Sequence record: KC295538
Reading direction: 5' to 3' (one strand)
From: Escherichia phage PBECO4
DNA length: 64,000 nucleotides
The notes under the pieces are model-generated. The model had not been told where the DNA came from, did no database searches, and saw nothing but the letters and a program-made list of their open reading frames with translations. Below, piece after piece: positions 1-64,000 of this stretch. Both the position numbers and the translations under genes were made by a program. The number at the start of each line of letters is the position of its first letter. Positions within the stretch are counted from its first letter, which is position 1.

Positions 1-165
1 CCACATATCGTTGTTGGTGTTGCGTCCCTAATAGTACACCCAACTTAGCTTCACACTCTAATAACAATCTGGTTTTGTATGGTAGACTTTGGAATCCTAT
101 AGTAGCATCTAATTTGGTAATTGCATAGTTGATTCGGATGAATCTTTCTTGCAATGTGATGTTGA

Positions 166-429
166 TCATTTCTTAGTACACCTCAGTGGTTGGGTCATTT
201 GATGAAAGTACAGCTTACCTCTGATTTCCAGTAGCAACTCCGCGATTAAGCGATTTACTTCTGTATCTTGATAGTTTGTTCCTAAGAATACACCCATCTT
301 TAACTCACGCATCATAATCATTTTCTTACTGTGTTGAATTTCTGGGTTGTGATAGATTGTATTACGTTTGTGCGTAATTTTTGTCATACGCTCGGTATAT
401 TCATCTTTACTTAAATTGATCATTTGCAT
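166..429 (-). CDS. small protein, family A (LGTNYQ-motif tandem paralog)
   Basis: Track ORF 166..456 trimmed to ATG at 429 (MQMINLSK..); N-term ..EY..R and C-term LGTNYQ motif shared with 16 neighbouring ORFs. Confidence 0.6.
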   Translation of the reverse strand: MQMINLSKDEYTERMTKITHKRNTIYHNPEIQHSKKMIMMRELKMGVFLGTNYQDTEVNRLIAELLLEIRGKLYFHQMTQPLRCTKK

Positions 430-458
430 GTTAATTACCCTTACATTTATTTTCAATA

Positions 459-698
459 CTATTCTTTAGTTTGTAGATATAGTTTTCTTCCAATGTATCT
501 CTTAAGTGCGATTATGTATTCATCTACATAATACTCCTGATAGTTTGTTCCTATGAATGCACCCACCTTTAACTCAAGTTTCATAATCATCTTATTTCCG
601 TGTTTAATGACTTCTCCGTGATGGATTTCATTAAGTCCAGGTGCAATTTTTACCAGGCGTTCTTTATATTTTGCTTGAGATAATTTAATCATTTTCAT
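459..698 (-). CDS. small protein, family A paralog
   Basis: Track ORF 459..725 starts on TTG; trimmed to ATG 698 (MKMIKLSQ..); FIGTNYQ motif. Confidence 0.6.
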   Translation of the reverse strand: MKMIKLSQAKYKERLVKIAPGLNEIHHGEVIKHGNKMIMKLELKVGAFIGTNYQEYYVDEYIIALKRYIGRKLYLQTKE

Positions 699-699
699 G

Positions 700-930
700 T
701 TAATTACCCTTACATTTATTTTCAATACTATTCATGAGTTCTATAAGATAGTTTTCTACCTTACCTTCCTGATAGTTAGTCCCTAGGAAGTTGCACAACA
801 CGGCTTCTATGATTTTGATTTTCCTGATATCAGGCTTCAATCTTTTGTTATTGAATATTTGAATCCTTATATCTCTGGATGCATTTAAACGTTTTTGATA
901 TTCATGGTAAGTTAAATTAATCATTTTCAT
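700..930 (-). CDS. small protein, family A paralog
   Basis: MKMINLTYHEY.. and FLGTNYQ motif; stop abuts next start. Confidence 0.6.
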   Translation of the reverse strand: MKMINLTYHEYQKRLNASRDIRIQIFNNKRLKPDIRKIKIIEAVLCNFLGTNYQEGKVENYLIELMNSIENKCKGN

Positions 931-1145
931 TTACGTTTAACCTCTCGCTGGAGGGCATCAATTAACATCAGTACAGCATTCTCTTGATAGTTTGTTCCTA
1001 AGACTGAAAGCATCTTTATCTCATTTACTAAAATCAACTTCTTTGAGGGTTCAATAATGTGACTATCATAAACGGCCTTACGTGCTGGATAAGTTTTCGC
1101 CAGTATAACATAAAATTCGTCTTTACTTAAATTAATCATTTGCAT
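927..1145 (-). CDS. small protein, family A paralog
   Basis: MQMINLSKDEF.. and VLGTNYQ motif; 4-nt overlap with neighbour. Confidence 0.6.
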   Translation of the reverse strand: MQMINLSKDEFYVILAKTYPARKAVYDSHIIEPSKKLILVNEIKMLSVLGTNYQENAVLMLIDALQREVKRK

Positions 1146-1354
1146 TTACTTTTAACCTCTTTCTGTAGAGCGTCAATCCATAGATCTACATACATTTGTT
1201 GATAGTTTGTGCCTAAGAGTGCACCTACATAGAGTTCAGTTACTAGTGCGTGCTTAAGGTTAGCTTGGATGCTCTTATCGCTTGATAAGATTTTCCTTCT
1301 GCTGGTGCATGTTTTCAGGAGTCTGATGTATTCAAAGCCTTGTAATTTTCTCAT
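1136..1354 (-). CDS. small protein, family A paralog
   Basis: LLGTNYQ motif; overlaps neighbours. Confidence 0.6.
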   Translation of the reverse strand: MRKLQGFEYIRLLKTCTSRRKILSSDKSIQANLKHALVTELYVGALLGTNYQQMYVDLWIDALQKEVKSKCK

Positions 1355-1566
1355 TCTTTTGATATCACCTTGTTACGTAAGGCACTTAACAATACGTCAG
1401 TGTAGATGTTTTGATAGTTTGTCCCTACGAAAGCACCCAACTTCATTTCAGCTATTATAACACATTTGTCCTCTTGTGCAATAGATTTGTTTAACACAAT
1501 ACTATACACTTTTGATTTGATAGTTTGTAACCTCCAATGATACTGATACTCATTAAGGATTATCAT
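1351..1566 (-). CDS. small protein, family A paralog
   Basis: FVGTNYQ motif; ATGA-type overlap. Confidence 0.6.
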   Translation of the reverse strand: MIILNEYQYHWRLQTIKSKVYSIVLNKSIAQEDKCVIIAEMKLGAFVGTNYQNIYTDVLLSALRNKVISKE

Positions 1567-1801
1567 TCTCTTTCCTCCAGATTTCGGTTCTCATGTGTTG
1601 GCAGTGTGCTTCGATGAACATATCTATTGATTTGGCAATTGCGTTTTTATCAGTGCCTGTCATCAGTACAAGCATCTCTGCCTCACTATGAATTAAACGC
1701 ATGATATCATAGGGTAATATTTCAGATACAGTGTCATAGTGTTTCTGTGCCAGTGTCTGCAATAGTTTACAATACATTTTGTGATTTAGTCTTTGTCGCA
1801 T
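1553..1801 (-). CDS. small protein, divergent family A member
   Basis: Same size and position in array; motif degraded to LMTGTDKN. Confidence 0.45.
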   Translation of the reverse strand: MRQRLNHKMYCKLLQTLAQKHYDTVSEILPYDIMRLIHSEAEMLVLMTGTDKNAIAKSIDMFIEAHCQHMRTEIWRKENDNP

Positions 1802-2058
1802 TGTTTATTCCATTCTTTTTTGGCTCTATGGGTTTTATATTGGATTTGGTTTCTCAATGCTGCCAGGTATCGTAGAATGAACAGTTCTTGATAGTTTGTT
1901 CCAATGAATTTCATAAGATAAACATCACCGTTGATAACATCCAATTCAGGTGCACCATGTAATGTATAGTTTTTTCTAAGGGTGTTAAGAATAGAGAAGA
2001 GGGCGGTTTGATACTCAGAGCTTGATAAAGTTTTCATATTTTTCCACAATTCGTTCAT
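1786..2058 (-). CDS. small protein, family A paralog
   Basis: FIGTNYQ motif; start may be internal ATG at 2037. Confidence 0.55.
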   Translation of the reverse strand: MNELWKNMKTLSSSEYQTALFSILNTLRKNYTLHGAPELDVINGDVYLMKFIGTNYQELFILRYLAALRNQIQYKTHRAKKEWNKQCDKD

Positions 2059-2272
2059 TTAGTTTTATCTGTATAAGATCCATTAGTTGTTCAAGATAAT
2101 CGGTACAATATTTCTCTTGATATTGGGTTCCCACAAAGTACAGCAACCATAGCTCATGAACTTTAACTTTCATCTCGTTCCATGAAAGTGCATCGTCATC
2201 GTAGATTACTCTTGCTTCTGGGGTGAGCTTTCGAATTCTAAGTGAATATTCATCGTTCGTCAAGTGTTTCAT
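2015..2272 (-). CDS. small protein, family A paralog
   Basis: MKHLTNDEY.. and FVGTQYQ motif. Confidence 0.6.
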   Translation of the reverse strand: MKHLTNDEYSLRIRKLTPEARVIYDDDALSWNEMKVKVHELWLLYFVGTQYQEKYCTDYLEQLMDLIQIKLNERIVEKYENFIKL

Positions 2273-2426
2273 TTACATTTATCCCTTATTAGATTTGTGA
2301 GTGCAACTATGTGTTCATGGATATAAAAATTCTGATGAGAAGTTCCAAGAAAGTACAACATCCCTCCCTCACTCTGCTCGACTTCTAGTTTAGTATCGAG
2401 TTGGTCAGATATGTTAATGAAAACCA
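2268..2426 (-). CDS. short family A paralog (52 aa, below track cutoff)
   Basis: Own translation of minus strand: MVFINISDQ...MLYFLGTSHQNFY..; fills the only gap in the array. Confidence 0.4.
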
Positions 2427-2651
2427 TTAGTTCTTTTCCTTTCTTTCTATTTGTTTCATAAGAACATTGATATACTCACCCGCAAACCTATTCTGATACT
2501 GCGTCCCCATGAATTCCAACATCCATACTTCAGCAACCTTTTCTTCAATTTCAGTCCATTGTAAGTACATCATAGTGAAGTAAATGGTGTTCTCTTTTTT
2601 TCTGGCACTCTTAGCACGGGCCTCGTATTCAAAGTTATTAATGATGTTCAT
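2427..2651 (-). CDS. small protein, family A paralog
   Basis: Track ORF 2427..2684 trimmed to ATG 2651 (MNIINNFEYEAR..); FMGTQYQ motif. Confidence 0.55.
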   Translation of the reverse strand: MNIINNFEYEARAKSARKKENTIYFTMMYLQWTEIEEKVAEVWMLEFMGTQYQNRFAGEYINVLMKQIERKEKN

Positions 2652-2865
2652 TACATTTGTCCATAATGTAATTCTTGAGTGCAACTATGTGTGCAATAAC
2701 ATACTCTTCCTGGAAGTTCGTCCCCAGTACAGCCATCATGCGTTTATCGGTGGTGTTTATCCTGTGTTCCCTTACACATAAACCTTCTTTGTGAGGAAGT
2801 GTAAAATATTTGTTTATTGCAGCAACGATAATTTTATTCTTCTCGGAGTTACTTAAATGTTTCAT
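2638..2865 (-). CDS. small protein, family A paralog
   Basis: MKHLSNSE.. and VLGTNFQ motif. Confidence 0.6.
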   Translation of the reverse strand: MKHLSNSEKNKIIVAAINKYFTLPHKEGLCVREHRINTTDKRMMAVLGTNFQEEYVIAHIVALKNYIMDKCNEHH

Positions 2866-3074
2866 AGTTTACTCCTGATATAATTCTGAAGTGCAATTAA
2901 GTATTCCCCTACATAATACACCTGAAAGTCTGTATCAAGGAATGCACCCATAAGTAAATCTTTTTCTAATACCCTTGATAAGTTAAGGTCTGCATTTGAA
3001 AGGTATATAAGTAAGATTTCACCCTGTGCGGAATTGAAACGTTTCTTATATTCTTCTGGTGTTAAAAAAATCAT
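2862..3074 (-). CDS. small protein, family A paralog
   Basis: MIFLTPEEYKKR.. and FLDTDFQ motif; 4-nt overlaps. Confidence 0.6.
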   Translation of the reverse strand: MIFLTPEEYKKRFNSAQGEILLIYLSNADLNLSRVLEKDLLMGAFLDTDFQVYYVGEYLIALQNYIRSKL

Positions 3075-3286
3075 AATTTGCTCCTGATATATTTCTCAAG
3101 AGATGACAAATACTTTTCCTCATAATACTTCTGATAGTCTGTTCCTAAGAATGCACCCAATAGTATATCATTTTCCAATACCTCGGCTAAGTTTAAATCA
3201 GAAGTCTCTTCGTATATTATGAGGATTTCAAGTTGTCTGGCAGCGATGCGTTCAGTATATTGATATGAGTTTTCTATAATAATCAT
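3071..3286 (-). CDS. small protein, family A paralog
   Basis: FLGTDYQ motif; close paralog of 2862..3074. Confidence 0.6.
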   Translation of the reverse strand: MIIIENSYQYTERIAARQLEILIIYEETSDLNLAEVLENDILLGAFLGTDYQKYYEEKYLSSLEKYIRSKL

Positions 3287-3492
3287 AATTTACTCTTTAT
3301 ATCTTGAATTAAAAATCGAATCCATTCTTCAACATAATCTTCCTGATGGTTTGTGTTCAGTACAGCCAACATGCGGATCTCTGCTCTTGCAACTTCAATT
3401 TCAGTTTTAGGAAGGTCTTTGCTGATATCCACCATTAAGTCCATGTATTTCAAGATAAGACCGTATGATTGGGTTCGTGTTATAGTTTTCAT
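3283..3492 (-). CDS. small protein, family A paralog
   Basis: VLNTNHQ motif; overlaps neighbours. Confidence 0.55.
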   Translation of the reverse strand: MKTITRTQSYGLILKYMDLMVDISKDLPKTEIEVARAEIRMLAVLNTNHQEDYVEEWIRFLIQDIKSKL

Positions 3493-3689
3493 TGTTTCCT
3501 CGTGGACAATATTTTATTTTTCAATGTATCCATATATTGAATCACCCATCTTTCCTGATAGTTAGTTCCCAAAGTAATCAAAAGGTATAACTCCATTCGT
3601 TCTACGTGTGTGTCTGTATTATAAATCTTTGTGAAGTTTTTACGTAACAGTGATTGATATTCTTCTTTATTTAAAATACGCATTTTCAT
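3489..3689 (-). CDS. small protein, family A paralog
   Basis: MKMRILNKEEY.. and TLGTNYQ motif. Confidence 0.6.
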   Translation of the reverse strand: MKMRILNKEEYQSLLRKNFTKIYNTDTHVERMELYLLITLGTNYQERWVIQYMDTLKNKILSTRKQ

Positions 3690-3883
3690 AGTTTACTCGT
3701 TATATCTTCAATTAAATACCAAATCCAATCGTTGACATACCTTTCCTGAAAGTTAGTTCCAATGAATAGTGCCATAATTAATTCACGCTTATAGGCAATA
3801 CCACGGTCATGGGACTTATACATTATCATAGCCATGTTATTGATAAGTCTTTCGTGGTGCTGTTCTTTAGTTAAAATACGCAT
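3686..3883 (-). CDS. small protein, family A paralog (first gene of array)
   Basis: MRILTKEQHHER.. and FIGTNFQ motif. Confidence 0.6.
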   Translation of the reverse strand: MRILTKEQHHERLINNMAMIMYKSHDRGIAYKRELIMALFIGTNFQERYVNDWIWYLIEDITSKL

Positions 3884-3969
3884 AGGATAAAATCCATAGG
3901 TTCATATGTGAAAAAACATCATACCCCATGTGAGGCATGATGTCAAGATGTTTTGTTCATATAAATGCA

Positions 3970-4335
3970 TTATACTTCAAATGAAATATTCCCAGTAGCA
4001 CGTGAGTCTTTACAATTCTCAATAGTAGTACATCCCAATTTTTGTATTTCACGTACCAATTCAATAGGAAGTTTAAAATCCCATTTCTTCGCTTCTTTTG
4101 CGAACGCTTTCTCGGACAGTACAACTAAGTTTTTTATACGAATCAATGAATAGATATCTGCATATTGATTTTCATCAATAGAAAATACCATTTCGTTATT
4201 GTTGCTAACAACTGATACAAGGGTGTCAGGTGCTTCAGTGATATCAGCAATGAATGATTTTATAGTAGATGTAGGTTTAAAAAACAACCATTCTACATTA
4301 AAGGAAGTACCACATTTATTAGATGATGGATTCAT
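3970..4335 (-). CDS. hypothetical protein (121 aa)
   Basis: Track ORF; sits upstream of array A, downstream of AT-rich promoter region. Confidence 0.55.
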   Translation of the reverse strand: MNPSSNKCGTSFNVEWLFFKPTSTIKSFIADITEAPDTLVSVVSNNNEMVFSIDENQYADIYSLIRIKNLVVLSEKAFAKEAKKWDFKLPIELVREIQKLGCTTIENCKDSRATGNISFEV

Positions 4336-4618
4336 AGTTCGGTGACCTCTAAAGTTGAGTTAATGTAACTAACATATAAAATATGAATGAAATATAATAT
4401 AGACTATATATTATCAGAATTATATAAAAAGTCAAGCCCCTATCACTCCTTTTTTCGAAGTCGCTAAGGTTACCCGCCCTTTAGCCCCCTACGCATTTTG
4501 CCATAGTCCAATCCCTTTTATTTCAAAAAAGTCAAGGGATTACCTATGCATTTTTTTAACGCATAATTTTAAAAACGCCTTGACTTTTTTCTGAATCAGT
4601 ACTAGATCCCTTTACGCA
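4336..4618. promoter_or_regulatory. AT-rich intergenic region with three TTGACT boxes, two in inverted orientation; probable promoter region for leftward operon
   Basis: aaaaagtcaag at ~4427 and ~4524, inverted copy ccttgactttttt at ~4587; no ORF. Confidence 0.35.
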
Positions 4619-4828
4619 TTAATCCTTCGTTACGCTAACGATTATCTGTGTATCCCCGTAGTCCTGCCATACTTCCACGCCATCGGTCGCCCTGGTTAGT
4701 CGTGCTGTCATCTGCTTAATGGTCTTAGGCTTTAGTGGAACCTGTTGCAGTACTGTACGCATAGCATCATTGACGTTATCATGTACGCCTGCAATAGTAC
4801 CTAGAACGCTGTATACTGTATAGAACAT
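4619..4828 (-). CDS. hypothetical protein
   Basis: Track ORF. Confidence 0.5.
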   Translation of the reverse strand: MFYTVYSVLGTIAGVHDNVNDAMRTVLQQVPLKPKTIKQMTARLTRATDGVEVWQDYGDTQIIVSVTKD

Positions 4829-4896
4829 ATGTATGTACTCCTGATATAGTTAAGGCCGCTACAAGGCGGCCTATGATGTTTGGTGATGTGTAACGC

Positions 4897-5298
4897 TTAC
4901 AGTCCTAAGATAGTGCGTGCTTCGTTACGTTCCGTACACAGCTGCATGATGTGAGCAAGTAAGTCCTTGCTAATGTATCCGTTGTCCATAGCTTCACGGA
5001 TAGATACATCATAAGCACCGAACCCCGTGCGAACGATACGCACATCATTCAGGTTAGTATTATAGATACCGCCGAGATCAACGGCTTCGAATACTACATC
5101 AACAGAATATTCATTGTTGCCATCGTGGAAGTTTTCCAGTGCAATAGTATTGGATACCGCCCAACGTTTGCAGTTTCCAATGATGCGGCACTGTTCCGGT
5201 TGGATAGTGCCATTACTTACAGCGTACTCCAGTGCATCTTTACCGAAAGTCCGAGCCAGTACTAAAACGTCAGCGAAGGAATTGATTGAGAAGGTCAT
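4897..5298 (-). CDS. hypothetical protein
   Basis: Track ORF 4897..5331 trimmed to ATG 5298 (MTFSINSF..) with AAGGAG 8 nt upstream; promoter+hairpin upstream. Confidence 0.65.
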   Translation of the reverse strand: MTFSINSFADVLVLARTFGKDALEYAVSNGTIQPEQCRIIGNCKRWAVSNTIALENFHDGNNEYSVDVVFEAVDLGGIYNTNLNDVRIVRTGFGAYDVSIREAMDNGYISKDLLAHIMQLCTERNEARTILGL

Positions 5299-5387
5299 GA
5301 TAAAACTCCTTAATTTAGGAGGGAGAACCATTTCCCCCTCTCTATGTAAAACATTATACTTGATTCTAAGTACTATGCAAGTACTTT
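5299..5387 (-). promoter_or_regulatory. sigma70-like promoter (TTGCAT-N16-TATAAT) + 5' UTR hairpin
   Basis: Minus strand reads ttgcatagtacttagaatcaagtataat then hairpin gagggggaaatggttctccctc then SD. Confidence 0.6.
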
Positions 5388-5720
5388 TTACATTTTAATT
5401 CCTGGATTCAGGTAACGGTGAGATCCATATTCTGGATAGGTTTCGTTCCAGTACTGTAAATCGATAGTACCTTTCGCGTTAATCTTGTCTACCAGCTTAT
5501 TCATCTTAGCGTATACTACGTCAGCATCGATGCGTTTAAAGCCAGTAGCTTTAGTGAAGTAGTAGTGATTTGCTTCACTATCATTAAGGATATACCGAGC
5601 ACCGTTTGCAGTCTGTGCGATAATGATTGAGTATTCTACTTCCCGATCCAGACCGTCGATGAATACAGATGAAACATTGGTACGGATGAAAGCTTTAACG
5701 ATAGCGATTGAAGTACTCAT
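5388..5720 (-). CDS. hypothetical protein
   Basis: Track ORF; own promoter upstream. Confidence 0.6.
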   Translation of the reverse strand: MSTSIAIVKAFIRTNVSSVFIDGLDREVEYSIIIAQTANGARYILNDSEANHYYFTKATGFKRIDADVVYAKMNKLVDKINAKGTIDLQYWNETYPEYGSHRYLNPGIKM

Positions 5721-5923
5721 TTTGAATCTCCTAACTTTGTGGGCCGTCGCACCATTGCCGCCCTACGAGATACATTATTGCAGTACTGATATACTTTGTC
5801 AATACTTTTTTATTAATAGTTTTAGTTCCACCAGCAGATAGTTACTCACCGTTATTAACTATATATTTTGGATACACTTATGCACCCTGTGGGCTGATTT
5901 GTTTCTATGCGTATATAATAGCA

Positions 5924-5951
5924 AAGGGACTGACCGGAGTCAATCCCTTTT
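5924..5951. terminator. TTGACT-containing hairpin flanked by A-run and T-run (bidirectional terminator-like, copy 1 of 12)
   Basis: aaagggactgaccggagtcaatcccttttt; same element recurs 11 more times. Confidence 0.5.
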
Positions 5952-5964
5952 TTATTCTTTTTTG

Positions 5965-6165
5965 TTAGATGATTCTCCAATCATCAACGATCATGGTAAG
6001 ATACCGAACCAGTGATTCGAGTGATTCGTGTTCTCGATAGTCTGCCGCACCGCCAGCGGTACAAGTACAGCCGATTAAGCCGTTTTGCAATTCCTTAATC
6101 TGTACATCGATAAGGTTGGCTTTAGCTTCTTTCAGTACTTCAACCAGGGCGAGAGCGATAGACAT
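5965..6165 (-). CDS. hypothetical protein
   Basis: Track ORF; promoter+hairpin at 6166..6255. Confidence 0.6.
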   Translation of the reverse strand: MSIALALVEVLKEAKANLIDVQIKELQNGLIGCTCTAGGAADYREHESLESLVRYLTMIVDDWRII

Positions 6166-6255
6166 AATGTTTTACTCCAAACTATTGGCGGGAGAACTAT
6201 TCCCCCGCTCTATGTAAAACATTATACATTACTGGTTAGTACTGTCAAATAGTTT
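6166..6255 (-). promoter_or_regulatory. sigma70-like promoter + 5' UTR hairpin
   Basis: tgtcaa/attata on + strand (TTGACA/TATAAT on minus), hairpin gcgggagaactattcccccgc. Confidence 0.6.
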
Positions 6256-6513
6256 TTATGAAATATCTTCGATGTAGTCGGCCCATTTCATTTTTTCAGT
6301 ACTGTCAATGGCTACCGGATTATTTGGATCAAACCATTCACCATTACCGCAATACATACCAACGGCTACGGTTTTATAGCCATCCTGGGCCGTACACCAC
6401 GACATTGCACGATAGATATGGCCTTTAACTGGTTGCAGTACTGGTAACGTTTTATGGTCTTCTACGTAGGCCATAGCTTGAGGATTTACCCGATATTGTG
6501 TGAATTGTTCCAT
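6256..6513 (-). CDS. hypothetical protein
   Basis: Track ORF; TTGACA-N17-TGTAAT upstream (6514..6589). Confidence 0.6.
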   Translation of the reverse strand: MEQFTQYRVNPQAMAYVEDHKTLPVLQPVKGHIYRAMSWCTAQDGYKTVAVGMYCGNGEWFDPNNPVAIDSTEKMKWADYIEDIS

Positions 6514-6589
6514 TATGTTTCCCCTTGTAGTTAGTAAAGTTATTACATCAGTACTATCAAGCTATGTCAATAGTACTGAAATAAAACTT

Positions 6590-6814
6590 TTAGATTAGAT
6601 TATTGAGGCCGTCAATGGTAGACTCACTTTCTTCTTTCTCCCATTGTCGGTAGTACTTCCATGCTTCATGATAGGTGGCGATTAGTTCATCTTTTTGATC
6701 CTGGTTACATGCCAGTACTGAATCACGGTGAGCGGTGTTATAGATAGAATCGAATGATTTCTTCTCTTCTGCCAGGTTAGCTACTTCCCGCATCAGTTCA
6801 TCAAAGTTAGCCAT
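6590..6814 (-). CDS. hypothetical protein
   Basis: Track ORF; own promoter+hairpin. Confidence 0.6.
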   Translation of the reverse strand: MANFDELMREVANLAEEKKSFDSIYNTAHRDSVLACNQDQKDELIATYHEAWKYYRQWEKEESESTIDGLNNLI

Positions 6815-6881
6815 TTTATTACTCCTTTTAGTGGGGGAGGATATCTCCCCCTATGCAAAACATTATACTTTGTTTTAGTTA
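6815..6881 (-). promoter_or_regulatory. sigma70-like promoter + 5' UTR hairpin
   Basis: hairpin gggggaggatatctccccc; atgcaaaacattatac motif. Confidence 0.55.
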
Positions 6882-7145
6882 TTATGCAAGTACTTTTTTC
6901 ATATAAACATTAAATTCTACACCGCCGTAACCTTCCACGATGATATGTTTTGCGTTATCACGTTTGCACATAGTGAAACCATCGTTTACGTGTTTTGCAT
7001 TTTCCAGGGCGACATCACCGATAGCGGCACATACAGCACTAATAACGATATTCCGCAAAGTACTGGTATCATTAGCGGTCATAGTAGTTTGCATGATTAC
7101 GTTGTCGTATACGTGTGCATTGATAGTGATTTCGATAGTGTTCAT
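6882..7145 (-). CDS. hypothetical protein
   Basis: Track ORF. Confidence 0.6.
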   Translation of the reverse strand: MNTIEITINAHVYDNVIMQTTMTANDTSTLRNIVISAVCAAIGDVALENAKHVNDGFTMCKRDNAKHIIVEGYGGVEFNVYMKKVLA

Positions 7146-7231
7146 GGTGTATCTCCTGGACTGGCGGGAGAACTATTCCCCCGCTCTATGTAAAACATTA
7201 TACGTTAATCTAACTACAATGCAAGTACTTT
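7146..7231 (-). promoter_or_regulatory. sigma70-like promoter + 5' UTR hairpin
   Basis: hairpin gcgggagaactattcccccgc; atgtaaaacattatac. Confidence 0.55.
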
Positions 7232-7423
7232 TTAAATTTTATTTCCGATATAGTCTGGCCTGTTCTTTTCGGTCATACGCTTAAGCATTTTTTGCATATG
7301 GCTTATTGCTTGTAGTGTATCCTCTTCCAGGGATGAATCGAGATAATCAGGATCATTCTTCACCTTGCAATGATTATGATAGCGTAGTACTGCCAGTACT
7401 TTTTTAACTTCTTCAACTGTCAT
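7232..7423 (-). CDS. hypothetical protein
   Basis: Track ORF; overlaps upstream gene by 4 nt. Confidence 0.55.
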   Translation of the reverse strand: MTVEEVKKVLAVLRYHNHCKVKNDPDYLDSSLEEDTLQAISHMQKMLKRMTEKNRPDYIGNKI

Positions 7424-7692
7424 AATAAGTACTCCACTTCGTTAGCTTTCAGGTTAGTATCAATCATCAATGGTTTTTTGTAGTTCACAAAACGATTAGT
7501 TTTTTCGATAGCGAATCCCATATAATCCAGCTTACTAACAGTACATTCATTCTTAAAAACTTCTTTCGCTGCATCGATGGCTGATTGCATGGATAACCGA
7601 CCATCTAAATTAATGTTTCCAAATGATCCACCAGCAGAAGTAGGATTACCGTTCATATCTTTAATGATCATAGTAGCGGAGTAGCTGGACAT
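7420..7692 (-). CDS. hypothetical protein
   Basis: Track ORF; promoter+hairpin at 7693..7776. Confidence 0.6.
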   Translation of the reverse strand: MSSYSATMIIKDMNGNPTSAGGSFGNINLDGRLSMQSAIDAAKEVFKNECTVSKLDYMGFAIEKTNRFVNYKKPLMIDTNLKANEVEYLL

Positions 7693-7776
7693 AATTTTGT
7701 TTCCTTTTAGTATCGGGGAGAACTATTCTCCCCTTGATGTAAACTATTATACAGTACTAATATACTTTGTCAATAC
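7693..7776 (-). promoter_or_regulatory. consensus sigma70-like promoter + 5' UTR hairpin
   Basis: Minus strand TTGACA (7773..7768), 16-nt spacer ending AGTACTG, TATAAT (7751..7746); hairpin ggggagaa-cta-ttctcccc 7714..7733. Confidence 0.65.
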
Positions 7777-7998
7777 TTAATTACGTTTAAAATGATATGT
7801 GCCTTTATCATCCTGTACGCCCCATACTGATTTACCATCAACACCAGTGAAGCCGGATTGTAATTCAATATGGAAACCATTATTATCAACTACAAAAACT
7901 TTTTTATTTTCATCCCGATAACATTGATATTCTGAATCAACATTAAAGGCCGCATCATTCAGAAGATTGGAAGCGTAAATGCAAGTCATTGTAGTCAT
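7777..7998 (-). CDS. hypothetical protein
   Basis: Track ORF 7777..8073 trimmed to ATG 7998 (MTTMTCIY..) with AAGGA SD; extension is translated promoter/hairpin. Confidence 0.6.
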   Translation of the reverse strand: MTTMTCIYASNLLNDAAFNVDSEYQCYRDENKKVFVVDNNGFHIELQSGFTGVDGKSVWGVQDDKGTYHFKRN

Positions 7999-8179
7999 GA
8001 TTTTATTCCTTATTGCCAGGGAGAACCGTTTCCCCCTCTCGATATAAAACATTATACTTGATTCTAAGTACAATGCAAGTACTTTTTTAAAATAGTTTTC
8101 AGTACTGAATACTTATATAATAGATACACTTCCGCACCCTATGGGTCAGTGAGTTATCTCTCAATGAATATATAATAGC

Positions 8180-8210
8180 AAAGGGACTGACCGGAGTCAA
8201 TCCCTTTTTT
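8180..8210. terminator. TTGACT-containing hairpin element (copy 2)
   Basis: aagggactgaccggagtcaatccctttttt. Confidence 0.5.
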
Positions 8211-8218
8211 AATCTTTT

Positions 8219-8803
8219 TTATCGTGTTATAGTTACGGCTTTTACATCACGCTTTTTATAGTACTGATTCCAGATATTGCGGGTTAAACCGTAATCAAGT
8301 ACTTTAATAAGGCCGTTGCGATCCTGGCCGATATTCTGTTTTCTGATATCTCTTATCGTTAGTGTTGACAGTGTATCATCAACGTGTTGTAGTGCATCAG
8401 CAAAGCGGTGCTGGCGTTCAATAGCATTACGTTTAATATTGTACTTTAATTCGTTGCACGCGTTAACGTGCTTCACACTGCCTTTACTTGCAGTACTCAA
8501 CCGATCCATAACAATAAACATATTATCAGGATCGCTTAAATGCATATGCACTTTAGCGAAGAACTGTTTCAACTGAGGGCGGTCATAGTCTAAAAAATTC
8601 CATACCCTACATTCTGTTTCATTTTGTTCTACACCCGCATCACAATTCGCGACCTTGATCACTAACCGATCATTTAAAGCGAAAACTATACGGGAAGAAC
8701 CCGCACCGATGATCTCCAGACCAGCTAACCGACAAGCTGAAAGGATCTCTTTGTTGGTTTCCATTGCTGACAGGGTACGGATGAATTTAGTATAATTACG
8801 CAT
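8219..8803 (-). CDS. protein kinase-like protein (Hanks-type fold)
   Basis: IGAGSSRIVF glycine loop, VIKV lysine, IRDIRKQNIG catalytic-loop-like, LDYG (DFG-like); start trimmed to ATG 8803 with AAGGAG. Confidence 0.55.
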   Translation of the reverse strand: MRNYTKFIRTLSAMETNKEILSACRLAGLEIIGAGSSRIVFALNDRLVIKVANCDAGVEQNETECRVWNFLDYDRPQLKQFFAKVHMHLSDPDNMFIVMDRLSTASKGSVKHVNACNELKYNIKRNAIERQHRFADALQHVDDTLSTLTIRDIRKQNIGQDRNGLIKVLDYGLTRNIWNQYYKKRDVKAVTITR

Positions 8804-8834
8804 TGCATGTTCTCCTTGAGTTAATGAAACTATC

Positions 8835-9134
8835 TTACAGTACTTTACTATCAATGGCAACTACTTTTTTTACACTAACCGCGTGAATCACTTCCTTAGT
8901 GTTTTTAGTACTGAATACTTTCGCCGTGCCTTGTTCTACTGCAATACGATAACGACCGTTAACATCAACCATATTAATAAAGTCCGGTGTACTAAACCGA
9001 GTAGTTTTACATTTCAGTACTGTTAACAGTTCCACCAGCGATGTGGTTTCTTTGATACGTTTTTCTAAAGTAATCATTTTGTTTTCCCCGTGTTGGTATG
9101 TACATATAGTACTAAAACATTTGAGTACTGTCAA
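8835..9134 (-). CDS. hypothetical protein
   Basis: Track ORF. Confidence 0.55.
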   Translation of the reverse strand: MTVLKCFSTICTYQHGENKMITLEKRIKETTSLVELLTVLKCKTTRFSTPDFINMVDVNGRYRIAVEQGTAKVFSTKNTKEVIHAVSVKKVVAIDSKVL

Positions 9135-9385
9135 CGTGATATTAGTTTTATTTTCTTATTATATTGTTGATGTTCATAAAGGTTTATCTTTCCTGTGTTC
9201 TCTATTACTATTCTGTTGTTAGTGTCTACATCGATTACACGCAGTTTTCCGTTGCTTAACTTCCTTGGTAATAGGTTACCATTAATAAACTCATTAGCAA
9301 GCTGTACGGCCTTTGTGATGATTCTCTGAGGTGCTTTATAGTGTACCCGCAAGATATTATCTTTAGATAGTTGTACCTTAATCAT
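9131..9385 (-). CDS. hypothetical protein
   Basis: Track ORF; 4-nt overlap with downstream gene. Confidence 0.55.
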   Translation of the reverse strand: MIKVQLSKDNILRVHYKAPQRIITKAVQLANEFINGNLLPRKLSNGKLRVIDVDTNNRIVIENTGKINLYEHQQYNKKIKLISR

Positions 9386-9400
9386 TTTAGTTTATCCTAT

Positions 9401-9425
9401 AAAAAAGGCGGGAACTGATCCCGCC
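9401..9425 (-). terminator. rho-independent terminator (minus strand)
   Basis: ggcgggaactgatcccgcc hairpin preceded on + by AAAAAA (U-run on minus), just 3' of gene 9448..9843. Confidence 0.6.
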
Positions 9426-9447
9426 GTGTTGTTAGTACTGCAAGTTA

Positions 9448-9843
9448 TTAGATAACCTGTCGGCGTTTACTATATACTGTTACACGATTACCCTTACGGT
9501 CGTGTCGGATCTCTTTCTGGTTGCGTACCAGTTCACTTGGACGCTTCAGGTTTGCCAGGTGATCCGCGTGAGTCCAAGCGGTATGGTTTGTCTGTACTTT
9601 GATATCAGAATCAGCGATAAACTCATCTTGTGCATCAAGTATTGACGCCAGTAAATCCGCTCGTTTTAGTTCTGCTGCTGTTAGTACTGGCTCCGGTGAA
9701 TTCACAATATCAGAGATCTCTTTGAACTGTACGGCCCAGCGTTGACCTTTCGGTGCATCTTTGCCCATGTCTTTAAATGTTTCGCCTTCCTCGCGTGCAA
9801 CAATACGGGCAGCTTCACGGGTAGCGTAGAATTTAGTAATCAT
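9448..9843 (-). CDS. hypothetical protein, paralog of 22341..22607
   Basis: Shared FATRE.ARI.AR..G.TFKDMG and DRKGNRVTVY segments. Confidence 0.6.
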   Translation of the reverse strand: MITKFYATREAARIVAREEGETFKDMGKDAPKGQRWAVQFKEISDIVNSPEPVLTAAELKRADLLASILDAQDEFIADSDIKVQTNHTAWTHADHLANLKRPSELVRNQKEIRHDRKGNRVTVYSKRRQVI

Positions 9844-9938
9844 GGTATACATCCTATTAGTTGAGTTAGTACTACAAGTTAGAGTCTATTATAAAGTACT
9901 ATCTGGGCAATGTCAAATAGTACTTTAAATGGATTCTA

Positions 9939-10262
9939 TTACATGTCTTTCTTACGTTTTACATCGTGGTAGCGAACTGTTATTTCTTTGTTGATCTCTT
10001 CCTCGATGCGGTGAATAACTGTTTCTTTCGGGTTGAAACCTATAACGGTTTCTTTAATGATCTCCAAGCCCGTGTATTCTCCTTGTGTACCGTAACCGTA
10101 AGTAAAGGTTTCATGTCCCAGGTCTTCCCAGCGGTCGCCAATTAACGCGGACACGTAGCAAGAGTGGTAAGTGTTACCGTTCCGATCAGTCCAGCGATTA
10201 ACTTTAATGTCAAAGGAGGTTACAATTTTCAGTTCTACTTTCTGGGTAAGGATCATAGCCAT
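9939..10262 (-). CDS. hypothetical protein, paralog of 16709..17032
   Basis: Shared RWTD..GNTYHSC.VS, FTYGY, C-terminal DVKRKKD. Confidence 0.6.
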   Translation of the reverse strand: MAMILTQKVELKIVTSFDIKVNRWTDRNGNTYHSCYVSALIGDRWEDLGHETFTYGYGTQGEYTGLEIIKETVIGFNPKETVIHRIEEEINKEITVRYHDVKRKKDM

Positions 10263-10352
10263 TTTTATTTCTCTCTCTCTTTGTTAGGAGGGGAACCGTT
10301 TCCCCTCGCTTGATGTAAACTATTATACAGTACTAAGATACTTTGTCAATAC
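10263..10352 (-). promoter_or_regulatory. sigma70-like promoter + 5' UTR hairpin
   Basis: tgtcaa/attata on +; hairpin gaggggaaccgtttcccctc. Confidence 0.6.
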
Positions 10353-10535
10353 TTATTTTTTGGAAAGTTTACGCATTAATTCTACGCTTTCTTGTGAACG
10401 TTTTGCTACCTGGCAATCTGTATGGGTAGTAAACATTTTTGTATAGTCTGACGGTTTGCCACCGAACCGAGCGGCACGCTCACGGGCACTTGGAACTAAT
10501 ACGATTTCTTTCTTACAGATAGTGCACTTAGCCAT
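10353..10535 (-). CDS. small Cys-containing protein (possible zinc ribbon)
   Basis: CTICKK...HTDC in 60 aa; own promoter+hairpin. Confidence 0.5.
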   Translation of the reverse strand: MAKCTICKKEIVLVPSARERAARFGGKPSDYTKMFTTHTDCQVAKRSQESVELMRKLSKK

Positions 10536-10620
10536 TTTTATTTCTCTCTCTTTGTTAGGAGGGGAACCATTCCCCCCTTGATGTAAACTATTATACAGTA
10601 CTAAGATACTTTGTCAATAC
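10536..10620 (-). promoter_or_regulatory. sigma70-like promoter + 5' UTR hairpin
   Basis: Near-identical copy of unit 10263..10352. Confidence 0.6.
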
Positions 10621-10896
10621 TTAATTATTGTAAATGCAGTGAATAGTGATAAAGTTTTTACGACCGTAAACCTGCAAATCAATATCAATGTAGTGCTTAT
10701 CAAGTACATCCTCGACGCTTAACGCGGTGTCGTGAATATCTTCGTAGAATTGAGGATCTACAATCTTGCTTAAGTCATCCGGCGTTAACTTATCGTTAAG
10801 CCATTGAACCGCCTGGATATCTGCTTCACGTTTCCAGTCTTCCAGGTTAGTAGTCAGTACTTGCTCGATTTCGTTAGCTGTCAGTAGAATCCGCAT
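10621..10896 (-). CDS. hypothetical protein
   Basis: Track ORF. Confidence 0.55.
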   Translation of the reverse strand: MRILLTANEIEQVLTTNLEDWKREADIQAVQWLNDKLTPDDLSKIVDPQFYEDIHDTALSVEDVLDKHYIDIDLQVYGRKNFITIHCIYNN

Positions 10897-11093
10897 TTTT
10901 ATGTTTCCTTATCAGTAGTTGATGTAAGTATTATACTCGTTTACTTTCTATTGTCAATCTTTTTTTATCAGGGGAGTTTTTCGTATGTCTTACTCCTGGA
11001 CTACTTAACGGGGTTACTTGTTTTGTTCCCCGTCCTGATGTAAAACATTATACTTGATTCTAAGTACAATGCAAGTACTTTTTAAAAATAGTT

Positions 11094-11258
11094 TTACTTA
11101 CTCATATTAACAGGCTTGAACGGTGGCAATGTAAGATCATGCGGGGTTAAACTATCATGCTTTGCCCACATACCGGAATCCCTACGGAATAATACCTTAT
11201 TGTTTTTTATACGATAAAAGTTACCATTATCAGTGTTTTTGTACCATATCATTTTCAT
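11094..11258 (-). CDS. hypothetical small protein (54 aa)
   Basis: Own translation MKMIWYKNTDNGNF..; GGAG SD; promoter motif upstream. Confidence 0.4.
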   Translation of the reverse strand: MKMIWYKNTDNGNFYRIKNNKVLFRRDSGMWAKHDSLTPHDLTLPPFKPVNMSK

Positions 11259-11398
11259 TTACTCCTGGTTATGTCGTTATTAAACATTATACGGGGTTAT
11301 AGATAGTTTTCAAGTATATTTCAGTACTAGCCACCAGCATATAATAGATACATTTATGCACCCTATGGGCTGATTTTTTTCTATGCGTATATAATAGC

Positions 11399-11430
11399 AA
11401 AGGGACTGACCGGAGTCAATCCCTTTTTTA
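11399..11430. terminator. TTGACT-containing hairpin element (copy 3)
   Basis: agggactgaccggagtcaatccctttttt. Confidence 0.5.
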
Positions 11431-11437
11431 ATTCTTT

Positions 11438-11587
11438 TTAAACTTCTTTCGGGTTGCGATATGTGATAGCGTTCGGGTACATTTGTTTAATGTTATTCCA
11501 TGCCTGGTTAACATTGTAACCACTTGAGCGAATCAGTTGGTTACTACCGACACCTTGAAACACTACTTCGAATAAGAATTCTTTCAT
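11438..11587 (-). CDS. hypothetical small protein (49 aa)
   Basis: Own translation MKEFLFEVVFQG..; ATGA overlap with upstream ORF. Confidence 0.4.
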   Translation of the reverse strand: MKEFLFEVVFQGVGSNQLIRSSGYNVNQAWNNIKQMYPNAITYRNPKEV

Positions 11588-11757
11588 GCTTTCACCTCGC
11601 TATCTGCTTTACCTTTACGCCAGGACATTACTAATTGTTCGCGTTGCCATAAATCGAGTGATACAAAAAGTTTTGCGGTATCACTTTTAGGATACTCGCC
11701 AGTAGTACCTAACCGATAAAACAGATCTTTCAGTACTGATAATTCTACTTGAATCAT
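11584..11757 (-). CDS. hypothetical small protein (57 aa)
   Basis: Own translation MIQVELSVLKDLFYRLG..; translationally coupled. Confidence 0.4.
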   Translation of the reverse strand: MIQVELSVLKDLFYRLGTTGEYPKSDTAKLFVSLDLWQREQLVMSWRKGKADSEVKA

Positions 11758-11863
11758 TTTATTACTCCTGATTGATTTAATACTTCTACTATTGCATGAA
11801 TGATCATAAGTACAGCTAAAACAATAATCATCGGATTCATTTGCATAAGCTGTACTCCTTCTA

Positions 11864-12076
11864 TTAATCTTTCAGCCAATGATCTTGAATGAATTTTTCA
11901 CAGAATCCCTGTTTCATGGATTCCAACAGGCGTTCGCGGTGAGCGTTTGCGAATTGCTCAGTACTATGCGTTACGCCAGGCTGATAACGTGATACCCCAT
12001 CCGGTCCGATGTATTGTACATCCCACGGTTTTTCGTTAGTATCAGACCATTTACGAACGATTAGTTGACCTTGCAT
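11864..12076 (-). CDS. hypothetical protein
   Basis: Track ORF; promoter+hairpin 12077..12159. Confidence 0.6.
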   Translation of the reverse strand: MQGQLIVRKWSDTNEKPWDVQYIGPDGVSRYQPGVTHSTEQFANAHRERLLESMKQGFCEKFIQDHWLKD

Positions 12077-12159
12077 TTTTCTTTCCTCTCAGTGGGGAGA
12101 ATCATTTCTCCCCTTCATGTAACTTATTATACAGTACTAGATTATCTTGTCAATAGTTT
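12077..12159 (-). promoter_or_regulatory. sigma70-like promoter + 5' UTR hairpin
   Basis: ggggagaatcatttctcccc hairpin; tgtcaa/attata. Confidence 0.6.
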
Positions 12160-12483
12160 TTATTCACCTTGTTTGAATTTAGTTTTCTCCATTGATTCCA
12201 TGATTGCAACCAATACGCCGTGGATCTCGCTTAACGCGGAATCACTGAAAGCATTAATGAATAGTCGATCATTCTCGCGAATATTTTTAATGTACTTTTC
12301 AGCAGTAGTTGCGAATTCATTCAACGGTAGATCAAATGCTTTATCCCATGATGGATGGCGTAATTGTAACAGTACTGGATTATCACGATCACCAGGGGAA
12401 AACGTACCAGTGATGAAACATACGCCCGGAATACTTTCGAACTGGCAACGGACTTCCTTTGTGATAGTAGTATGAATGTACAT
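12160..12483 (-). CDS. hypothetical protein
   Basis: Track ORF. Confidence 0.55.
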   Translation of the reverse strand: MYIHTTITKEVRCQFESIPGVCFITGTFSPGDRDNPVLLQLRHPSWDKAFDLPLNEFATTAEKYIKNIRENDRLFINAFSDSALSEIHGVLVAIMESMEKTKFKQGE

Positions 12484-12510
12484 TTATTGTTATCCTCTAT
12501 TAAATTAATA

Positions 12511-12705
12511 TTACAGTTTATGAATCAATTCTTTATCTAAGCGATAGCGTACATTATTAATAGTAACGGCATTGTTTTTAATGCTACGCTGTACAGGTCC
12601 ACCAGCAATAACAAATGTTGCTTTATTACCCCGAACAATGATAGCACTTCCAGGATTACCGAAATCATCTTGTACTAAAATACTTGATAAGTTTTCCATT
12701 TTCAT
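12511..12705 (-). CDS. hypothetical protein
   Basis: Track ORF; promoter+hairpin upstream. Confidence 0.55.
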   Translation of the reverse strand: MKMENLSSILVQDDFGNPGSAIIVRGNKATFVIAGGPVQRSIKNNAVTINNVRYRLDKELIHKL

Positions 12706-12780
12706 TTCCTCTTAGTAGGGGAAGATGTTTCCCCTTGATGTAAGTACTATAACACTACTGGATAGTACTGTCAATACTTT
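12706..12780 (-). promoter_or_regulatory. promoter + 5' UTR hairpin
   Basis: hairpin aggggaagatgtttcccct; tgtcaa -35. Confidence 0.5.
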
Positions 12781-13038
12781 TTATCTCATAGATCTATGCC
12801 AACAATTACGCGGGGGACGTTTAAAAGTACTATCATGATCCTCCTGGCAAGTTATGCAGTACTTACATCCCTTAACGGCCTGGCGTCGTTTCTCAGGGAT
12901 TATATCGCCGCAGTCGAGGCAATGTATCAGTGATTCTATTTGTGCGTTAATTTGCTTTCTAGCGTGGTTAACGGCGGCCTGAATCACTGCGTTAATCTCG
13001 TCTTGTTCGGCCCCATCTTTCGCGAATCCTACAGCCAT
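12781..13038 (-). CDS. TraR/DksA-family C4 zinc finger protein
   Basis: C-x2-C-G-x2-IP-x2-RR-x5-C-x2-C spacing (HCLDCGDIIPEKRRQAVKGCKYCITCQ) matches the DksA/TraR zinc finger. Confidence 0.6.
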   Translation of the reverse strand: MAVGFAKDGAEQDEINAVIQAAVNHARKQINAQIESLIHCLDCGDIIPEKRRQAVKGCKYCITCQEDHDSTFKRPPRNCWHRSMR

Positions 13039-13369
13039 TATTTTAACCTCATTATAAAAATACTATAGTACTGTAATGCGACAATAATATTACTTGTTCT
13101 TACTTTTTCCAATCCACATGATACCACATATTCATCCCCATATGTGCGGAACGATACACCATGAAAATTTTTATACACTTGCACTACTAATCATAACCTT
13201 TCGTCTAACCAACTGCATAGAATTATACTACTTTACGCAAATTGATCAAGTATTGATCAGATCATTTTTTGATCAATATTATACAGTTACATTTGTGCAC
13301 CCTATGGGTTAGTGACGTTCTCGTCTTGATGTAAGTATTATGCCAGTACTTGATGATATTGTCAATAGT

Positions 13370-13567
13370 TTATTTTAATTTTTTTCTGTCATTGATTAAT
13401 GCTTTCAGTACTATACTAATGATTTGCAATGATTCATCAATGACTATAAAATTATTCTCTTTCATTAGATGATAGTTACCATTGATTGTATATTCTAAGG
13501 AGTACTGTTTACGTTTAATTTTTGATAATGTTTCTATTTGTTTTTGTACTGATTTCATGCTAATCAT
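13370..13567 (-). CDS. hypothetical protein
   Basis: Track ORF. Confidence 0.5.
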   Translation of the reverse strand: MISMKSVQKQIETLSKIKRKQYSLEYTINGNYHLMKENNFIVIDESLQIISIVLKALINDRKKLK

Positions 13568-13672
13568 TGTTAAACGTCCTGTAACGCATTCTAACGAGAT
13601 AAACGGTTTAGTACTGGCATTGTATAGGGTAATGAATTAAAGCCCACCAGCGTTAACCAGTGGGCTATAATC

Positions 13673-13816
13673 TTACATCTTGCGGATAATCTTAACAGTA
13701 TCTTTCACCGATTTACCGTCTTGCTGGCATTGCTCGATCATTGCGTATTGTTCTGCTGTAAGATCCTCGCCAGTTTTTGCCAGTACTGCGTCGATGAATG
13801 AATCCAGTGCGATCAT
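13673..13816 (-). CDS. hypothetical small protein (47 aa)
   Basis: Own translation MIALDSFIDAVLAKTGEDL..; promoter-like region upstream. Confidence 0.4.
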   Translation of the reverse strand: MIALDSFIDAVLAKTGEDLTAEQYAMIEQCQQDGKSVKDTVKIIRKM

Positions 13817-13915
13817 TTTGTTTCTCTCTTAGGTTAAGTTAACTACTGTTTATAAAACTTATTATACAGTACTATCAAACGTTGTCAATATCTTTAATAG
13901 TACTGGTAATATATT

Positions 13916-14095
13916 TTAGCGGTAATCGTCGTATGCTTTATTCACCTGGCGAATGTAACTTTCAAAGGCTTCGTCTACCGTTTCATACTCCCGAACATAA
14001 TCACCATAGGAAACTACATACATACCTTTTTGATCTTCAAACGACATGATGATAGAATCCAGGCCGATGATTTCAGTTTTTGCGATGATAGCCAT
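13916..14095 (-). CDS. hypothetical protein
   Basis: Track ORF trimmed to ATG 14095 (MAIIAKTE..). Confidence 0.55.
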   Translation of the reverse strand: MAIIAKTEIIGLDSIIMSFEDQKGMYVVSYGDYVREYETVDEAFESYIRQVNKAYDDYR

Positions 14096-14178
14096 TTTTA
14101 ATTCCTTAGTAGTGTAGTTGATAAAAGTTATTATGCCAGTACTATCAATCAGTGTCAATAGTACTGTGATAATATTTT

Positions 14179-14391
14179 TTAGTTAATAATAGTCAGTGTA
14201 AAATTGTAATCCCCTGCCTGGTATAGTACTTTATCGCCGAACGTTCCAACACGTTTCATATTGCAATAGATACCCATAACACTTTTTACATCTTTGATAT
14301 TCCGAACGCCAGTAATATCCTTGTTTAAATGATCGTGATCAGAAAATAAAACTTGTTTTGCATTTTTCAGTACAGTGCAGATATTAGCCAT
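14179..14391 (-). CDS. hypothetical protein
   Basis: Track ORF; promoter+hairpin 14392..14485. Confidence 0.6.
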   Translation of the reverse strand: MANICTVLKNAKQVLFSDHDHLNKDITGVRNIKDVKSVMGIYCNMKRVGTFGDKVLYQAGDYNFTLTIIN

Positions 14392-14485
14392 TTTGTTTTC
14401 TCTCTGTTAGTGGGGAGAATCATTTCTCCCCTTCATGTAACTTATTATACAGTACTATAATCTATTGTCAAACTATTTTTTTATA
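14392..14485 (-). promoter_or_regulatory. sigma70-like promoter + 5' UTR hairpin
   Basis: ggggagaatcatttctcccc hairpin identical to that at 12077..12159. Confidence 0.6.
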
Positions 14486-14827
14486 TTATTCGAAATCTTC
14501 TGGACCGGACTGATAATCATCTTCACCGTATGCACTTTCTAACTTCTCGCCAGTGTGATCATCAGTTAGTGAATCATCCTCATAATTCACGTCTACGCCT
14601 ACAATGTAAAACTGGCTATCGTCTGGATCATTGAAATTAATTTTCTGAATGTTTACAATAACTGTATTGATGCCCAGGACACAGCCATCAGCCGTTACAA
14701 AGTACTGATAGTTTTCACAACCGCCTGAATTGAAACCGTAATTGATTTCGGCCCGACCATCATTTAAACGCAGTGCCTGGGCGATGATTTCGTTTTCAAA
14801 GTTAGATTGAGCAATTGAGATAGTCAT
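14486..14827 (-). CDS. hypothetical acidic protein
   Basis: Track ORF; D/E-rich C-terminus. Confidence 0.6.
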   Translation of the reverse strand: MTISIAQSNFENEIIAQALRLNDGRAEINYGFNSGGCENYQYFVTADGCVLGINTVIVNIQKINFNDPDDSQFYIVGVDVNYEDDSLTDDHTGEKLESAYGEDDYQSGPEDFE

Positions 14828-15019
14828 GATTCGTTTCCTTATTACTAGGGGAAACCGTTTCCCCTTTCGATGTAAAACATTATACGCTTATTGAGATAGT
14901 TTGCAAGTACTTTTTATCAAATACTTTAAAATAGTTTTCAGTACTCAAACATTATACAATAGATACACTCCTGCACCCTGTGGGCTAGTGAGCTATCTCT
15001 CAATGATTATATAATAACA

Positions 15020-15049
15020 AAATGGCTGACCGAAGTCAACCACTTTTTT
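15020..15049. terminator. TTGACT-containing hairpin element (copy 4, variant)
   Basis: aatggctgaccgaagtcaaccacttttttc. Confidence 0.45.
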
Positions 15050-15052
15050 CAT

Positions 15053-15187
15053 TTATTTTTTAGCTTTAAGTACTGCGGCCTTTCGTGTCATGCCTTGCTT
15101 GATGTATTCCTGTACTTTCGCTTTACGTGCTTTAGCTTTATCTGCTTTAGTTTTAGGAGTACTGTAAACTATACCGTTAGGATTCAT
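15053..15187 (-). CDS. hypothetical small basic protein (44 aa)
   Basis: Own translation MNPNGIVYSTPKTKADKAKARKAK.. Confidence 0.35.
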   Translation of the reverse strand: MNPNGIVYSTPKTKADKAKARKAKVQEYIKQGMTRKAAVLKAKK

Positions 15188-15273
15188 TTAAATCACCATA
15201 AAGAATAGATAGGTTACTAACAACGCCGCGATCAATGCACCGACCAGGGCCGAACTGTAATAAGCTAAGGATC

Positions 15274-15426
15274 TCATTTTTTAGCCTGAAAATAATGTTT
15301 AATTTGTGCGGCGGTCAGTGCACAATTACGCAGGAAGTTTTCTGTATAACTGCGGCGAGTATTAAAAGAGAATTGACCTTTACCGTTACCGATAGTTACA
15401 TCCATCCGAGCGTTGTATTGTTTCAT
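15274..15426 (-). CDS. hypothetical small protein
   Basis: Track ORF 15274..15456 trimmed to MKQYNARMDV.. Confidence 0.5.
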   Translation of the reverse strand: MKQYNARMDVTIGNGKGQFSFNTRRSYTENFLRNCALTAAQIKHYFQAKK

Positions 15427-15507
15427 TTTGTATCTCCTGTTATCGGGGAGAATCATTTCTCCCCTTCATGTAAAACATTATACAGTACTAAAAACTAATT
15501 GCAAGTA
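15427..15507 (-). promoter_or_regulatory. sigma70-like promoter (TTGCAA -35) + 5' UTR hairpin
   Basis: ggggagaatcatttctcccc; ttgcaagtatt on +. Confidence 0.6.
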
Positions 15508-15750
15508 TTATTTTAAACTTTGTGCGACTAATTTCGCACGGTCAATCATATACTGCCATTTTTGGATCTCTTCTGGCAGAAAACGATATTCACCAATAAC
15601 AATAGTGATACACTTTTCAGCTTGGTCAATGTATGTAGTATCAATCTCGACTTGAACGGGTACACGTTCGCCGTATTCAGTCCCTGGGATAATGCAATCA
15701 TTATCATAAGTTACAGTAGTAGTAGTGTCTTTGATTAAAATTGTTTCCAT
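15508..15750 (-). CDS. hypothetical protein
   Basis: Track ORF. Confidence 0.6.
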   Translation of the reverse strand: METILIKDTTTTVTYDNDCIIPGTEYGERVPVQVEIDTTYIDQAEKCITIVIGEYRFLPEEIQKWQYMIDRAKLVAQSLK

Positions 15751-15819
15751 TATACTTTCCTCGTTAGGTGTAAGGGGAACGTTTTCCCCTTCATGTAAAA
15801 CATTATACAGTACTGAAAA
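15751..15819 (-). promoter_or_regulatory. sigma70-like promoter + 5' UTR hairpin
   Basis: aggggaacgttttcccct hairpin. Confidence 0.55.
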
Positions 15820-16029
15820 CTAATTGCAAGTACTTTCCGAAAGTAAATGCTCATACGCTGCATTAACTACATTTTCAATAACCGACTGTACAGAAAGATC
15901 CCCCACGTCCTGGCTATAGTAGAAATTGCTTACAGTGGTGTCATCGTATGCAAATACTTTACCAGGTACTGCATCAATCACATACATATTAACCTTTAAG
16001 ATGTCGATCTTATCCTGTACAGTAAGCAT
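15820..16029 (-). CDS. hypothetical protein
   Basis: Track ORF. Confidence 0.55.
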   Translation of the reverse strand: MLTVQDKIDILKVNMYVIDAVPGKVFAYDDTTVSNFYYSQDVGDLSVQSVIENVVNAAYEHLLSESTCN

Positions 16030-16034
16030 ATTAA

Positions 16035-16307
16035 TTAACCTTTTAAGTACTGGCTTAAGTAGTCTTTTTGATCTTCGGTGATTGCAGTCATCTTCCCTAG
16101 TACTGGATTGATGATATAATCCCCTGTAACGTCCTGTAACGCATTCTCAGGCGGTTTAACGGCTGGGGTAGCCATAGCCATTGCCTGGACTTGTTCGACG
16201 CTGTAACGCTCATAAAGGCGGCATTCTTCCGGTGTTAACATAGCATCAGTACGCTTCATCGGTTTAATGATGCTTTCGATCTCATTCAGTACTTGATTAA
16301 CGTTCAT
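16035..16307 (-). CDS. hypothetical protein
   Basis: Track ORF. Confidence 0.55.
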   Translation of the reverse strand: MNVNQVLNEIESIIKPMKRTDAMLTPEECRLYERYSVEQVQAMAMATPAVKPPENALQDVTGDYIINPVLGKMTAITEDQKDYLSQYLKG

Positions 16308-16358
16308 GGTATAATCCCCAATATAAGCGGCCTAAATCGACCGCTAACGATGTTTTGA

Positions 16359-16628
16359 TTAATAGGTGTAAGGTTGACGCTCAAACAATGATTGTACGCT
16401 GTACGCCCCGCTAATGGGCTTCGCTGGCAAATCAATTTTATATTGTTCACGCTTAAAGATAATAAAACGGCAATTGTTTTTAACATCAAAATTGATTGAA
16501 CGTTCCAGGAGTTTTCCATCGTGCACAAATACAAGATAACCGCTTGGTACTTGTTTTGTAGAACTGGTTGCAACCATAGACCGACGAACATGTGTACCTG
16601 CATCGATTAAAGTACTGATATTTTTCAT
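16359..16628 (-). CDS. hypothetical protein
   Basis: Track ORF; preferred over overlapping 16304..16603 frame. Confidence 0.5.
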   Translation of the reverse strand: MKNISTLIDAGTHVRRSMVATSSTKQVPSGYLVFVHDGKLLERSINFDVKNNCRFIIFKREQYKIDLPAKPISGAYSVQSLFERQPYTY

Positions 16629-16708
16629 TTTACTATCCTCTTAAGTTGATTTAATTTCTTTCCCCTATGCAGACACTGTATCAAAGTATCTGCATAAAGT
16701 AAAGCTAA

Positions 16709-17032
16709 TTAAAGATCTTTTTTACGTTTTACATCCTGTACAGTACAATGCAACGGGATAGACAAATCATTACACAAACGAGTAAGGGAGGTTTCAACAG
16801 TATCAAGCCCGTCTACTGATTCCTTTAAGAGATCAAACGCCGTTTGTTGATATGCATCTTCATAGCCATAAGTAAATGATTCAACCGCCAGATCATTCAA
16901 ACCGTTATCCAGTTCAACGCTTACATGACAAGAATGATAAGTATTGCCATATGAATCAGTCCAACGTTTACCGTCAACATTGATTGCATGGATTGCAGCC
17001 AGGGAAACGGTATTGATGATAGTTTTAGCCAT
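16709..17032 (-). CDS. hypothetical protein, paralog of 9939..10262
   Basis: Shared RWTD.YGNTYHSCHVS, FTYGY, DVKRKKDL. Confidence 0.6.
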   Translation of the reverse strand: MAKTIINTVSLAAIHAINVDGKRWTDSYGNTYHSCHVSVELDNGLNDLAVESFTYGYEDAYQQTAFDLLKESVDGLDTVETSLTRLCNDLSIPLHCTVQDVKRKKDL

Positions 17033-17123
17033 TTTAGTATTCCTTAAATTAATATGTGTCGTCTTGATAAAATCTATTATGCCAGTACTATCAAACTATG
17101 TCAATAGTACTGTGATAATATTT

Positions 17124-17336
17124 TTACTTACTTTCTTTCGCTGCTTTATATGTTGCCACTGCCATAACCACATCAGCACGAACAAAGTTTTTAACCGTGT
17201 CACTGTAATAATTGATCGCATCATCTATATCTGCGAACGTCCGATACATACCGCACCAAGATACTTTATAACCTTCTTTCACTTCTGCCAGTTTAACGAT
17301 AGTCTTGTTAACTTTGATTTTAGTAATGATAGCCAT
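17124..17336 (-). CDS. hypothetical protein
   Basis: Track ORF trimmed to ATG 17336 (MAIITKIKV..). Confidence 0.55.
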   Translation of the reverse strand: MAIITKIKVNKTIVKLAEVKEGYKVSWCGMYRTFADIDDAINYYSDTVKNFVRADVVMAVATYKAAKESK

Positions 17337-17423
17337 TTTAGTTTCCTCATTATCAGGGAGAACCATTTCTCCCCTTGATGTAATGTATTATACTTTATTC
17401 GATTTACTTTGCAAGTACTTTTT
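17337..17423 (-). promoter_or_regulatory. sigma70-like promoter + 5' UTR hairpin
   Basis: gggagaaccatttctcccc hairpin. Confidence 0.55.
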
Positions 17424-17651
17424 TTAATTTAATTCATCCAGGCAAAGGATACGCTCAACGCCCAAATCAGTTAAACTAATCGACGGCACTTGATAGGTTT
17501 CAATGTATGCTACACTTGCCCACTGACCGAACTCATTAACGGCCCAGGTATTCATTGCATTTTGCAATTCCGCACCTGCCTTGTTAGTAATGACTGCAAC
17601 TACTTGTTCGTTGCCAGTAGTACCAGATACGCGAGTAATGATAATAGCCAT
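17424..17651 (-). CDS. hypothetical protein
   Basis: Track ORF trimmed to ATG 17651 (MAIIITRVSG..). Confidence 0.55.
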   Translation of the reverse strand: MAIIITRVSGTTGNEQVVAVITNKAGAELQNAMNTWAVNEFGQWASVAYIETYQVPSISLTDLGVERILCLDELN

Positions 17652-17888
17652 TGTTTTGATTCCTTTGATTTGGAAGGAGAACCGTTTCCCCCTCTCGATG
17701 TAAAACATTATACGCTAATCTCTTAATCGTGCAAGTACTTTTTATTACTTTTTGCAAAATACTTTAAACGCTCTCAATCGCATTCTAACGACCTTAACGC
17801 CACCAGCTAGGGCGATGTATCAGATAATCAGTTTAATGCGTTAGAATCGATTCTAGGCGGTGCTGGTGGACTGGAATACTACAGACAC

Positions 17889-17915
17889 AAAAAAGCCCAC
17901 TGTTTAAGGTGGGCT
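17889..17915 (-). terminator. rho-independent terminator (minus strand)
   Basis: agcccactgtttaaggtgggct hairpin with A-run on + (U-run on minus), 3' of gene 17937..18419. Confidence 0.6.
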
Positions 17916-17936
17916 AGTGATTCAGTACTTTAATTG

Positions 17937-18419
17937 TTATGCTTCAACTTTGCGATGAGCTTCGATCCATTCCTCGCGAGTCATACCGCTTTCTTTGATA
18001 GCGTCCAGTACTACCGCAATGCAGTTACCGCGTACAGGAATCATATGTTCTTCCCCGTTATCAAGTACTACAGTAACACGTTCTTGAATCCATTTTTTAG
18101 GTTTAGATTCTGGCTTATCTTCACCATACTTAACCGCCAGGGCTTTATGTGCCATTTCTACAACTACTTCCAGATCCAATCCAGCCACCGCCGCCTGGAT
18201 ACTTTCGATTGTTGCTTGCAGTTCGGCTTCACGGGCTTTTTTCTGTTCTTCCAGTTCTGCTACCTTTTTGGCTTGCAGTTCTTTAGCTTCACTGTACGCA
18301 ATGTTAAAATTGTTGCGTACTGCTTTCATGGTATCGTTATCCAGGTCAGCCAACAATTCAGCAGCAATAACAGTATCGTTTGAAATCAGTGCTTTCAGGA
18401 ATGATTTTACATTAGCCAT
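17937..18419 (-). CDS. hypothetical protein (predicted coiled-coil segment)
   Basis: Track ORF trimmed to MANVKSF..; central AKELQAKKVAELEEQKKAREAELQ heptad-like stretch. Confidence 0.6.
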   Translation of the reverse strand: MANVKSFLKALISNDTVIAAELLADLDNDTMKAVRNNFNIAYSEAKELQAKKVAELEEQKKAREAELQATIESIQAAVAGLDLEVVVEMAHKALAVKYGEDKPESKPKKWIQERVTVVLDNGEEHMIPVRGNCIAVVLDAIKESGMTREEWIEAHRKVEA

Positions 18420-18623
18420 TTTATAAATCCTCAATTAAAGTTTAGTTTACGTTTATTAGTGTATCAAAGTTTTATCGACGTGTCCAGTTTTTCGTTCGAC
18501 TTACTGGCGGTCTACTTAGTGCTCCCCGTCTTGATGTAATACATTCTACGCCTTTTTGTGGTAATGTCAACTACTATTTTAAAACTATTTTTAAAGTATG
18601 CAGTACTACGATAATACAAAAAC

Positions 18624-18650
18624 AAAAAAGCCCACTGTTTAAGGTGGGCT
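18624..18650 (-). terminator. rho-independent terminator (minus strand)
   Basis: Second copy of agcccactgtttaaggtgggct with A-run. Confidence 0.6.
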
Positions 18651-18667
18651 AGTGATTCAGTACTATA

Positions 18668-18967
18668 TTATAAACAGTTAATTACTCCGGTGTGCGTTAC
18701 TTTCTCAGTATCCATAACCGTGACCGATCCACGCTTAGTACTTACATCGTAATAAATTGTCGTGCTACCTTTTTCGTCTTCTTCATGGAACGGGCCGCTT
18801 TTAAATGCTTCTGGCTGGATCTCTAAATCCTTTAAAACAATCTCGCCAGTACTTTCATCTGTCATCGCAACAGTGCACTGAATGAATTTTTCACTACTTA
18901 CATCTAACGACGCATTAACAGCGAAAGAGGAAACAGATAAAGCCAGGGCGATGATTGCAATTTTCAT
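18668..18967 (-). CDS. small secreted protein (signal peptide)
   Basis: MKIAIIALALSVSSFAVNA N-terminus. Confidence 0.6.
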   Translation of the reverse strand: MKIAIIALALSVSSFAVNASLDVSSEKFIQCTVAMTDESTGEIVLKDLEIQPEAFKSGPFHEEDEKGSTTIYYDVSTKRGSVTVMDTEKVTHTGVINCL

Positions 18968-19051
18968 TTGATTATCCTTAGTTACCAGGGGGAACCGCTC
19001 CCCCGTGCGATGTAAAATATTGTACAGTACTAAAAACTAATTGCAAGTACT
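18968..19051 (-). promoter_or_regulatory. sigma70-like promoter + 5' UTR hairpin
   Basis: agggggaaccgctccccct hairpin. Confidence 0.55.
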
Positions 19052-19288
19052 TTATGATTTTTTATAAAACATTTCGGCAGTAATATTTTTACCCGTTGGT
19101 TGTACTTTATCCAGAATTTTTTGATGCCCTGGCCGTCCAAATGAATATGATCCGTAAACCGTAAACCAGTAGTTACCCTCAGTGTTTACATGTACAGCAC
19201 AATAGGGAACGCCCCGCGATTCATCACCAATAAAGTGTGATACCGTTCCCGTTACATTAGCAGACGTTGATTTGATTTGTTCAAGCAT
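19052..19288 (-). CDS. hypothetical protein
   Basis: Track ORF. Confidence 0.55.
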   Translation of the reverse strand: MLEQIKSTSANVTGTVSHFIGDESRGVPYCAVHVNTEGNYWFTVYGSYSFGRPGHQKILDKVQPTGKNITAEMFYKKS

Positions 19289-19397
19289 TTTCTTATTCCT
19301 TAGTTACCAGGGGGAACCGCTCCCCCTATGCAAAACATTATACGCGTTTAAAAACTAATAGCAAGTATTTTAATAAAAAGTATTTGAAAAATAATTG

Positions 19398-19426
19398 TTG
19401 ACAACTGCATCCAGTACTGGCATAAT
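19398..19426 (+). promoter_or_regulatory. + strand sigma70-like promoter (TTGACA-N17-CATAAT) driving a short noncoding transcript
   Basis: ttgaca 19398..19403, cataat 19421..19426; downstream box ctaacccaccgggtgc; no + strand ORF. Confidence 0.45.
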
Positions 19427-19500
19427 TACTACATCAAGACGAAACAGTCACTAACCCACCGGGTGCCGAGATCCGTCTATTAAATGATTCAGTACTTAAC

Positions 19501-19524
19501 AATAAAGGGGATCAATCGATCCCC
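19501..19524 (-). terminator. hairpin terminator (minus strand; may also stop the + strand transcript)
   Basis: ggggatcaatcgatcccc with flanking A/T runs immediately 3' of gene 19531..19752. Confidence 0.5.
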
Positions 19525-19530
19525 TATGTA

Positions 19531-19752
19531 TTACTTAGTAAGGTATAAACAGAAGTCACCTTTATTTGCTACGCCGCCAGTGTAACGCGATGAATAGTTA
19601 GAAACGTCCTGGACTTCTGCTATTACCAGTGTATCATCATTCAATTCGTCGCAGAAGCAAACGGCTGGATCTTTTACGCCGATCTTGTCGGCATGTTCCC
19701 GCATAGATTTAACCAGTGCTTCCAGTTGAGAAAGAGTAGTGATATTAGCCAT
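19531..19752 (-). CDS. hypothetical protein
   Basis: Track ORF trimmed to ATG 19752 (MANITTLSQ..). Confidence 0.55.
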   Translation of the reverse strand: MANITTLSQLEALVKSMREHADKIGVKDPAVCFCDELNDDTLVIAEVQDVSNYSSRYTGGVANKGDFCLYLTK

Positions 19753-19836
19753 TGTATTTTCCTCATTACCAGGGAGAACCATTTCTCCCCTCTATGTAAA
19801 CTATTATACAGTACTGAAAACTAATTGCAAGTACTT
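19753..19836 (-). promoter_or_regulatory. sigma70-like promoter + 5' UTR hairpin
   Basis: gggagaaccatttctcccc hairpin. Confidence 0.55.
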
Positions 19837-20025
19837 TTAATTAAATTCCATAAAATCATTCTCAACGTGCACAACAATTTGATTGTTTTTAAAGTCCGCA
19901 GCGAACTCGATGCAATCATAAACCGCTTTTTGTGTTACAATGCTATGAGTACCAATCGGATTAATAGGGGATTGAATTGTTTCAATCTCGTTCCCTTGCT
20001 CATTAACAATTAAAATATTAAACAT
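19837..20025 (-). CDS. hypothetical protein
   Basis: Track ORF. Confidence 0.5.
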   Translation of the reverse strand: MFNILIVNEQGNEIETIQSPINPIGTHSIVTQKAVYDCIEFAADFKNNQIVVHVENDFMEFN

Positions 20026-20081
20026 CGCTGTTACTCCTGGGTAGTGTTAACTCGATATAAAGTATTATACGCCTTTATTGC

Positions 20082-20324
20082 TTAGTGTCCAGTACTTTTT
20101 AAAACATATTCATAAACACTACGCACATCATTGATCATCGCCTGGCGGTTAGCAGGTAACGCACCAGGATCGCCACTATCCCAGGCATTGATAAAACTCC
20201 CCAAATCATGAAAGATTTTATTCTGTAAGCCGATTAACTGCAATTCTTTTTCTTCAAGCTCTTTGATACGGTCAATTAAAAGACTCATTAGATAATCCTC
20301 AGTACTTAATTGTAAGATCCGCAA
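20082..20324 (-). CDS. hypothetical protein
   Basis: Track ORF. Confidence 0.5.
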   Translation of the reverse strand: MRILQLSTEDYLMSLLIDRIKELEEKELQLIGLQNKIFHDLGSFINAWDSGDPGALPANRQAMINDVRSVYEYVLKSTGH

Positions 20325-20632
20325 CGGTTACAATAGTGCCCGTCTTCCTCGTCATCGTCAACGAATTGACCGACGAAATTATCTACTTTCTCTTTGAGAT
20401 TCTGATAATTGTTTTCAACTTCCTTTAGACGTTCCTGGTAGTATTCCAGGGCTTGCACATACGCCGCCTCAGCCGTTTTCGCTCTTAAGGCTAAATTCAT
20501 GCCACGCGTTTCATCGTACATCCAAAAGCCATCGGTGCACTCACTGATTGACAATGATTTGGTTAACACTTTATAGTCAATTACTTTGCTCATTAGATAA
20601 TCCTCAGTAAAGGCGGGAACCACACCCGCCAT
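20306..20632 (-). CDS. hypothetical protein
   Basis: Track ORF; C-terminal CNRC. Confidence 0.5.
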   Translation of the reverse strand: MAGVVPAFTEDYLMSKVIDYKVLTKSLSISECTDGFWMYDETRGMNLALRAKTAEAAYVQALEYYQERLKEVENNYQNLKEKVDNFVGQFVDDDEEDGHYCNRCGSYN

Positions 20633-20649
20633 TGATTCAGTACTGAATG

Positions 20650-20889
20650 TTACATTCCAACCATTGCAGCACGGATCGCCGTAGTGCTATACTTGAATCC
20701 GTCCGGTGTTGTAGTAGTACCGTTGGCTTTTAATCTGCGGTACATACATTGGGCCGCAATATCTTTAGTTTTACATTGTGCGATGCAACTTTGAGCAAGC
20801 CGATATAATGACTCACCGTTATTAATCCACAATGAAACATTCCAATGAGTTTTGTTTTTGTGCCCGTTGTAAGTTTTAGTAGTAGCCAT
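20650..20889 (-). CDS. hypothetical protein, paralog of 22698..22937
   Basis: Shared GHKNKTHWNVSLWINN..LYRLAQ and C-terminal TPDGFKYSTTAIRAAMVGM. Confidence 0.6.
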   Translation of the reverse strand: MATTKTYNGHKNKTHWNVSLWINNGESLYRLAQSCIAQCKTKDIAAQCMYRRLKANGTTTTPDGFKYSTTAIRAAMVGM

Positions 20890-20985
20890 TTTTAAATCCT
20901 CGTTTAATTGAGCGGGAGAACCATTCCCCCGCCTCGATATAAAGTATTATACGCTTTTAAACTTAGTTTGCAAGTACTTTTTAAA
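20890..20985 (-). promoter_or_regulatory. sigma70-like promoter + 5' UTR hairpin
   Basis: gcgggagaaccattcccccgc hairpin. Confidence 0.55.
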
Positions 20986-21597
20986 TTAATATGCGATTGA
21001 TTCTACTACGTCATCAATAACATTGAATTGATACTCGTTACCCTCGATCAGTGCCGTGATGTTCTCAGTAGTGAATTGATCCTCATATGCATTCTCTAAA
21101 TCACGGTACAACTTGCGGGACAATTCACGAATAGTATCAGTGAGTAGTTCCTCAAGCTCATTAACTAACGTTTCTTGTTTTGCGGTTAAATCAGTGTAAG
21201 CCGATTCAATGTACCCGCTTACAGTATTCTCATGCGAGTAGTGGGAGTGCGAACGCTTTACACTCATCGCCAAATCATCTTCATTCAGCAAGTGACGGAT
21301 TGAGCGATACTTAGTTAATGCTCTTACCTTGCGTAAAAACTTCACTGCGTCAACGTGGTCAGTACTGATTGATGCACCGTCACCCTGGGACCAAAAACCA
21401 CTGAATTGTATTTCAGCTTCATTAATGCCATATTCCGGTAGTACTGTTTCTTTATAGTATTCAATTTCACTTTCAGAAAAATAATTGTCGTTTGAGTTTT
21501 TTTCACGTTCCCGAACCAGTTCGATAGCTGACGTTTGTTGTTCTGCGTTCAATTCAGAAAAATCCATAACGAAAGTAGTAGTAGTGATAGTTTTCAT
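20986..21597 (-). CDS. hypothetical acidic protein (203 aa)
   Basis: Track ORF. Confidence 0.6.
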   Translation of the reverse strand: MKTITTTTFVMDFSELNAEQQTSAIELVREREKNSNDNYFSESEIEYYKETVLPEYGINEAEIQFSGFWSQGDGASISTDHVDAVKFLRKVRALTKYRSIRHLLNEDDLAMSVKRSHSHYSHENTVSGYIESAYTDLTAKQETLVNELEELLTDTIRELSRKLYRDLENAYEDQFTTENITALIEGNEYQFNVIDDVVESIAY

Positions 21598-21819
21598 TTT
21601 GTAACCCTCATTCAGTAGTTGATGTAAGTATTATACGCTTTTAAAAACATTTGTCAAACTATTTTATCAGGGGAGTTTTTCGTGTGCCTTACTCCTGGGC
21701 TACTTAACGGGAAGTTACTTATTTCGTTCCCCGTCCTGATGTAAAACATTATACGCCTTTAAACATAGTTTGCAAGTACTTTTTAAAAATAGTTTTCAGT
21801 ACTGAATATTAAAAAAGTA

Positions 21820-21848
21820 TTGACAGCATTATCAAGTACTGGCATAAT
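21820..21848 (+). promoter_or_regulatory. + strand sigma70-like promoter (TTGACA-N17-CATAAT) driving a short noncoding transcript
   Basis: ttgaca 21820..21825, cataat 21843..21848; downstream ctaacccaccgggtgc box then atagatacactcccgcaccctatgggct box. Confidence 0.45.
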
Positions 21849-22022
21849 ATACCACATGACAACAGCTAACCCACCGGGTGCACAATTGTAACTATACTAA
21901 ACTAATTTTTCTATAGATACACTCCCGCACCCTATGGGCTACGGCTTATCTGCCAATGAATACATTATGCCAGTACTGACAAAATAAGTCAATACCGGCA
22001 ATTGTAAAGATTTGTAAACTAC

Positions 22023-22253
22023 TTATACTGCAATCGCGTCCAGGCTATAATAATAATAAGTGCCGTATTGGTGTACTTTATTACCTTTTATTTCAGTACT
22101 GAATGAATCCGAACGATTTGCATATGATGTTAATTTAAAGTACTTTGATTTGCTGATACGTTGCCATACACCACAGATCCGCTGTAAGTAAGTAGTTTTA
22201 TTCGTGGTAGTATCTTTTACGGTTTTAACTTCAGTCATATACATATTAGTCAT
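22023..22253 (-). CDS. hypothetical protein
   Basis: Track ORF. Confidence 0.55.
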   Translation of the reverse strand: MTNMYMTEVKTVKDTTTNKTTYLQRICGVWQRISKSKYFKLTSYANRSDSFSTEIKGNKVHQYGTYYYYSLDAIAV

Positions 22254-22340
22254 TTTTATTACTCCAGGTTATAGGCGGGAAGAGTTCCCGCTCTCGATGT
22301 AAAACATTATACGCCTTTAAACATAGTTTGCAAGTACTTT
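22254..22340 (-). promoter_or_regulatory. sigma70-like promoter + 5' UTR hairpin
   Basis: gcgggaagagttcccgc hairpin. Confidence 0.55.
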
Positions 22341-22607
22341 TTATTCAAGTACTGCAATCTTTTTAGTACGGTACACGGTCACGCGGTTGCCCTTTCGGTC
22401 GAGCTTTATTTCTACCACTCGACGCGATACACTATCGGGACTTTTTAAGGCCGCTAACCAGTACTGTAATGATCTGGCTGTACTACGCTTTACAATGGCC
22501 CAACGTTTACCACGTTCCGATTGTACGCCCATATCTTTAAACGTTGCCCCGTCCTGGCGTGCGGCGATCCGAGCTTGTTCACGCGTCGCAAAATACTTAA
22601 TATTCAT
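22341..22607 (-). CDS. hypothetical protein, paralog of 9448..9843
   Basis: Trimmed to ATG 22607 (MNIKYFATREQARIAARQDGATFKDMG..). Confidence 0.6.
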   Translation of the reverse strand: MNIKYFATREQARIAARQDGATFKDMGVQSERGKRWAIVKRSTARSLQYWLAALKSPDSVSRRVVEIKLDRKGNRVTVYRTKKIAVLE

Positions 22608-22697
22608 GCTGTTGCCCTTATCGTTGGTGTATGAATAAAACACTATTATAAAGTACTATCGCAAAAAATGATAGTACTTTAAATAAATTCTATTCTA

Positions 22698-22937
22698 TTA
22701 CATTCCAACCATCGCCGCACGGATCGCAGTAGTGCTATACTTAAAGCCGTCCGGTGTTTTATCTTGTCCAGTCTGTTCTAAAAATAGCATCATATGACGG
22801 GCCGCATCATTACGATTAGTATTGGCGGCAATAAAGTCCTGGGCCAACCGATACAATCCCTCATCGTTATTAATCCAAAGGCTTACATTCCAATGAGTTT
22901 TGTTTTTGTGACCTAAGAACATTTTTGATTTAGCCAT
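22698..22937 (-). CDS. hypothetical protein, paralog of 20650..20889
   Basis: Trimmed to ATG 22937 (MAKSKMFLGHKNKTHWN..). Confidence 0.6.
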   Translation of the reverse strand: MAKSKMFLGHKNKTHWNVSLWINNDEGLYRLAQDFIAANTNRNDAARHMMLFLEQTGQDKTPDGFKYSTTAIRAAMVGM

Positions 22938-23019
22938 TTTTTTAATCCTCTTATATAGTGGGGAACTATTCCCCACCTGATGTAAAGTATTATACGCTTT
23001 TAAATTTAGTTTGCAAGTA
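22938..23019 (-). promoter_or_regulatory. sigma70-like promoter + 5' UTR hairpin
   Basis: gtggggaactattccccac hairpin. Confidence 0.55.
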
Positions 23020-23253
23020 CTATTTTTTCAGTACTGGTAAACCTTTGATCTCACCTGGCTGTACTTCCTCAAAGGCGACCGCCATCATACGGCTATCATC
23101 TTCCTTACATTCTTCCATCGCATCACAAAAATGATTAATAACGTCCGGTGCAACGTCAACCACATCAAACAAGCCAACCTCAGTGCAACGGCTTAAAGCG
23201 TTTAATAGGTCAGTCAGTGCAACGGATTGAGAAACAGTTAAAATAGTACTCAT
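23020..23253 (-). CDS. hypothetical acidic protein
   Basis: Track ORF. Confidence 0.55.
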   Translation of the reverse strand: MSTILTVSQSVALTDLLNALSRCTEVGLFDVVDVAPDVINHFCDAMEECKEDDSRMMAVAFEEVQPGEIKGLPVLKK

Positions 23254-23347
23254 ACAATTAATCTCTTAATTATAGTGGGGAACTATTCCCCACCTGATGT
23301 AAAACATTATACGCTTTTAAACTTAGTTTGCAAGTACTTTATTAAAC
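23254..23347 (-). promoter_or_regulatory. sigma70-like promoter + 5' UTR hairpin
   Basis: Same hairpin as 22938..23019. Confidence 0.55.
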
Positions 23348-23710
23348 TTATTTGTAAATTTTGCCACTGTCAGCCCATACCAGGAAACGAGGCATATTAT
23401 CCCATGCATCTTGTTTTAAATTTAAACCGTGCAATTCCTCAGTAGTTGCCATCCCTGGTACTGGCTTACTACACACCGCGAAATTTTCGCCCATATACTG
23501 ATAAACCATCGTCAAATCATTTGAGATCATCTTATGGATCATCGCATCAAGCATCACGGTAGCGGCGTATTGTTCACGCTTAAGCGGCAGCATTTTAATC
23601 AGTTCGCGGTATGCGTCAATGTGAGTTTTAACCGTTGCCGCCGGAAGATCTTTCATCTCGTCGCGGAAGTTAACCAGGTTAGCAATAATTTTGGTGATTT
23701 GAGTTGCCAT
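23348..23710 (-). CDS. hypothetical protein
   Basis: Track ORF trimmed to ATG 23710 (MATQITKIIA..). Confidence 0.6.
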   Translation of the reverse strand: MATQITKIIANLVNFRDEMKDLPAATVKTHIDAYRELIKMLPLKREQYAATVMLDAMIHKMISNDLTMVYQYMGENFAVCSKPVPGMATTEELHGLNLKQDAWDNMPRFLVWADSGKIYK

Positions 23711-23800
23711 CGTTTTAATCTCTCTTAAAGTGTAGCGGGAACACTTCCCGCTCTCGATGTAAAACATTATACGCTTTTATCAGTACGGTGCAAGTACTTT
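23711..23800 (-). promoter_or_regulatory. sigma70-like promoter + 5' UTR hairpin (last unit before noncoding hub)
   Basis: gcgggaacacttcccgc hairpin. Confidence 0.55.
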
Positions 23801-23825
23801 CTACAAATACTTTTAAAATAGTTTT

Positions 23826-23917
23826 CTTTCTATATAGGAGTACTATTATTCAGTACTGAATCAATCCAGGGGAACTATCTTTCTATATAGGAGTACTATT
23901 ATTCAGTACTGAATCAA
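23826..23917. repeat. 39-bp direct repeat x2
   Basis: ctttctatataggagtactattattcagtactgaatcaa at 23826..23864 and 23879..23917. Confidence 0.7.
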
Positions 23918-24069
23918 CCAAATCACTACTACACCCCATAAAACGGCCTCAGACGCATTCTAACGCATTAATACACCTAAGCTATACATTTGCACCACTC
24001 CCAACAATCCAGGGCGTTACGGGCCGTTTAAACGCGTTAAATTATTTTCAATTATTTTGTTTTTAGGTA

Positions 24070-24097
24070 TTGACTTGATCCTGAAAAAGCGTATAAT
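24070..24097 (+). promoter_or_regulatory. + strand promoter (TTGACT-N16-TATAAT)
   Basis: ttgact 24070..24075, tataat 24092..24097; downstream gggtgcgg ... ccgcaccc long-range inverted repeat. Confidence 0.45.
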
Positions 24098-24284
24098 TAC
24101 TACATAGACGCGAGAAAGCGGAAACCCCAGAGGGTGCGGAATTACGCCCAAAATTCAAGATATAAAAAAAGGATACACTCCCGCACCCTAGCAGGTAAAC
24201 GCACTTTCTCAGTACTGAATTATAGTACCATAGTCCGGCCCAGGATGGCAAGCAAATTAATTAAAACTTTTTTCATCCAGGGTA

Positions 24285-24312
24285 TTGCTTTATTTTTCCA
24301 GTACTGTATAAT
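24285..24312 (+). promoter_or_regulatory. + strand promoter with TTGCTTTA box upstream of TATAAT (resembles a T4 MotA-box middle promoter)
   Basis: tattgctttat 24283..24293, tataat 24307..24312; downstream cccaccgggtgc box. Confidence 0.35.
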
Positions 24313-24533
24313 AGTTCCATCAAGTCGAGAAAGACTCAAGCCCACCGGGTGCATAGTTACGCCCAAAATTCAGTACTGAAAAAATTTTTAAAAATATCCG
24401 TCCAGGCCGTTGACATTGCCCCCAGTTTATAAGATAATGATTCCAGATTCAGAAAAATCTAACTCCAGATACTGCGGGGAAACTATCCCCACGCGGTAGG
24501 GGAACTATTGGAAAAAACAAAATAAAATTTTGA

Positions 24534-24680
24534 TTTAGCCGTCTATACTTCCAGACGTGTAACCATCTAGCCGTTTAGCCGTCCAAACGTCTAGCCATCC
24601 AGCCATCCAGAAATCTAGCCGTTTAGCCGTCTAGATGGATAGCCATCTTTACTTCCAGACTTCTGGAGGGCTAGACATAT
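24534..24680. repeat. iteron-like cluster of ~8 short direct repeats (TAGCCGT/TAGCCAT) flanked by tacttccagac repeats
   Basis: ctagccgtttagccgtc, ctagccatccagccatccag, ctagccgtttagccgtctag; tacttccagac at ~24546 and ~24651. Confidence 0.6.
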
Positions 24681-25705
24681 CTACGTCCAAAATCCACCCA
24701 GGGTAACTACGCCCAAAATCCGTCAGTACTATACCATAGATCTATCTTTTGAAAGGGAGTATTCAGTACTGCCACAATAGCCCTCACTATGTTACCCTAG
24801 GAGGATGAAGACTATCATGTAGTACTGAATACTGTTAGAGGGAATCCACCAGCTTGTGCTGGTGGCATAATGCTTTAGATTAAAATCAGTACTGACACCA
24901 TTCTGTTAATATCAGTACTGTTATTACGATTTTCATATGAGGTTCAAAAAGATGTACCACCACAGGAGGAACTATCTTTTCTGTACTGTCTCACGACAGG
25001 AGGTAGAGTAAATGAATTGTTCGCAGCAACTCATCACCCTATGTAGAACATTATACAGTACTGAATCATAATGTCAATAGCTTTCTTTCATTATTCAGTA
25101 CTGATATTCTTGAGAACTACCCGACTACAAACATCATTATATCCCACAAATCATAAACGTCCCAACGTAAATTTCAACTTTCGAAGATCCAACTTTTATT
25201 TCATAGGTACTCCAAAATTTTTAGGATCGAGATTTAGGATGGAGTACTAACCAACTTTTTGCTGGAGCCTCAAGGGGTAATGGAATTTTACCCCGAAGGG
25301 TAAAGGGGTAATTGAAATTAAGGTGAAAGTAATAATTCAGTACTAATCATTGCGTGATTACTTTTGATTACATTTGATGTAATTTGAAAAATGGAAAAGG
25401 AGCTTGGAAACTACAAAGTACGGCAGACTTCCTCTGCCTACTTAGTGGCATATCAGTACTGAATCCTTCCCGTGCATTCTTGAGCATTCTTGTCTATACT
25501 AATCAGTACTGAATCATATATAATCATTCTGTGATTCTACGGTGCTCATATAAATGTTTATATATGATTACTTATGACTACCTATGATTACGGGGTTTAG
25601 CCTGGGGAGAATCCTAGTGATCGCATTTGTCCAGGCTGAATTTTAACAATTCGCCTGTACATAAAGGTTGTTCACTAGGAGCTTCCCCTGTCTACTTGTG
25701 TTTAA

Positions 25706-25897
25706 TTACTTCCTATATATAAGCATTAAGATATAGTAGTACTGATTATACTGTACATTCTCTTTAATATTATAAGGGTCTATAGCAATCTCGGTACATC
25801 TGTTAAATGCATATCTATTAAATGCCAGTGGAATTATAGATCTAATCCATACTTGTTCATTTTCTTTTAGTTTACTTATATAGAAGTTTTTATACAT
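25706..25897 (-). CDS. small protein, family B tandem paralog
   Basis: ~60 aa; N-term M.KEFY-like, C-term hydrophobic ..LIYRK; one of ~17 tandem copies. Confidence 0.55.
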   Translation of the reverse strand: MYKNFYISKLKENEQVWIRSIIPLAFNRYAFNRCTEIAIDPYNIKENVQYNQYYYILMLIYRK

Positions 25898-25912
25898 AGT
25901 ATTCTCTATTAA

Positions 25913-26095
25913 TTAATATGATAGTACTAGTGTTAGTACTGAGCACAATTGTTCTTTGTAGTTCTTAGGGTATATAGAATCTTTTATGCACTCATTGAAG
26001 TGCCATAGGTATAATCTTGGGTCGCATTCTTTATATATTCTTACGGGGACGAATGTTAGTTTTCGTATATAGAATTCTTTATGTTCTTTATTCAT
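25913..26095 (-). CDS. small protein, family B paralog
   Basis: MNKEHKEFYIRKL.. Confidence 0.55.
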   Translation of the reverse strand: MNKEHKEFYIRKLTFVPVRIYKECDPRLYLWHFNECIKDSIYPKNYKEQLCSVLTLVLSY

Positions 26096-26096
26096 A

Positions 26097-26285
26097 TTAG
26101 TACCTGAATATAAGTAGGATTATGTTATAGTACTGGTTAGTACTGCAATGATTCTCTATACATCGATTAACAGTTATGGAATAGCTATATCTGGCGTAAG
26201 CATTATCCAGCGGGATTTTACATTGAGCACTTAGAGAAAGTACAGTAGGTAGTGTATTCAAATAGAAGTCTTTGTAATTATTCAT
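26097..26285 (-). CDS. small protein, family B paralog
   Basis: MNNYKDFYLNTL.. ..LLIFRY. Confidence 0.55.
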   Translation of the reverse strand: MNNYKDFYLNTLPTVLSLSAQCKIPLDNAYARYSYSITVNRCIENHCSTNQYYNIILLIFRY

Positions 26286-26487
26286 ACAGGAATAGTATAC
26301 CTATGATACCTGAGTACAGGTTAGTACTGTTACCATCTTCGTTTGCGTTTAAAGTCATTTGAATACAATTATTGTAGCATACTCTGCCGAAAAATGTATT
26401 AGTACTTAAAGGTGGAGTAGTCCTTAGAAACATTTGTTCTGAGGGGCTTATGTATTTGGAGTAGAATTCTTTATGTTCTTTATTCAT
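26278..26487 (-). CDS. small protein, family B paralog
   Basis: MNKEHKEFYSKYISPSEQ.. ; near-duplicate of 29118..29327. Confidence 0.55.
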   Translation of the reverse strand: MNKEHKEFYSKYISPSEQMFLRTTPPLSTNTFFGRVCYNNCIQMTLNANEDGNSTNLYSGIIGILFLYE

Positions 26488-26492
26488 ATTAG

Positions 26493-26678
26493 TTAGTGTC
26501 TGTATATAAGTAATAGTAAGAATACGTACTGCACATCTTCATCTTTAGTATTGAGTACTGTACGTATTGCGTCATTAAACAAGAATATAGTACTTGGGTC
26601 ATGAAAATTTAAAGGGGTTCTGGGTACGGCATGTTTGTAGTTCCCTTTAACAAATTGTGTGTAGTATTCTCTATGCAT
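26493..26678 (-). CDS. small protein, family B paralog
   Basis: MHREYYTQF.. ..LLLIYRH. Confidence 0.55.
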   Translation of the reverse strand: MHREYYTQFVKGNYKHAVPRTPLNFHDPSTIFLFNDAIRTVLNTKDEDVQYVFLLLLIYRH

Positions 26679-26679
26679 A

Positions 26680-26865
26680 TTAGTACCTATATATTAGGGC
26701 GAGAATGTAGTACAATTCATATGGAATGTAATTTGGGGTGATCGCACACTGTGTATGGTAAATGAATTGTTCGGTATTTTTCTTATCCTTGATATCTATT
26801 GGGATTTGTGGTATAAGCATTTTGGAGTTTAGATCGAGATGGCTTAAGTAGAATTCTTTATGCAT
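26680..26865 (-). CDS. small protein, family B paralog
   Basis: MHKEFYLSHL.. ..LALIYRY. Confidence 0.55.
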   Translation of the reverse strand: MHKEFYLSHLDLNSKMLIPQIPIDIKDKKNTEQFIYHTQCAITPNYIPYELYYILALIYRY

Positions 26866-26874
26866 ATTGTTCTC

Positions 26875-27063
26875 TTAGAATACGAAAGCTAGGTACAGGG
26901 TATGATACAGTACTCGATGATAGCTGTCAAAATCTAGTATACATGCTTTAGTGCACATAGTAAAGTACACTTTATCGTTTTGTGCATTGATACCGCGAGG
27001 TTTATCTAATAGATTAGTTCTGAGGTACATTGGGAAATATTTTGTGTAGTATTCTTTATGCAT
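26875..27063 (-). CDS. small protein, family B paralog
   Basis: Trimmed to MHKEYYTKYF.. Confidence 0.5.
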   Translation of the reverse strand: MHKEYYTKYFPMYLRTNLLDKPRGINAQNDKVYFTMCTKACILDFDSYHRVLYHTLYLAFVF

Positions 27064-27064
27064 A

Positions 27065-27247
27065 TTAGTACCTGAATATAAGTAGGATAGTGTTATATAG
27101 CTGGTCATAACTACTACTATTTTCTATACTTCGTTCTATGCAGTTATTGAATCCCAGTACTGCCAAATCGTTATCCAGGGGGACTTTGTATCTGGTGTAG
27201 TGTTCAAAAATGCTGGGGAGAAATTGTGTGTAGTATTCTTTGTGCAT
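27065..27247 (-). CDS. small protein, family B paralog
   Basis: MHKEYYTQFL.. ..LLIFRY. Confidence 0.55.
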   Translation of the reverse strand: MHKEYYTQFLPSIFEHYTRYKVPLDNDLAVLGFNNCIERSIENSSSYDQLYNTILLIFRY

Positions 27248-27248
27248 A

Positions 27249-27434
27249 TTAGTACTTATATATTAGTAAAAGGATGTGATACAGTACTCGATTATAGTCT
27301 TCAATATATATCGAGGATTTAGTGCACTGAATGAAGTAGTCTTTTTCGTAGTTTTTTTCTATACCCAATGCAACGTTTGGTACAAGGTGTTGGAGATACA
27401 TTGGGAGTTTCTCTATGTAGTATTCTTTATACAT
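27249..27434 (-). CDS. small protein, family B paralog
   Basis: MYKEYYIEKL.. ..LLIYKY. Confidence 0.55.
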   Translation of the reverse strand: MYKEYYIEKLPMYLQHLVPNVALGIEKNYEKDYFIQCTKSSIYIEDYNRVLYHILLLIYKY

Positions 27435-27443
27435 ATATTATCC

Positions 27444-27641
27444 TTAGTACTGGAACGCAAGGTACAGGGTGTGGTACAGTTGTACTTGATAATTGTTTTC
27501 ATTAGCTTCTTCATTAAGTACTTGTTCAGTACATGTACGGAAGTAATCAGCTTCATATATACAGTCAATACCGCGAGGTTCATCTTCTAATAGATTTCCT
27601 TGTAGAAACTTTGGTAGTTCTTTTATGTAGAATTCTTTATA
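27444..27641 (-). CDS. small protein, family B paralog
   Basis: Trimmed to MYKEFYIKELPKF.. Confidence 0.5.
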   Translation of the reverse strand, partial: YKEFYIKELPKFLQGNLLEDEPRGIDCIYEADYFRTCTEQVLNEEANENNYQVQLYHTLYLAFQY

Positions 27642-28308
27642 CATAGTTTGTAATATACGTAATGAGGTGATGCATTTTCTTATTAGTACTGATAATTTCC
27701 TGTACATGTTTTGTCAGATTGTACGCGTTTTTATAGAGTGCTGGATTATCGATTACAGTACTGTACATGAATAGTTCTTCCTCGGATAATTCTTTGCCTT
27801 GTAATTCTTTGAGGAATTGTAGTACTGTATCAGTTTCTTCTGTACGTTGTGCTTGCCAGAAGTGCATATTCTCGTGTACTTTTTCTGCATCAGTAGAGTA
27901 TATGCCACCCATTTGGAATTGTGCTGTATTGACATCGTGGGAGGTGTTACAATTCCCGAAGAAGTATGTATTCCCGAAGTATAGCATTAAAGTGCACGGG
28001 GTATTATCCAACTGCATATTGATGATGAAGGATGCGTTCTTTAGTACCTTTGTGCTCGTATTAGTACTCAATACTTTTAAATCAGTATTATAGATATTCA
28101 TATAATGAACAGCTATATTATTTTTCTTCATGTACAATTCAAGGTTCTTTGATACGTTAACTCCATTTGTACTGGATTTTTCCTTTTTATTTCGTTTCTT
28201 TAGTACATTCGGGTGATACGTATATGCAGATGTAACTGATTCTGCCTGAATACTATTGAGGTACTTAAAGTGCTTAAGGTATTGTTTGCTGTGTGCATTA
28301 AGTTTCAT
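27637..28308 (-). CDS. hypothetical protein (223 aa) embedded in family B array
   Basis: Track ORF; overlaps next start; no family motif. Confidence 0.55.
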   Translation of the reverse strand: MKLNAHSKQYLKHFKYLNSIQAESVTSAYTYHPNVLKKRNKKEKSSTNGVNVSKNLELYMKKNNIAVHYMNIYNTDLKVLSTNTSTKVLKNASFIINMQLDNTPCTLMLYFGNTYFFGNCNTSHDVNTAQFQMGGIYSTDAEKVHENMHFWQAQRTEETDTVLQFLKELQGKELSEEELFMYSTVIDNPALYKNAYNLTKHVQEIISTNKKMHHLITYITNYV

Positions 28309-28325
28309 TTGGTTTCCTTTATATA

Positions 28326-28502
28326 GATGCCAGGGCGAGGATTTCCCTGTAGGGATTATCTTGTGTTAGTACAGCATAAATGCAGCTATTGAGATTAATA
28401 TTTTTAGTACTTTTTGTTCCTAGTTTGTAGTACTTCACGAAGGTGTCGTACATGAAACGGTCTTTTATGGTTATACGTTCTCTATAGAATTGTTGCATAG
28501 TA
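28326..28502 (-). CDS. short family B-like paralog (58 aa)
   Basis: Own translation MQQFYRERITIKDRFMYDTF.. Confidence 0.35.
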
Positions 28503-28506
28503 TTCC

Positions 28507-28689
28507 TTAAATAGCGATTAGTTTCATTACTTCTCTGTATGTGTACTTTTCGTTTTGTGCATCTCTTGTGACGACATATAGGAAGGTGTGTTTATCTTTT
28601 TTGTTCCCGCAATTGTAGAAAATATTGAACTTATTGAAGTTGAATCTTTCGGCGTGTTGTAGTTTAGTTAAATAGAATTCTATGTTCAT
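28507..28689 (-). CDS. small protein, family B paralog
   Basis: MNIEFYLTKL.. Confidence 0.5.
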   Translation of the reverse strand: MNIEFYLTKLQHAERFNFNKFNIFYNCGNKKDKHTFLYVVTRDAQNEKYTYREVMKLIAI

Positions 28690-28697
28690 TTTCTTCC

Positions 28698-28883
28698 TTA
28701 CATTTCAATAAGTTTCAGTACTGCTCGGTACGTGTACTTAGTTGTCAGTGCTTCTTTAATAGAAATACAGAAGTAATGTTGTTTGTCTCTTATACTGCCG
28801 CGTTTGTAGTACCACACATGGGAGTTGTGACTGTACTTGTCTCTGTCGGATAGTTGTTGGTAGTAGTAGCTTATATGATTCAT
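28698..28883 (-). CDS. small protein, family B paralog
   Basis: MNHISYYYQQL.. ; paralog of 28507..28689 (..TKYTYR.V.KLI..). Confidence 0.5.
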   Translation of the reverse strand: MNHISYYYQQLSDRDKYSHNSHVWYYKRGSIRDKQHYFCISIKEALTTKYTYRAVLKLIEM

Positions 28884-28930
28884 TGTAATTAGCCTTACTA
28901 TGTTAAAGTACTCGGTCCCTGGTGTACCTT

Positions 28931-29125
28931 TTAGAACTTAAAGATGAGGTTCAGGATAGAGCGGTACTTAGTTGCAGGGAACGTATGTTCTATTGCATAA
29001 CGTGTCACCATCCTGAAATCGTAATTATAATACAGATTATCCTTTCTCATAGGTGGTGCTAAAGAGAATGATAGCTGTTCTTGTTTGGGTAGTTTACTAC
29101 AATAGAAATCTTTATGATTATTCAT
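28931..29125 (-). CDS. small protein, family B paralog
   Basis: MNNHKDFYCSKL.. Confidence 0.5.
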   Translation of the reverse strand: MNNHKDFYCSKLPKQEQLSFSLAPPMRKDNLYYNYDFRMVTRYAIEHTFPATKYRSILNLIFKF

Positions 29126-29327
29126 AGAAATATATTAGTCCTATTAAACCTGAGTACATAATATTTTTGTTATTACATTCGATTGCTTCTATAGTACTAC
29201 GTATACAATTATTAAAGCAATCTCTGGCGTGTGGTGTATCTATACTTAAAGGTGATACACTCCTTAGAAACAATTGTTCTTCGTTGCTAAGGTATTTGGT
29301 GTAGAATTCTTTATGTTCAGTATTCAT
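29118..29327 (-). CDS. small protein, family B paralog
   Basis: MNTEHKEFYTKYLSNEEQ.. Confidence 0.55.
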   Translation of the reverse strand: MNTEHKEFYTKYLSNEEQLFLRSVSPLSIDTPHARDCFNNCIRSTIEAIECNNKNIMYSGLIGLIYFYE

Positions 29328-29328
29328 A

Positions 29329-29532
29329 TTAGTACTCGATTAAAAGGGCAAGGATATAATAGTATTGCATACTTTCTGCCCCTTGTAAAGCATTTCTTAT
29401 GATATTACTCCTGTACGAGTTCAGGAGTTTAGGACAACGTTTGTAGTGTATAAAAGTATTTTGTGTATACAGTAGGCTTTCTCGTAGACCTTTTGTTGGT
29501 AGTGCATCGATGTAGTACTGTTCAATGTTCAT
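29329..29532 (-). CDS. small protein, family B paralog
   Basis: MNIEQYYIDAL.. Confidence 0.5.
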   Translation of the reverse strand: MNIEQYYIDALPTKGLRESLLYTQNTFIHYKRCPKLLNSYRSNIIRNALQGAESMQYYYILALLIEY

Positions 29533-29756
29533 ATAGATAGCAGTACTAAGATTTTTGATAATTGTTTATTGCTATCCCCGCAGATGTTGCTGTGTAAAAT
29601 ACTCACAATGAGGGTATCAATTGCATTGTTCATCATAAGGGTGCATCCTGGACTATTATAATTTTTTAGCTCAATTAGCCACGAACTATCCGCGAGAAAT
29701 TCCCCGTACTCTAGTTCATTTAGAGTATTGAGGTAGTACTTAAGAGTATTTGTCAT
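29529..29756 (-). CDS. small protein, family B paralog (first gene of array)
   Basis: MTNTLKYYLNTL..; TTGACA-N17-TACTAT promoter upstream on minus strand. Confidence 0.5.
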   Translation of the reverse strand: MTNTLKYYLNTLNELEYGEFLADSSWLIELKNYNSPGCTLMMNNAIDTLIVSILHSNICGDSNKQLSKILVLLSI

Positions 29757-29858
29757 GTGTAGTTCTCCTTATATTCCTTCTATAGTACACCAGTACTGAA
29801 AGGATGTCAAGGGTTTTCTTTATGGGGTAAATATGATATAATGAATAAGGAGGGAAAT
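29757..29858. promoter_or_regulatory. divergent promoter region between family B array (minus) and RCC1-like array (plus)
   Basis: Minus: ttgacatcctttcagtactggtgtactat; plus: gatataatg + aaggaggg SD before ATG 29859. Confidence 0.5.
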
Positions 29859-31061
29859 ATGTTACCTTTTGGAAGAATGGTTAAGTACGCAAATATTGCA
29901 CCAGGTCCAGAACCTGTAGAGTTCTCAGATGTTTTACAACAACATTATACAAACTGTATGTATCTACATAACCCAACTAATACTTTATATGGTTATGGTA
30001 GTAATAACATGTATCAATTTGGTCTTGGGAATTCAGCAGCAGTTTCGTCATTTACAGTACTTGCAAGGAACTGTGCAGCCTTTTGGCTTGGTGTTCAAGG
30101 TTCGTTGATGATTGATTTGGATAATAAAATATACTACACTGGGTCTGTGGCTGCATTTTCTGATTATGGAGATGCAACACCTGTTAATGGTTATTTGACA
30201 ACATGGACTGATGTTACTGTTGCATTTAATAAAATAGGTGTTATGGCTAATATGATCAAGAGTGTATATATAGGTGAAAGTACTAGAATATTATTAACCG
30301 ATGGTAGAGTAATTGCGTGTGGAAGAAATACCAATGGTGAATGTGGCTCTGGTAATAAAAATTCCATCCCTACACTCACAGTTATGACTAATATGGGTGA
30401 AGTTACACATATGGCATGTTCATTACAAGGAACGCACTATATCAAATCAAATAAAGATGCATGGTTTTGTGGTAAGGATAACTTTGGTGAAAGTGGATGT
30501 GGTGGTAGTTCTGTTGTATATTTGAACAAATTCGTGATTAGTAATGTAGAACATATTAGTACTACATACGATGTTACTTGGTGGTTTACTACTGGTGGGT
30601 CTGTATATTATAGCGGGGCTAACAGTACTGGACAAGCGGGTAATGGTACGACTACATCGGTAAATCAGCTAACACCAATTAGGAACACATCGGTCACGGT
30701 TGATGTAAGTAAGTACAGTACTTTTATTTGTCCAAGTAATATGGGAAATGCATCAATTGGTGCACCTATGGCACAATACGCACCATATGTTAGAAGTAGT
30801 GGTGCTAACTCATATGGTCAAGAAGGTAATGGAACTAATACATTAGTTAGAACTTGGAATATTTTTAATCTTAGTGCAATAAGTGGTGGTTATGAAAATG
30901 TTCTTATGGCATCTAAAGATTGGAGCAGAACCATAATAATTACTAAAGATTATAAATTATATGCATGTGGTGGCTGGAATGGAAATGGTGGTAGATTGCC
31001 AGATGGCACTTATAGTATTACTACACTAACATTAATGCCAACGCAGTTATGGCAACAATAG
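29859..31061 (+). CDS. RCC1-like repeat beta-propeller protein, paralog 1
   Basis: Starts MLPFGRMVKYANIAPGP after AAGGAGGG SD; repeated G.N..GQ.G-type motifs (YQFGLGN, TGQAGNGTT, YGQEGNGTN). Confidence 0.7.
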   Translation: MLPFGRMVKYANIAPGPEPVEFSDVLQQHYTNCMYLHNPTNTLYGYGSNNMYQFGLGNSAAVSSFTVLARNCAAFWLGVQGSLMIDLDNKIYYTGSVAAFSDYGDATPVNGYLTTWTDVTVAFNKIGVMANMIKSVYIGESTRILLTDGRVIACGRNTNGECGSGNKNSIPTLTVMTNMGEVTHMACSLQGTHYIKSNKDAWFCGKDNFGESGCGGSSVVYLNKFVISNVEHISTTYDVTWWFTTGGSVYYSGANSTGQAGNGTTTSVNQLTPIRNTSVTVDVSKYSTFICPSNMGNASIGAPMAQYAPYVRSSGANSYGQEGNGTNTLVRTWNIFNLSAISGGYENVLMASKDWSRTIIITKDYKLYACGGWNGNGGRLPDGTYSITTLTLMPTQLWQQ

Positions 31062-31069
31062 GAGGGAAT

Positions 31070-32179
31070 ATGTTACCTTTTGGAAGAATAATTAGGTATG
31101 GAAATATTGTCCCTGGTCCTAAAAAAATAATTAAAGTTGGTGCTTCTACACAAGGTCAATTCTTATTGACTGATTCACATGATTTATATTACATAGGTAG
31201 AAATCAAGGTGGTGAATCTGGAAATGGTAATACCAACACGGTGTCTTCGTGGACATTAGTAAGTGCAGATGTTTCTAATTTTTTCGTGGGTGATCGTACA
31301 CTTGTTATTATTAAAAATGATAATACTATATGGACATCAGGTCAAACGTACTGGTTCTCATCTTCTACAACTACTTCTTACAGTACTGTATTAGTTGAAA
31401 GGACTAGTTGGTTTACCAATGCTATACCAGTCAGTGAAATTGCTAATATTGTATGCACAAATGGTTTAATATTTGTACTTAGCACTAATTCAGTACTCTA
31501 TGGTGCAGGAGATAATGGATATCGTGGTTCTTTGGGTATTGGTTCATCATCAATTTACACATTAACTCAATGTGCTACGAACGTTCGTAAAGTAATGACC
31601 AATGCGAATGATAGTATGTATCTTACATTAGATAATAAGCTATATAGTTCTGGATGGAATAGTAGTGGGCAGCATGGTACGGGGAACCAAACACAAATTA
31701 ACACTTGGGGATTGCGTAGTTCTGGTGTAATCGATGCAGCCATTGGTGGTAATGCATTAAATTACTATAATGGTACATCATATTTCGTATGTGGTCAAAC
31801 TCCAAACTTTCTTAGTTCAGGTACGACTACATTCCGTGCAGTTCCTTTAAGTACTTTGCCTAATAGTTCTCCGTTGTTTATGACGAATTCACCTGCCTTA
31901 AATACTGCTACACAAATGGTAATTACTAGTACATATCAGAAGGGTGTTGGGGCGAACCGTGGTTTGGGATTAAACAATTCTCAAACTGGTGCTATATATA
32001 GTGCTACCAATTTACAATTACCCGTTGAAGTTAGTGAGATTAGGGATGTTCTTTTTAGTGATGGTTTGACATCGATATTAACCAAAAATGGAGACGTGTA
32101 TAGTACTGGATCGTATTACGCCATTCCAGGTGCAATCGAGGATGTTGCAGTCTTTACTAAAATTGATTTACCAAAATAA
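31070..32179 (+). CDS. RCC1-like repeat beta-propeller protein, paralog 2
   Basis: MLPFGRIIRYGNIVPGP; SGQHGTGN, RGSLGIG motifs; coupled to paralog 1 with no cassette. Confidence 0.7.
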   Translation: MLPFGRIIRYGNIVPGPKKIIKVGASTQGQFLLTDSHDLYYIGRNQGGESGNGNTNTVSSWTLVSADVSNFFVGDRTLVIIKNDNTIWTSGQTYWFSSSTTTSYSTVLVERTSWFTNAIPVSEIANIVCTNGLIFVLSTNSVLYGAGDNGYRGSLGIGSSSIYTLTQCATNVRKVMTNANDSMYLTLDNKLYSSGWNSSGQHGTGNQTQINTWGLRSSGVIDAAIGGNALNYYNGTSYFVCGQTPNFLSSGTTTFRAVPLSTLPNSSPLFMTNSPALNTATQMVITSTYQKGVGANRGLGLNNSQTGAIYSATNLQLPVEVSEIRDVLFSDGLTSILTKNGDVYSTGSYYAIPGAIEDVAVFTKIDLPK

Positions 32180-32185
32180 CATAAT

Positions 32186-32210
32186 GCCAGTACTCTGTAC
32201 TGGCTTTCTT
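32186..32210 (+). terminator. cassette hairpin + T-run (terminator) preceding TATAAC/SD of next paralog
   Basis: gccagtactctgtactggc followed by tttctt. Confidence 0.55.
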
Positions 32211-32249
32211 ATTTGTATTAAATATAGTATAACAAATAAAGGAGGGAAT

Positions 32250-33389
32250 ATGTTACCTTTTGCAAGAATGGTTAAGTACGGGAATATCGCACCTGAACTG
32301 ATTCTACCTAAAAACAGGTTACAATGTTCTGCTGATGCCAAATTTTATTTACACACAAATGGTAATCTATATTGGTTTGGTTCTTCAGCATATGGACAAA
32401 GTGGTAATGGTTCATTGGACTCTTCAACTGAATGGACTCTTGTCAACTCAAATGTTACACGATATTGGGGTGGGGTACAAGGAACAATTGCTATAAAGAA
32501 AGATGGTACTATTTGGTACACTGGTAGACGTACTGTTATTCCAATACTATCTTCAAACACTAACGGCGTTTGGGTTGATATAACACAGAACTTTACTGAT
32601 TTCGGTGTCAGTGCAGATGATATTGATAGTGTTGTGATATCTTCGTGTATGCGTGTATTTTTAAAAAATGGAAAGTGGTTCTACTGTGGTGCTGGTACTG
32701 GTGGTGTTTTTGGGAATGGATCAACTTCAAGCGTTTCACGATTCACCTATAGTACAATAGAAAATGTTATCAGTGCTGGTTGTGCAATATATAGTACTGG
32801 ATTAGTACTAAATGATGGTTCATATTGGTATGCAGGTAGAACGTTTGTATCAGGAACGACGACACAAAACTTGCTCACATTTACACAAGATACTTCGATT
32901 AGTAATGCAATTAAAGCAGTCAATACAAATGAAACTTCTTATATATTTCTTAATGATGGTAATGTTAAAGTTGCATCTATTAACGACTATGGACAAGCAG
33001 GTACAGGAAATAGGTCAGTAGCCCCAATGAGTACATTAATTCCAAATTTATCATTCCAAGGAGAAGTGGAGTTGGTGGGTGAGCTTGGGACAAACCTTAC
33101 CGGACCATCCTGTATAATTAATAATAATAATAAGTTATTTTCATGTGGCCTTAATTCAAATGGTCAATGTGGTATTGGTACAACTGATATGTATATAACA
33201 TCATTCGCTGAAATGGATCTTACTGCATTAGAAGGTAGTAATCTTAGTAGTTTTTGTAAGAGCTATTCTTATACGATGTTAGTTGACGAATATAATAATT
33301 TATACACATGTGGTGTACCCAATCTTACTGGAATGTCTTCAACTACTGTACCAACAAGGGTTCCTGATTCACTTCTACCGTGGAAATAA
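32250..33389 (+). CDS. RCC1-like repeat beta-propeller protein, paralog 3
   Basis: MLPFARMVKYGNIAPE; YGQSGNGS, NDYGQAGTGN, NSNGQCGIGT. Confidence 0.7.
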   Translation: MLPFARMVKYGNIAPELILPKNRLQCSADAKFYLHTNGNLYWFGSSAYGQSGNGSLDSSTEWTLVNSNVTRYWGGVQGTIAIKKDGTIWYTGRRTVIPILSSNTNGVWVDITQNFTDFGVSADDIDSVVISSCMRVFLKNGKWFYCGAGTGGVFGNGSTSSVSRFTYSTIENVISAGCAIYSTGLVLNDGSYWYAGRTFVSGTTTQNLLTFTQDTSISNAIKAVNTNETSYIFLNDGNVKVASINDYGQAGTGNRSVAPMSTLIPNLSFQGEVELVGELGTNLTGPSCIINNNNKLFSCGLNSNGQCGIGTTDMYITSFAEMDLTALEGSNLSSFCKSYSYTMLVDEYNNLYTCGVPNLTGMSSTTVPTRVPDSLLPWK

Positions 33390-33395
33390 TATAAT

Positions 33396-33420
33396 GCCAG
33401 TACACTGTACTGGCTTTCTT
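33396..33420 (+). terminator. cassette hairpin + T-run
   Basis: gccagtacactgtactggc tttctt. Confidence 0.55.
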
Positions 33421-33460
33421 ATTTGTATTAAATATAGTATAATGAATAAAGGAGGGAAAT

Positions 33461-34609
33461 ATGTTACCTTTTGCAAGAATGATGAATTATGGGAATATTG
33501 CCCCTGGTAAGGATAGGCGTTTTAAAATATATTCAAGTGATTCTATGTATCTTCATGATACTTATACTAATAAGTTGTATGCATCTTCTGCGACGAATTG
33601 GGGTACTGGAACAGGTGTAGCATCGAGTAAATTTATTCTTTGTGCGGAGAATGTTAAACGAGTTCTATTGGAAGATAACAGTAGTAGTTGTCAATTGTAT
33701 GAAGAGAAAGGTACTGGAAAAGTTTTTATCACTGGTAACACGAAGGCATTCACTGGTGTAACTGATACAAAAACTTTGTGGACGGACTGTACTACGTGGA
33801 TAACATCAGGTGGTATTAATGTTTCTGATATAAAATACATGAGTAGTTTTAATGATATGAAGGTGAATTTGATAACAAACGATGGTACGTTGTATTGTTG
33901 TGGAGTTAACAATAACTCGAACCTATCATCATTTGGTGATGGTACAAACATTAATTCTTTTAACACATTCAAAAGGGTAGATACTATAACTTCGGTCAAA
34001 AAGGCAGTTGGTAACATATACCTAAAAGAAGATAATACTTTATGGGGTTGTGGTTTTAACTATTACTATCAGTTAGGTACAGGTAATCAAACTTCTATTA
34101 CTGGGGTGACGATGATTTCTTCAGATGTTATAGATTTTGATGTAAGTTATCAGAGTACATTTTTTATTAAATCGGATAATAATTTGTACGCTTGTGGTAA
34201 ACAGTTCGGTGCACAATACGGGAACGAATTTGGCACAGGTGGTACTTCTTCATCTACCGATATACAATACAAAACTCCGACATTATTGAGTTCAGGAGTT
34301 TATACTCTATATACTTGTGTTAGTAACATGGCATCACATATAGTTAAAGGTGATGAAGTTCTATACGCATCTGGGTCGAATGGATTTGGTCAATTAGGTG
34401 TTGGTAATAATATTAATCAGTACTCATATACTCCTTCGTATACTTCGTTTAATAGTTCGTGTAATTTGGTACGCACTCCATCTGGTTCACTTATACTTAC
34501 GGACACTGAGAAATTATATTATTGTGGGTATGCTATGGTAGTAATGGGGGGAATTGCTGGACAAAACATTCTTAGTTATACAGAAGTTGATATGTCATTT
34601 ATACAATGA
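33461..34609 (+). CDS. RCC1-like repeat beta-propeller protein, paralog 4
   Basis: MLPFARMMNYGNIAPGK; YYQLGTGNQ, NGFGQLGVGNN. Confidence 0.7.
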   Translation: MLPFARMMNYGNIAPGKDRRFKIYSSDSMYLHDTYTNKLYASSATNWGTGTGVASSKFILCAENVKRVLLEDNSSSCQLYEEKGTGKVFITGNTKAFTGVTDTKTLWTDCTTWITSGGINVSDIKYMSSFNDMKVNLITNDGTLYCCGVNNNSNLSSFGDGTNINSFNTFKRVDTITSVKKAVGNIYLKEDNTLWGCGFNYYYQLGTGNQTSITGVTMISSDVIDFDVSYQSTFFIKSDNNLYACGKQFGAQYGNEFGTGGTSSSTDIQYKTPTLLSSGVYTLYTCVSNMASHIVKGDEVLYASGSNGFGQLGVGNNINQYSYTPSYTSFNSSCNLVRTPSGSLILTDTEKLYYCGYAMVVMGGIAGQNILSYTEVDMSFIQ

Positions 34610-34615
34610 TTTAAT

Positions 34616-34640
34616 GCCAGTACACTGTACTGGCTTTCTT
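34616..34640 (+). terminator. cassette hairpin + T-run
   Basis: gccagtacactgtactggc tttctt. Confidence 0.55.
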
Positions 34641-34680
34641 ATTTGTATTAAATATAGTATAATGAATAAAGGAGGAATTT

Positions 34681-44543: not shown

Positions 44544-44887
44544 TCCTCCGGTATCTTGTTTCGAAGTTCAATCATAACACAACATAGTTTAATGAACAAG
44601 TAAAAAACTACACATATCATACCCAATGTACCGTAAACTGCGGAAAATGCGGGTAGTACCTTTCCTGTGAGTGTTGCCACAATACATGCCATCAATGTTG
44701 ATGCAAACATCGATTGATTAATGACAGAATTCATAAAATCTTCACCTTTACGTTTATAGAATTGTCTTTTAAAATACCATCCTAGAAACATAACTACCCA
44801 AAATGTTACATAAGTTGTTAAAATAATCCCTGCAAGTGAATGTGCAACTGGACTACTCCTTAAAAACTCAAGATAAGCTTCAAACAT
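44540..44887 (-). CDS. small integral membrane protein, family C paralog
   Basis: Hydrophobic; tail ..LRNKIPEE. Confidence 0.55.
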   Translation of the reverse strand: MFEAYLEFLRSSPVAHSLAGIILTTYVTFWVVMFLGWYFKRQFYKRKGEDFMNSVINQSMFASTLMACIVATLTGKVLPAFSAVYGTLGMICVVFYLFIKLCCVMIELRNKIPEE

Positions 44888-45225
44888 TAGAAGTCTCCGC
44901 GAATTTTATCTCTACCATGAATAATGAGATGGATTAAGTATACACCTAACCAAATGAACAACCCCAAGAATACAATATATTGTGAGATTGAGTTCAAGTG
45001 AGGATTAGCACAATAAATTAAGTGTGCCATAAGACCAACAATTGCAAACAAACCTTGAACAAGTGTGTAAAGAATTAGTGATGAATTCCTTACTGGATAC
45101 AGTTTAAAAACAATTTTCTTTTTAAAATACCATAGTACTACAACTAGTGCATGATAAAAGAAAAAACCAAAAAGATAAATCAAAGTAATACTAATCATTG
45201 TATCTGATTTAAAAAATTCTAACAT
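44887..45225 (-). CDS. small integral membrane protein, family C paralog
   Basis: Hydrophobic; tail ..GRDKIRGDF. Confidence 0.55.
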   Translation of the reverse strand: MLEFFKSDTMISITLIYLFGFFFYHALVVVLWYFKKKIVFKLYPVRNSSLILYTLVQGLFAIVGLMAHLIYCANPHLNSISQYIVFLGLFIWLGVYLIHLIIHGRDKIRGDF

Positions 45226-45290
45226 TGGAAATCCTCTGATATTAAACTTCTGTTATAGTACTACACGTTGTTAGTACTGTCAATATTGAA

Positions 45291-46061
45291 TTAAATTTTT
45301 TCAAGGAACAAGTTTTCGCACTGTTCTTCCCAATCGTATGGGTTGTTGTTATATACTGCCGAAATCAACAGTGGCATACGCAGTGAAGGTGAACGAAGAG
45401 AATCTTCGTGCTTCAACATCCAGTTCAGAATTGCTTTACTACCATTACGGTTAATACCCTTAGATTCTAAAATGTTAGTCTTATTCATCACGTTCTCAAT
45501 GTGAATCATGATATCGCTTTTGGTCTGAATCTGTAAGTCAACGTATACAGAACGAGACATAAGAGCAGCATAGTGAGCAGACATTTTCGTTTTAGCTTTA
45601 GAATCTAATGCTAAATCTTTGTTAGTAATGAATACAATACGACCGTTGAAATCAAAGCTGTTAGGGATACCGTTGGTGCTCAGGTACTTAGAGCTAGTCA
45701 TATAAGACACGGTACGCTTACCACTATCTAGTACTGCTTTGAGCAGGTTCATACCGTCTTCTGAATCAAAGATGCTGTCCATATCATCCAGTACTAATAC
45801 GTTGGTGCTATGACGATTCTTGTACAGAACTTCGTACAGAGCCAGAGTAGTCATTTTACCACTGATGGTAGCTACGTTCCATTCTGCTGCGTCATGAGCT
45901 TTCTGGAGGCGTTTAGACAGGGTGTAAGTCTTACCAACACCAGGAGCACCACTGACAACCATACTTTTTACAGTACTGCTATCGTCGAGCAAACACTCAA
46001 GAGCAACCATCATGGAGTTGAAGTTTTTCTGAATTTGAATGCTACGTGCTTCTCTGGTCAT
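45291..46061 (-). CDS. P-loop NTPase (Walker A/B ATPase)
   Basis: Walker A GAPGVGKT and Walker B-like VLVLDDMD; promoter with TTGACT-hairpin unit upstream. Confidence 0.65.
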   Translation of the reverse strand: MTREARSIQIQKNFNSMMVALECLLDDSSTVKSMVVSGAPGVGKTYTLSKRLQKAHDAAEWNVATISGKMTTLALYEVLYKNRHSTNVLVLDDMDSIFDSEDGMNLLKAVLDSGKRTVSYMTSSKYLSTNGIPNSFDFNGRIVFITNKDLALDSKAKTKMSAHYAALMSRSVYVDLQIQTKSDIMIHIENVMNKTNILESKGINRNGSKAILNWMLKHEDSLRSPSLRMPLLISAVYNNNPYDWEEQCENLFLEKI

Positions 46062-46096
46062 TTCGTTATCCTCATCAGTTGATGAAATAATTATAG

Positions 46097-46125
46097 CAAA
46101 AAGGGCTGACCGAAGTCAACCCTTT
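46097..46125. terminator. TTGACT-containing hairpin element (copy 5), TATAAT follows on minus strand
   Basis: aaaaagggctgaccgaagtcaaccctttttat; minus strand gggTTGACTtcggtcagccctttttgcTATAAT. Confidence 0.55.
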
Positions 46126-46236
46126 TTATAAACATATTTAATACACACAATTACCCATATCAATATTTTTACCATTATAGGTAATAATATATTTTATCTT
46201 ATTAGGTTTAATAACAAAAACTTTTAATTTTTGTAT

Positions 46237-46464
46237 TCAATTTATCATTTGAAAAATAGTATACGAACCACTTCCATCTTTAAATACTTCTTGACTTTCA
46301 AACATAAACTTCTTTCCATCTATTTTTGCTGTTTGTGTTGTTACATCCAAATACAAATTGTAGATAGTGTCAGTTTTTGTGGATTTACATGTTGTTGATG
46401 CTTCAGTTTTTGCATTCACTGTTGTTGATAAACACATTAACAAAACTAACATTAACTTTTTCAT
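46237..46464 (-). CDS. small secreted protein (signal peptide)
   Basis: MKKLMLVLLMCLSTTVNA. Confidence 0.6.
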   Translation of the reverse strand: MKKLMLVLLMCLSTTVNAKTEASTTCKSTKTDTIYNLYLDVTTQTAKIDGKKFMFESQEVFKDGSGSYTIFQMIN

Positions 46465-46484
46465 TTTAATTAACCTCTTTTGTT

Positions 46485-47624
46485 TTACAAAATTACTTCA
46501 CCAAAAATACCATTGATATCACGTTCAATGATGTATTCACCTTCATGTTCAGCTAAGAACTTTTTAATGGCTTCGTTAACTTTAGGACGATGAATGTTGT
46601 TGAATGTTTCAGTGCAACCATCTCCCTTTTCATAATAACCTTTATTATATAGTTTACCACATAACGCAATTGTATGTATTATTATTTCCAATTCTCTAGC
46701 AAGTTTCCCACCCACATTCTTATGAAATAAAATGGAAATTTCATTACTCCAAAAATTATCTACTTTATATATTTTTTTATAAGATAAGTTTTGTGGACTT
46801 AATCTTGCTTTAATAGTTTTGTTTGTAATACCAGCTTTATCCGAATTTTTTGCATAATCATTGTGAATATAAAATCTTCCAGGCTTGGAAGTTTTAAATC
46901 CTTTTACTGCACACGTGGGACAACCAGAACCAGACAGATGTGAATTTGGTGTTTGTTGAAATTCACCATGTTCTTTGCATATTATAATAGAGGTTACTTG
47001 GTTGTTAATGTAGTCATATAAAGAATAATCATACTTATTTCCGTGTATAAGATGTGATTTTTTTATAAATTCACCTAAAGTTTGTTTTAAAGTTTGTTTC
47101 GTGCATTCTTGACAACCAATTTTACCAGTAGCTAAGTCAGTAATTGTGGGTTTTTTTATATCACCACAATCATTACATACTACTTCAATTTTAGTTCTAC
47201 TAGGAAGTGTAGAGTTAAACGAAGTTATTCCACTATAAGTAAATTTATCATAACCATATTTTTTGTTGATGACACTAATATGATTAATGGTGTAATATGG
47301 AATATTAATAATATTGTAAAAAATCTTCCCATTAAATCCCTGCCTAATAAAATTCGTGCAGGTGGCTCCAATAACTAACATACCATCGTTATTCACTACA
47401 AGTTTGGTTTTTGATTTAGATATATAATCTTGTGATCTATTGATATAGAATCCAAGAACTCTTGGATCATTTATTTCACCCATAATACTAATAGGATCTT
47501 GAGCAATGTTGGATTTTTTTACAAAATTTATATCTTCGGCTTTCATCCACTCAAAAAGCATTCCATGCTCTTCATAAAAATAAACTTTTTCACCATCTTC
47601 ATTAAAATAGTACTGTTCAAACAT
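46485..47624 (-). CDS. Cys-rich protein with putative zinc-binding motifs (possible nuclease-like; function unknown)
   Basis: CNDCGD...GCQEC and CKEHGEF..HLSGSGCPTC clusters in 379 aa. Confidence 0.5.
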   Translation of the reverse strand: MFEQYYFNEDGEKVYFYEEHGMLFEWMKAEDINFVKKSNIAQDPISIMGEINDPRVLGFYINRSQDYISKSKTKLVVNNDGMLVIGATCTNFIRQGFNGKIFYNIINIPYYTINHISVINKKYGYDKFTYSGITSFNSTLPSRTKIEVVCNDCGDIKKPTITDLATGKIGCQECTKQTLKQTLGEFIKKSHLIHGNKYDYSLYDYINNQVTSIIICKEHGEFQQTPNSHLSGSGCPTCAVKGFKTSKPGRFYIHNDYAKNSDKAGITNKTIKARLSPQNLSYKKIYKVDNFWSNEISILFHKNVGGKLARELEIIIHTIALCGKLYNKGYYEKGDGCTETFNNIHRPKVNEAIKKFLAEHEGEYIIERDINGIFGEVIL

Positions 47625-47853
47625 TACTTAAAACTCCTTTCCAGTACTGAACCCGTCCAGCACCATTAATCTTAGCTTGAATCTTATCTTTTTCGACAAG
47701 ACCTTCTTTGAAATCTATGGACGTATTATCGCACTTAATTACATCTAAGTCAAGTACTTCTTGTGTACTTAATGAAGTATTATCTGCAATTTGTTGTAAA
47801 GTAATTACATCAGTACCGAAGAATTCAGCTAATCGTATAAAAGATAGTTTCAT
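47617..47853 (-). CDS. hypothetical protein
   Basis: Track ORF; overlaps downstream gene start. Confidence 0.55.
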   Translation of the reverse strand: MKLSFIRLAEFFGTDVITLQQIADNTSLSTQEVLDLDVIKCDNTSIDFKEGLVEKDKIQAKINGAGRVQYWKGVLSNV

Positions 47854-47887
47854 TTGTTACCTCTTGTGTTGATGAAATAATTATAGC

Positions 47888-47915
47888 AAAAAGGGCTGAC
47901 CGAAGTCAACCCTTT
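47888..47915. terminator. TTGACT-containing hairpin element (copy 6)
   Basis: aagggctgaccgaagtcaacccttt. Confidence 0.5.
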
Positions 47916-47918
47916 ATG

Positions 47919-48278
47919 TTATTCTAATTCACTCATAGTACTAATAGTTAATCCCATTTCTTCTGCAATGTTGCATAACAGACCAACTGCATTGCGAAGA
48001 ATATCAGTGTTATCCACCGAGAATGATGAGTTTTCATTTACCGTTGAAGACTCAATGTAGTACTCAAAATAACGAGAAGTTGAACGCACAACTTTAACAC
48101 CTTCATACTTCTGTAGTTCAGAGTTGATACGCTCGATGAGCGAATCTTCCAGTACTCGATAGTCACCATTCATTCCACGTTTCCATCCATCAGCAGGACG
48201 GAAATAAAAAGTTTTTGTACGTTGAATTGTTGAGATTGTTAGTGGGTTGTATTCCGCGATTTCACTTAAAGATGCCAT
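47919..48278 (-). CDS. hypothetical protein
   Basis: Track ORF. Confidence 0.55.
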   Translation of the reverse strand: MASLSEIAEYNPLTISTIQRTKTFYFRPADGWKRGMNGDYRVLEDSLIERINSELQKYEGVKVVRSTSRYFEYYIESSTVNENSSFSVDNTDILRNAVGLLCNIAEEMGLTISTMSELE

Positions 48279-48340
48279 ATTGTATTCCTCATTTTCTTTG
48301 TTACATGATACTGAAAGATAAAACTGGTGTCAATGTTTTT

Positions 48341-48775
48341 TTAGATCATAGAACGATAATACTCAGGTAACTCAACATCAGTAAATTTATACCACTTAGG
48401 CTTCATCTGGAGCTTCTCAATCAAACGCTCACGAGAGGTTTTAATTTCTGATTCAGATGGTACGTAATCATTACAAAACTCAGCAGGGAAGCTGCTAATG
48501 TCGTTTACTTCAGTGTTTTGAATCTTCATACCACGACGCAAACATTCGTTGACAATATCGATATGACGCTTCTGTAAGTACAGCAACTTGTCGTAAAAGA
48601 ATGTCACATGACCTGAACCCAACAGATAAGTACTGTTAATTTTGAAATCACGTACACGCTTACGTGCTTGAACGTGTTTTTGTACAGCACCAAATACACG
48701 TGGGAGTTCACGATATTCAGCCATCAGGTGTTGGTCAGCAAGTTCTTTAACGTGTACTAAGTTAATGCGTGTCAT
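48341..48775 (-). CDS. denV: endonuclease V (pyrimidine dimer DNA glycosylase/AP lyase), T4 DenV homolog
   Basis: N-terminus [27 protein letters not shown] and [10 protein letters not shown] segment match T4 endonuclease V as I recall it; similar length. Confidence 0.85.
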
Positions 48776-48822
48776 GTATTCATCCTCTCGTTTCGATGAA
48801 ATGATTATAGCAAAAAGGGCTG

Positions 48823-48850
48823 ACCGAAGTCAACCCTTTTCTTTATTCAA
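48823..48850. terminator. TTGACT-containing hairpin element (copy 7)
   Basis: aaaaagggctgaccgaagtcaaccctttt. Confidence 0.5.
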
Positions 48851-49112
48851 TGATCCCCAACTTCACAATCTCATACCCGTCCAGATAGCCATATGAACAC
48901 TCAGGAGTTTCATAGGATGAACCATCATGGATACCCTGGCATTGACTTTTAGAATTCTCAAGAAGTCGTTGCAGTACTGATACGTCCTCAAGAACGTAAC
49001 ACAAGGATACATCTGGGTCTTCCACGATACAGTACTCCAACATATCAAACGTATCAATCGAAATTTCAACCTTGGCAAATCGTTTCTTTTCTTTATTATA
49101 CAGTGCGTACAT
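48843..49112 (-). CDS. hypothetical protein
   Basis: Track ORF 48843..49130 trimmed to MYALYNKEKK.. Confidence 0.5.
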   Translation of the reverse strand: MYALYNKEKKRFAKVEISIDTFDMLEYCIVEDPDVSLCYVLEDVSVLQRLLENSKSQCQGIHDGSSYETPECSYGYLDGYEIVKLGIIE

Positions 49113-49113
49113 A

Positions 49114-49485
49114 TTAATCTCCATAATCAAGTTTAACTAACTTACCACCCAGATACCCAAAGTTTTCTGGCTTCACATCTGAATAGAAGAAGTCAGTACT
49201 TAACTCTGAATTTAATGCTAAAGCACACAACTCCACCCAAAATAAACCCCTATGTTGCACTGGCTTACAACGTTTCTGTACTGTTATTAAACCAGTGCAT
49301 GATGACCACAAAGTAGGGCAGATACCACTATCACTACGATTGGAGTACTGCATCCATGAACGTTCATTGAGGTTAGCTATCATTCCAGTTAGGAATAACT
49401 TCCAGCTTTTGAAGGTTGGAATCTTAATAGCGTATTCCCCAATGAGGATAACAGTTCGGGTTGCACCTTTCAAGTCTATGTTCAT
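49114..49485 (-). CDS. minimal protein kinase-like protein
   Basis: YAIKIP (VAIK-like), DVKPENFG (catalytic loop-like), KLDYGD (DFG-like). Confidence 0.5.
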   Translation of the reverse strand: MNIDLKGATRTVILIGEYAIKIPTFKSWKLFLTGMIANLNERSWMQYSNRSDSGICPTLWSSCTGLITVQKRCKPVQHRGLFWVELCALALNSELSTDFFYSDVKPENFGYLGGKLVKLDYGD

Positions 49486-49487
49486 AT

Positions 49488-49664
49488 TAATAAGAATCAG
49501 ATTCCCAGTACTCGATTGCTTCTTTCAGCAATTCTTTAGCACGTTGTTTTGCAATGCGAGCGGGAAACTGATATGTGTACATTAACTGACGCTTCACTTC
49601 ATTCAGTGAAAGCTGTTCATGGTACAGTGCATCCATCAGTCGATTACGAGTACGTAGTTTCATA
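49488..49664 (-). CDS. hypothetical small protein (58 aa)
   Basis: Own translation MKLRTRNRLMDALYHEQLSL.. Confidence 0.35.
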
Positions 49665-49674
49665 TAAGTTATCC

Positions 49675-50229
49675 TTATTTCAAAGAATCATAGTAAGCAG
49701 TGTCAAAGATTGGAGTCATAATAACATAGTCAATACGGTCAATGTAAGTTGAACTCCACATTTCTGGTTTGTCATATAACTGACGCTCGCGTTCATTCAT
49801 ACGAGTCAGTACTTCTTCCAATTTACTACGTGAATCCATCAATGTATTACTCGAACCATAAGTGAAGTACTCAGTCCAATGATATTCATATTCAGTACTG
49901 ATAGATTGAATAGTACCATCTTTGAAATGAGCTAAGGCATAACCTTTCTCTACAAAGTTATCAGGTGGAAGAACACCATCTGGATTAGTTTTCAATGCTT
50001 GTGCTAACTTTTCTTTAATTTCAGTTAACGTGCATACTGAACGAATGTTCTTCAGGTTTGATACTTGAAAATCACTGTACTTTCCAAAGAAAAATACACG
50101 CCAATCTTTAGGTTCATTATCAGATACGGTAGCATCAGGGTGATGGGCGAGTAAACGAAGAAGGCCAGCTTTGTGACCGTTAATGTAGATTTCATGGATG
50201 TGGTTAGCAGTTTTCTTAAAAGTAATCAT
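49675..50229 (-). CDS. hypothetical protein (184 aa)
   Basis: Track ORF. Confidence 0.6.
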   Translation of the reverse strand: MITFKKTANHIHEIYINGHKAGLLRLLAHHPDATVSDNEPKDWRVFFFGKYSDFQVSNLKNIRSVCTLTEIKEKLAQALKTNPDGVLPPDNFVEKGYALAHFKDGTIQSISTEYEYHWTEYFTYGSSNTLMDSRSKLEEVLTRMNERERQLYDKPEMWSSTYIDRIDYVIMTPIFDTAYYDSLK

Positions 50230-50305
50230 GGTAGTTCCTCGATTGTAGGGATGAGAAGTTCATCCCCTTGATAAGCATTATACAGTACTGAATGTGTTTG
50301 TCAAC

Positions 50306-50701
50306 TCAAAATAAATTCATTTCATGTGCGTATTGTGGTTCAAGATAAGATAAGTTTTTGAAACTGTCTTTCAATTCTGCATCATCTACGTACACAGTAC
50401 CAGGTACATTCCCCATAGTGAAGCCAACCCAAACAGTCATGTTTCCAGTTCCTAAGCGGGGCATTGATAGCGTCCCGTCAGGTGAAACATCAAACGCTAC
50501 ACTAAAGTCATCCGTTACAACTTCCGAACCATTTTCCAGAATAATACAACCACGTTCTTTAAGCTTCTGAATGTGGATAGCAGCCTCTACAGCACGTTTA
50601 AAGTTATAATAAGACTCTTTATCCTCGAACATTGATTGTTTAACCAGACGCTTGTTTAGCTCGGTTACTTTGTGCATTTGACGCATTACTTCAACTCCCA
50701 C
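50306..50701 (-). CDS. hypothetical protein
   Basis: Track ORF. Confidence 0.55.
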   Translation of the reverse strand: MGVEVMRQMHKVTELNKRLVKQSMFEDKESYYNFKRAVEAAIHIQKLKERGCIILENGSEVVTDDFSVAFDVSPDGTLSMPRLGTGNMTVWVGFTMGNVPGTVYVDDAELKDSFKNLSYLEPQYAHEMNLF

Positions 50702-50940
50702 AGTTGTAGAATTTCATAAGAGCCTGGTGGTGCTGGATTGATAATCTCAGGGTATTCAGTACTGTTAGGATTACCACCAGCATTGAACTCAGCAAGTAAT
50801 AATTCGAGTTCATTCCTATCATGTACAACAAACACGCAATATCCAGTTCCTTCTTCAAGAACTGTAGTTGACCCCGCACAATCCCATACGGTATCAATAC
50901 ATAATAATTCTTTAGTGTTTTTATTACGCAACGCAAACAT
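50686..50940 (-). CDS. hypothetical protein
   Basis: Track ORF; preferred over overlapping 50691..50993. Confidence 0.5.
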   Translation of the reverse strand: MFALRNKNTKELLCIDTVWDCAGSTTVLEEGTGYCVFVVHDRNELELLLAEFNAGGNPNSTEYPEIINPAPPGSYEILQLWELK

Positions 50941-50949
50941 ATATGTCTC

Positions 50950-51294
50950 CTATCGATTCGGCATATTCTTTCGTAGTCGCAAGAGAAATTCAACCACTGA
51001 CCATGTTGTAATGAAGGCTATATAAGTTGCAAGGAATCCAGTAAGAATAAATGCAACCAGCGTACTACCATTTGGGGAATCAGTTTTAATGCCGATGACA
51101 CCATCGGCTACAGTGAAACATGTAGCCATTAATGTGTAACCTACGTACAACACAAAGAAAAACTCATTCTCCATTGAAGGATAGAAACGGTTAAACACTT
51201 TATAAAATTTAAAGTACAGTAGGATTATACCAACAAAGGCATAGAATGTAAACAGTGTTGTTATAATATATGAGATTAGGTTCAAATTATACAT
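50950..51294 (-). CDS. small integral membrane protein, family C-like paralog
   Basis: Trimmed to MYNLNLISY..; tail ..LRKNMPNR. Confidence 0.55.
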   Translation of the reverse strand: MYNLNLISYIITTLFTFYAFVGIILLYFKFYKVFNRFYPSMENEFFFVLYVGYTLMATCFTVADGVIGIKTDSPNGSTLVAFILTGFLATYIAFITTWSVVEFLLRLRKNMPNR

Positions 51295-51295
51295 A

Positions 51296-51643
51296 TCAAC
51301 GCTCCGGTAGATTATCACGTAATGTTTTAATTCGATGATACATTTTCATACCAATATTACCAAAGATACCATATCCAAGTACTAAAATGTATGCAATAAG
51401 CATAGTAATAATTACTATAGTGCCAAAACTATAATGTACACTACTGATACCCATTGTAGTTTCAACGATTATTTGAGAAACTGAAAGAATCAAAAGTACA
51501 ACTACAATTGGATGATTTGGGTACATTCGGTTGAACAACGTTTTGTACTTAAAGAAGCACAGTACTCCACCGAATAAGAAGTAAACAATGTAAATGCAAG
51601 CAACAGCATAGGCAAACATGTTAGTGTAATAAATCATTACCAA
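51296..51643 (-). CDS. small integral membrane protein, family C-like paralog
   Basis: Hydrophobic; tail ..LRDNLPER. Confidence 0.55.
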   Translation of the reverse strand: MVMIYYTNMFAYAVACIYIVYFLFGGVLCFFKYKTLFNRMYPNHPIVVVLLILSVSQIIVETTMGISSVHYSFGTIVIITMLIAYILVLGYGIFGNIGMKMYHRIKTLRDNLPER

Positions 51644-51646
51644 TCC

Positions 51647-51985
51647 TTACTTTTCAGGGATATTAGAACGCCATATATCAATGCGATGAACTAGTCCAAA
51701 GAACAACCATACTGGAACGGCAGCTATCATAACAACAAATGAAAACCCAGTCAAGACCGATACCAGATTTAATTCATCAGTACTATACCCACATATCAGT
51801 ACTTCTAATATTCCCCACGTACATGCACAAAACATCAAGAATGAAATTGGGGCATCATAGTAGATACGTTCATATAAAGTAGTGTATCGGAAGAATGCAA
51901 TAATGTAGCAAAACATATAATACACCCAAACCAAAGATACTACATAAAATGATACTTTGTTTATTAATTCAAAATATTGTTCCAT
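51647..51985 (-). CDS. small integral membrane protein, family C-like paralog
   Basis: Hydrophobic; tail ..WRSNIPEK. Confidence 0.55.
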   Translation of the reverse strand: MEQYFELINKVSFYVVSLVWVYYMFCYIIAFFRYTTLYERIYYDAPISFLMFCACTWGILEVLICGYSTDELNLVSVLTGFSFVVMIAAVPVWLFFGLVHRIDIWRSNIPEK

Positions 51986-51987
51986 TT

Positions 51988-52269
51988 TTACCCCAATATA
52001 TATTCAGAGAGTAATGTATTAGCTTCATCTTTGTTCTTAAGGTAATACATGTAATATAGATTCGGTTCACCATCTTTAGCACTCAAATCGAAGTACTTTA
52101 AACTATGTACTTTCATAGTAAAAACAAATAATGACTTAAAACCAATCTCACCGTACTTAATAAACAGTTCATCCAAATGAATGTAACTTTTTGATTTGGA
52201 TAATTCTTTAACGTCTGCATCAATTTCAGATAAAAGATGCTTACCTATTAAGTTTTCAAATGAACGCAT
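51988..52269 (-). CDS. hypothetical protein
   Basis: Track ORF. Confidence 0.55.
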   Translation of the reverse strand: MRSFENLIGKHLLSEIDADVKELSKSKSYIHLDELFIKYGEIGFKSLFVFTMKVHSLKYFDLSAKDGEPNLYYMYYLKNKDEANTLLSEYILG

Positions 52270-52331
52270 GATTTTTATCCTTTACCGCAATTTTTATGGT
52301 TTATTAAGAATACACCAGAATATCAGTTCTG

Positions 52332-52973
52332 TCAATAAAAAACTGGATCTTCTTCAGTAATTGGTATTTCTCTACGTACATCACACGAAAGAGGATCAGT
52401 AATGAATACATTCCCATCTTTATCCATCATCACATTACTTGAATGAATGTCTGGTACAAAACGCCCGTGAAACTCTTTCATGATGTTAGCAGCGACCGTC
52501 GCAATAGCAATCTCTTCAGAATTTCCACGCATATCATTCACTGAAGTAGCGTACTGACCAGCATGTGCATAAGAATATAAATCTCCAATTTTAGTACTAA
52601 CAAAGTCATCATAATTATTTTTTTGTTTAATTATAGGATAGTACTTGTCCATCTCATACCATCCAAAGTTTCCTTGTTCGTTTGCACTGTAGATCACTGG
52701 AAGAAACTTGGTTCCTGCGTTTTCAATGCAGTACTTTGCATAAGCACGAAAACCATCCCAGCGTGAAGTGGTTACTTTAAATGCACGCCCAGGATAGTTT
52801 TTATGTTCAACTACTACAGAGTACATCCCCATTCCAAGCAAAGTAAGTCCAGCAGCTTTAACTTGTGGAAAGATTACGCGTTCAGCATAAGGAATATCAA
52901 ACTCCATCGCACAACGAGTTTTTGATGGACGCAAAATGTCAATTAAAGTTTTGAATATTTCTTGCTTAGTCAT
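52332..52973 (-). CDS. atypical kinase-like protein (phosphotransferase fold)
   Basis: LGMGMYSVVV glycine loop-like, RAFKV lysine, DIHSSNVMMDKDGNVFITD resembling D.H..N...IID of APH/Kdo-kinase-type enzymes; start trimmed to MTKQEIF.. Confidence 0.45.
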   Translation of the reverse strand: MTKQEIFKTLIDILRPSKTRCAMEFDIPYAERVIFPQVKAAGLTLLGMGMYSVVVEHKNYPGRAFKVTTSRWDGFRAYAKYCIENAGTKFLPVIYSANEQGNFGWYEMDKYYPIIKQKNNYDDFVSTKIGDLYSYAHAGQYATSVNDMRGNSEEIAIATVAANIMKEFHGRFVPDIHSSNVMMDKDGNVFITDPLSCDVRREIPITEEDPVFY

Positions 52974-53010
52974 TACTTTATCCTCTGTAGTTAATATCAA
53001 CATCATAACA

Positions 53011-53037
53011 AAAAAGGCTGACCGAAGTCAACCCTTT
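53011..53037. terminator. TTGACT-containing hairpin element (copy 8)
   Basis: aaaaaaggctgaccgaagtcaaccctttt. Confidence 0.5.
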
Positions 53038-53042
53038 TATTA

Positions 53043-53489
53043 TCATTTACAGTTTTCTATAACTATTGCACGTTTTAGTATTTTACTTTCATAAACATAC
53101 TTAAGATGACCTTCTTCACGAATACGATTGAACACATATCCTAGTTTATCTTTTAGTACTGAAGCGGTATCAATGTCAAGATTAACTTCAACCCCTCCTG
53201 TTAATTTAACTTTATATGTAAAGCTAAAAGCATCACCAGATTCAACCAATGGGACTACTTGTTCATACGTATTCAACATAACTCGTTCATCATTAACTAA
53301 ATTATATATTACTATATCACAAGTTTTTACCCCAATTTCCTCTAATGTAGGAGCATTATCTACTATAACATCTTTTACTGTATTTGCAACCTGTTTAGCA
53401 TCTGCTGCATATACATTAAAACTAAAAAGTACTAAAATAATACTTAAAAAAATACTTTTTCTATTATATATCCTTATTTTATTTTACAT
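53043..53489 (-). pseudogene. signal-peptide protein interrupted by in-frame TAA at codon 2 (track ORF 53043..53279 is the downstream remnant)
   Basis: Minus strand ATG (53489..53487) TAA (53486..53484) then open frame NKIRIYNRKSIFLSIILVLFSFNVYAADAK.. continuous with MLNTYEQ.. at 53279. Confidence 0.4.
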
Positions 53490-53580
53490 GTCATATCGGG
53501 TTGTGCTGGTTTATTATTTTTAAACGGATTAGGTTTTTTATTCTTTCTTTTTATCTTTTAAAGGTTTTTTGTCTTCTTTT

Positions 53581-53799
53581 TTATTCTTTATCTTTGTCTT
53601 TTTTATTTTTATCAGGTTCAGAGGGAGTATTACATTGTGCTGGGGGTTGATTAGTTGGAGTACAGCTATTGTCTGATGGGAGTATTACTTCTTTACAATT
53701 GTAAAATAGTAAACTTTTATTTGTGGTTAAATTATGAAAACGATAGTTACGTTCATTATTATAATAAATTGTTTTAGTACTTTCAATGTCATTGCACAT
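53581..53799 (-). CDS. hypothetical protein
   Basis: Track ORF; K/D-rich tail. Confidence 0.45.
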   Translation of the reverse strand: MCNDIESTKTIYYNNERNYRFHNLTTNKSLLFYNCKEVILPSDNSCTPTNQPPAQCNTPSEPDKNKKDKDKE

Positions 53800-53809
53800 T
53801 GCTACTGAA

Positions 53810-54061
53810 TCACCGGAACTCTTTTTCTATTCCCATTACATCAGTCTTACGCTCAGATAGTATACCTGAAGTATATGAATCTTTGTTGTCAAACGCATTA
53901 AATCCAATAGTTCTGTCGGTGTCGTGTATTATTCCTTTTGTGTATGAGGTAGTATAGAACTCCCCATTTCTGAAATCCTGCCTTGCTACTGAGCAATGAT
54001 AATCTGCACCATAAGCAGTACTGGAAAATAATACAATTCCAAATATAATATATTTTTTCAT
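53810..54061 (-). CDS. small secreted protein (signal peptide)
   Basis: MKKYIIFGIVLFSSTAYGADYHC. Confidence 0.55.
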   Translation of the reverse strand: MKKYIIFGIVLFSSTAYGADYHCSVARQDFRNGEFYTTSYTKGIIHDTDRTIGFNAFDNKDSYTSGILSERKTDVMGIEKEFR

Positions 54062-54098
54062 TGTAATCCCTCTTCTTAATTCCTCTTTTGTATTTACA

Positions 54099-54127
54099 AA
54101 AAAAGGCTGACCGAAGTCAACCTTTTA
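54099..54127. terminator. TTGACT-containing hairpin element (copy 9)
   Basis: aaaaggctgaccgaagtcaacctttt. Confidence 0.5.
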
Positions 54128-54132
54128 AATGT

Positions 54133-55644
54133 TTATTTTTTATCCTTTCCAACACCACTGTCGTACTCTTTGAATGAGTTATCAAGTGTAGTTAGTGCAT
54201 ACTCATATGCTTCTGGTGATTCAATGTCAACATCATCTGCACCATTTACTAAATCAGCCCACGCCTTTTGAAGTTTACGAGCATTGTTACCAACATTATC
54301 TTTAATCCAACTAATGTTTTTGTTGATACTTTTACGATCAGCACCTGCTTTTTTGCCAATCTCGGATATCCACATCATTAGCTTTTGAAGTTCATGAATT
54401 GATTTATCGGTCATTTCAAGATGTTCTTCTTCCATACCTTCGGAATCAGATGAACCAACGTCAATTCCATGTTTAGCTAATAGTTTACCAAGTTCAAAGA
54501 ATGCAGCTTCAGCAGGGAAGTCATAACCTTTCTCTTTGTAGTTATTCCATGCACTATCAAACTCGTCAACAAAACGGTTAGCATAATCTGGATTTTTAAC
54601 TAATGCTTTATATACTGCAATTGCATGTTCAAAACCTTCTTTATCTGACCCAAACTCTTCCATCTCAGGACGATGAATGTATCCATCCATATCAACGGTA
54701 TCAGGTAGTTCTTCTTGCTCAGGCTCAACATCTTTCTGTTCAACTGCACCCTCTTCATCTGCACGCTTTAGATAACCATCTGGTGTTACCTTCTCACCAT
54801 GTTCTGCTTCATACTTTTTCATAGTGTTGAATGCAGCATCCATAGCTGTTACGAAGCGACTTTTCTCACCTTGTACATAAGATTTAAGTGCACTGTTAAC
54901 TGCATCTGATACGAGCTTAACCTTATCGTCTTTACCTTCTAAACGGTTTTCAAGTTTAGCCAGTACATTCTTGACTTGCTGGGCATTAGCACGGTCCGCT
55001 TTACCAATATTATCAAAAGTTTTAAGAATACCATCAAGACTTGCTTCACCCTGTTCAGGTTCTTTGGAATCTTCTTTGTGTGTACCTTCAAGTGCACGCA
55101 TGATAGTACTGAATACTTCAGTTGGTTCAGTGCTCTTATTACCTTTCATTACATCAAGTACAGCTTGTGCTTTACCTTTGAGTTCTTCTTTAGGAACTGC
55201 CTGTAGTGCTTTGACAATACCCTGAATCAACTGTGGTTTGTTAGCAAAGATCTTACCTAAGTTATCTGATAACTCTTTAACAGGGTTAGCAGCTTTAGGT
55301 ACTTCTGCTTTTGGTTCTTCTTTAGGAACTGCTTGTTCTTTCTCAGCACGTTCCATATCAGCTAGGCGTTGTTTTTGTGTAGCATTAAGAAGTCCCAATG
55401 AATTAACATAACGTAGCTTTTCTAGCTCAGTCATGTTCTCAGTACTCTTAACTTCACCTGCTTCTGCGTTTGCTTTACCAGCTAGACCAGTTCCTTGGTT
55501 ACGTGACCCACGTGAACCTTGACCTGCTTGATAACTATTTGGACGGCGGTTGCGTTCACTCCATTTATCAGAGTGACCAGCCATGTTACCACCATTTTTA
55601 TCAGTAAAATTACTTGGCATTTGATTTCTCTCCATAGATTTCAT
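54133..55644 (-). CDS. large hydrophilic protein (503 aa), paralogous segment shared with 55890..56273
   Basis: Charged K/E-rich; shared YVNSLGLL / YLDSLGLL and ..KALQAVPKEELKGKA / ..KLKVTPKEHFKATV segments. Confidence 0.6.
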   Translation of the reverse strand: MKSMERNQMPSNFTDKNGGNMAGHSDKWSERNRRPNSYQAGQGSRGSRNQGTGLAGKANAEAGEVKSTENMTELEKLRYVNSLGLLNATQKQRLADMERAEKEQAVPKEEPKAEVPKAANPVKELSDNLGKIFANKPQLIQGIVKALQAVPKEELKGKAQAVLDVMKGNKSTEPTEVFSTIMRALEGTHKEDSKEPEQGEASLDGILKTFDNIGKADRANAQQVKNVLAKLENRLEGKDDKVKLVSDAVNSALKSYVQGEKSRFVTAMDAAFNTMKKYEAEHGEKVTPDGYLKRADEEGAVEQKDVEPEQEELPDTVDMDGYIHRPEMEEFGSDKEGFEHAIAVYKALVKNPDYANRFVDEFDSAWNNYKEKGYDFPAEAAFFELGKLLAKHGIDVGSSDSEGMEEEHLEMTDKSIHELQKLMMWISEIGKKAGADRKSINKNISWIKDNVGNNARKLQKAWADLVNGADDVDIESPEAYEYALTTLDNSFKEYDSGVGKDKK

Positions 55645-55676
55645 TTTTTTCTCTATGTCTATATTTATAGTATAAA

Positions 55677-55704
55677 GAAAAGGCTGACCGAAGTCAACCT
55701 TATT
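55677..55704. terminator. TTGACT-containing hairpin element (copy 10)
   Basis: aaaaggctgaccgaagtcaacctta. Confidence 0.5.
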
Positions 55705-55710
55705 TTGTTA

Positions 55711-55824
55711 CTTAGATTGTTCTTGTGCAGGTGGATTTACTTTTTGATCCACTACATAGAATACACCACCAACCAGTACTGCGGCGATGAGTGCAGCAAC
55801 TACAAATTTTAAACCTTGCATATA
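55711..55824 (-). CDS. small hydrophobic peptide (37 aa)
   Basis: Own translation MQGLKFVVAALIAAVLVGGVFYVV..; bracketed by two hairpin elements. Confidence 0.35.
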
Positions 55825-55860
55825 TGATACCTCAGTTATATTGAGAAGTTATGATACAAC

Positions 55861-55888
55861 AAAGGGCTGACCTTAGTCAACCCTTTTT
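55861..55888. terminator. TTGACT-containing hairpin element (copy 11, variant loop)
   Basis: aaagggctgaccttagtcaaccctttttat. Confidence 0.5.
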
Positions 55889-55889
55889 A

Positions 55890-56273
55890 TTACTTCTTGA
55901 ACTTATGTTTTTCACTTTCGATTGCATTCACGATTTCATCATGAATTTTACGAAGATTGTGAGTTTTCTTGAGAGAATCATGCAATGCACGGAATGCAGA
56001 GTGTACAGTTGCTTTAAAGTGCTCTTTAGGAGTTACTTTAAGTTTCTCGATAATATCACGTACATAGATTGGGTGATCCTCAAACACACGATTAAGCTCA
56101 TGACCTAGTGATTCTAGGCTAAATGCTTTTTCACGGGATGGACGATCATGTGCAAGACTTTGGTCTGGTTTTAGAAGACCTAGTGAATCTAGATACTTGT
56201 GCTTATGTGCATTGTCTAGACCAGAAATATCAACATCATGTGATGGATCTTTCTTATTCCATTTATCAACCAT
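55890..56273 (-). CDS. hypothetical protein, paralog of N-terminal part of 54133..55644
   Basis: DKW, LDSLGLL, PKEHFKA shared motifs. Confidence 0.55.
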   Translation of the reverse strand: MVDKWNKKDPSHDVDISGLDNAHKHKYLDSLGLLKPDQSLAHDRPSREKAFSLESLGHELNRVFEDHPIYVRDIIEKLKVTPKEHFKATVHSAFRALHDSLKKTHNLRKIHDEIVNAIESEKHKFKK

Positions 56274-56388
56274 TTTTATAACTCCTATAAGAGATAAATT
56301 TTACTATAATATTTATAGTTCCGTTGTCATTTATATCGAATGACATAAAACATTATATCATAATAAGAATGGTTGTCCCAAAGTTAAA

Positions 56389-56832
56389 TTAGTACTGACC
56401 AAGTTCAGATGTAAAAATAAATGCATCCATGTCTTCCAACGTAAGTTTTAAGTCTGGTACATACTTAAGAATAACGCACTCTGGCTTCTTAATAGCAGCT
56501 TGATAAGCAGCAATGGCAAGGGATTCCAATTGCTGTGCTGTATAATTTTTACGTTCTGCATTAAAAACTTTGTTTTTGATATCACCACCTGGGAGTTTTT
56601 CAAACTCACGCATAACTGCGGTAAGAACATCGTCAGCAGTGTTACTATATACCCATTGGGGTAATTGCATTACATTATAAATCACACCACTATCATCCAT
56701 CAAAGAGATCCATTTGTACCCATCACTAGCACTGAACAAACGCCCTTTTAGTACTGTGTTATTAGTTAAATTTACAAATGCAAAAATATCTTGTTCGTTA
56801 AGTTCAATACTATTAACATTTACCCAACTCAT
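56389..56832 (-). CDS. hypothetical protein
   Basis: Track ORF trimmed to MSWVNVNSIELNEQ.. Confidence 0.55.
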   Translation of the reverse strand: MSWVNVNSIELNEQDIFAFVNLTNNTVLKGRLFSASDGYKWISLMDDSGVIYNVMQLPQWVYSNTADDVLTAVMREFEKLPGGDIKNKVFNAERKNYTAQQLESLAIAAYQAAIKKPECVILKYVPDLKLTLEDMDAFIFTSELGQY

Positions 56833-56845
56833 TACGATTCCCCAT

Positions 56846-57442
56846 TCATAAATCACGAACAATATTCATTAAACACAATTTAGGTTTTATAGCATTCAAC
56901 ACCCATATGCATTCTTTGTAAGTAGCTATTATATCATCTAAATGCTCAGTTACAATGCTTTCTTGAAAATATTCTTCATCATTGAGCTTTGCTAATTTAG
57001 TAACATCACACGTAGGCACTATAGGTCTGGATTGTACACCCATTCCATTATTGATATTAGTGAAATGTACAAAATGGTACTTCACTACACCTTTATCTAG
57101 ATTTATTATACATGACAAATTTTCCAACTCAGTTAGTTTTTTATTACAAGTAACATTAATGAAACCAGCATTATAGGCTCTATAATCATCTACTGATATC
57201 TCAAAATCATTACGTTCAAATATAAGTGAAATGAGTTGGTCCAGTGGTTTGACATTCATATATTTTAATGAATTTACGTATGATACTTCAATCTTAGATG
57301 AAATTATCTTTTTACTAAGTGCAGTTAAATCTTTGTTAGATTTAACTGTTAAAACAATAGGTTTAAACCTAGAACTTTTGTTCTTTTTTGATACTTTAAA
57401 ACGACCTTTACGATTCATAATTTCCTCAATTAATAATTTCAC
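56846..57442 (-). CDS. hypothetical protein (198 aa)
   Basis: Track ORF. Confidence 0.55.
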   Translation of the reverse strand: MKLLIEEIMNRKGRFKVSKKNKSSRFKPIVLTVKSNKDLTALSKKIISSKIEVSYVNSLKYMNVKPLDQLISLIFERNDFEISVDDYRAYNAGFINVTCNKKLTELENLSCIINLDKGVVKYHFVHFTNINNGMGVQSRPIVPTCDVTKLAKLNDEEYFQESIVTEHLDDIIATYKECIWVLNAIKPKLCLMNIVRDL

Positions 57443-57647
57443 ATTTAACGTGTGGTTTATATAGCATAATTAACCCATTTTTAAGTACAATGATTGTTGC
57501 TCTGTTAGTAATCGAAACGTTTTTAATTATACTTTTTTTATATGTTTCAACATATTTCTCTTCATAATTTATACATTTAACATATTCTTTTTGTTTAGCA
57601 CTTACAACAGTACTGAATAATATCAGTACAAGTACTATATATTTCAT
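57426..57647 (-). CDS. small secreted protein (signal peptide)
   Basis: MKYIVLVLILFSTVVSAKQ. Confidence 0.5.
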   Translation of the reverse strand: MKYIVLVLILFSTVVSAKQKEYVKCINYEEKYVETYKKSIIKNVSITNRATIIVLKNGLIMLYKPHVKCEIIN

Positions 57648-57699
57648 TACTATACCTTATAAACAAAAAGGAATTCATTTAAGAATTCCTATTTTACAA

Positions 57700-57993
57700 T
57701 CATTTATCTAACATACCATTGTGCAAACGTTCATATACTTCAGTTCGACGCAAATTAACAATATCTTCTGCGTATTTTAATGTAAATGCCCATGCTTTTG
57801 GATGTACGTTAAGCTTCATACGAATTCGATTTTTCATCAACTCTCCACTTAAACGAATAAATTCGTGTACACCACGACTACCGTATTCAGTAATTAAATC
57901 ATTAATGTACATATCACGAAGAGTTTCATCTGCACATTCTTTAACCATTTCTACGTCAGCGACGATGCTTTCATTAACTGAAGTACTGATCAT
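57700..57993 (-). CDS. hypothetical protein
   Basis: Track ORF. Confidence 0.55.
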   Translation of the reverse strand: MISTSVNESIVADVEMVKECADETLRDMYINDLITEYGSRGVHEFIRLSGELMKNRIRMKLNVHPKAWAFTLKYAEDIVNLRRTEVYERLHNGMLDK

Positions 57994-58005
57994 TTTTAAT
58001 TTACC

Positions 58006-58272
58006 TTATTTAAATTCGACTGTAATTTTATCACCTTCAACTACGAACTTACAGTTGTAGCGACGTGCCATATCCATGTACATATGCTCAGAGTACCAAG
58101 GAACATCAATAATCGGATGCTCTGCATATTGTAAAACTTCACGGTCGCCCACTGTAGTAATGATGAAAGGAATGTTCATCTCTCGTAAAAACAGTTCAGC
58201 ACCAGGAGAACGATTAATAAATTCAGTATCATTACGTAAAGTAAATCCATTATATTGTAATTTAAGCTTCAT
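58006..58272 (-). CDS. hypothetical protein
   Basis: Track ORF. Confidence 0.55.
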   Translation of the reverse strand: MKLKLQYNGFTLRNDTEFINRSPGAELFLREMNIPFIITTVGDREVLQYAEHPIIDVPWYSEHMYMDMARRYNCKFVVEGDKITVEFK

Positions 58273-58286
58273 ATGTTATCCTCTAT

Positions 58287-58631
58287 TCAATACCATTCTT
58301 TAAAACCATTAAGTTCGGCTACGTGAGTGATTATAACACATATAACATTCAGGTCAAGTATAATTTGATCATAATTTAATTTTATACGATCATCATTATA
58401 TGCTCTAAAAACTACATCGTAATCAAAGAAATTTGCGTTTTCATCATTCATTGAAACGATTCGGTATCTACGTCTTCCATCTGTATTGAATATAGTTAAA
58501 CACTGTTGAAACTTTCTCATTAACTGTTTAGATAGGATATTATAATATTCAATATCTTTTTGTGAATTACGTGGGTCATCAGGAAGATAGAATGAAACAA
58601 ATTTCTTTAATTCTATTTGAGTTTTATCCAT
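58287..58631 (-). CDS. hypothetical protein
   Basis: Track ORF; overlaps upstream gene. Confidence 0.55.
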   Translation of the reverse strand: MDKTQIELKKFVSFYLPDDPRNSQKDIEYYNILSKQLMRKFQQCLTIFNTDGRRRYRIVSMNDENANFFDYDVVFRAYNDDRIKLNYDQIILDLNVICVIITHVAELNGFKEWY

Positions 58632-59064
58632 ATATTACCTCATTTGTTTCTCTTTTACTTTGTCGGAACTCATCCTTTGCTTCCTTAACTGACATGATAC
58701 GAACTAATTTAGCACTACCGCAATAGTACTGAACCTGATTACGACCAATGTCTACATGGTGGTCTGGAACTTCATATACAGATATAGCAAACCCAGCACG
58801 ATGCAATTTACCTAAGTCCATAGTGAAGAATCTGAACAAATCTTTCAAACTTTGACAGCCAAATACCCATCCACTTTTGATTGAATAAATCCCATCCTCA
58901 GTTGGTTCAGGTTGGAATTGAGAAGGTGTAGTCATGAGCAAACGGTCAAATCCATTTTTAGTACTGTATCTGGTTGAATACCGTGCAAACGGACCTACAG
59001 TTCGTGCAGGATCTAAGTTAGGTTCAATGTAACTAAATTTAAGTTCAAAACGATATACATACAT
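58624..59064 (-). CDS. hypothetical protein
   Basis: Track ORF; hairpin element upstream. Confidence 0.55.
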   Translation of the reverse strand: MYVYRFELKFSYIEPNLDPARTVGPFARYSTRYSTKNGFDRLLMTTPSQFQPEPTEDGIYSIKSGWVFGCQSLKDLFRFFTMDLGKLHRAGFAISVYEVPDHHVDIGRNQVQYYCGSAKLVRIMSVKEAKDEFRQSKRETNEVIYG

Positions 59065-59100
59065 AATTAAAATCCTCTAATTTATTAAGAGAATTATAAC

Positions 59101-59127
59101 AAAAAAGGCTGACCGAAGTCAACCTTT
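59101..59127. terminator. TTGACT-containing hairpin element (copy 12)
   Basis: aaaaaaggctgaccgaagtcaaccttt. Confidence 0.5.
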
Positions 59128-59310
59128 GTTTTGAAGTTCTTGAACTAATTGTCGTACTTCGTTAATATTTTTACACTGCTTTACAGTGAAGTAATCATAC
59201 TTACGACCATAGGTTCTTGGGTCATCACCTTCCATATACTGCTGCACATCAAAGATTTGTAAGTAGGGATGCTGCATAACACGAATATTATCACTTTGAT
59301 AAATCAACAT
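59119..59310 (-). CDS. hypothetical protein
   Basis: Track ORF 59119..59364 trimmed to MLIYQSDNIRV.. to avoid overlap. Confidence 0.45.
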   Translation of the reverse strand: MLIYQSDNIRVMQHPYLQIFDVQQYMEGDDPRTYGRKYDYFTVKQCKNINEVRQLVQELQNKG

Positions 59311-59314
59311 AATA

Positions 59315-59665
59315 TCAATCCTTATATTTACACAAGCCACCAAAACTAGTTTCTTTAGCACCACGACGCATCATAACTAATTTAGCATATTGTGTGCCAT
59401 TACTATCTTCATATACATCTACTTCAATAAACGCTAAGAAGTTAGGGTCTGTGTCGTTAGAAAACTCAGTGAAGCTAATGTCGCCTACTGTATGCTCTTT
59501 AACAAACGTATATGATTGTCCATCAATATATACAATATCTCGATCGTCACTATCACCTTGATAGATATGTTTAATATTACCATCTGTACAAACTAAACCT
59601 TCCAATGGTTCAGCATATGACAATCCACACATTAACATACATACAAAAAATAAAATAATTTTCAT
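59315..59665 (-). CDS. small secreted protein (signal peptide)
   Basis: MKIILFFVCMLMCGLSYAEP. Confidence 0.55.
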   Translation of the reverse strand: MKIILFFVCMLMCGLSYAEPLEGLVCTDGNIKHIYQGDSDDRDIVYIDGQSYTFVKEHTVGDISFTEFSNDTDPNFLAFIEVDVYEDSNGTQYAKLVMMRRGAKETSFGGLCKYKD

Positions 59666-59667
59666 GA

Positions 59668-60045
59668 TTATTTTCCTCCAACGTTAAGTGATTTCTTGTA
59701 CTGATATTCTTTATAAGTACTATACCATATATCACCAACGTAAATCAAGTACCACGTAGCAGGATAAAGAGCCAATCCAGTACTGATGTATACGAACTTT
59801 TGGTCAAGGACATCAAATACATACAGAAGGAAAGTTACTCCCATAATGCAAGAACAAATTAACCACAAGTTATAAGCAATCGAATCGCAAGCAAAAATAG
59901 AATCAAGCTTAGAAATTAGGACATATTTGTTTGTTAAAATGAAATGAATTACTGCAACTAAACAATATCCTGCCATAAAAATAGAAATTAAAAAAGACAG
60001 AATAATTGGAATATTCAACAACAAAAGTAAAATAGTGTTTACCAT
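59668..60045 (-). CDS. small integral membrane protein
   Basis: Hydrophobic multi-pass profile. Confidence 0.55.
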   Translation of the reverse strand: MVNTILLLLLNIPIILSFLISIFMAGYCLVAVIHFILTNKYVLISKLDSIFACDSIAYNLWLICSCIMGVTFLLYVFDVLDQKFVYISTGLALYPATWYLIYVGDIWYSTYKEYQYKKSLNVGGK

Positions 60046-60055
60046 TTTTTAAGTC

Positions 60056-60415
60056 CTATATTTCACAGTGTAAGTTCAATTTATCTATATCTAGGTCACG
60101 GCGTACCGATGAGTCCAAGTAAATTACTATATAGATATCACCATTACCAGTTCTTGGGTCTACAATTAATATTACGTTTGCTAATGTACCAGAATCATCT
60201 CTATAAGTCGAGATTTTTTTATTACCGATAATACTTTCTACTTTAAAACGATAAATCACACCATCAACAACTATATTTTTACCATTTCTAGGGTCGTTAG
60301 TCAATACATGCCACGTTCCCTTAGTACTACGACAATATGTTTCTGCTGCTGCACCATAACTAAAACATGAAAATAATGCACACACAAGTGCTATTAATTT
60401 TATATAACTCTTCAT
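60056..60415 (-). CDS. small secreted protein (signal peptide)
   Basis: MKSYIKLIALVCALFSCFSYGAAAE. Confidence 0.55.
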   Translation of the reverse strand: MKSYIKLIALVCALFSCFSYGAAAETYCRSTKGTWHVLTNDPRNGKNIVVDGVIYRFKVESIIGNKKISTYRDDSGTLANVILIVDPRTGNGDIYIVIYLDSSVRRDLDIDKLNLHCEI

Positions 60416-60493
60416 AACAAACCTCTAACGAGAAATACTTCTGTACTATATATATGTACAGAAGTATTTAATACTATAGAGATATTTTCACTG

Positions 60494-60820
60494 TTACATC
60501 TTATTCGTGAACTTGAATTTGATAATATCAATCCAAATTTTAACATTTCCTGCAAATAGTGCTTTGATTAGCCACATAATTGCAACAAAGTTCTCAACTA
60601 AATCCAAAGTTTTAACTACTGCACCGAGTGGGAAGATAAAACTCAAAACCCATACAATTACTGAAACCACAACGACTGCATAGAAAATACGCACAATCGG
60701 TGAATCAAGCATAAACAACTCAGAGAACTCTTTTTTATCATTATCATCAGTAATAAAGCATTCGTAAACCAGAAGCCAAATCAGAATTAAAGACGGAATT
60801 GAAATTAGTACTGATAGCAT
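60494..60820 (-). CDS. small integral membrane protein
   Basis: Hydrophobic profile. Confidence 0.55.
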   Translation of the reverse strand: MLSVLISIPSLILIWLLVYECFITDDNDKKEFSELFMLDSPIVRIFYAVVVVSVIVWVLSFIFPLGAVVKTLDLVENFVAIMWLIKALFAGNVKIWIDIIKFKFTNKM

Positions 60821-60877
60821 ATTTTTTACCTCAAGTTTAAGTGTTAAGTTTCAGACTACAGGAACCATTATACAGTA

Positions 60878-61120
60878 CTACGAACGTTTGTCAACATTTG
60901 TTTCTTCAATAAGCATAAGATAACTTAACACGAAGAGTAATACCGAAATAATATCAATAACCGTAAAGCTCACGGGAATAATAATAGACACTAGAACGAG
61001 TGCCACGTTTAGCAAGAATACAGTAGTGAGATCTACCATCGTTCGTCTAGTGGCTAATGCCACTAGTGTAGGATAGAACATAAACAATAGTGCAACAACA
61101 AAACTTAGTACTAGATACAT
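60878..61120 (-). CDS. small integral membrane protein
   Basis: Hydrophobic profile. Confidence 0.55.
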   Translation of the reverse strand: MYLVLSFVVALLFMFYPTLVALATRRTMVDLTTVFLLNVALVLVSIIIPVSFTVIDIISVLLFVLSYLMLIEETNVDKRS

Positions 61121-61791
61121 TTCTTTTTCACCTTAATAAAATTATAACACAAAACCACATCAACATCTGGCTCATCACACAAGTACTCAAAACGTTCTTT
61201 ACTTCGTTTAGTACCGATATACTCACCATTCTTATGCCAACGCCATCCACCATCCTTTGGTTGTTCAGACTTCAGTACTGGGTGATAGCACAAGACAATT
61301 TCTTCTGGACCTTCAATTAGGTTCTTGTACTTCTTCATAATCTGTTCAAGCGTATCTGCTACACCATAAGATGAATGCATAAGATAAGACTCAGGACGTG
61401 GACGTCCACTTGGTAGAATATCATCAGTACTATTAAAGATAGCACGGAAGTCTTCAGATGTGTATAGACTTCCATCTTCATGGATCATTGGGTATTCATC
61501 CACGACATCGTAATCAGTGAAGTGTTCAATTGCATGTGCAGGTCGATAACCTGCAAGGATACCTGCATGTTTAGTCTGGACAATAGTCATAACAGATGTA
61601 TTGTTGTTTACATTTGGATCATGAATTTCAGCCCAAAACGGATGATTTGGATCAAAAGTTGCATTTACCAATGTACACTCACCAATGTAGTCAAACATAG
61701 TTTCCTTGAAGTTTAAAGAAACTCCACGTAATGCCCAGTCAGGTGAAGTGATGAAATTAAGATTAACTAACATAAGTATCCTCAGATGCAA
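61111..61791 (-). CDS. hypothetical protein (226 aa)
   Basis: Track ORF. Confidence 0.6.
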   Translation of the reverse strand: MHLRILMLVNLNFITSPDWALRGVSLNFKETMFDYIGECTLVNATFDPNHPFWAEIHDPNVNNNTSVMTIVQTKHAGILAGYRPAHAIEHFTDYDVVDEYPMIHEDGSLYTSEDFRAIFNSTDDILPSGRPRPESYLMHSSYGVADTLEQIMKKYKNLIEGPEEIVLCYHPVLKSEQPKDGGWRWHKNGEYIGTKRSKERFEYLCDEPDVDVVLCYNFIKVKKKCI

Positions 61792-61805
61792 TTTTTTTGA
61801 TGTGG

Positions 61806-62021
61806 TTATTGTATCAAAGATGTATCGATTTGTACAACATTTATTGTAACTATTTCGTACATATAGTCAGGTGCATTGAACTCAGCATACCACTCAATGA
61901 TCTCACAAGCAGCATCAACTTGGTTGTTCGCATTAACACGTCTTGCATAGGTACTAGACATTTTATATCTACCATTTACATACACGTTATATACACCATG
62001 ACACCACCACATCTTAGTCAT
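61806..62021 (-). CDS. hypothetical protein
   Basis: Track ORF. Confidence 0.5.
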   Translation of the reverse strand: MTKMWWCHGVYNVYVNGRYKMSSTYARRVNANNQVDAACEIIEWYAEFNAPDYMYEIVTINVVQIDTSLIQ

Positions 62022-62232
62022 TTATACTAGGCCATACTTTGTATTGTAAGTTCTGGTATTGAAATTTACCAATTTCATTTTTCTTACGGAATGATTCATC
62101 TACTTGAATTTCCGCATCGTACTGACCATCAGCCTGTACAACGTACTTAAATTCTTCTACGTGTGAAAAACGTAGACCTTCACCTTCTGGTTTATAGACT
62201 TGTACTAAACCTTCAACTAGATATAAATTCAT
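62014..62232 (-). CDS. hypothetical protein
   Basis: Track ORF. Confidence 0.5.
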   Translation of the reverse strand: MNLYLVEGLVQVYKPEGEGLRFSHVEEFKYVVQADGQYDAEIQVDESFRKKNEIGKFQYQNLQYKVWPSIND

Positions 62233-62235
62233 TTA

Positions 62236-62457
62236 TCATTCCTCATCACTTTCAGTTAGTATAATGCTATGTACAGTTTCCACATAGCGGTGTGTTTTGG
62301 GTGTGTTATACTTTGTAATTTCATCAAACAATTTAAACAGTGCATCTACTTCACTAAGAGCACGAATGAATACATCCATCTTGGTGACTACTCTGGAAAA
62401 CCCGCGTATGTTATTAAATTCAGAGACGTGTTCATACACAACATAGTATCTATTCAT
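62236..62457 (-). CDS. hypothetical protein
   Basis: Track ORF. Confidence 0.5.
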   Translation of the reverse strand: MNRYYVVYEHVSEFNNIRGFSRVVTKMDVFIRALSEVDALFKLFDEITKYNTPKTHRYVETVHSIILTESDEE

Positions 62458-62972
62458 ATATTAAAAAGTTCCATGAATTCATTGAATAAAGAAGTTCTAA
62501 TGCACATAACAAATTCAAAATCAACATCTATGGTGTCAAGTAGTTTGAACAACTTTGGTACTAATGGATCATTCACCTCAAAGTTATGAATCAAACTTTG
62601 TTGAAACACATTTTCTTCAGTACTATAATCAATAACAAAATATTCAGCAATACCAGGTGGTGTGTAAACATCATATAAAATATGGCGGTGATGATTTGTT
62701 TTAGAACTAGGGGAATATATAAGTTCTATTTCATAAGATTTATCAGCACTGCGTGCGTAACAAACAATATCAGTACTCGTTATTTCTGAACCATCACTTC
62801 TCTCTGAAAAACAAACATCAGCATAGCGTTTTCCAGAGAGATTCAAAAGGTCATGAGTTGTTTTACCATAACAGAAATCAGTTTCAATGCGTATCACATC
62901 TTGATATTCAATTGGTCTTGTATCGCGGCGTTCACGATTAAACACTAATTTCAACAACTCATTAATATCCAT
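62454..62972 (-). CDS. hypothetical protein (172 aa)
   Basis: Track ORF. Confidence 0.6.
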   Translation of the reverse strand: MDINELLKLVFNRERRDTRPIEYQDVIRIETDFCYGKTTHDLLNLSGKRYADVCFSERSDGSEITSTDIVCYARSADKSYEIELIYSPSSKTNHHRHILYDVYTPPGIAEYFVIDYSTEENVFQQSLIHNFEVNDPLVPKLFKLLDTIDVDFEFVMCIRTSLFNEFMELFNI

Positions 62973-63172
62973 TATTTCGCCTCGATAACCTTAAGGTTAA
63001 CAAAATCACCTTTTACTTTCATGCATTTGAATTCAGTGCGAGTTTCATCCCCACTATCGCGAGGCCAATGAGTGGCAGAGTAGCACTGGTCTGGTGTTTT
63101 ATATACACCTTCACCAATAGTACGAGTGATTTCACCATTGGTGAGAACTACTGCGAGATATAAAGTAAACAT
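62972..63172 (-). CDS. hypothetical protein
   Basis: Track ORF 62972..63229 trimmed to MFTLYLAVVLTNGE.. Confidence 0.5.
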   Translation of the reverse strand: MFTLYLAVVLTNGEITRTIGEGVYKTPDQCYSATHWPRDSGDETRTEFKCMKVKGDFVNLKVIEAK

Positions 63173-63325
63173 GATATTCGCCTTAGAATAATTTATTAAT
63201 AATAATAGCACCCAACGCAAGAACTGCAATAATTACAGATACCCACATTACTGCATTCACTGTACCAGTAAGTTCTTTATCAAACTCCCTGCACTTCTTG
63301 CGGTAATCTTCCCACTCTTTGTTAT

Positions 63326-63541
63326 TCACACTGCCACTCCTAATAGGTCGGTAGCTTTCTTGAGTACTACGTCAATGGTTTCCAGTACTGCACCTTTGTG
63401 TTCAATTGATACAATATTATTATAAGTATCAAGGTCCAAGTACTCCATATATTCAGTTTTGAATACACGAACATCAGTACTAGTGATTTTAATATCACAA
63501 CCTTTATCCCAAATAACCTGCATCATTTCATTGGTAGTCAT
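63326..63541 (-). CDS. hypothetical protein
   Basis: Track ORF. Confidence 0.55.
   Translation of the reverse strand: MTTNEMMQVIWDKGCDIKITSTDVRVFKTEYMEYLDLDTYNNIVSIEHKGAVLETIDVVLKKATDLLGVAV

Positions 63542-64000: not shown

Follow-up and report, generated by a model that had tools for sequence, protein, structure and literature searches.

The 283-bp intergenic region at 4336-4618 of Escherichia phage PBECO4, located between the minus-strand ORFs 3970-4335 and 4619-4828, contains several TTGACT boxes, and the question arises of what these boxes do. The phage is an Asteriusvirus, a Rak2-like jumbo coliphage, and the window analyzed here is a 64-kb stretch of its genome (64,000 nucleotides of record KC295538). 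A sequence-only reading of the window had taken the boxes as one symmetric promoter region for a leftward operon of 17 genes. Is the region a single regulatory unit of this kind, or do several separate elements meet here?

Three TTGACT boxes and an inverted repeat

The 11-mer CTTGACTTTTT occurs in three exact copies within 164 bp and nowhere else in the 64-kb window. Box 1 (4426-4436) and box 2 (4526-4536) are on the minus strand, and box 3 (4579-4589) is on the plus strand. Boxes 2 and 3 extend to a perfect 13-nt inverted repeat, which reads AAAAAAGTCAAGG at 4525-4537 and CCTTGACTTTTTT at 4578-4590 on the plus strand, with 40 nt between the arms. On the gene-sense strand the box 2 arm reads CCTTGACTTTTTT, giving a U6 tail. 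The spacer (4538-4577) is A+T-rich, with a G+C content of 25% (75% A+T), and holds an inner 9-bp hairpin composed of CTATGCATT (4544-4552) and AACGCATAA (4558-4566). Both parts of the earlier observation are borne out, namely the repeated boxes, each within a few bases of its given position (~4427, ~4524 and ~4587), and the inverted copy around an AT-rich core. In 300 dinucleotide-preserving shuffles of 4336-4618, an 11-mer in three copies never appeared (0/300, maximum 9), and a 13-nt perfect inverted repeat appeared in a single shuffle (1/300). Boxes 1 and 2 also have a 30-nt direct repeat in common, with 70% identity.

Escherichia phage BF17 shows 99.9% identity to the region, and 34 further Asteriusvirus records align to 4448-5100. 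About 30 phages show almost no variation in the core 4448-4618, a level of conservation equal to that of the adjoining coding DNA. A coding role of this core was considered, as SD-15_S21 has an annotated 66-aa plus-strand CDS over the matching stretch (2947-3147 of its locus). It was rejected because the window has no counterpart of that CDS. An ORF scan of 4468-4618 returned none of at least 20 aa, and the variable part outside the terminal repeat described below holds small ORFs of 28 and 26 aa only. No Rfam covariance model reached its gathering score anywhere in the 64-kb window, and ARAGORN found neither tRNA nor tmRNA in the whole window.

The left edge of the direct terminal repeat

We found that AGGTTACCC, which starts at position 4467 of the window, is identical to the first bases of the linear record of phage G17, whose two 20,668-bp repeat copies are identical and whose ends were determined by coverage. 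The 20,993-bp repeat of fEgEco12 was mapped by PhageTerm and confirmed by restriction digests (PMC13070987). Its edge falls on the same base, 4467, and reads AGGTTACCC, and the annotated repeat_region of vB_Ec-M-J starts with AGGTTACCC at this base as well. The opposite edge of the direct terminal repeat (DTR) in the mapped relatives ends in CTGCCTACT and corresponds to position 25442. Homology to these mapped termini shows a genome end between 4466 and 4467, which we infer from three independently analysed relatives whose two edges are identical in sequence to those of the window. The edge site (4463-4469) reads GCTA^AGG, where the caret marks the cut or the repeat edge, and CCT^TAGC on the gene-sense strand. 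The segment 4448-5100 is found at two places in those records that contain both repeat copies, and the 121-aa gene just outside the DTR is found at one place only in BF17.

The DTR (4467-25442, 20,976 bp) is present as a single copy in the collapsed window and contains small leftward genes and consensus sigma-70 promoters. Rak2-like phages with long DTRs (G17, fEgEco12, vB_Ec-M-J, fENko-Kae01, Muenster and CBB) belong to the same phage group as the window phage and carry the same repeat. In CBB, the terminal repeat holds short early-type genes and RpoD-like promoters (PMC5259590). Hairpins embedding a -35 element recur in the repeat of the window at 5950, 8207, 11426 and 15046. The last DTR gene (4619-4828, minus strand) encodes 69 aa of phrog_17833, and 152 nt separate its stop codon from the repeat edge. 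This stop-to-cut distance is 151-160 nt across six lineages.

Boxes 2 and 3 are located 60-123 nt inside the DTR, that is, from the physical genome end. The genome end separates box 1 from boxes 2 and 3, so that in the left-hand repeat copy they do not share a molecule end. Since the palindrome is inside the terminal repeat and box 1 is outside it, the three boxes do not constitute one regulatory unit.

Box 1 as part of a candidate promoter

By its sequence, box 1 is the -35 element of a candidate promoter of the sigma-70 type (RpoD, host). This promoter (4408-4435, minus strand) consists of the -35 TTGACT (4435-4430), a 5/6 match to TTGACA, a 16-nt spacer, a TG, and the -10 TAATAT (4413-4408). 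Situated in unique DNA, 30-40 nt from the edge of the terminal repeat, it faces the leftward genes, the same-strand gene downstream starting at 4335. The -35, the 16-nt spacing and the -10 are kept, despite divergent spacers and flanks, in G17 and Turkey5/JNE01 (TTGACT-16-TAAAAT), fEgEco12 (TTGACT-16-TATTAT) and EJP2 (TTGACT-16-TATAAT). Munch has TTGACA-17-TATACT at this site.

The 17 small leftward ORFs of the array (166-3883) are real, as had been claimed, since all of them match phrog_4148 and are true paralogues. In one detail the earlier reading did not hold up. Box 1 precedes a 121-aa ORFan gene (3970-4335, minus strand), and both this ORF and a further promoter-like site intervene before the array. 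The latter, a second sigma-70-like promoter (3918-3946, minus strand; TTGACA-17-TATGAT) with 11/12 matches in a consensus scan, is directly upstream of the first array member, which starts at 3883. As a stronger match that adjoins the array, it contradicts the statement that the box region is the only candidate promoter. The ORFan gene and the second promoter sit in a 535-bp segment (3887-4421) that is specific to the window phage and BF17 and that other Asteriusviruses lack. The segment is joined at a 14-nt ATATAAAAAGTCAA box, which is the core of box 1, and homology among phages ends about 17-20 nt outside the repeat. A tblastn search with the ORFan among 50,697 phage records found BF17 only, and no match of the 121-aa protein to Pfam or PHROG was obtained.

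Boxes 2 and 3 have no acceptable -10 at 16-18 nt on either strand and were absent from the consensus promoter scan. Box 2 is followed at this distance by ATTGGA or TTGGAC, and box 3 by TAGATC, whose sixth position is not a T. Box 3 also has no rightward gene nearby that it could serve. Of the proposed promoter for the leftward genes, the box 1 part is credible, because box 1 faces these genes and is kept in relatives, but boxes 2 and 3 lack the -10.

Box 1 would start transcription into unique DNA, which is the ORFan gene here and the paralogous small-gene array in most relatives. The array of the window would be served by the second promoter at 3946-3918. The Salmonella SD phages have no box 1, and their array begins with a gene that starts 22 nt past the repeat edge; therefore their array must be transcribed through this region. 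Read-through from further upstream, which the sequence-only reading had named as contrary to its proposal, is thus indicated by sequence for the SD phages. We searched the literature for Asteriusvirus transcript maps and promoter studies and found none.

A predicted hairpin of boxes 2 and 3

The gene-sense RNA of 4440-4625 folds at -47.1 kcal/mol (z -3.3), and the opposite strand at -26.3 kcal/mol (z -1.6). The inverted-repeat segment alone gives -23.6 kcal/mol, and its core without the A/U tracts gives -15.9 kcal/mol and is followed by U6. The hairpin is rod-like, 66-78 nt in length, and located within the 152 untranslated nt that follow the last DTR gene. The U-tract CCCUUGACUUUUUU is directly 3' of the stem, 83-96 nt past the stop of the 69-aa gene. 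The symmetric arrangement of A6, stem and T6 downstream of a stop codon is similar to bidirectional intrinsic terminators. The stem here, however, is interrupted, with a 7-bp core containing 4 G-C pairs and an apical part, an interrupted "loop", of 40 nt, and there are relatives without the U-tract. Neither the consensus scan of the window nor the ARNOLD annotation of G17 called a terminator on the hairpin.

A long hairpin is found at this position in every lineage (z -1.6 to -5.7). The gap of the AGTCAA...TTGACT pair is 40 nt in the main clade, 23 nt in Munch/fENko and 7 nt in A4/RaK2/Muenster, and the stem is extended with different bases in each lineage. In Turkey5/JNE01 and EJP2 the TTGACT pair is absent altogether. 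A fixed dimeric operator with two half-sites was rejected, as the arm gap is 7, 23 or 40 nt by lineage. Covariation is not claimed either, as the arms of the window and fEgEco12 differ but the changes merely shift a bulge. The U-tract is mixed in relatives, being U4AU in fEgEco12, U4CU in Munch and missing in A4 and RaK2, and a separate canonical terminator precedes the equivalent hairpin in both RaK2 and Muenster. Because A4 and RaK2 have no U-tract and RaK2 and Muenster have a separate terminator, the ancestral role of the inverted repeat was probably not termination. In the SD phages, any termination at the hairpin must be leaky, since the array there must be transcribed through it.

We infer that the role of the hairpin is either transcript 3'-end formation or packaging recognition. 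Most likely it would form the 3' end of the DTR early transcripts, by termination and/or processing. At the right-hand repeat copy it would give the unique genes downstream partial insulation, and at the left physical end it would cap transcripts that would run off otherwise. As the TTGACT/AGTCAA pair is kept near the cut in several genera, the hairpin may also be recognised as DNA by the packaging machinery.

Conserved motifs at both repeat edges

The motif TTGGACTATG (4502-4511, minus strand) is unique in the window. On the gene-sense strand it precedes CCT^TAGC by exactly 32 nt, and this TTGGACTATG-N32-CCT^TAGC module stands between the cut and the hairpin. The main clade, Turkey5/JNE01 and Munch/fENko all retain the N32 spacing, with an N32 sequence that is itself unrelated. 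The counterparts are GGACTATG-N32-CT^TAGC in Serratia BF and CGGACTGTG-N33-CT^TAGC in RaK2. The RaK2 cut was predicted from sequence alone and agrees with the PhageTerm annotation of Muenster. CCTTAGC by itself cannot be the whole cleavage signal, because it occurs four times in the window.

The left-edge CT^TAGC is present in Asteriusvirus, Munch-like, Alcyoneusvirus and Eneladusvirus sequences, and the PhageTerm edges of fENko-Kae01 and Muenster also read CT^TAGC. Six mapped edges from three genera read (inside^outside) CT^TAGC, CT^TAGT, CT^TAGC, TA^TAGC, CT^TAGC and CT^TAGT. The right-edge site (25443-25466, plus strand) lies just outside the repeat and reads ^TAGTGGCATATCAGTACTGAATCC, with the general form ^TAGYGG...AGTACTG. 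It is the sole part of a 301-nt query that is still matched by RaK2-like Klebsiella phages. The Muenster repeat edge is identical to it, and the Serratia BF record opens at the same right-edge motif. The ^TAGY facing outward at both DTR edges in three genera suggests symmetric nick sites, which would correspond to 5'-RCTA^AG on opposite strands. Staggered nicks at these sites, followed by fill-in synthesis, would duplicate the repeat.

Closer to the gene, ATCAGTACTAGATCC (4595-4609, plus strand) matches the 15-nt pattern ATCAGTACTRRATCC exactly and is invariant across all aligned relatives. The window holds just one other exact match, with 0.04 expected by chance; it falls outside the repeat, 10 nt from the right edge, and a further site, at 25502, has one mismatch. 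A scan of IMG/VR with GCTAAGG-N20-50-CATAGTCCAAT gave 15 loci, one of them a true relative (phage 121Q) and the others chance matches in unrelated coding sequence. Published accounts of Rak2-like repeats give their length and detection, and we found none describing the edges, ^TAGY, TTGGACTATG-N32 or the inverted repeat.

Comparison with other phages

In K-like Staphylococcus phages, 12-bp inverted repeats, TAAGTACCTGGG and CCCAGGTACTTA, bracket the long terminal repeats (PMC6022877). As in the window, a short inverted motif divides a multi-kilobase repeat from unique DNA at both edges, and there is a loose resemblance in sequence (TAAGTACC vs TA^AGGTTACC and GGTACTTA vs CCTACT^TA). However, the two edges of the repeat described here have only about 5-6 nt in common, the phages are unrelated, and the window has a longer conserved flank at each edge, TTGGACTATG-N32 on the left and TAGTGGCATATCAGTACTGAAT on the right.

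The concatemer junction of T7 and T3 is known for the staggered-nick (Watson) model, its pac sites and a transcription pause/termination signal. The DTR edge of the window is similar in that cis-elements are clustered there, with a putative transcription-stopping element near the cut, and in that opposite-strand nicks at both edges plus fill-in would explain the repeat duplication. The T7 repeat, however, measures 160 bp and relies on an RNA polymerase encoded by the phage, whereas the repeat here is 21 kb long and has promoters of the host sigma-70 type. T5 has long terminal repeats that carry pre-early genes under strong host-type promoters. The multi-kilobase repeat of small function-unknown genes behind near-consensus sigma-70 promoters resembles them in layout. 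In T4-type phages, promoter-early stem-loop (PeSL) cassettes are proposed to shuffle small ORFs. An early-type promoter box likewise borders a variable small-gene cassette in the window (3887-4421, joined at the box 1 core). Unlike a PeSL, box 1 is not in a hairpin, and a single insertion event was seen, with putative recombination at the box.

Discussion

All things considered, we believe that 4336-4618 is probably a composite of adjoining elements and not a symmetric promoter, namely the junction of unique DNA with the left edge of the ~21-kb DTR, where a genome end, the box 1 promoter and a hairpin of putative role adjoin. It appears very unlikely that the leftward array starts from the three boxes acting together as a symmetric promoter region, bidirectional or under operator control. 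All three have a near-consensus -35 followed by a T-run, and box 1 is credible as a promoter. Box 3 is followed at 17 nt by TAGATC, Munch has TTGACT-16-TAGATA at the equivalent place, and box 3 of fEgEco12 resembles the standard TTGACA-TTATGATTCAGTACTG-TATAAT promoters of the phage with the -10 lost. In the SD phages, which have no box 1, the array must be driven by something upstream. However, no -10 with the essential final T stands at 16-18 nt from box 2 or 3, no rightward gene is near box 3, the palindrome is inside the repeat and the physical genome end divides box 1 from it, a stronger promoter match is nearer the array, and Turkey5/JNE01 keep box 1 and the array without boxes 2 and 3. 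Boxes 2 and 3 might alternatively be decayed copies of an early promoter cassette, produced by recombination at a hypervariable junction and now functionless. The direct repeat shared by boxes 1 and 2 would fit such an origin, as would the recombination hot spot at the junction, where the ORFan segment is joined at ATATAAAAAGTCAA and homology breaks close to the repeat, and the recurrence of promoter-in-hairpin cassettes through the repeat. We give little credence to this explanation, as several genera keep the pair at the equivalent position, the 13-nt arms match perfectly in the main clade, and 4448-4618 is as invariant as the flanking coding DNA.

The same inverted repeat could combine with the TCAGTACT palindrome, TTGGACTATG and CT^TAGC into putative recognition DNA for the terminase or a nuclease partner, a pac-like site, possibly an extruded hairpin or cruciform, with any effect on transcription being incidental. 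We consider this conceivable though rather doubtful. The hexamers AGTCAA/TTGACT themselves are kept in the main clade, A4, Munch/fENko and RaK2/Muenster while the nearby intergenic DNA is unalignable, and the element is within a module of fixed spacing to the cut, with a box 2-to-cut distance of 63-64 nt in the main clade and Munch and 88-89 nt in A4 and RaK2. The exact ATCAGTACTRRATCC matches are confined to the two repeat edges, and RaK2 and Muenster already have their canonical terminator upstream. On the other hand, Turkey5/JNE01 and EJP2 retain the cut site and its flanking motifs without the TTGACT pair, which is therefore dispensable for cutting in these phages. An arm gap of 7 to 40 nt is unsuited to a fixed dimeric binding site, and the strand-asymmetric folding in the window points to RNA. 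A fuller version, which we put forward only tentatively, is that the final ~155 bp of the repeat would serve as a packaging and end-formation signal of Rak2-like jumbo phages, comprising TCAGTACT, the AGTCAA/TTGACT hairpin, (T)TGGACTRTG, a 32-33-nt spacer and CT^TAGC, with ^TAGYGG...AGTACTG as its partner. Opposite-strand 5'-RCTA^AG nicks 21 kb apart would then duplicate the repeat by fill-in or strand-displacement synthesis in each packaging event. If this is true, transcription arrest and cleavage could be coupled by a hairpin that stops the host RNA polymerase near the cut, much as by the pause signal of the T7 concatemer junction.

For annotation, the region favored here as a composite junction would be better labeled as a terminal-repeat boundary with a promoter and a hairpin than as a palindromic promoter. 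Genes to the right of the junction would be present in two copies per virion and genes to the left in one. The left TTGGACTATG-N32-CCT^TAGC and the right ^TAGTGGCATATCAGTACTGAAT, with their common RCTA^AG, constitute a candidate cleavage module for these ~350-kb phages. The edge motifs may serve as a simple rule to place the genome ends in Rak2-like records that were deposited as circular or opened arbitrarily, and known ends with a promoter just outside them would be useful for engineering these phages.

Sequence boxes and the genome end in the intergenic region

The intergenic region 4336-4618, flanked by a 121-aa ORF (3970-4335, - strand) and a 69-aa ORF (4619-4828, - strand), holds three exact copies of the 11-mer CTTGACTTTTT: box 1 (4426-4436, -), box 2 (4526-4536, -) and box 3 (4579-4589, +). 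No further copy was found when the whole 64-kb window was scanned. Boxes 2 and 3 remain complementary beyond the 11-mer, giving a perfect inverted repeat of 13 nt per arm (4525-4537 and 4578-4590), with 25% G+C in the 40-nt spacer. Among 300 dinucleotide-preserving shuffles of 4336-4618, no 11-mer ever occurred three times (0/300) and a 13-nt inverted repeat arose once (1/300). The sequence-only reading had therefore described the boxes correctly, and the arrangement goes beyond chance.

Comparison with related genomes indicates that the physical genome end very probably lies within this region, at 4467; its position is already on record for close relatives. The G17 deposit is a linear genome whose terminal redundancy was deduced from read coverage (PMC6563267). 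It carries two identical repeat copies of 20,668 bp, and its base 1, AGGTTACCC..., corresponds to 4467. The direct terminal repeat of fEgEco12, located with PhageTerm and verified by restriction digests, is 20,993 bp long (PMC13070987). Its end coincides with the base equivalent to 4467, as does that of the annotated repeat_region of vB_Ec-M-J, so the repeat start falls on one base in three independently analysed relatives. The other edge, ...GGCAGACTTCCTCTGCCTACT, is at 25442. The repeat thus spans 4467-25442 (20,976 bp); it appears only once here owing to the collapsed representation of the window. In records with both repeat copies, the sequence right of 4448 has two places, and the 121-aa gene has one in BF17, consistent with these repeat limits. 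Counted from the first repeat base (+1 = 4467), box 1 is outside the repeat (-40 to -30), boxes 2 and 3 are inside (+60 to +70 and +113 to +123), and the stop codon of the last repeat gene is at +153.

Escherichia phage BF17 matches the region at 99.9% identity. A further 34 Asteriusvirus jumbo phages (PBECO4/121Q/G17 group, ~350 kb) match only rightwards from ~4448, because they lack a 535-bp segment (3887-4421) carrying the 121-aa ORF; in the alignment, the box 1 core of 14 nt, ATATAAAAAGTCAA, is where common sequence resumes. This ORF encodes an ORFan protein with no Pfam or PHROG match, and BF17 is its only other carrier among 50,697 phage records. The segment, found in the window and BF17 only, has its own downstream promoter and, as an insertion, separates the box 1 core from the ribosome-binding site of the gene that opens the array, 17 leftward phrog_4148 paralogues (166-3883). 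Relative to deposited genomes the window is a mosaic: the left repeat edge (3900-5100) is 99.9% identical to BF17, and the right edge (25300-25600) is 100% identical to phAPEC6 and only 80.6% to BF17.

Probable promoters outside the repeat

Box 1 is probably part of a conserved host-type promoter, predicted by the promoter scan at 4435..4408 (-) with TTGACT, a 16-nt spacer, TG and TAATAT. A like promoter stands just outside the repeat in relatives with diverged flanks: TTGACT-16-TAAAAT in G17 and in Turkey5/JNE01, TTGACT-16-TATTAT in fEgEco12, TTGACT-16-TATAAT in EJP2 and TTGACA-17-TATACT in Munch/fENko-Kae01. It is directly upstream of the first array gene in most relatives and upstream of the 121-aa ORFan in the window. 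The box 1 promoter is an ordinary one. The claim that this region holds the only candidate promoter for the array is wrong, since a second, better match (TTGACA-17-TATGAT, 11/12 matches) lies at 3946..3918 (-) in the gap before the array. In the Salmonella SD phages (SD-15_S21; also SD-1, SD-2 and SD-6), box 1 is missing together with the outside spacer of 30 nt, and the start of the first array gene is 22 nt past the repeat edge (L004, the SD-15_S21 locus, 2990-3010); there the array would therefore have to be transcribed from inside the repeat.

A symmetric or bidirectional promoter, as had been proposed, is not borne out. No usable -10 is found 16-18 nt from box 2 (ATTGGA or TTGGAC) or box 3 (TAGATC), neither box is among the promoter-scan matches, and box 3 has no rightward gene. 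On these grounds both were rejected as promoters.

A shared motif at the repeat edges

The mapped edges were read from inside the repeat outwards, with ^ marking the cut. The left and right edges are GGTAACCT^TAGCGAC and CTGCCTACT^TAGTGGC in Asteriusvirus (window), GTCATGCCT^TAGCCAC and GAGAAGATA^TAGCGGA in fENko-Kae01 (PhageTerm; PMC11218385), and TATTAGGCT^TAGCACT and AAACGGACT^TAGTGGC in Muenster (PhageTerm annotation). All 6/6 edges carry ^TAGY and 5/6 carry CT^TAG. Written for the strand that provides the mature 5' end, the site is 5'-RCTA^AG, and the two edges carry it on opposite strands. For CTTAGY to be shared in fixed register by non-homologous left and right edges, we roughly estimate a chance of 5 in 10,000, or a few in a thousand with two orientations and slight register slack. 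The shared motif is supported by the RaK2 cut GGCT^TAGCAC, which was predicted from sequence and agreed with the end of Muenster's annotated repeat, by the Serratia BF record, which starts exactly at AGAAGATA^TAGCGG, and by the right-edge site ^TAGTGGCATATCAGTACTGAAT, the sole stretch of a 301-nt query still matched by RaK2-like phages.

We tentatively regard the repeat edges as candidate symmetric nick sites. Staggered nicking with fill-in is the classical model for regenerating terminal repeats, and the edge arrangement would fit it. For short motifs in inverted orientation at the borders of a repeat, K-like Staphylococcus phages provide a precedent (PMC6022877).

A 15-nt pattern, ATCAGTACTRRATCC, matches exactly only at 4595-4609 and 25452-25466 (0.04 expected in the window); the first site is 129 nt into the repeat from its left edge, the second 10 nt beyond its right edge. 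A one-mismatch copy lies at 25502-25516, 50 nt beyond the right-edge copy.

A predicted hairpin in the tail of the repeat

As gene-direction RNA, the box 2-3 segment is predicted to fold into a rod-like hairpin with lower stem AAAAAAGUCAAGG/CCUUGACUUUUUU, upper stem UUAUGCGUU/AAUGCAUAG and a 5-nt apical loop (-23.6 kcal/mol in full, -15.9 kcal/mol for the core without A and U tracts). The repeat's final transcription unit (promoter 5802..5774, genes 5720-4619) is located upstream of it. The tail 4440-4625 folds at -47.1 kcal/mol (z -3.3) in gene sense and at -26.3 kcal/mol (z -1.6) on the opposite strand; U6 follows the hairpin directly 3' in the gene-sense RNA, and the window has no other terminator after the last repeat gene. 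These features argue for an RNA role in the window's clade, and 3'-end formation is therefore taken as the most likely present role, although we put it forward only as a possible one. The main rival, a DNA-level role of the hairpin region in packaging, seems to us somewhat less likely. Three findings speak against a plain terminator: in A4 and RaK2 no U-tract follows the hairpin, in RaK2 and Muenster a canonical terminator of its own stands upstream of the hairpin, and in the SD phages transcription has to pass through the hairpin.

The tails of seven lineages, each running from the stop codon to the cut, were compared, with RaK2, Muenster and Serratia BF added later. The tail measures 151-160 nt in six lineages, Turkey5 having a tandem duplication, and CT^TAGC stands at the edge in all lineages compared. 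TTGGACTATG precedes CCT^TAGC at a distance of exactly 32 nt in the main clade (the Asteriusvirus group with the window), Turkey5/JNE01 and Munch/fENko; these 32-nt spacers are unrelated between lineages, G+C-rich in one group and A+T-rich in another. The corresponding sequence is GGACTATG-N32-CT^TAGC in Serratia BF and CGGACTGTG-N33-CT^TAGC in RaK2. The AGTCAA...TTGACT pair has a gap of 40 nt in the main clade, 23 nt in Munch/fENko and 7 nt in A4, RaK2 and Muenster, and was not found in Turkey5/JNE01 and EJP2. Stem extensions also differ by lineage (A6/T6 plus GG/CC in the window, AATTG/CAATT in A4), and every lineage has some long hairpin at the tail position (z -1.6 to -5.7). The Turkey5 duplication (L011, 1296-1440; ~75 bp, beside the repeat edge) spans the A+T-rich stretch, an AGTACT motif and the 3' end of the 69-aa gene.

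Palindromes and promoter cassettes in the repeat

AGTACT occurs 266 times in the window versus 21.6 expected from base composition (12.3-fold), with similar enrichment of CAGTAC and GTACTG. Per 4-kb bin, AGTACT is absent from 1-4000 (the phrog_4148 array), numbers 21-32 in the repeat and 9-19 past 25.4 kb. The palindrome TCAGTACTGA (up to 1 mismatch) has 55 copies versus 2.2 expected, densest at 19.4-25.9 kb. Many consensus sigma-70 promoters in the repeat hold it at fixed places, as TTGACA-N8-CAGTACTG-TATAAT or AGTACTTGCAA-N10-CAGTACTGTATAAT (for example 25077..25050, 5802..5774, 15829..15802 and 19830..19803, all -), which looks like a shared operator or promoter subclass. A 28-nt repeated hairpin, AAAGGGATTGACTCCGGTCAGTCCCTTT (5923-5950, 8180-8207, 11399-11426 and 15019-15046, all -), embeds a TTGACT -35 and is followed by GC and a TATTAT -10. 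Its copies form terminator-plus-promoter cassettes between small genes and were labelled as terminators by the G17 annotators. The right-hand quarter of the repeat (~19000-25442) has few annotated genes in G17 (19,040-20,934 is empty); promoter-like sites occur there on either strand, and TCAGTACTGA is at its densest.

A composite junction

The feature is real and is a composite junction, read originally without knowledge that a genome end crosses it. It would combine a conserved promoter of host type immediately outside the repeat, a conserved cut-site module at the repeat edge and, inside the repeat, a TTGACT-armed hairpin in its untranslated tail. No description was found in PMC13070987, PMC6563267, PMC5259590 or PMC11218385 of the motif shared by the edges, the module of fixed spacing or the conserved hairpin, and all three are modestly interesting and directly testable.

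Follow-up and report, generated by a model that had tools for sequence, protein, structure and literature searches.

Why should dozens of small, early-type genes in a jumbo coliphage each be preceded by a strong promoter with a hairpin directly behind it, and does that hairpin act in DNA or in RNA? We addressed this in a window of 64,000 nucleotides from Escherichia phage PBECO4 (KC295538), the whole stretch analysed here, which is Asteriusvirus-like (RaK2-clade) jumbo coliphage DNA. A covariance model comprising the -10 element, the leader and the hairpin was run with filters off against the entire window, both strands included. The results revealed 25 strong units (E ≤ 1e-7), exclusively on the minus strand, of which 24 lay inside 5317-23803 and one at 50230-50304, together with 4 divergent variants (3 long-loop or low-scoring, 1 with an imperfect stem). 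The model hits themselves occupied 5317-23772 (24 hits) and 50245-50283 (one hit). These results confirm that the promoter and 5'-hairpin array is real, although the figure of about 30 units given by the sequence-only reading was a slight over-count (24 canonical units and 4 variants in range). The near-consensus sigma70 promoters it described were recovered as well (TTGACA, TTGCAA, TTGCAT or TTGCAC, a 16-17 nt spacer and TATAAT), with ten perfect 12/12 promoters in 5000-24000, on the minus strand only, and about 25 further ones matching at 10-11 of 12 positions. By our ORF count, 5299-23800 holds about 52 genes on the minus strand; some strong promoter precedes roughly 35 of them, and a canonical unit precedes 24 (46%). 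Roughly a dozen promoters of equal strength in this array lack a hairpin, indicating that early expression can do without it. The genes downstream of the units are ORFans, and the sole Pfam family match among ten downstream proteins scanned was DUF7249.

The canonical unit spans about 80 bases and runs from the -35 element through the spacer, TATAAT, the hairpin and an SD-containing stretch to the ATG (Table 1), with the stop codons of upstream genes about 10-20 nt ahead of the -35. The stem is G/C-rich and 7-10 bp long and the loop 3-5 nt, giving hairpins of 17-23 nt. In the canonical units of the window the stem begins 8-14 nt past the -10 (mean 11.8), and the start codon follows 11-25 nt after the stem end (mean 19.6), with the SD in between; in a larger set of 79 units the modal offset is 12 nt. 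Every stem pair quoted earlier was found (ggggagaa/ttctcccc, gcggga/tcccgc, gtgggga/tccccac and aggggg/ccccct), and the motif GGAG is confined to about half of the stems. The hairpins at 6188-6208 and 7164-7184 are identical, and their -35 and spacer sequences differ.

Table 1. Promoter-hairpin units in the PBECO4 window, all on the minus (-) strand; the last four rows are divergent variants.
Unit	Promoter	Hairpin	5' arm, loop, 3' arm	ATG	Remarks
23711..23793	TTGCAC-N16-TATAAT	23734-23752	AGCGGGAA gtg TTCCCGCT	23710	SD after hairpin
23254..23333	TTGCAA-N16-TATAAT	23274-23294	GGTGGGGAA tag TTCCCCACT	23253	
22938..23016	TTGCAA-N16-TATAAT	22957-22977	GGTGGGGAA tag TTCCCCACT	22937	
22254..22333	TTGCAA-N16-TATAAT	22275-22291	GCGGGAA ctc TTCCCGC	22253	
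20890..20973	TTGCAA-N16-TATAAT	20911-20933	GGCGGGGGAA tgg TTCTCCCGCT	20889	2 G·U; DUF7249 protein
19753..19830	TTGCAA-N16-TATAAT	19771-19790	GGGGAGAA atgg TTCTCCCT	19752	
19289..19364	TTGCTA-N16-TATAAT	19308-19328	TAGGGGGAG cgg TTCCCCCTG	19288	
18968..19046	TTGCAA-N16-TACAAT	18988-19004	GGGGGAG cgg TTCCCCC	18967	
17652..17734	TTGCAC-N16-TATAAT	17673-17694	GAGGGGGAA acgg TTCTCCTTC	17651	2 G·U; leader ATCGAGAGGG = T7 A1
17337..17414	TTGCAA-N16-TATAAT	17355-17374	GGGGAGAA atgg TTCTCCCT	17336	
15751..15829	TTGCAA-N16-TATAAT	15772-15791	AAGGGGAA aacg TTCCCCTT	15750	
15427..15504	TTGCAA-N16-TATAAT	15445-15464	GGGGAGAA atga TTCTCCCC	15426	
14828..14906	TTGCAA-N16-TATAAT	14847-14865	AGGGGAAA cgg TTTCCCCT	14827	
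14392..14471	TTGACA-N16-TATAAT	14412-14431	GGGGAGAA atga TTCTCCCC	14391	
12706..12774	TTGACA-N17-TATAGT	12717-12735	AGGGGAA acatc TTCCCCT	12705	
12077..12153	TTGACA-N16-TATAAT	12094-12113	GGGGAGAA atga TTCTCCCC	12076	
10536..10617	TTGACA-N16-TATAAT	10559-10577	GGGGGGAA tgg TTCCCCTC	10535	internal G·U
10263..10349	TTGACA-N16-TATAAT	10288-10307	GAGGGGAA acgg TTCCCCTC	10262	
7999..8078	TTGCAT-N16-TATAAT	8018-8037	AGGGGGAA acgg TTCTCCCT	7998	leader ATCGAGAGGG = T7 A1
7693..7773	TTGACA-N16-TATAAT	7715-7733	GGGGAGAA tag TTCTCCCC	7692	
7146..7224	TTGCAT-N16-TATAAT	7164-7184	GCGGGGGAA tag TTCTCCCGC	7145	
6815..6889	TTGCAT-N16-TATAAT	6833-6851	GGGGGAG atatc CTCCCCC	6814	
6166..6248	TTGACA-N16-TATAAT	6188-6208	GCGGGGGAA tag TTCTCCCGC	6165	
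5299..5380	TTGCAT-N16-TATAAT	5319-5340	GAGGGGGAA atgg TTCTCCCTC	5298	
50230..50304	TTGACA-N16-TATAAT	50247-50267	GGGGATGA acttc TCATCCCT	50229	sole canonical unit outside 5299-23800
5721..5802	TTGACA-N17-AATAAT		GGGCGGC...GCGACGGCCC	5720	imperfect hairpin; SD
21640..21775	TTGCAA-N16-TATAAT		gttttacATCAGGACGGGG...		canonical-type promoter and leader; ~85-nt structured non-coding segment; second promoter 21657; gene
10940..11074					second copy of promoter and ~85-nt structured non-coding segment; then second promoter 10957
18440..18570	TTGACA-N16-TAGAAT				degenerate third copy of promoter and structured non-coding segment

Comparison with phage T7 suggests where these transcripts begin. In T7 A1, GATACT is followed by 7 nt, the annotated +1 A and then TCGAGAGGG; PBECO4 units read TATAAT-gttttac-ATCGAGAGGG, their leader being identical, and in register, with the initial transcribed sequence of T7 A1. 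Six matches to the T7 A1 leader with at most one mismatch were found, each inside a unit (chance expectation 1.2), and the predicted start position is an A in 97 of 98 units. This identity in register suggests that transcription starts at the conserved A, so that the hairpin would lie inside the transcript; the T7 A1 and A2 leaders likewise fold into 5'-terminal helices. Counted from this position, the unpaired 5' tail would be 0-8 nt long, 72 of 98 units having 3-5 nt and 40 of 98 at least 5 nt. Emory, Bouvet and Belasco reportedly found in 1992 that stabilisation requires a stem no farther than about 2-4 nt from the 5' end, and against the classical 5'-terminal protection rule a tail of 0-8 nt is borderline.

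Selection on the stem was assessed in a pooled set of 99 distinct units from 10 sources, comprising 43 different stems. Contiguous stems of 7 bp or more occurred in 88.9% of the units versus 9.8% after shuffling (maximum 18%), which excludes chance. In the pooled alignment, 89.8% of cells were paired (76.9% in shuffles) and double-sided changes occupied 83 cells versus 25.3, a number reached by 0 of 500 shuffles, although these shuffle statistics overstate independence because the units share descent. The covariation score was 0.377 compared with 0.161 in shuffles, and every slid register scored lower. Variation in the stems fell mainly at pairs 4 and 6-9, numbered from the loop. Entropy was 1.3-1.9 bits in the loops versus 0.1-1.1 in the stems; the loops comprise 19 different sequences, and one stem was found with up to 6 of them. 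In six phages, a single orthologous gene is preceded by six different hairpins, all of them well formed, and the differences include a paired G/C deletion. The same slot holds GGGAATGAA/TTCATTCCC and GGGGATACA/TGTATCCCT in RaK2 and GGTAAGC/GCTTACC in a Yersinia Eneladusvirus, stems unrelated in sequence at equal position. The stems nevertheless do not vary without constraint: a core of GGGG(R)AA/TT(Y)CCCC recurs, indicating that much of the stem similarity reflects shared ancestry. The earlier interpretation of the hairpins is partly supported: structure is indeed kept by compensatory change, but the claim that the sequence is not selected was overstated, since the 5' arm is purine-rich in every unit, the reverse orientation never being seen, and overlaps the conserved initial transcribed sequence. 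Stabilisation, processing and pausing, the roles it raised for the stem-loop, are candidate functions.

The internal wobble pairs indicate in which molecule the structure is kept. There were 22 G·U pairs versus 5 A·C (p=0.0015), four of the five A·C lying, by our reading, in two doubtful outer extensions, although C-to-T mutation bias, acting on the non-template strand where DNA is heavily transcribed, could account for part of the G·U excess in place of selection. The sense-strand fold was the stabler one in 44 units, as against 27 (Wilcoxon test, p=0.004), and on the opposite strand many stems lose length or are interrupted. This asymmetry points to a sense-strand single-strand (RNA) structure and not a DNA palindrome, and the hairpin is most likely under selection as such a structure in RNA.

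The whole promoter-hairpin unit also behaves as a recombining cassette, which the sequence-only reading had missed. Among 68 homology-block ends relative to three related phages, hairpin cassettes accounted for 34 (p~1e-13 against an expected 12.7%) and promoter cassettes of any kind for 45, but this enrichment is no proof of cassette-driven recombination because the block ends of any gene-wise mosaic would lie between genes; the cassette may nonetheless drive the exchange. No phage record covered at least 80% of the region. Many copies are near-identical across 40-90 nt, and the cassettes and some of their genes also occur in unrelated phages, the Vequintavirinae (rV5-like phages). This behaviour ties the units to PeSL, published elements of T4-like phages that likewise combine a promoter with a stem-loop. 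The PBECO4 cassette is a new variant of these, differing in that its hairpin lies, with the predicted start, inside the 5'UTR.

We give a probability of roughly 55% to the reading that the units are self-contained early-gene cassettes whose RNA hairpin protects the 5' end or insulates the ribosome-binding site and which serve as shared recombination homology. Host sigma70 RNA polymerase would read each unit on its own through an A-rich/AGTAC upstream element, a near-consensus -35 and -10 set 16-17 nt apart, a 7-nt discriminator and the start A. The T7 A1-like purine-rich initial transcribed sequence would pair at once with its pyrimidine-rich partner, and the resulting G/C-rich RNA hairpin of 7-10 bp would start at a distance of 0-8 nt, and usually 3-5 nt, from the 5' end, followed by a short single-stranded segment, the Shine-Dalgarno sequence and then the start codon. 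Locking the 5' end of the early mRNA in a stable helix may limit 5'-end-dependent decay by RppH and RNase E, both of which need single-stranded 5' termini; RppH-type enzymes accept 2-3 unpaired nucleotides, a figure given for the Bacillus enzyme (PMC3997798, a review). The hairpin may also conceal a G-run that would out-bind the true SD for ribosomes (anti-SD pairing of the free 5' arm averages -8.4 kcal/mol versus -5.8 for real SDs), leaving the genuine site just past it open and context-independent. One cassette stands before dozens of unrelated ORFan genes, so its ~80 bp could provide common homology for gene gain, loss and swapping between phages, as proposed for PeSL.

Near-identity of many copies would also be expected if the hairpin were functionless and merely inherited with a duplicated promoter cassette, but this reading is already disfavoured and very improbable, as 43 distinct stems preserve their pairing by double changes and paired indels, in contrast to the freely drifting loops and tails, and three genera carry different stems in the same slot. 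Equally improbable is an element acting in the DNA, be it a palindromic operator at +5 to +27 bound by a dimeric repressor or an attC-like ssDNA-hairpin recombination site. The inverted repeat does sit at a fixed position beside the promoter, the cassettes fall at mosaic boundaries, and orthologous loops are sometimes exact reverse complements (gtg/cac, ctc/gag), resembling DNA-level inversion. However, a double-stranded operator predicts equal G·T and A·C loss, contrary to the 22:5 observed; many stems are shortened or interrupted on the other strand, half-sites are not conserved in sequence between genera, and the Pfam scan of ten downstream proteins returned nothing besides DUF7249. A protein that binds the helix in RNA (a phage or host translational repressor, RNase or chaperone) and controls the early regulon jointly, for example by shut-off at the middle-gene switch, is improbable. 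Phages do shut off early mRNAs post-transcriptionally, as with T4 RegA and RegB, two dozen early genes share the element, and the helical core is conserved beyond pairing needs. Yet descent and the initial-transcribed-sequence constraint explain that core equally well, the loops are hypervariable, GGAG is missing from about half of the stems, RaK2 and Yersinia phage stems are unrelated to them in sequence, and no candidate for the binding protein emerged.

Two further readings are unlikely to a lesser degree. The purine-rich T7 A1-like leader may have been selected in DNA for fast promoter escape, with the 3' arm only neutralising a strong decoy SD, which would make the hairpin a by-product of the promoter; this reading, which we hold possible but doubtful, fits the in-register identity of ATCGAGAGGG with T7 A1, the invariable 5' position of the purine-rich arm, its stronger anti-SD pairing, and the leaders of hairpin-less promoters, which are not G-rich. 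It is countered by the stems of RaK2 and the Yersinia phage, whose halves next to the loop are richer in A/U and which are maintained all the same; the link of T7 A1-like leader sequences to promoter escape is putative, and the reading overlaps the RNA-hairpin reading without excluding it. Somewhat less likely still is an attenuator or terminator, the role proposed for PeSL stem-loops, which, nearly every gene having a promoter ahead of it, would damp upstream read-through and prevent transcription pile-up along the array. A G-run/C-run PeSL stem-loop reduced lacZ expression to about the same extent as rrnB T1 (Arbiol et al. 2010, PMC2839356), the RB49 stem-loops inspected also have no long T-run after them, upstream stop codons lie close to the -35, true terminators are sparse in the array, and the annotation of phage G17 lists one such hairpin as an ARNold terminator. 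The earlier statement that the stems lack a U-run and are not terminators was borne out: the 8 nt past the stem hold a mean of 1.7 T and a maximum of 3, compared with 6-7 T for the four clearest intrinsic terminators of the same region, so the stems are not canonical intrinsic terminators. Each canonical stem moreover comes after the predicted start of the promoter in its own unit, so an attenuator would also hit the cassette's own transcripts, and an upstream-terminator role alone leaves the fixed position 8-14 nt past the -10 unexplained. A separate class of terminator-like hairpins in the window that overlap the -35, with a T-run after the 42-60 kb copies, is better suited to that role, and by our inspection the hairpin-less promoters have no terminators ahead of them.

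Among the divergent variants, the long-loop copies scored below the canonical units in the covariance model at 21704-21754 and 11005-11053, and the third, at 18505-18549, was weaker still. A counterpart resembling the imperfect-stem unit 5721..5802 is present in the rV5-like phage A7_1.

A consensus scan of 5000-24000 found ten perfect (12/12) sigma70 promoters, on the minus strand only, and many more matching at 10-11 of the 12 positions. The promoter units share one order: an AT-rich aaaaagta(c) before the promoter, a -35 of TTGACA or TTGCA(A/T/C), a spacer of 16-17 nt, TATAAT, a gttttaCAT-type leader, a G-run/C-run hairpin, the SD and ATG. We built a covariance model of the -10, leader and hairpin from an alignment of 25 units and scanned both strands of all 64 kb with filters off. 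The scan returned 25 matches at E ≤ 1e-7, all on the minus strand, of which 24 fall within 5317-23772 and the other lies at 50245-50283; lower scores went to two long-loop variants and then to weaker relatives, and the images of the stems on the plus strand scored only 7-15 bits. The stems in the window measured 7-10 bp, of the type GGGG(R)AA/TT(Y)CCCC (G·T in 18 of 212 pairs), within hairpins of 17-23 nt; the stem began 8-14 nt after the -10 and ended 11-25 nt before the start codon. The promoter listing and the 25 model matches bear out the promoter-hairpin-SD pattern described on the minus strand in a sequence-only reading of this DNA, whose estimate of about 30 was a mild over-count of units that are nonetheless real and regular.

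About 52 minus-strand genes lie in 5299-23800, and the canonical unit precedes 24 of them; roughly a dozen more genes in the same array have a strong promoter without a hairpin. One 18.5-kb array, whose genes encode products of 50-130 aa, contains 24 of the 25 units, and nine of ten downstream products tested had no Pfam family, the sole match being DUF7249. Coding runs on the minus strand to about 25 kb, as judged by GC skew, and no tRNA genes were found in the window. Positions 9000-15000 were 91-97% identical to the Asteriusvirus jumbo coliphages JNE01, SHEFM2K, phAPEC6 and TH47. The 5000-24500 segment was strongly mosaic, with partial matches in 202 phage records, the best of which covered 64% in 13 pieces; none of the 202 covered 80% or more. 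At the head of the gene array, about 1.3 kb of the minus strand (23800-25100) contains no credible ORF. A perfect promoter at 25077 starts this region, which includes duplicate blocks of about 50 nt (23840-23930), a G-run hairpin without a promoter (24474-24492) and a degenerate 8-nt tandem array of about 12 copies, GACGGCTA (24536-24634). Unannotated gaps occupy the equivalent place in the related Asteriusviruses 121Q and EJP2, and the region is a candidate origin, packaging site or stretch of non-coding RNA.

To compare stems between phages, related loci from the Asteriusviruses G17, 121Q and EJP2, the rV5-like Vequintavirinae A7_1 and LTH01, a Yersinia Eneladusvirus, RaK2 and two metagenomic contigs were scanned with the model, and the 105 matches (93 distinct rows) were pooled in one alignment. 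A plain MAFFT alignment of the units is not structure-aware, and model-fitted alignments and loop-anchored counts were used instead. In the pooled alignment, 89.8% of cells were paired compared to 76.9% in shuffles, and double-sided changes occupied 83 cells compared to 25.3 in shuffles, none of 500 shuffles reaching the observed value. The covariation score was 0.377 against 0.161 after shuffling; slid registers all scored lower, and the smaller set agreed. The loop-anchored count, which is independent of the model register, gave 43 distinct stems among 99 distinct units and at least 7 contiguous pairs in 88.9% of these units (9.8% shuffled), with GC, CG, AU, UA and GU interchanging at pairs 4 and 6-8 counted from the loop. 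Loops were near-maximally variable (1.3-1.9 bits; 19 sequences, up to six on one stem), and the -10 and leader were nearly invariant across units. RaK2 carries other stems of the same geometry (GGGAATGAA/TTCATTCCC and GGGGATACA/TGTATCCCT), and the Yersinia phage carries GGTAAGC/GCTTACC behind the same promoter and leader. From phage to phage, orthologous genes bear differing yet well-formed hairpins: six versions were counted in six phages for the gene that starts at 19288, and one of them differs by a paired G/C deletion. These results confirm the compensatory change that had been proposed for the stems. The accompanying statement that stem sequence varies while pairing is kept holds for the 43 distinct stems, except that the stems in the window share a conserved core. 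The element is real, well defined and structurally selected.

Among orthologous hairpins with perfect Watson-Crick stems, loops were sometimes exact reverse complements (gtg versus cac, ctc versus gag; loops at 23742-23744 and 22282-22284, compared with the G17 locus L001 and two further related loci, L003 and L004), a pattern that small DNA inversions across the inverted repeat would produce.

A G·U count in full MFE folds was confounded by weak flanking pairs and was replaced by a strand-symmetric, stem-only count in which G·T and A·C were equally allowed as internal interruptions. Sense-strand stems contained 22 internal G·U compared to 5 A·C (p = 0.0015), a count that a C-to-T bias on the non-template strand would shift in the same direction; by our reading, four of the five A·C sit in two doubtful outer extensions. 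The sense fold was the more stable in 44 units and the antisense fold in 27 (p = 0.004), and on the plus strand many stems were shorter or absent. This asymmetry, the fold stabilities and the shortened or missing plus-strand stems fit a single-stranded structure of the sense strand. A DNA palindrome or operator is disfavoured by the G·U to A·C asymmetry and by the weaker stems on the other strand.

In T7 A1, GATACT is followed by 7 nt, the annotated +1 A and then TCGAGAGGG; in the units, TATAAT is followed by 7 nt (gttttac) and then ATCGAGAGGG. The first ten transcribed bases of T7 A1 are identical in two units and differ by one mismatch in four more, and all six matches lie inside units, with 1.2 expected by chance in the window. 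Because the T7 A1 match falls in the same register and an A occupies the corresponding position in 97 of 98 units, transcription very probably starts at this conserved A. With the start so placed, the unpaired 5' tail would be 0-8 nt long, with tails of 3-5 nt in 72 of 98 units, of up to 4 nt in 58, of 5 nt or longer in 40 and of 5-6 nt in 37, and the stem would begin at +2 to +8 and extend to about +27. T7 A1 and A2 resemble the units further as strong sigma70 phage early promoters with an upstream A-tract, a 7-nt discriminator and a +1 A, and their leaders also open with a predicted helix. In T7, however, the pairing partner is about 20 nt more distant, which makes the fold longer and branched, and a single promoter trio serves a long RNase III-processed operon, whereas the units provide one promoter per gene.

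We favour a function for this hairpin within the 5'UTR. It would form a stable helix near the mRNA 5' end and thereby limit access of RppH and RNase E, as each of the two requires a single-stranded 5' end (PMC3997798). The stem would also hide a G-run whose predicted pairing with the anti-SD is stronger than that of the real SDs (-8.4 versus -5.8 kcal/mol), leaving the SD itself free. In the Belasco laboratory work as cited in PMC3997798, the ompA and papA 5' elements are similar in being stable stem-loops that occupy the very 5' end of the mRNA, immediately upstream of the ribosome site, and in which pairing matters more than sequence. The units differ from them in forming a repeated mobile cassette on about 25 genes and in their frequent tails of 5-6 nt. 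Protection by a 5'-terminal stem-loop has an unpaired-tail limit of roughly 2-4 nt. The tails of at least 5 nt in 40 of the 98 units, as counted from the start placed by T7 A1, and the strong hairpin-less promoters that coexist in the array speak against a 5'UTR role. No separate terminators were found upstream of the hairpin-less promoters, so the contrast between the two promoter types gave no functional clue.

It is possible that the stem acts instead as an attenuator that damps transcription, as in the promoter-early stem-loop (PeSL) cassettes of T4-like phages, but the fit is poor because the stem always lies inside its own transcript and is not followed by a U-run. The missing U-run likewise argues against efficient intrinsic termination. 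The units share with intrinsic terminators a G/C-rich stem of 7-10 bp and a small loop; however, their stem stands downstream of a promoter, not beyond the end of a gene, and the 8-nt tail 3' of the stem held on average 1.7 T (maximum 3), compared to 6-7 T in the four clearest terminators of the same array (9425, 17915, 18650 and 19525). A Rho-independent terminator was therefore ruled out, as the sequence-only reading had held. Recognition of the hairpin by a protein, as its operator, is unlikely given the hypervariable loops and the unrelated stems in other genera. An antitermination site of the nut/boxB kind was ruled out by the 19 loop sequences of near-maximal entropy and the lack of a boxA, the boxA-like YGCTCTTWA having three matches at chance level, on the other strand only. 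An RNase III site of the T7 early type needs a double-stranded stem of about 20 bp, and stems of only 7-10 bp ruled out such processing. A permissive Rfam scan of 4500-26000 at E ≤ 1 gave only three sub-threshold matches at chance level.

The closest described elements are the PeSLs, reported in the T4-like phages RB49/phi1, PST and nt-1 as conserved cassettes that join a strong sigma70 promoter to a G-run/C-run stem-loop before ORFans, implicated in modular shuffling and with stem-loops reported to terminate transcription (Arbiol et al. 2010, PMC2839356; Comeau et al. 2014, PMC4122927). Mini-circles are reported to arise when PeSL cassettes recombine with one another. Both kinds of element combine a near-consensus sigma70 early promoter, an AT-rich upstream region, a G-run/loop/C-run stem-loop with G-T pairs and an SD (the PeSL as a conserved unit of about 100 bp), and both stand before small ORFans in hyperplastic regions and at insertions, deletions and replacements between related phages. 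The position of the stem-loop sets them apart. PeSL stem-loops have been placed upstream of the -35, over the -35, in the spacer, over the -10 or just before the start (PMC2839356), and those of RB49 that we inspected directly lay in the -35/-10 spacer or over the -10; they are thus absent from their own transcript and are interpreted as terminators, whereas the units carry a stem past the probable start, in the 5'UTR and at a fixed distance, never within or over the promoter. Carriers also differ, being RaK2-clade jumbo and rV5-like phages for the units and Straboviridae for the PeSLs. The model found no match at E ≤ 0.1 in RB49 1-50,000 and 115,001-164,018 (about 99 kb), and this lack of sequence relatedness ruled out direct homology to the RB49 PeSLs. 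The unit is a new form of a known kind of phage regulatory cassette. A second class in the window has the RB49-like layout, with hairpins over the -35 such as AAAGGGATTGACtccgGTCAGTCCCTTTgcTATTAT and many copies of AAAGGGTTGACttcgGTCAGCCCTTTTTgcTATAAT at 42-60 kb; in the latter, the -35 lies inside the stem and is followed by a T-run plus TATAAT.

Ends of homology blocks against G17, 121Q and EJP2 fell in hairpin cassettes in 34 of 68 cases (12.7% expected) and in any promoter cassette in 45 of 68 (18.5% expected). A 96-nt cassette query matched 61 phage records, at 9-32 places per Asteriusvirus genome, and reached RaK2-clade phages of Salmonella and Klebsiella and Vequintavirinae of about 140 kb. 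A7_1 has cassettes and several small genes in common with the window at 72-89% identity. The matches listed in an IMG/VR scan with GTATAATRNTTTACAT were mostly single chance matches, and real units occurred in at least three contigs, one being RaK2, another a jumbo contig of 360 kb and the third a contig of 109 kb. Our favoured reading is that the uniform cassette is a natural crossover point for gene shuffling. The units extend the PeSL idea, regulatory cassettes as seams of phage mosaicism, beyond T4-like phages and to an arrangement where the message itself includes the stem-loop, and two unrelated phage groups carry the same cassette. A broader proposal, improbable at roughly one chance in eight, is that the unit is a horizontally mobile 'expression plug' for small host-takeover genes, passing between RaK2-clade jumbo phages and rV5-like Vequintavirinae, whose hairpin is a shared RNA handle by which one phage or host factor jointly sets the stability or translation of the early regulon.

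The findings offer a testable account of early expression in RaK2-clade jumbo phages, in which dozens of unknown genes are each served by one portable module of about 80 bp. As compact promoter/5'UTR parts from nature, with about 40 stem variants, the units lend themselves to experiments on mRNA stability and insulation, and the covariance model can help to annotate early genes in poorly annotated genomes of this kind. The hairpin is unmentioned in papers on phAPEC6, Asteriusvirus, Sharanji, fEgEco12, CBB, rV5, PA5oct and fHe-Yen9-03; those on CBB, rV5, PA5oct, Sharanji and fEgEco12 report sigma70-type early promoters or nothing on early promoters. The G17 GenBank record annotates only one of its 14 promoter-hairpin units, at 6567-6586 of locus L001, as an ARNold 'putative transcriptional terminator'.

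Table. Further repeated elements in the window
Element	Position	Strand	Description
Repeated non-coding element	5830-5962, 8085-8219, 11300-11438, 14915-15058; also 13255-13385, 21870-22010	minus	terminator-like hairpin over promoter -35, AAAGGGATTGACtccgGTCAGTCCCTTTgcTATTAT
ORF-less segment, ~85 nt	10958-11047, 21650-21750, 18480-18550	minus	driven by cassette-type promoter; second promoter and gene directly after
GCCAGTAC-nnn-GTACTGGC hairpin, then T-run	32186-40901	plus	about every 1.2 kb
Hairpin-less second promoter cassette class	-35 at 17104, 14158, 13365	minus	cacagtactaTTGACA-N17 ending TGgCATAAT (extended -10), leader aacttttatcaa
Composite terminator/promoter AAAGGGTTGACttcgGTCAGCCCTTTTTgcTATAAT, at least 8	46128, 47915, 48841, 53038, 54126, 55701, 55886, 59127	minus	in 42000-60000

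The repeated non-coding element has a strongly conserved ACCC(A/T)ATAGGGTGC-N4-TGTATCTAT about 45 nt beyond its hairpin and has a counterpart in Yersinia phage fHe-Yen9-03; a small RNA is one possibility, and a site or promoter used by a phage factor is another. The ORF-less segment of about 85 nt is conserved in G17, 121Q and A7_1 and has a predicted multi-helix fold (-20.2 kcal/mol, z = -2.5); it may be a small RNA. On the plus strand, one GCCAGTAC-nnn-GTACTGGC hairpin follows each paralogous gene of a series annotated in 121Q as RCC1-like 'DNA condensation' proteins. The hairpin-less cacagtactaTTGACA cassette class is also present in A7_1.

The palindromic hexamer AGTACT was the most over-represented 6-mer, with 266 copies in the window compared to 21.6 expected from base composition (about 12-fold). 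It was densest at 4000-28000 and absent from 1-4000, occurred in all three codon phases and was denser still between genes, with two sites per promoter, aAGTACTtgcaa and cAGTACTgTATAAT. A literature search on this excess returned no mention of it. The hexamer was about 1-fold in Vequintavirinae and had no sites in 99 kb of RB49; the excess was 13-23-fold in G17, 121Q, EJP2, RaK2, the Yersinia Eneladusvirus and two metagenomic jumbo contigs. Retention of this jumbo-phage signature in the rV5-like cassette copies suggests a direction of gene flow.

Follow-up and report, generated by a model that had tools for sequence, protein, structure and literature searches.

The window, i.e. the whole stretch of 64,000 nucleotides analyzed here (Escherichia phage PBECO4, KC295538), belongs to an Asteriusvirus, a 121Q/PBECO4-like jumbo phage of E. 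coli. A large part of it is the equivalent of a long direct terminal repeat, whose boundaries in the window were set through homology with vB_Ec-M-J and fEgEco12 (Table 1). The repeat holds about 60 small early genes, on the minus strand throughout, and is dense with strong sigma-70-type early promoters; it roughly coincides with the range (5760-25520) in which the initial annotation had noticed the palindrome AGTACT. The physical left end of the genome corresponds to window position ~25442 and lies inside a non-coding stretch.

Table 1. Coordinates of the repeat, the promoters and the other features discussed in the text
Feature	Position	Strand	Remarks
Island 2, free of AGTACT	1..4466	(-)	Array of ~70-aa paralogous genes, from the inner terminal-repeat boundary
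Counterpart of the direct terminal repeat (~21 kb)	4467..25442	(-)	Homology to vB_Ec-M-J and fEgEco12 (PMC13070987)
AGTACT field	4598..64000	.	266 sites; flank preference tCAGTACTGa
Class B early promoter	7746..7773	(-)	TTGACA-N9-AGTACT-G-TATAAT; AGTACT at 7753-7758, i.e. -19 to -14
Double-site promoter	14130..14171	(-)	AGTACT-A-TTGACA-N10-AGTACT-GG-CATAAT; sites at 14138 and 14160, 22 bp apart
Class A early promoter	21748..21785	(-)	aaaaAGTACTTGCAA-N16-TATAAT; the first -35 base lies within AGTACT (21775-21780)
Non-coding stretch	23790..25745	.	From the first early promoter to 25745; 20 AGTACT sites
Plus-strand promoter	24285..24312	(+)	TTGCTT-N9-AGTACT-G-TATAAT, ccagtactgtataat of the initial annotation; in the terminal non-coding stretch
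Terminator-like hairpin	32186..32204	(+)	gccAGTACtctGTACTggc, then T-rich sequence; between RCC1-like paralogue cassettes

Abundance and distribution of AGTACT

The window contains 266 copies of AGTACT, an approximately 12-fold excess over the 22.1 +/- 4.9 expected from dinucleotide-preserving shuffles; none of 100 shuffles had 266 or more, and under Markov models of orders 1 to 3 the word ranks first among all hexamers by over-representation. The initial annotation, which had called the palindrome pervasive and had named a chance frequency without promoter association as the outcome that would speak against it, is partly confirmed: that outcome did not occur and the phenomenon is genuine, but its extent had been misread. 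Sites do occur in the range it gave; they are not confined to it, and the field, at 3-7 per kb, begins at 4598 and reaches the window's end, with zero copies in 1-4597. The comparison of coding with non-coding DNA that it had suggested shows the latter to be denser, with 11.3 versus 3.9 sites per kb between 4.6 and 25.7 kb, 7.0 versus 3.1 between 25.7 and 42.1 kb, and 4.1 versus 3.1 between 42.1 and 64 kb. The terminal-repeat equivalent alone carries ~130 sites (6.2 per kb). Mean spacing is one site per 240 bp in the window and one per 470 bp genome-wide, i.e. ~900 per genome. More than half of the window's sites (156 of 266, 59%) lie within ORFs, and about 15% of all sites in promoters. We found no published description of the word in these phages in the literature.

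In the 23.8-25.7 kb non-coding region, about 20 copies of the longer word TCAGTACTGA had been reported; the number holds for the hexamer, while the exact 10-mer accounts for 8 of the 20. A 53-bp direct repeat in this stretch carries paired AGTACT sites at 23839-23857 and 23892-23910. The hexamer is likewise present, as had been noted, in the hairpin of the propeller cassettes, e.g. the one between RCC1-like cassettes in Table 1. In some copies of these hairpins, AGTACA or TGTACT replaces AGTACT.

The excess is shared by related phages. In 250 kb of a relative's genome AGTACT is 7.5-fold over expectation, with no gap above 2.1 kb outside the two islands described below; RaK2 has 119 copies (12 expected), GAP32 253 (13.7 expected) and CBB 57 (5.2 expected), so that over-representation amounts to 7-18 times in four genera. 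No excess was found in the Pseudomonas relative PA5oct (2 copies in 30 kb) or in a sample of E. coli K-12 (3 copies in 50 kb); the density in the phages is 35-100 times that of the E. coli sample. Because of this over-representation in four genera, classical restriction-site avoidance, one of the options raised initially, is excluded; pressure from a host restriction system yields avoidance, not a 7-18-fold excess, and avoidance is seen only locally, in the two islands. A motif common to phages of four enterobacterial host genera and missing in the Pseudomonas relative would also suit the site of a host factor, for example a decoy or recruitment site for the nucleoid-occlusion protein SlmA, whose consensus GTGAGTACTCAC includes AGTACT (PMC3020112). 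The sequence bound by SlmA has G1, T2, purine 3, A4, G5 and pyrimidine 6 in each half, GTRAGY|RCTYAC (PMC3020112). SlmA is largely refuted, since GTRAGYRCTYAC has 0 matches in the window; moreover, no base is rarer than G in the -1 flank of AGTACT (12 of 266 sites). We regard a host-factor site or selection by a host restriction system as extremely improbable.

Placement in early promoters

Early promoter units were defined by their leader, independently of AGTACT. In 23 of these 25 units the word forms part of the core promoter and directly adjoins either the -10 or the -35 hexamer. Measured against the promoter hexamers, its first A falls at -19/-20 (n=22), -29/-30 (n=4), -39 (n=10) or -42/-43 (n=3). 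In class A the -35 hexamer is fused with AGTACT as AGTACTTGCA, of which 17 copies occur on the minus strand from 5376 to 23798. The promoter strings quoted in the initial annotation are present, AGTACTGTATAAT in 13 copies (12 on the minus strand, one on the plus strand) and AGTACTGGCATAAT in 7. Its statement that the palindrome usually abuts the -10 hexamer does not stand: a -10-like hexamer adjoins only the 22 sites at -19/-20, and 17 others run into the -35 hexamer instead. Where sites come in pairs, the distance between them is 20-23 bp. The same promoter architecture recurs at annotated promoters of GAP32 and in CBB.

These placements could mean that RNA polymerase itself reads AGTACT, as an extended -10, as a spacer or UP-like element, or as an element for a phage RpoD-like sigma factor. 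The word belongs to the core of nearly all early units, and a nearly identical class A promoter, leader included, occurs a single time in unrelated E. coli myoviruses of ~146 kb. In the AGTACTGG-CATAAT promoters (n=7), TG stands at -15/-14 as in an extended -10, which would compensate for the weaker hexamer; in the commonest class, AGTACTG-TATAAT (n=13), it stands at -14/-13 instead. An extended -10 keeps a single fixed position relative to the -10 hexamer and is restricted to promoters, whereas AGTACT has at least four placements, and the 59% of copies inside genes show a uniform distribution that ignores the position of downstream starts. Promoter analyses published for this clade describe RpoD-like, TGAAACG-type and ATAAATA-type promoters and leave AGTACT unmentioned. 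The initial suggestion of an extended promoter thus captures the position in the core of the early units, but not the variety of placements or the many copies without a link to promoters; as a full explanation it is very unlikely.

Selection on the exact word

Inside genes, AGTACT is found in all three reading frames at 3.4-7.4 times the expectation from codon usage. Of 137 Ser-Thr dipeptides, 70 are encoded by AGTACT, and the dipeptides ST and VL exceed their reversed counterparts TS and LV. Intragenic copies are evenly distributed along genes and bear no relation to the next start codon. In comparison with BF17 (85.7% identity), 72% of AGTACT sites are conserved, as opposed to 48.5% of all hexamers; 11 losses are set against 7 gains, i.e. 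lost sites are replaced by gained ones. The flanks are also biased: ~45% of sites have C at -1, ~45% have G at +1, and only 5-10% have G at -1. This preference holds whether the DNA is coding or not, and it recurs in RaK2 and CBB. AGTACT, preferably as tCAGTACTGa, is a DNA-level recognition word that is selected genome-wide in enterobacterial RaK2-like jumbo phages, and this selection reshapes codon choice and dipeptide content in hundreds of genes of at least four genera. In practice, the density of ScaI sites is a cheap signature of this phage group in sequence data.

Words that differ from AGTACT by one mismatch reach 0.5-2.3 times expectation, compared with 7.5 times for AGTACT itself. Selection thus targets the exact hexamer, a pattern seen more often with methyltransferases or nucleases than with transcription factors. 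On the other hand, AGTACT resembles the operator of a dimeric repressor in being a two-fold symmetric site that overlaps core promoter elements.

The exactness of the word, with few enriched neighbours, would fit an epigenetic mark, i.e. a target of a phage methyltransferase whose methylation is readable everywhere, as Dam methylation of GATC is read by SeqA and MutH. The sites would then be kept at about one per 250-500 bp for the reading of methylation state, and those edging the -10 and -35 hexamers would make early promoters respond to methylation or replication state. GATC in E. coli has a density of the same order as the one per 240-470 bp of AGTACT. Both are short palindromes found once per few hundred bp, in coding DNA in any frame as well as in non-coding DNA and in some promoters, and GATC inside some E. 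coli promoters couples expression to the state of the DNA; however, GATC is a tetramer near its chance frequency, whereas AGTACT reaches this density by a 7-18-fold excess. A Dam-family N6-adenine methyltransferase gene is annotated in G17/121Q and GAP32, but the family occurs in 1240 phage records and is too widespread for a correlation with the motif. Viral methyltransferases specific for AGTACT exist elsewhere (PMC7253447). Ten ordinary restriction enzymes, ScaI not among them, cut fEgEco12 DNA as predicted (PMC13070987), and this digest therefore gives no hint of bulk modification. Furthermore, a hexamer methyltransferase would have no need of the flank preference, which is conserved and favours C/G over G/C. 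We consider such a mark unlikely as the main explanation; it could co-exist with a binding protein.

AGTACT-free islands

Two segments just inside the terminal repeat, of 5 kb (island 2) and 7.4 kb (island 1), have no AGTACT at all, compared with a longest gap of 2.1 kb elsewhere. They are conserved in three genomes, down to 77.6% identity. In island 1, AGTACA occurs 39 times versus 3.4 expected, in all reading frames and with turnover, and exclusively on the coding (minus) strand – 39:0 in G17 and 36:0 in Ecwhy_1. Island 2 has 12 copies of AGTACA, on the plus strand only (TGTACT on the coding strand), most of them at homologous codons of one paralogue family. Islands without AGTACT, together with a strand-specific sister word, amount to a natural experiment on the action of the putative reader. 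The AGTACA island is left unexplained by an epigenetic mark.

Complete local avoidance, over 5 kb and over 7.4 kb without a single site, resembles the avoidance of a cutter. A phage nuclease, nickase or type II topoisomerase might act at AGTACT, and its action might seed recombination-dependent replication or resolve the 370 kb chromosome. The palindrome would mean that both strands are hit, and AGTACA that one is; the segments adjoining the repeat would have to avoid double-strand cuts and would therefore be purged of AGTACT. With this agree the start of the islands at most ~130 bp from the repeat boundary, the selection of a half-broken, strand-specific word in island 1 in all frames and with turnover, and the selection of an exact hexamer; the 4-base stagger A^GTAC^T would correspond to the cleavage geometry of type IIA topoisomerases. 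Yet ~900 cut sites per genome would be dangerous, and the fixed placement in early promoters is not accounted for. No enzyme of this kind came to light: the only window gene annotated as a 'restriction enzyme' (50306-50686) matches nothing in Pfam or PDB and nothing informative in PHROG, and the structure model of its product has a mean pLDDT of 40. We found no report of nicks in these phages in the literature. An enzyme action site appears distinctly unlikely.

The islands recall two known systems. The first-step-transfer DNA of T5 is a terminal repeat with pre-early genes and a zone free of EcoRI sites. T5 and the present phage share a long direct terminal repeat, small early genes, strong inward-pointing sigma-70 promoters and a regional ban on a hexamer tied to the position of the repeat; in T5, however, it is the repeat that lacks the sites, and a host restriction site is the word that is banned, whereas here the repeat is richest in the word and the ban lies just inside it. 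The strict strand specificity of AGTACA in island 1 is reminiscent of Chi and KOPS, but the palindromic AGTACT cannot be polar, and the polar word is confined to 7.4 kb.

A putative DNA-reading protein

We tentatively prefer the hypothesis – possible, though short of probable – that a phage-specific DNA-reading protein with two-fold symmetry recognizes AGTACT, both as an operator of early promoters and as a tag of the chromosome. This putative protein would be phage-encoded and sequence-specific. Because nearly all strong sigma-70-type early promoters of the terminal repeat have AGTACT in their core, the bound protein would shut out host RNA polymerase there, and AGTACT would therefore be an operator for the shut-off or timing of early transcription. 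The several hundred intragenic copies may draw the protein to the phage chromosome, much as with phi29 p6 or SPO1 TF1. In the two islands AGTACT is kept out, and their genes would therefore escape the effect of the bound protein. The data show the excess of the word, its selection at the level of DNA, the fixed placements in promoters, the distribution over the clade and the islands; we infer a reader that is a protein, phage-encoded and repressing, and the role proposed for the intragenic copies is equally conditional. The binding site for a phage-encoded regulator that the initial annotation had listed among its options is thus compatible with the data and preferred, but its action would have to be genome-wide and no candidate protein was found. 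Pfam and PHROG scans detected no DNA-binding domains in 119 window proteins, and CBB_511, the one annotated helix-turn-helix regulator of the clade, is confined to Mimasvirus. It is not obvious why a repressor should require ~900 sites, with 59% of them intragenic, and the protein model leaves the one-strand, all-frame enrichment of AGTACA in the 7.4 kb island unexplained.

Viral histone-like proteins such as phi29 p6 and SPO1 TF1 coat the viral genome and repress early promoters. The proposed logic is alike, i.e. an abundant viral binder sits all along the phage chromosome, in preference to host DNA, and early promoters are turned off. However, p6 reads bendability and TF1 hydroxymethyluracil DNA, neither of them a short exact palindrome, whereas the putative reader of AGTACT would discriminate by a hexamer whose density on phage DNA exceeds that in the host sample 35-100 times. 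Should AGTACT indeed be read by a protein, this would be a new way of self-marking for unmodified viral DNA, by word density instead of base modification, and would open an approach to the shut-off of early genes in RaK2-like jumbo phages. The stoperators of L5 are similar in that many copies of a short operator word are found across a phage genome, also outside promoters. They are 13 bp long, asymmetric, mostly intergenic and ~30 per genome, and serve the immunity repressor of a temperate mycobacteriophage in blocking transcription; AGTACT, by contrast, is a palindrome of 6-10 bp, ~900 per genome and mostly intragenic, in virulent jumbo phages. Stoperators are oriented, and only the island AGTACA (39:0) shares this property.

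A broader model joins both words. RaK2-like phages may possess a 'genome identity' system in which AGTACT tags mark phage versus host DNA and time early transcription, while AGTACA steers a strand- or direction-specific process in the island; we regard this as rather unlikely. The ~900 tags would be read by a putative phage protein or a methylase-reader pair, and AGTACA on one strand of the 7.4 kb segment would steer, for example, priming, nicking or translocation, with AGTACT forbidden in this segment beside the terminal repeat.

Over-representation of AGTACT and selection on DNA

The initial annotation had called the palindrome AGTACT pervasive, and the counts bear this out: the window holds 266 copies, against 22.1 +/- 4.9 in dinucleotide-preserving shuffles. 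Under Markov models of order 1, 2 and 3 it is the top hexamer of the window (z = 52, 32 and 17), while all remaining palindromic hexamers stay at or below 1.8 times expectation. The flanks are symmetric: 47% of the sites have C at -1 and 43% have G at +1, and G is found at -1 in just 4.5%; extended forms include CAGTACTG (n = 56) and TCAGTACTGA (n = 15). At the other extreme, of the 64 palindromic hexamers, 23 have zero occurrences in the 64 kb, every one of them G+C-rich (among them CTGCAG, GGATCC, CCATGG, GAGCTC, GTCGAC, CTCGAG and GCATGC), and CAGCTG, CGATCG and GACGTC have one each. These missing palindromes may reflect restriction avoidance exceeding the effect of 36% G+C.

According to a simple gene call, by which 79% of the window is coding, 156 sites are intragenic (3.1-3.9 per kb vs about 0.35 per kb expected) and 110 non-coding (4-11 per kb). 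The intragenic copies, 70, 30 and 56 by reading frame, are evenly distributed along genes, and in the tightly packed operons at 42-64 kb their distance to the next start is that of random positions. Relative to what the protein sequences and the codon usage of the phage predict, AGTACT is over-represented 3.4-, 7.4- and 5.5-fold in the respective frames. Ser-Thr is written AGT-ACT in 70 of 137 cases, and the dipeptides Ser-Thr (137 vs 84 expected) and Val-Leu (144 vs 92) are themselves in excess, Thr-Ser and Leu-Val showing none. DNA-level selection has therefore left its mark on the choice of synonymous codons as well as on the proteins. An artefact of composition, codon usage or repeats is ruled out by the shuffles and the three Markov orders, the codon-aware expectation per frame, the even spread along non-paralogous genes and conservation with turnover.

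In 13.3 kb aligned with the relative BF17 (85.7% identity), 28 of 39 sites are kept (72% vs 48.5% for all hexamers), with 11 losses and 7 gains; judged from this alignment, the selection is still under way. One-mismatch neighbours are only mildly enriched (0.5-2.3 times vs 7.5 times for AGTACT), and because they show no depletion, a repair bias of the very-short-patch type is excluded. A motif acting in RNA, such as a ribonuclease site, is unlikely, since the copies in promoters precede the transcribed part and the coding-strand flanks are symmetric.

Distribution in the genome and the clade

BLAST against phage records assigns the window to Asteriusvirus, a genus of E. coli jumbo phages (121Q/PBECO4-like) with genomes of about 350-380 kb. 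The close relative OR844650 contains 531 AGTACT sites in 249.7 kb of collapsed genome (2.13 per kb; 70.5 expected), the longest gap there being at most 2.1 kb. The hexamer is likewise in excess in Klebsiella phage RaK2 (119 vs 12 expected in 50 kb), Cronobacter phage GAP32 (253 vs 13.7 in 50 kb) and Pectobacterium phage CBB (57 vs 5.2 in 20 kb), and its flank preference is identical in RaK2 and CBB. In 30 kb of the terminal repeat of Pseudomonas phage PA5oct there are 2 sites and no enriched palindrome of any other kind. A 50 kb sample of E. coli K-12 has 3 (4.8 expected); from the observed densities, AGTACT is thus 35-100 times richer in phage DNA than in sampled host DNA. That a host factor or restriction effects could produce the excess is hardly credible, and SlmA is excluded as such a factor by 0 matches to its defined SBS site.

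Terminal repeat

The direct terminal repeat is annotated as 21,525 bp in the relative vB_Ec-M-J; in fEgEco12 it measures 20,993 bp, PhageTerm and restriction digests agreeing (PMC13070987). Alignment of the window with the first bases of the vB_Ec-M-J sequence and with the repeat end annotated there places the putative repeat boundaries as listed in the table. Because of these homology-based boundaries, the stretch in which AGTACT had first been flagged (5760-25520) would essentially coincide with the terminal repeat in minus-strand orientation. It consists of a non-coding leader of about 1.6 kb followed by about 60 small genes, all pointing inward.

Features of the window
Feature	Position	Strand	Remarks
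Tandem ~70-aa genes	166-3883, continuing past the left edge (G17 L008 36942-45053)		At least 30 paralogues
AGTACT-free segment	1-4597		0 sites
Inner repeat boundary (predicted)	about 4466/4467
Early units	5334-23771 (e.g. 21700-21753)	minus	25 pattern matches
AGTACT-free repeated unit	5880, 8132, 11356, 13295, 14971, 21925, 24181	minus
AGTACT-free repeated unit	19455, 24126	plus
DksA/TraR-type zinc-finger protein	12781-13038		Pfam 1.6e-10, PHROG 54
Class A promoter and leader	21690-21800		AGTACTTGCAA...TATAATGTTTTACAT
Octamer array	24536-24634		TAGCCGTC, about 12 copies
Physical left genome end (predicted)	about 25442
ORF-poor region	25700-29800		25 AGTACT sites
RCC1-like genes	29859-42100	plus	10-11 in tandem
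'Restriction enzyme' (annotated in CRJP21)	50306-50686

The octamer array, in which periods of 16, 24 and 32 also scored, is part of the non-coding stretch at the terminus, some 0.8 kb away from the physical end of the genome, and could be an iteron-like or packaging-related repeat. The ORF-poor region, some 4 kb adjoining the genome end, is almost devoid of convincing ORFs (calls of 34-108 aa, no ribosome-binding sites) and its GC skew switches sharply at about 26 kb; it may be non-coding, hold tiny minus-strand genes or contain an origin. The DksA/TraR-type protein is encoded in the repeat, and one protein with a ParE-like toxin domain (Pfam 6.1e-11) was found among the window proteins scanned; host-takeover functions are plausible for both.

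Placement in early promoters

On the minus strand of the terminal repeat, the highly regular early unit comprises an A-tract, near-consensus -35 and -10 elements, gTTTTACAT, a hairpin, a Shine-Dalgarno sequence and ATG. Each early promoter thus runs into a conserved leader, TATAAT-gt-TTTACAT and then the G-rich/C-rich hairpin (e.g. gagggggaaacggttctccctc) directly before the Shine-Dalgarno sequence; this leader may act as a stem-loop that stabilises the 5' end or as an RNA element with a regulatory role. Defined independently of AGTACT by the pattern TATAAT-NN-TTTACAT-N6-GGGG, such units give 27 matches vs 0.6 expected. AGTACT lies within the core promoter in 23 of the 25 on the minus strand, and one of those lacking it carries the decayed form AATACTTGCT.

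The placement of the hexamer takes several forms. Its first A falls at -19/-20 in 22 cases (AGTACT-G-TATAAT or AGTACT-GG-CATAAT), at -39 in 10 cases of the scan (AAAGTACTTGCAA, overlapping the first -35 base; the 10-mer AGTACTTGCA occurs 17 times), at -42/-43 in 3 (AGTACT-A-TTGACA) and at -29/-30 in 4 (TTGAC-AGTACT). The initial annotation, which knew the first of these classes, held that AGTACT usually abuts the -10 hexamer; this is true of that promoter class but of only about 8% of all sites. Some promoters carry paired sites 20-23 bp apart, the sole peak in the site-to-site distances. In GAP32, annotated promoters (11183-11211 and 11575-11603 of that phage) have AGTACT immediately before -35 and one base before -10, and CBB contains promoter strings of matching architecture (TTGACAGTACT, AAAAAGTACTTGACA). 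The alternative core-promoter positions fit an operator that acts by occlusion rather than an element contacted by RNA polymerase. Such a contact element would fit the presence in promoters but neither the varied placement nor the intragenic copies, and we regard it as highly improbable.

The class A promoter (AGTACT overlapping the first base of -35) was also found, with its leader, once in unrelated E. coli myoviruses of about 146 kb, of Phapecoctavirus and Justusliebigvirus types (OM386658, OP778610, MZ501063, NC_052657 and others; 82-96% identity over 50-110 nt), which suggests transfer or convergence. A further repeated unit is free of AGTACT: a promoter TTGACT-N17-TATTAT is followed by cattgagagataactcac...CCCATAGGGTGCGG, and its 14-mer has 9 copies (at most 3 mismatches) vs 1.2 expected. 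The copies resemble a family of genes for small non-coding RNAs; tRNA and Rfam scans gave zero matches for this unit and over the window as a whole.

Site-free islands and the sister word AGTACA

The relative G17 has two islands that lack AGTACT: one of 5 kb, at 345-350 kb of its record, which corresponds to the equally empty stretch 1-4466 of the window, and one of 7.4 kb, at 335-342 kb. The 2.8 kb spacer between them has 17 sites. The pattern recurs in vB_Ec-M-J and Ecwhy_1 (77.6% identity there), and no other such island occurs in about 300 kb examined. The 5 kb island starts at the inner repeat boundary, and the last site (4598 in the window) is some 130 bp into the repeat.

Within the 7.4 kb island, AGTACT gives way to AGTACA, which differs by one letter: the coding (minus) strand has 39 copies vs 3.4 expected, the opposite strand 0. 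The variant retains the usual left flank (ttCAGTACA) and is spread over all three frames (13, 12, 11) of non-paralogous genes. Of 24 copies aligned with Ecwhy_1, 12 persist (vs 35% of all hexamers) and 12 have been lost; there are 13 gains, and 0 copies have turned into AGTACT. None of the explanations considered accounts for this enrichment. Ten proteins of the island, scanned with Pfam and PHROGs, have zero DNA-binding or nuclease domains. An 8-member gene family flanks the island on both sides, which looks as though its insertion had split an array that was there before.

Genes from a 30-member family of ~70-aa proteins make up the 5 kb island as an array; the conserved Val-Leu codons of this family read xxA-GTA-CTx in the AGTACT-rich spacer and xxT-GTA-CTx in the island. 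Its opposite polarity (AGTACA on the plus strand) is therefore largely a matter of homologous codons and counts as weak evidence. The ~70-aa genes are translationally coupled, lie directly after the terminal repeat and share a ...L-GT(N/D)YQ-E motif.

A site for a nuclease, nickase or topoisomerase would agree best with the complete avoidance of the word in these segments and with a half-broken variant confined to one strand; no such enzyme was found, and we consider this reading quite unlikely.

Candidate readers and interpretation

Pfam detects no DNA-binding or nuclease domain in 119 window proteins. The HTH regulator CBB_511/GAP32 was rejected as a protein recognising AGTACT, because neither Asteriusvirus nor RaK2 has a homologue of it. 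The annotated 'restriction enzyme' gave no candidate either, having no Pfam, PDB or functional PHROG match; its structure model has a mean pLDDT of 40. A methylation mark of the Dam/SeqA type would suit the exactness of the hexamer, yet the Dam-family methyltransferase gene, though present, is uninformative as a correlate of AGTACT (1240 phage records), and this explanation seems unlikely to us.

What has to be explained is an exact palindromic core with symmetric flanks, under DNA-level selection genome-wide in four enterobacterial phage genera, together with near-universal early-promoter placement at alternative positions, low density in the host and strictly site-free segments. We tentatively favour a dimeric protein, encoded by the phage, that reads this word. 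Once bound, it would occlude early core promoters, so repressing or timing early transcription; the many intragenic sites would serve to concentrate it on phage DNA, and island genes would escape its action. Functionally, such a protein might resemble phi29 p6 or SPO1 TF1.

Functional over-represented words of known kinds are Chi, uptake sequences, GATC and stoperators. A palindromic hexamer of about 900 copies in a virulent phage, placed within early promoters and accompanied by a sister word of fixed polarity and by islands without a single site, adds a new variant to these kinds. Papers on the clade describe RpoD-like, TGAAACG-type and T4-late-like promoters and terminal repeats, with no mention of AGTACT in these accounts; the searchable literature, subscription titles excepted, yielded no paper linking the hexamer to these phages.

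Tandem RCC1-like genes

The window also contains tandem paralogues of RCC1-like beta-propeller proteins (~300-400 aa), annotated as 'regulator of chromosome condensation' in relatives. The genes share a spacer cassette of about 71 bp, which consists of a terminator hairpin followed by tattaaatatagTATAAT and aaggagg.

Follow-up and report, generated by a model that had tools for sequence, protein, structure and literature searches.

The box repeated through this DNA belongs to a motif of about 49 nt, of which it is the second of two small hairpins. Judged from sequence, this 49-nt domain would form the 5' end of RNAs transcribed by host polymerase from about ten strong host-type promoters in the early region of a 350-kb jumbo coliphage. 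It would most likely provide a tag recognised by a conserved partner, a reading of about even probability. RNA family libraries lack the motif, which related enterobacterial jumbo phages share.

Copies of the motif and their promoters

In the 64-kb window (the whole stretch of phage DNA that was analysed) the repeat was confirmed and is larger than first described: 10 full copies and one decayed copy, lying on either strand, are spread from 5.8 to 24.4 kb. GCACCCTATGGGCT was matched 8 times with up to 2 mismatches (0.08 expected from shuffles), and the core CCC-N3/4-GGGTGC turned up 13 times in a pattern search (0.6 expected). With a covariance model built on the motif, 10 strong copies were found in the 64 kb (E-values 3e-19 to 3e-7), along with one degenerate copy and nothing else with an E-value below 0.4. 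The half-motif ATAGATACAC alone occurs at chance level (9 matches, 8.6 expected). The earlier note had counted at least seven copies. All seven positions were correct, the one near 24175 being the degenerate copy, and four copies in the opposite orientation had been missed.

Each of the 10 window copies is preceded by a near-consensus sigma-70 promoter and begins at its predicted start site. Among the 66 collected copies, 65 sit 20-29 nt past the -10 hexamer of a promoter resembling TTGACA/T-16/18-TATAAT, and further copies found later with the covariance model likewise carry such a promoter. Of 72 copies, 40 have a conserved A 6 nt past the -10 hexamer and 17 have it 8 nt past. The functional strand is that of the adjacent predicted promoter, on which the box reads CCC-N3-GGGUGC; the strand on which it had originally been written is the reverse complement. 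The string tatctctcaatga, which the earlier note saw after several copies, is real and corresponds, in reverse complement, to hairpin 1 together with the bases transcribed first.

In four of the 10 window copies the -35 hexamer lies within the TTGACT hairpin, a 12-bp terminator-like hairpin followed by a T-rich stretch, forming a probable terminator-promoter composite of the PeSL (promoter-early stem-loop) type. All four are on the minus strand with a TTGACT-17-TATTAT promoter. The first copy (5867-5910) has its promoter at 5943-5915 (whole feature 5915-5950) with the -35 inside the hairpin AAAGGGATTGACTCCGGTCAGTCCCTTT (5950-5923); its start is predicted at an A (5908), its box CCCACAGGGTGC lies at 5893-5882, and a second promoter is found downstream (5802-5774). 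It is of a short class in which hairpin 1 has 2-3 bp. The copy with the top score in the window (8119-8167, 61.9 bits) has its promoter at 8200-8172 in the hairpin 8207-8180, a predicted start A at 8165, hairpin 1 UGAG-AGAUAA-CUCA and its box at 8145-8134; it is followed by a second promoter and then the gene ending at 7777. A further short-class copy (11343-11386, box 11369-11358) has its promoter at 11419-11391 in the hairpin 11426-11399. The fourth (14958-15006, hairpin 1 UGAG-AGAUAG-CUCA, box 14984-14973) has its promoter at 15039-15011 in the hairpin 15046-15019. The adjacency of the box and the TTGACT hairpin reported for these copies (5.9, 8.1, 11.4 and 15.0 kb) is therefore genuine, but the order was inverted: the box is transcribed from the promoter whose -35 the hairpin holds, and so lies downstream of the hairpin. 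A Chi site (GCTGGTGG, minus strand) is found about 20 nt downstream of the 11343-11386 copy.

The remaining six window copies have only the weak hairpins of the motif, downstream of the start site. The minus-strand copy at 13282-13330 (hairpin 1 GACG-AGAA-CGUC, box 13308-13297) has a TTGACA-17-CATAAT promoter with a TG extension and without a hairpin (13337-13365), and is followed by about 240 untranslated nt and a DksA/TraR-finger gene (13038-12781). The plus-strand copy at 19433-19481 (hairpin 1 GAC-GAAACA-GUC, box 19455-19466) follows a TTGACA-17-CATAAT promoter (19398-19426) that is antisense to the surrounding gene block. Two copies face each other: a short-class copy on the plus strand (21859-21896, box 21870-21881; promoter TTGACA-17-CATAAT, 21820-21848) and a minus-strand copy (21912-21959, hairpin 1 UGGC-AGAUAA-GCCG, box 21938-21927; promoter TTGACT-17-CATAAT, 21964-21992), their promoters forming a convergent pair. 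The plus-strand copy at 24104-24152 (promoter TTGACT-16-TATAAT, 24070-24097) has hairpin 1 CGC-GAGAAA-GCG, a 4-nt box loop (CCC-CAGA-GGGUGC, 24126-24137) and the variant tail UUACGCCCAAAAUUC, and is faced by the degenerate minus-strand copy (CCTGCTAGGGTGCGGGAGTGTATCC, 24168-24215, E-value 0.16). The last copy (24319-24367, plus strand, hairpin 1 AGUC-GAGAAA-GACU, box 24341-24352; promoter TTGCTT-16-TATAAT, 24285-24312) points into an ORF-poor region at 24.4-25.7 kb. Seven TTGACT-hairpin promoters at 46-59 kb lack the motif. At least 12 copies of another 5' hairpin, GGGGAGAA-N3-4-TTCTCC, accompany other early promoters of the block.

A two-hairpin RNA structure

From 5' to 3' the motif consists of a conserved CA at the start, hairpin 1 beginning 2-4 nt on, a CUAR linker, hairpin 2, UGC, five variable nucleotides and a GUAUCUAU tail. 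Hairpin 1 has 3-5 bp of free stem sequence and a purine-rich loop (for example GAGAAA, AGAUAA or AGAACAA) of 6 nt in 33 copies, 7 nt in 10, 8 nt in three, 4 nt in two and 9 nt in one; no copy has a loop of 5 nt. Hairpin 2, of 4 bp, is formed by R-CCC and GGG-U around a loop of A-Y-A or 4 nt, and the following UGC is almost invariant.

The earlier note held that sequence rather than structure is conserved. The sequence part stands, but structure is conserved as well: there are 24 distinct complementary hairpin 1 stems, the top three column pairs by mutual information are the three inner pairs of hairpin 1, and the box stem shows two independent compensatory changes from C-G to U-A. Counted on a model-fitted alignment, which favours structure, pairing reaches 95.6% of pair cells, compared with 76.5% for shuffles and no more than 47% for slid partners, and the covariation score is 0.357 against 0.132; the stems are also visible in unaligned sequences. 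The 46 G-U pair cells fit the promoter strand only, since on the opposite strand they would become A-C mismatches. Folding is weak (z-scores from -0.2 to -1.9), and hairpin 1 is often absent from minimum-energy folds.

Of the two kinds of element that had been suggested for the box, an RNA motif is retained, if not necessarily a processed one, whereas a protein site on double-stranded DNA is unlikely, because a DNA binder would not select freely varying complementary stem arms. More broadly, action at the DNA level, with the box as an operator bound by a DNA-binding protein of phage or host, or with the units serving replication or packaging (for example as R-loop primers at origins near 24.4-25.7 kb), is very improbable. 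CCC-N3-GGG is a palindrome in DNA at about +25 to +35, a position open to a roadblock repressor, five copies cluster beside the ORF-poor region with its iteron-like repeats and GC-skew minimum, and convergent promoter pairs are odd for gene expression. However, hairpin 1 covaries without sequence conservation, the box spacing is either 3 or 4 nt, G-U pairs point to RNA, the box flanks are asymmetric with UGC on one side only, and six window copies lie 3-18 kb away from that region.

It is also improbable that the hairpins are generic 5'-terminal stabilisers, or the plain stem-loop part of PeSL-type cassettes, protecting early RNAs from decay by RppH and RNase E with no specific partner. Such a function would fit the start of hairpin 1 only 2-4 nt from the predicted 5' end, the different 5' hairpin borne by other early promoters, and the PeSL cassettes on record with stem-loops past the -10 hexamer (PMC2839356). 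It would not require the invariant CCC/GGG-UGC or the conservation of loops and tail over eight host genera; the stems have just 3-5 bp and ordinary stability, and stand-alone units have no message to protect.

Distribution and genomic contexts

The motif was found in 66 of 50,697 phage records, every one a jumbo phage of Enterobacterales of about 350 kb. The carriers come from eight host genera and include Asteriusvirus, RaK2/K64-1, GAP32 and CBB, as well as jumbo phages of Yersinia, Serratia, Erwinia and Salmonella, with 10-16 copies per genome. A search of 185,579 prokaryote genomes gave chance-level matches only. Rfam 15 yielded no gathering-level match in the window, permissive searches over the copies were empty at the motif, and the motif is absent from the literature searched. 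Sequences flanking the copies show no more identity than random DNA, so the copies did not arise by segmental duplication. The motif search across related phages that had been proposed ruled out confinement to one genome.

The units occur in three contexts: probable stand-alone RNAs of about 100 nt that end in terminators, leaders ahead of a second promoter and a gene, and convergent pairs, which recur in six genomes. What follows most units is a further promoter, a terminator or a unit that faces them, and not immediately a gene; many head long untranslated leaders of 90-250 nt. Their surroundings are small ORFan genes, relatives are mosaic around the cassettes, and several intrinsic terminators lie within the early block. 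In about 16 units from relatives a GC hairpin with a T-rich tail lies 19-25 nt past the motif. The sole such unit in the window probably yields a stand-alone RNA of about 100 nt (19433 to about 19535, plus strand) with the motif as its 5' domain. Its hairpin, a predicted bidirectional terminator containing GGGGATCAATCGATCCCC (19506-19525), begins 25 nt after the motif and has a weak U-tract in the plus direction. The RaK2 counterpart is followed by the same hairpin, although the genes around the two units are unrelated. The combination of own promoter and terminator within about 100-150 nt and no ORF is weak at this unit and absent at the other nine window copies.

With their own promoter and intrinsic terminator, the roughly 16 units in relatives and the 19433 unit resemble phage small RNA genes. 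In a family of base-pairing small RNAs, the seed that targets a conserved mRNA of host or phage would be either the conserved single-stranded tail UGUAUCUAU or the box, and convergent pairs would be mutually antisense. The stand-alone units are built like enterobacterial small RNAs (promoter, conserved 5' part, A/U-rich spacer, terminator) and the convergent pairs are recurrent. This explanation is nevertheless quite improbable: no target emerged, matches to the tail's reverse complement in the window are at chance level, the conserved bases are mostly within hairpins, and most copies have no terminator. Unlike phage small RNA genes, the motif is multi-copy with a variable 3' part, and the same 5' domain is also found on mRNA leaders and in convergent pairs; it has no matching Rfam family.

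A close precedent for the cassettes is the PeSL of T4-type phages (Arbiol et al. 2010, PMC2839356; Comeau et al. 2014, PMC4122927). A PeSL joins a promoter to any stem-loop that is stable and GC-rich and stops at the ribosome site and start codon of the following gene; recombination and mini-circle formation are a further hallmark of PeSLs. Like PeSLs, the units are intergenic cassettes of about 100 bp that recur among small ORFan early genes, with a near-consensus sigma-70 promoter, an AT-rich upstream part, a stem-loop that can overlap the -35 hexamer or lie downstream of the -10 hexamer, and mosaic relatives. Unlike PeSLs, the units described here have a specific two-hairpin RNA with invariant bases after the start site, the upstream hairpin being optional, they often lead to a second promoter, terminator or facing copy instead of a gene, and their phages are Rak2-like jumbo phages, not T4-type proper.

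A probable recognition tag, or possible action on RNA polymerase

The hairpins are too weak to be stable by themselves, yet the pairing of hairpin 1 and the sequence of hairpin 2 are strongly selected across genera, which makes a recognition tag most likely. Host RNA polymerase would start at a subset of the strongest sigma-70 early promoters of the phage, which from their sequence should fire at the predicted A, and the transcripts would begin with the domain of about 49 nt. Promoter and domain move jointly, as a cassette of about 100 bp. During the first minutes of infection the tag would be produced very abundantly, partly in stand-alone RNAs of about 100 nt and partly as the 5' ends of early mRNAs. 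Candidate partners are a phage early protein, a host RNA-binding protein or RNA polymerase, and binding might titrate a host factor, mark early RNAs or control their fate. Pfam searches of 49 early ORFs of the window recognised no RNA-binding protein. A tag acting in trans alone leaves the strict coupling to the start site unexplained; accounting for it takes either cassette inheritance or a function that is co-transcriptional or depends on the 5' end.

The main rival to the recognition tag, itself rather unlikely, is a cis-acting element of the nascent RNA that modifies host polymerase, reducing pausing or termination or aiding promoter escape, in the manner of HK022 put or of lambda nut, hairpin 1 then being a boxB-like site bound by an N-like protein of the phage. 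HK022 put acts without protein factors. It has about 70 nt, forms two long bulged stems and an RNA triplex, occurs twice per genome and makes polymerase ignore terminators, and in the PL transcript putL begins at +3 (PMC9378689). The motif is likewise a two-hairpin RNA just downstream of an early sigma-70 promoter used by host polymerase at the onset of infection, always at the very start of the transcript as putL is. However, its size (49 positions in the model) and its stems of 3-5 bp and 4 bp are far from those of put, there are 10-16 copies per genome, many directly followed by terminators, and no sequence similarity was seen. Lambda boxB has a 5-bp stem and a GNRA-like pentaloop. As in lambda nut, a promoter-proximal RNA site combines a small free-stem hairpin with a conserved purine-rich loop and an adjacent sequence-conserved element, but the loops of hairpin 1 are mostly 6-7 nt and never 5 nt, and the sequence-conserved element is itself a hairpin. 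Even when 1 mismatch is allowed, boxA (CGCUCUUA/GCUCUUUA) matches nowhere in the motif copies, and it adjoins none of them. Pfam recognised no member of the N family among the 49 early ORFs; N-like proteins are small and poorly conserved.

The genomic contexts bear on this rival in both directions. The many untranslated leaders could be reached by Rho, the early block holds its intrinsic terminators, and the strong conservation across hosts suits a conserved target such as RNA polymerase. On the other hand, the roughly 16 units that apparently carry their own terminator within 19-25 nt make little sense as antiterminators. Four window units come directly after a terminator with a fresh promoter at once, so downstream expression there needs no read-through. 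A -10-like pause element in fixed register is found in only 25 of 72 copies.

More tentatively than the recognition tag itself, the motif may define, in jumbo phages, a novel class of regulatory RNA tied to promoters, either a put/nut-like reprogrammer of polymerase with a different structure or a multi-copy decoy that titrates an enterobacterial RNA-binding or defence protein. If the first form is true, these phages would possess a compact cis element that acts as host RNA polymerase leaves their strongest early promoters. If the second is true, a conserved RNA-binding or defence protein would be titrated during the first minutes of infection.

Copies of the motif and their distribution

The box that the earlier note reported as recurring at least seven times is a real repeat: with up to two mismatches allowed, a 14-mer of it occurs 8 times in the window (0.08 expected). 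On the opposite strand, the invariant core CCC-N3/4-GGGTGC has 13 matches (0.6 expected). A covariance model of the ~49-nt, two-hairpin motif to which the box belongs detected exactly 10 copies with strong scores (E 3e-19 to 3e-7), plus a single decayed one. All of these fall at 5.8-24.4 kb, and the rest of the 64-kb window has no further scoring site. Six of the seven copies first noticed are strong and lie on the minus strand (box starts 5893, 8145, 11369, 13308, 14984 and 21938). The seventh, at about 24175, is the decayed copy (24168-24215), and four plus-strand copies (19455, 21870, 24126 and 24341) had been missed.

The window copies resemble one another only from about -75 to +40, counted from the box; beyond these limits their flanks are no more alike (identity 0.56-0.57) than random segments (0.57). 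Because the flanks are at random identity and the motif is widely distributed, the alternative named in the earlier note, a recent segmental duplication confined to one genome, fails. The motif search of related phages suggested there found the motif across several phage genera. It is present in UE-S1, 121Q and RaK2, and in IMG/VR contigs that are candidates for RaK2, 121Q, GAP32, CBB, Serratia phage BF, Yersinia phage fHe-Yen9-04 and others. IMG/VR singletons score 22-24 bits, true copies 28-63 bits. A consensus blastn search of 50,697 phage records matched 66, at 2-16 places each; apart from Klebsiella phage phiKp_21, a record of 52 kb, they are phages of ~350 kb. The hosts are Escherichia, Klebsiella, Salmonella, Erwinia, Yersinia, Pectobacterium, Cronobacter and Serratia. 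The domain is therefore conserved across phage genera and hosts. A host or prophage origin was rejected: a 24-position pattern, searched in 185,579 prokaryote genomes (one per species), had 9 hits, scattered and about as many as estimated by chance (~9), none of them in Enterobacterales.

Rfam 15 gave no gathering-level match, and permissive searches found nothing at the motif copies. The motif strings do not appear in any relevant paper of the searchable literature; RpoD-like early promoters are described for CBB and its relatives, but papers on these phages and on PA5oct mention neither the motif nor the leader. We regard it as a leader and small-RNA motif that is specific to the clade of Rak2-like jumbo phages and previously undescribed.

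Structure, strand and promoter

Hairpin 1 adjoins the box on its upstream side. Its stem of 3-5 bp occurs as 24 distinct complementary sequences (for example GAG/CTC, GGC/GCC, GAC/GTC, GTC/GAC, CCA/TGG, AGCA/TGCT, ACCAC/GTGGT and ATTG/CAAT), and it closes a purine-rich loop of 6-7 nt (GAGAAA, GCGAAA, AGATAA or AGAACAA). The box forms a hairpin of 4 bp, in which R-CCC pairs with GGG-U across a loop that is either A-Y-A or 4 nt long. It is invariant but for two independent copies in sequences from relatives (L008:4521 and L031:7801), where U-A replaces the C-G pair that closes the loop, both arms being changed; each has a good promoter upstream. A near-invariant UGC, five variable bases and the conserved tail U-G-U-A-U-C-U-A-U follow 3' of the box.

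In a model-guided alignment of 72 distinct copies, which was fitted to the structure and hence favours it, standard pairs fill 95.6% of pair cells (76.5% in shuffles, at most 47% with slid partners), and the covariation score is 0.357 against 0.132. The concern about alignment bias is offset because the stems can be seen without any alignment and because the top three column pairs in all-against-all mutual information are the three inner hairpin 1 pairs, all Watson-Crick. Mutual information revealed no long-range covariation, including between the conserved tail and the 5' parts. A closing helix or pseudoknot between tail and 5' end was rejected, since single-sequence folds give differing partners for each copy, and so was a mini-ORF in the tail (AUG/GUG UAU CUA UAG), whose variants GUAACUGU, CCGUCUAU and UUACGCCC are not codon-like. 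Single sequences fold unremarkably (z-scores -0.2 to -1.9), and hairpin 1 is often absent from the minimum-energy fold.

The hairpin 1 stem is selected for pairing only, hairpin 2 and its flanks for sequence. Structure is conserved along with sequence, contrary to the first impression that sequence rather than structure is kept. If the element were instead an operator read as duplex DNA, its covariation, variable loop length and G-U pairs would be left unexplained. Possible likenesses to CsrA sites, CRISPR repeats, anticodon loops, rrn boxA and 16S rRNA were weighed as well, and none fits all copies.

The functional strand is CCC..GGGTGC, because 46 G-U cells would become A-C on the strand on which the box was originally written. 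The -10 hexamer of a same-strand TTGACA/T-16/18-(T/C)AT(A/T)AT promoter lies 20-29 nt upstream of 10/10 window copies and 65/66 copies from relatives, and copies detected only by the covariance model likewise have such promoters. The -10 hexamer is followed by a conserved CA, with the A at 6 nt in 40 of the 72 copies and at 8 nt in 17. This start-site spacing makes the conserved A the probable transcription start, and the element is predicted from sequence to be an RNA domain that forms the transcript's 5' end and is coupled to its promoter.

A small RNA on the other strand, started from a TATAAT near the box and ended by the TTGACT hairpin, was rejected: it has no usable -35 hexamer, its -10 hexamer is unconserved in RaK2 and others, the G-U pairs fit only the CCC..GGGTGC strand, and the sense promoter stands at 65/66 collected copies. 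A sigma-dependent pause element was rejected too, with a TAnnnT hexamer in fixed register in only 25/72 copies. One public record (LT960552.1; 1525-1557 in our sequence L035) annotates an opposite-strand promoter across a motif copy, and several others annotate 'hypothetical protein' CDSs over copies; in both cases the RNA element has probably been annotated wrongly.

The TTGACT hairpin that the earlier note placed next to four boxes proved to carry the -35 hexamer. At four window copies TTGACT lies within the hairpin AAAGGGATTGACTCCGGTCAGTCCCTTT, and a T-rich stretch holding the -10 hexamer follows; the UE-S1 annotation marks the same hairpin as a terminator on the gene strand. Seven box-free terminator-promoter hairpins (TTGACTTCGGTCAG; AAGGGTTGACTTCGGTCAGCCCTTTTTGCTATAAT) are found on the minus strand at 46119, 47909, 48833, 53031, 54120, 55697 and 59122. 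Because these stand at 46-59 kb without a box, hairpin promoter and box are independent modules. In the five with downstream read (46119, 47909, 48833, 55697 and 59122), a short leader leads directly to the gene. A terminator-promoter composite of this sort is the promoter-early stem-loop (PeSL) cassette of Arbiol et al. (PMC2839356). The present motif is a cassette of the same kind, an early promoter with a stem-loop, but departs from PeSLs in some defining features.

The early region and its other repeats

The ~350-kb Rak2-like jumbo phages (121Q/PBECO4, RaK2/K64-1, GAP32, CBB and relatives) are phage therapy candidates whose early regions are arrays of unnamed small genes; to our knowledge, almost nothing is known of how they take over the host. 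The window belongs to the Asteriusvirus group of ~350-kb jumbo coliphages (megablast matches to UE-S1, SP27, 121Q, phAPEC6 and others), and relatives cover it in a mosaic of 40-69% at 90-98% identity. Its 4-24 kb part is a block of ~50 small minus-strand ORFs, nearly all ORFans. Among 49 early ORFs, the curated Pfam cut-off was passed only by a DksA/TraR C4 zinc finger, a ParE-like toxin domain and three DUF matches, which include two DUF7249 paralogues. The zinc finger, the toxin domain and the paralogues lie in minus-strand ORFs (12781-13038, 9131-9385, 20650-20889 and 22698-22976); the zinc finger protein is possibly a polymerase secondary-channel binder. The gene strand of the block is dense with near-consensus sigma-70 promoters, ten of them perfect (TTGACA-16/17-TATAAT) and dozens more scoring 10-11/12. 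It corresponds to the early region with an 'RpoD-like promoter' described in the related phage CBB (PMC5259590).

Several other repeats were observed. AGTACT occurs 266 times in the window, most densely at 4-28 kb (~22 expected; palindromic hexamers of similar composition 12-28). CAGTACTG occurs 56 times, never in the first 4 kb, and lies within the spacer of most early promoters (agtactgTATAAT, agtactggCATAAT) and in other intergenic places. The AGTACT-type repeat could be a protein site or promoter element. Chi sites are strongly enriched and strand-skewed, with nine on the minus strand (CCACCAGC; 5828, 7628, 9032, 11331, 12599, 13644, 17800, 24846 and 50774) and two on the plus strand (GCTGGTGG; 17862 and 24858), where about one or fewer is expected per strand. 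Several adjoin box units or, in relatives, fall within promoter spacers; in this orientation they would halt RecBCD entering from the low-coordinate side. GATC is under-represented across the window (135 observed, ~212 expected), and a cluster of TGATCA/GATC palindromes (ttgatcaaaaaatgatctgatcaatacttgatcaat) lies at 13200-13280, in the ~240-nt leader from the 13308 box to the DksA/TraR-finger gene. A second family of leader hairpins (GGGGAGAA-N3-4-TTCTCC(CC); minus strand, 5338, 7733, 8036, 10577, 12113, 14431, 15464, 15789, 17374, 17692 and 19790) begins ~9 nt past the start site of many other consensus early promoters, immediately ahead of the ribosome site.

The 1.3-kb region at 24400-25700 is ORF-poor, and its counterparts are gene-free in the annotations of 121Q (135.2-137.2 kb) and RaK2 (224.6-226.1 kb). 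Within it lie seven iteron-like TAGCCRTY repeats (24536-24647), a further box-tail relic (24690-24730) and promoters on both strands. The cumulative GC skew has its minimum here, at ~26 kb, and the gene strand is unchanged there. The region may serve as an origin or a packaging site, or mark the boundary of a terminal repeat.

Genomic contexts and possible role

The 72 distinct copies fall into four contexts. In ~30, including window boxes 5893, 8145, 11369, 13308 and 14984, a second sigma-70 promoter comes next and then a gene 80-250 nt downstream. In ~16, a GC-rich hairpin with a T-rich tail lies at a constant 19-25 nt 3' of the motif, with the spacer AGUACUGUACAAAUAAAC common to many. These look like stand-alone RNA genes of ~100 nt, and RNAalifold recovered their box hairpin and terminator base. 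The window unit of this type (19433 to ~19535, plus strand) is antisense to the gene block. The terminator, GGGGATCAATCGATCCCC, is also that of the RaK2 counterpart, in which hairpin 1 shows a compensated change (GAC/GTC vs GCC/GGC). The terminator belongs to the RNA unit, because it is shared with RaK2 while the neighbouring proteins are unrelated. A type I toxin-antitoxin at this convergent 19.4-kb unit was rejected, the neighbour proteins being non-hydrophobic and unrelated between the two phages. The third context consists of eight convergent pairs in six genomes, with boxes 30-52 nt apart; in the window it is represented by 21859-21896 (plus) with 21912-21959 (minus), and by the copy at 24104 (plus) facing the decayed one. 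In the fourth, one copy directly precedes a gene. Judging by the predicted transcripts, the domain is probably used both alone and ahead of messages.

In RaK2 and three relatives a palindrome lies at the centre of a convergent box pair (in our sequences L003 21941-21979, L005 1274-1308, L008 332-366 and L033 6086-6113). It resembles a Fur-box consensus (e.g. GAGAATGATAATGATTCTC). It is absent from the window's convergent pair, and no match with fewer than 4 mismatches occurs anywhere in the window.

The main rival reading of these units, by analogy with the HK022 put RNA and lambda-type nut sites, is that the RNA would act on the transcribing polymerase. The strict start-site position and the long untranslated leaders fit such action, but the stand-alone units end in apparent terminators of their own, the design is terminator-then-promoter, boxA is absent and the size is very different. 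The motif is alike in logic to both put and nut, yet lacks some defining features of each. A generic 5' stabiliser would leave the invariant bases and the stand-alone units unexplained, and a seed-pairing small RNA is possible but lacks a target. Since the hairpins are too weak to be stable alone, yet are clearly selected, the simplest interpretation is that they tag the RNA for recognition by a conserved partner; we give it an even chance of being right. The tag would be carried on early RNAs and made at a very high level from the strongest host-type promoters straight after infection.

The motif improves annotation, since records now set hypothetical proteins and opposite-strand promoters on its elements. 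It marks a defined subset of the strongest early transcription units in every genus examined, and as a 49-nt RNA with clear mutational predictions it could be a cheap and concrete bait for a partner. Should that partner prove to be RNA polymerase or a Nus factor, the motif would be a new solution to elongation control; should it be an RNA-binding or defence protein of the host, the motif would be a new device for RNA-based takeover or anti-defence.
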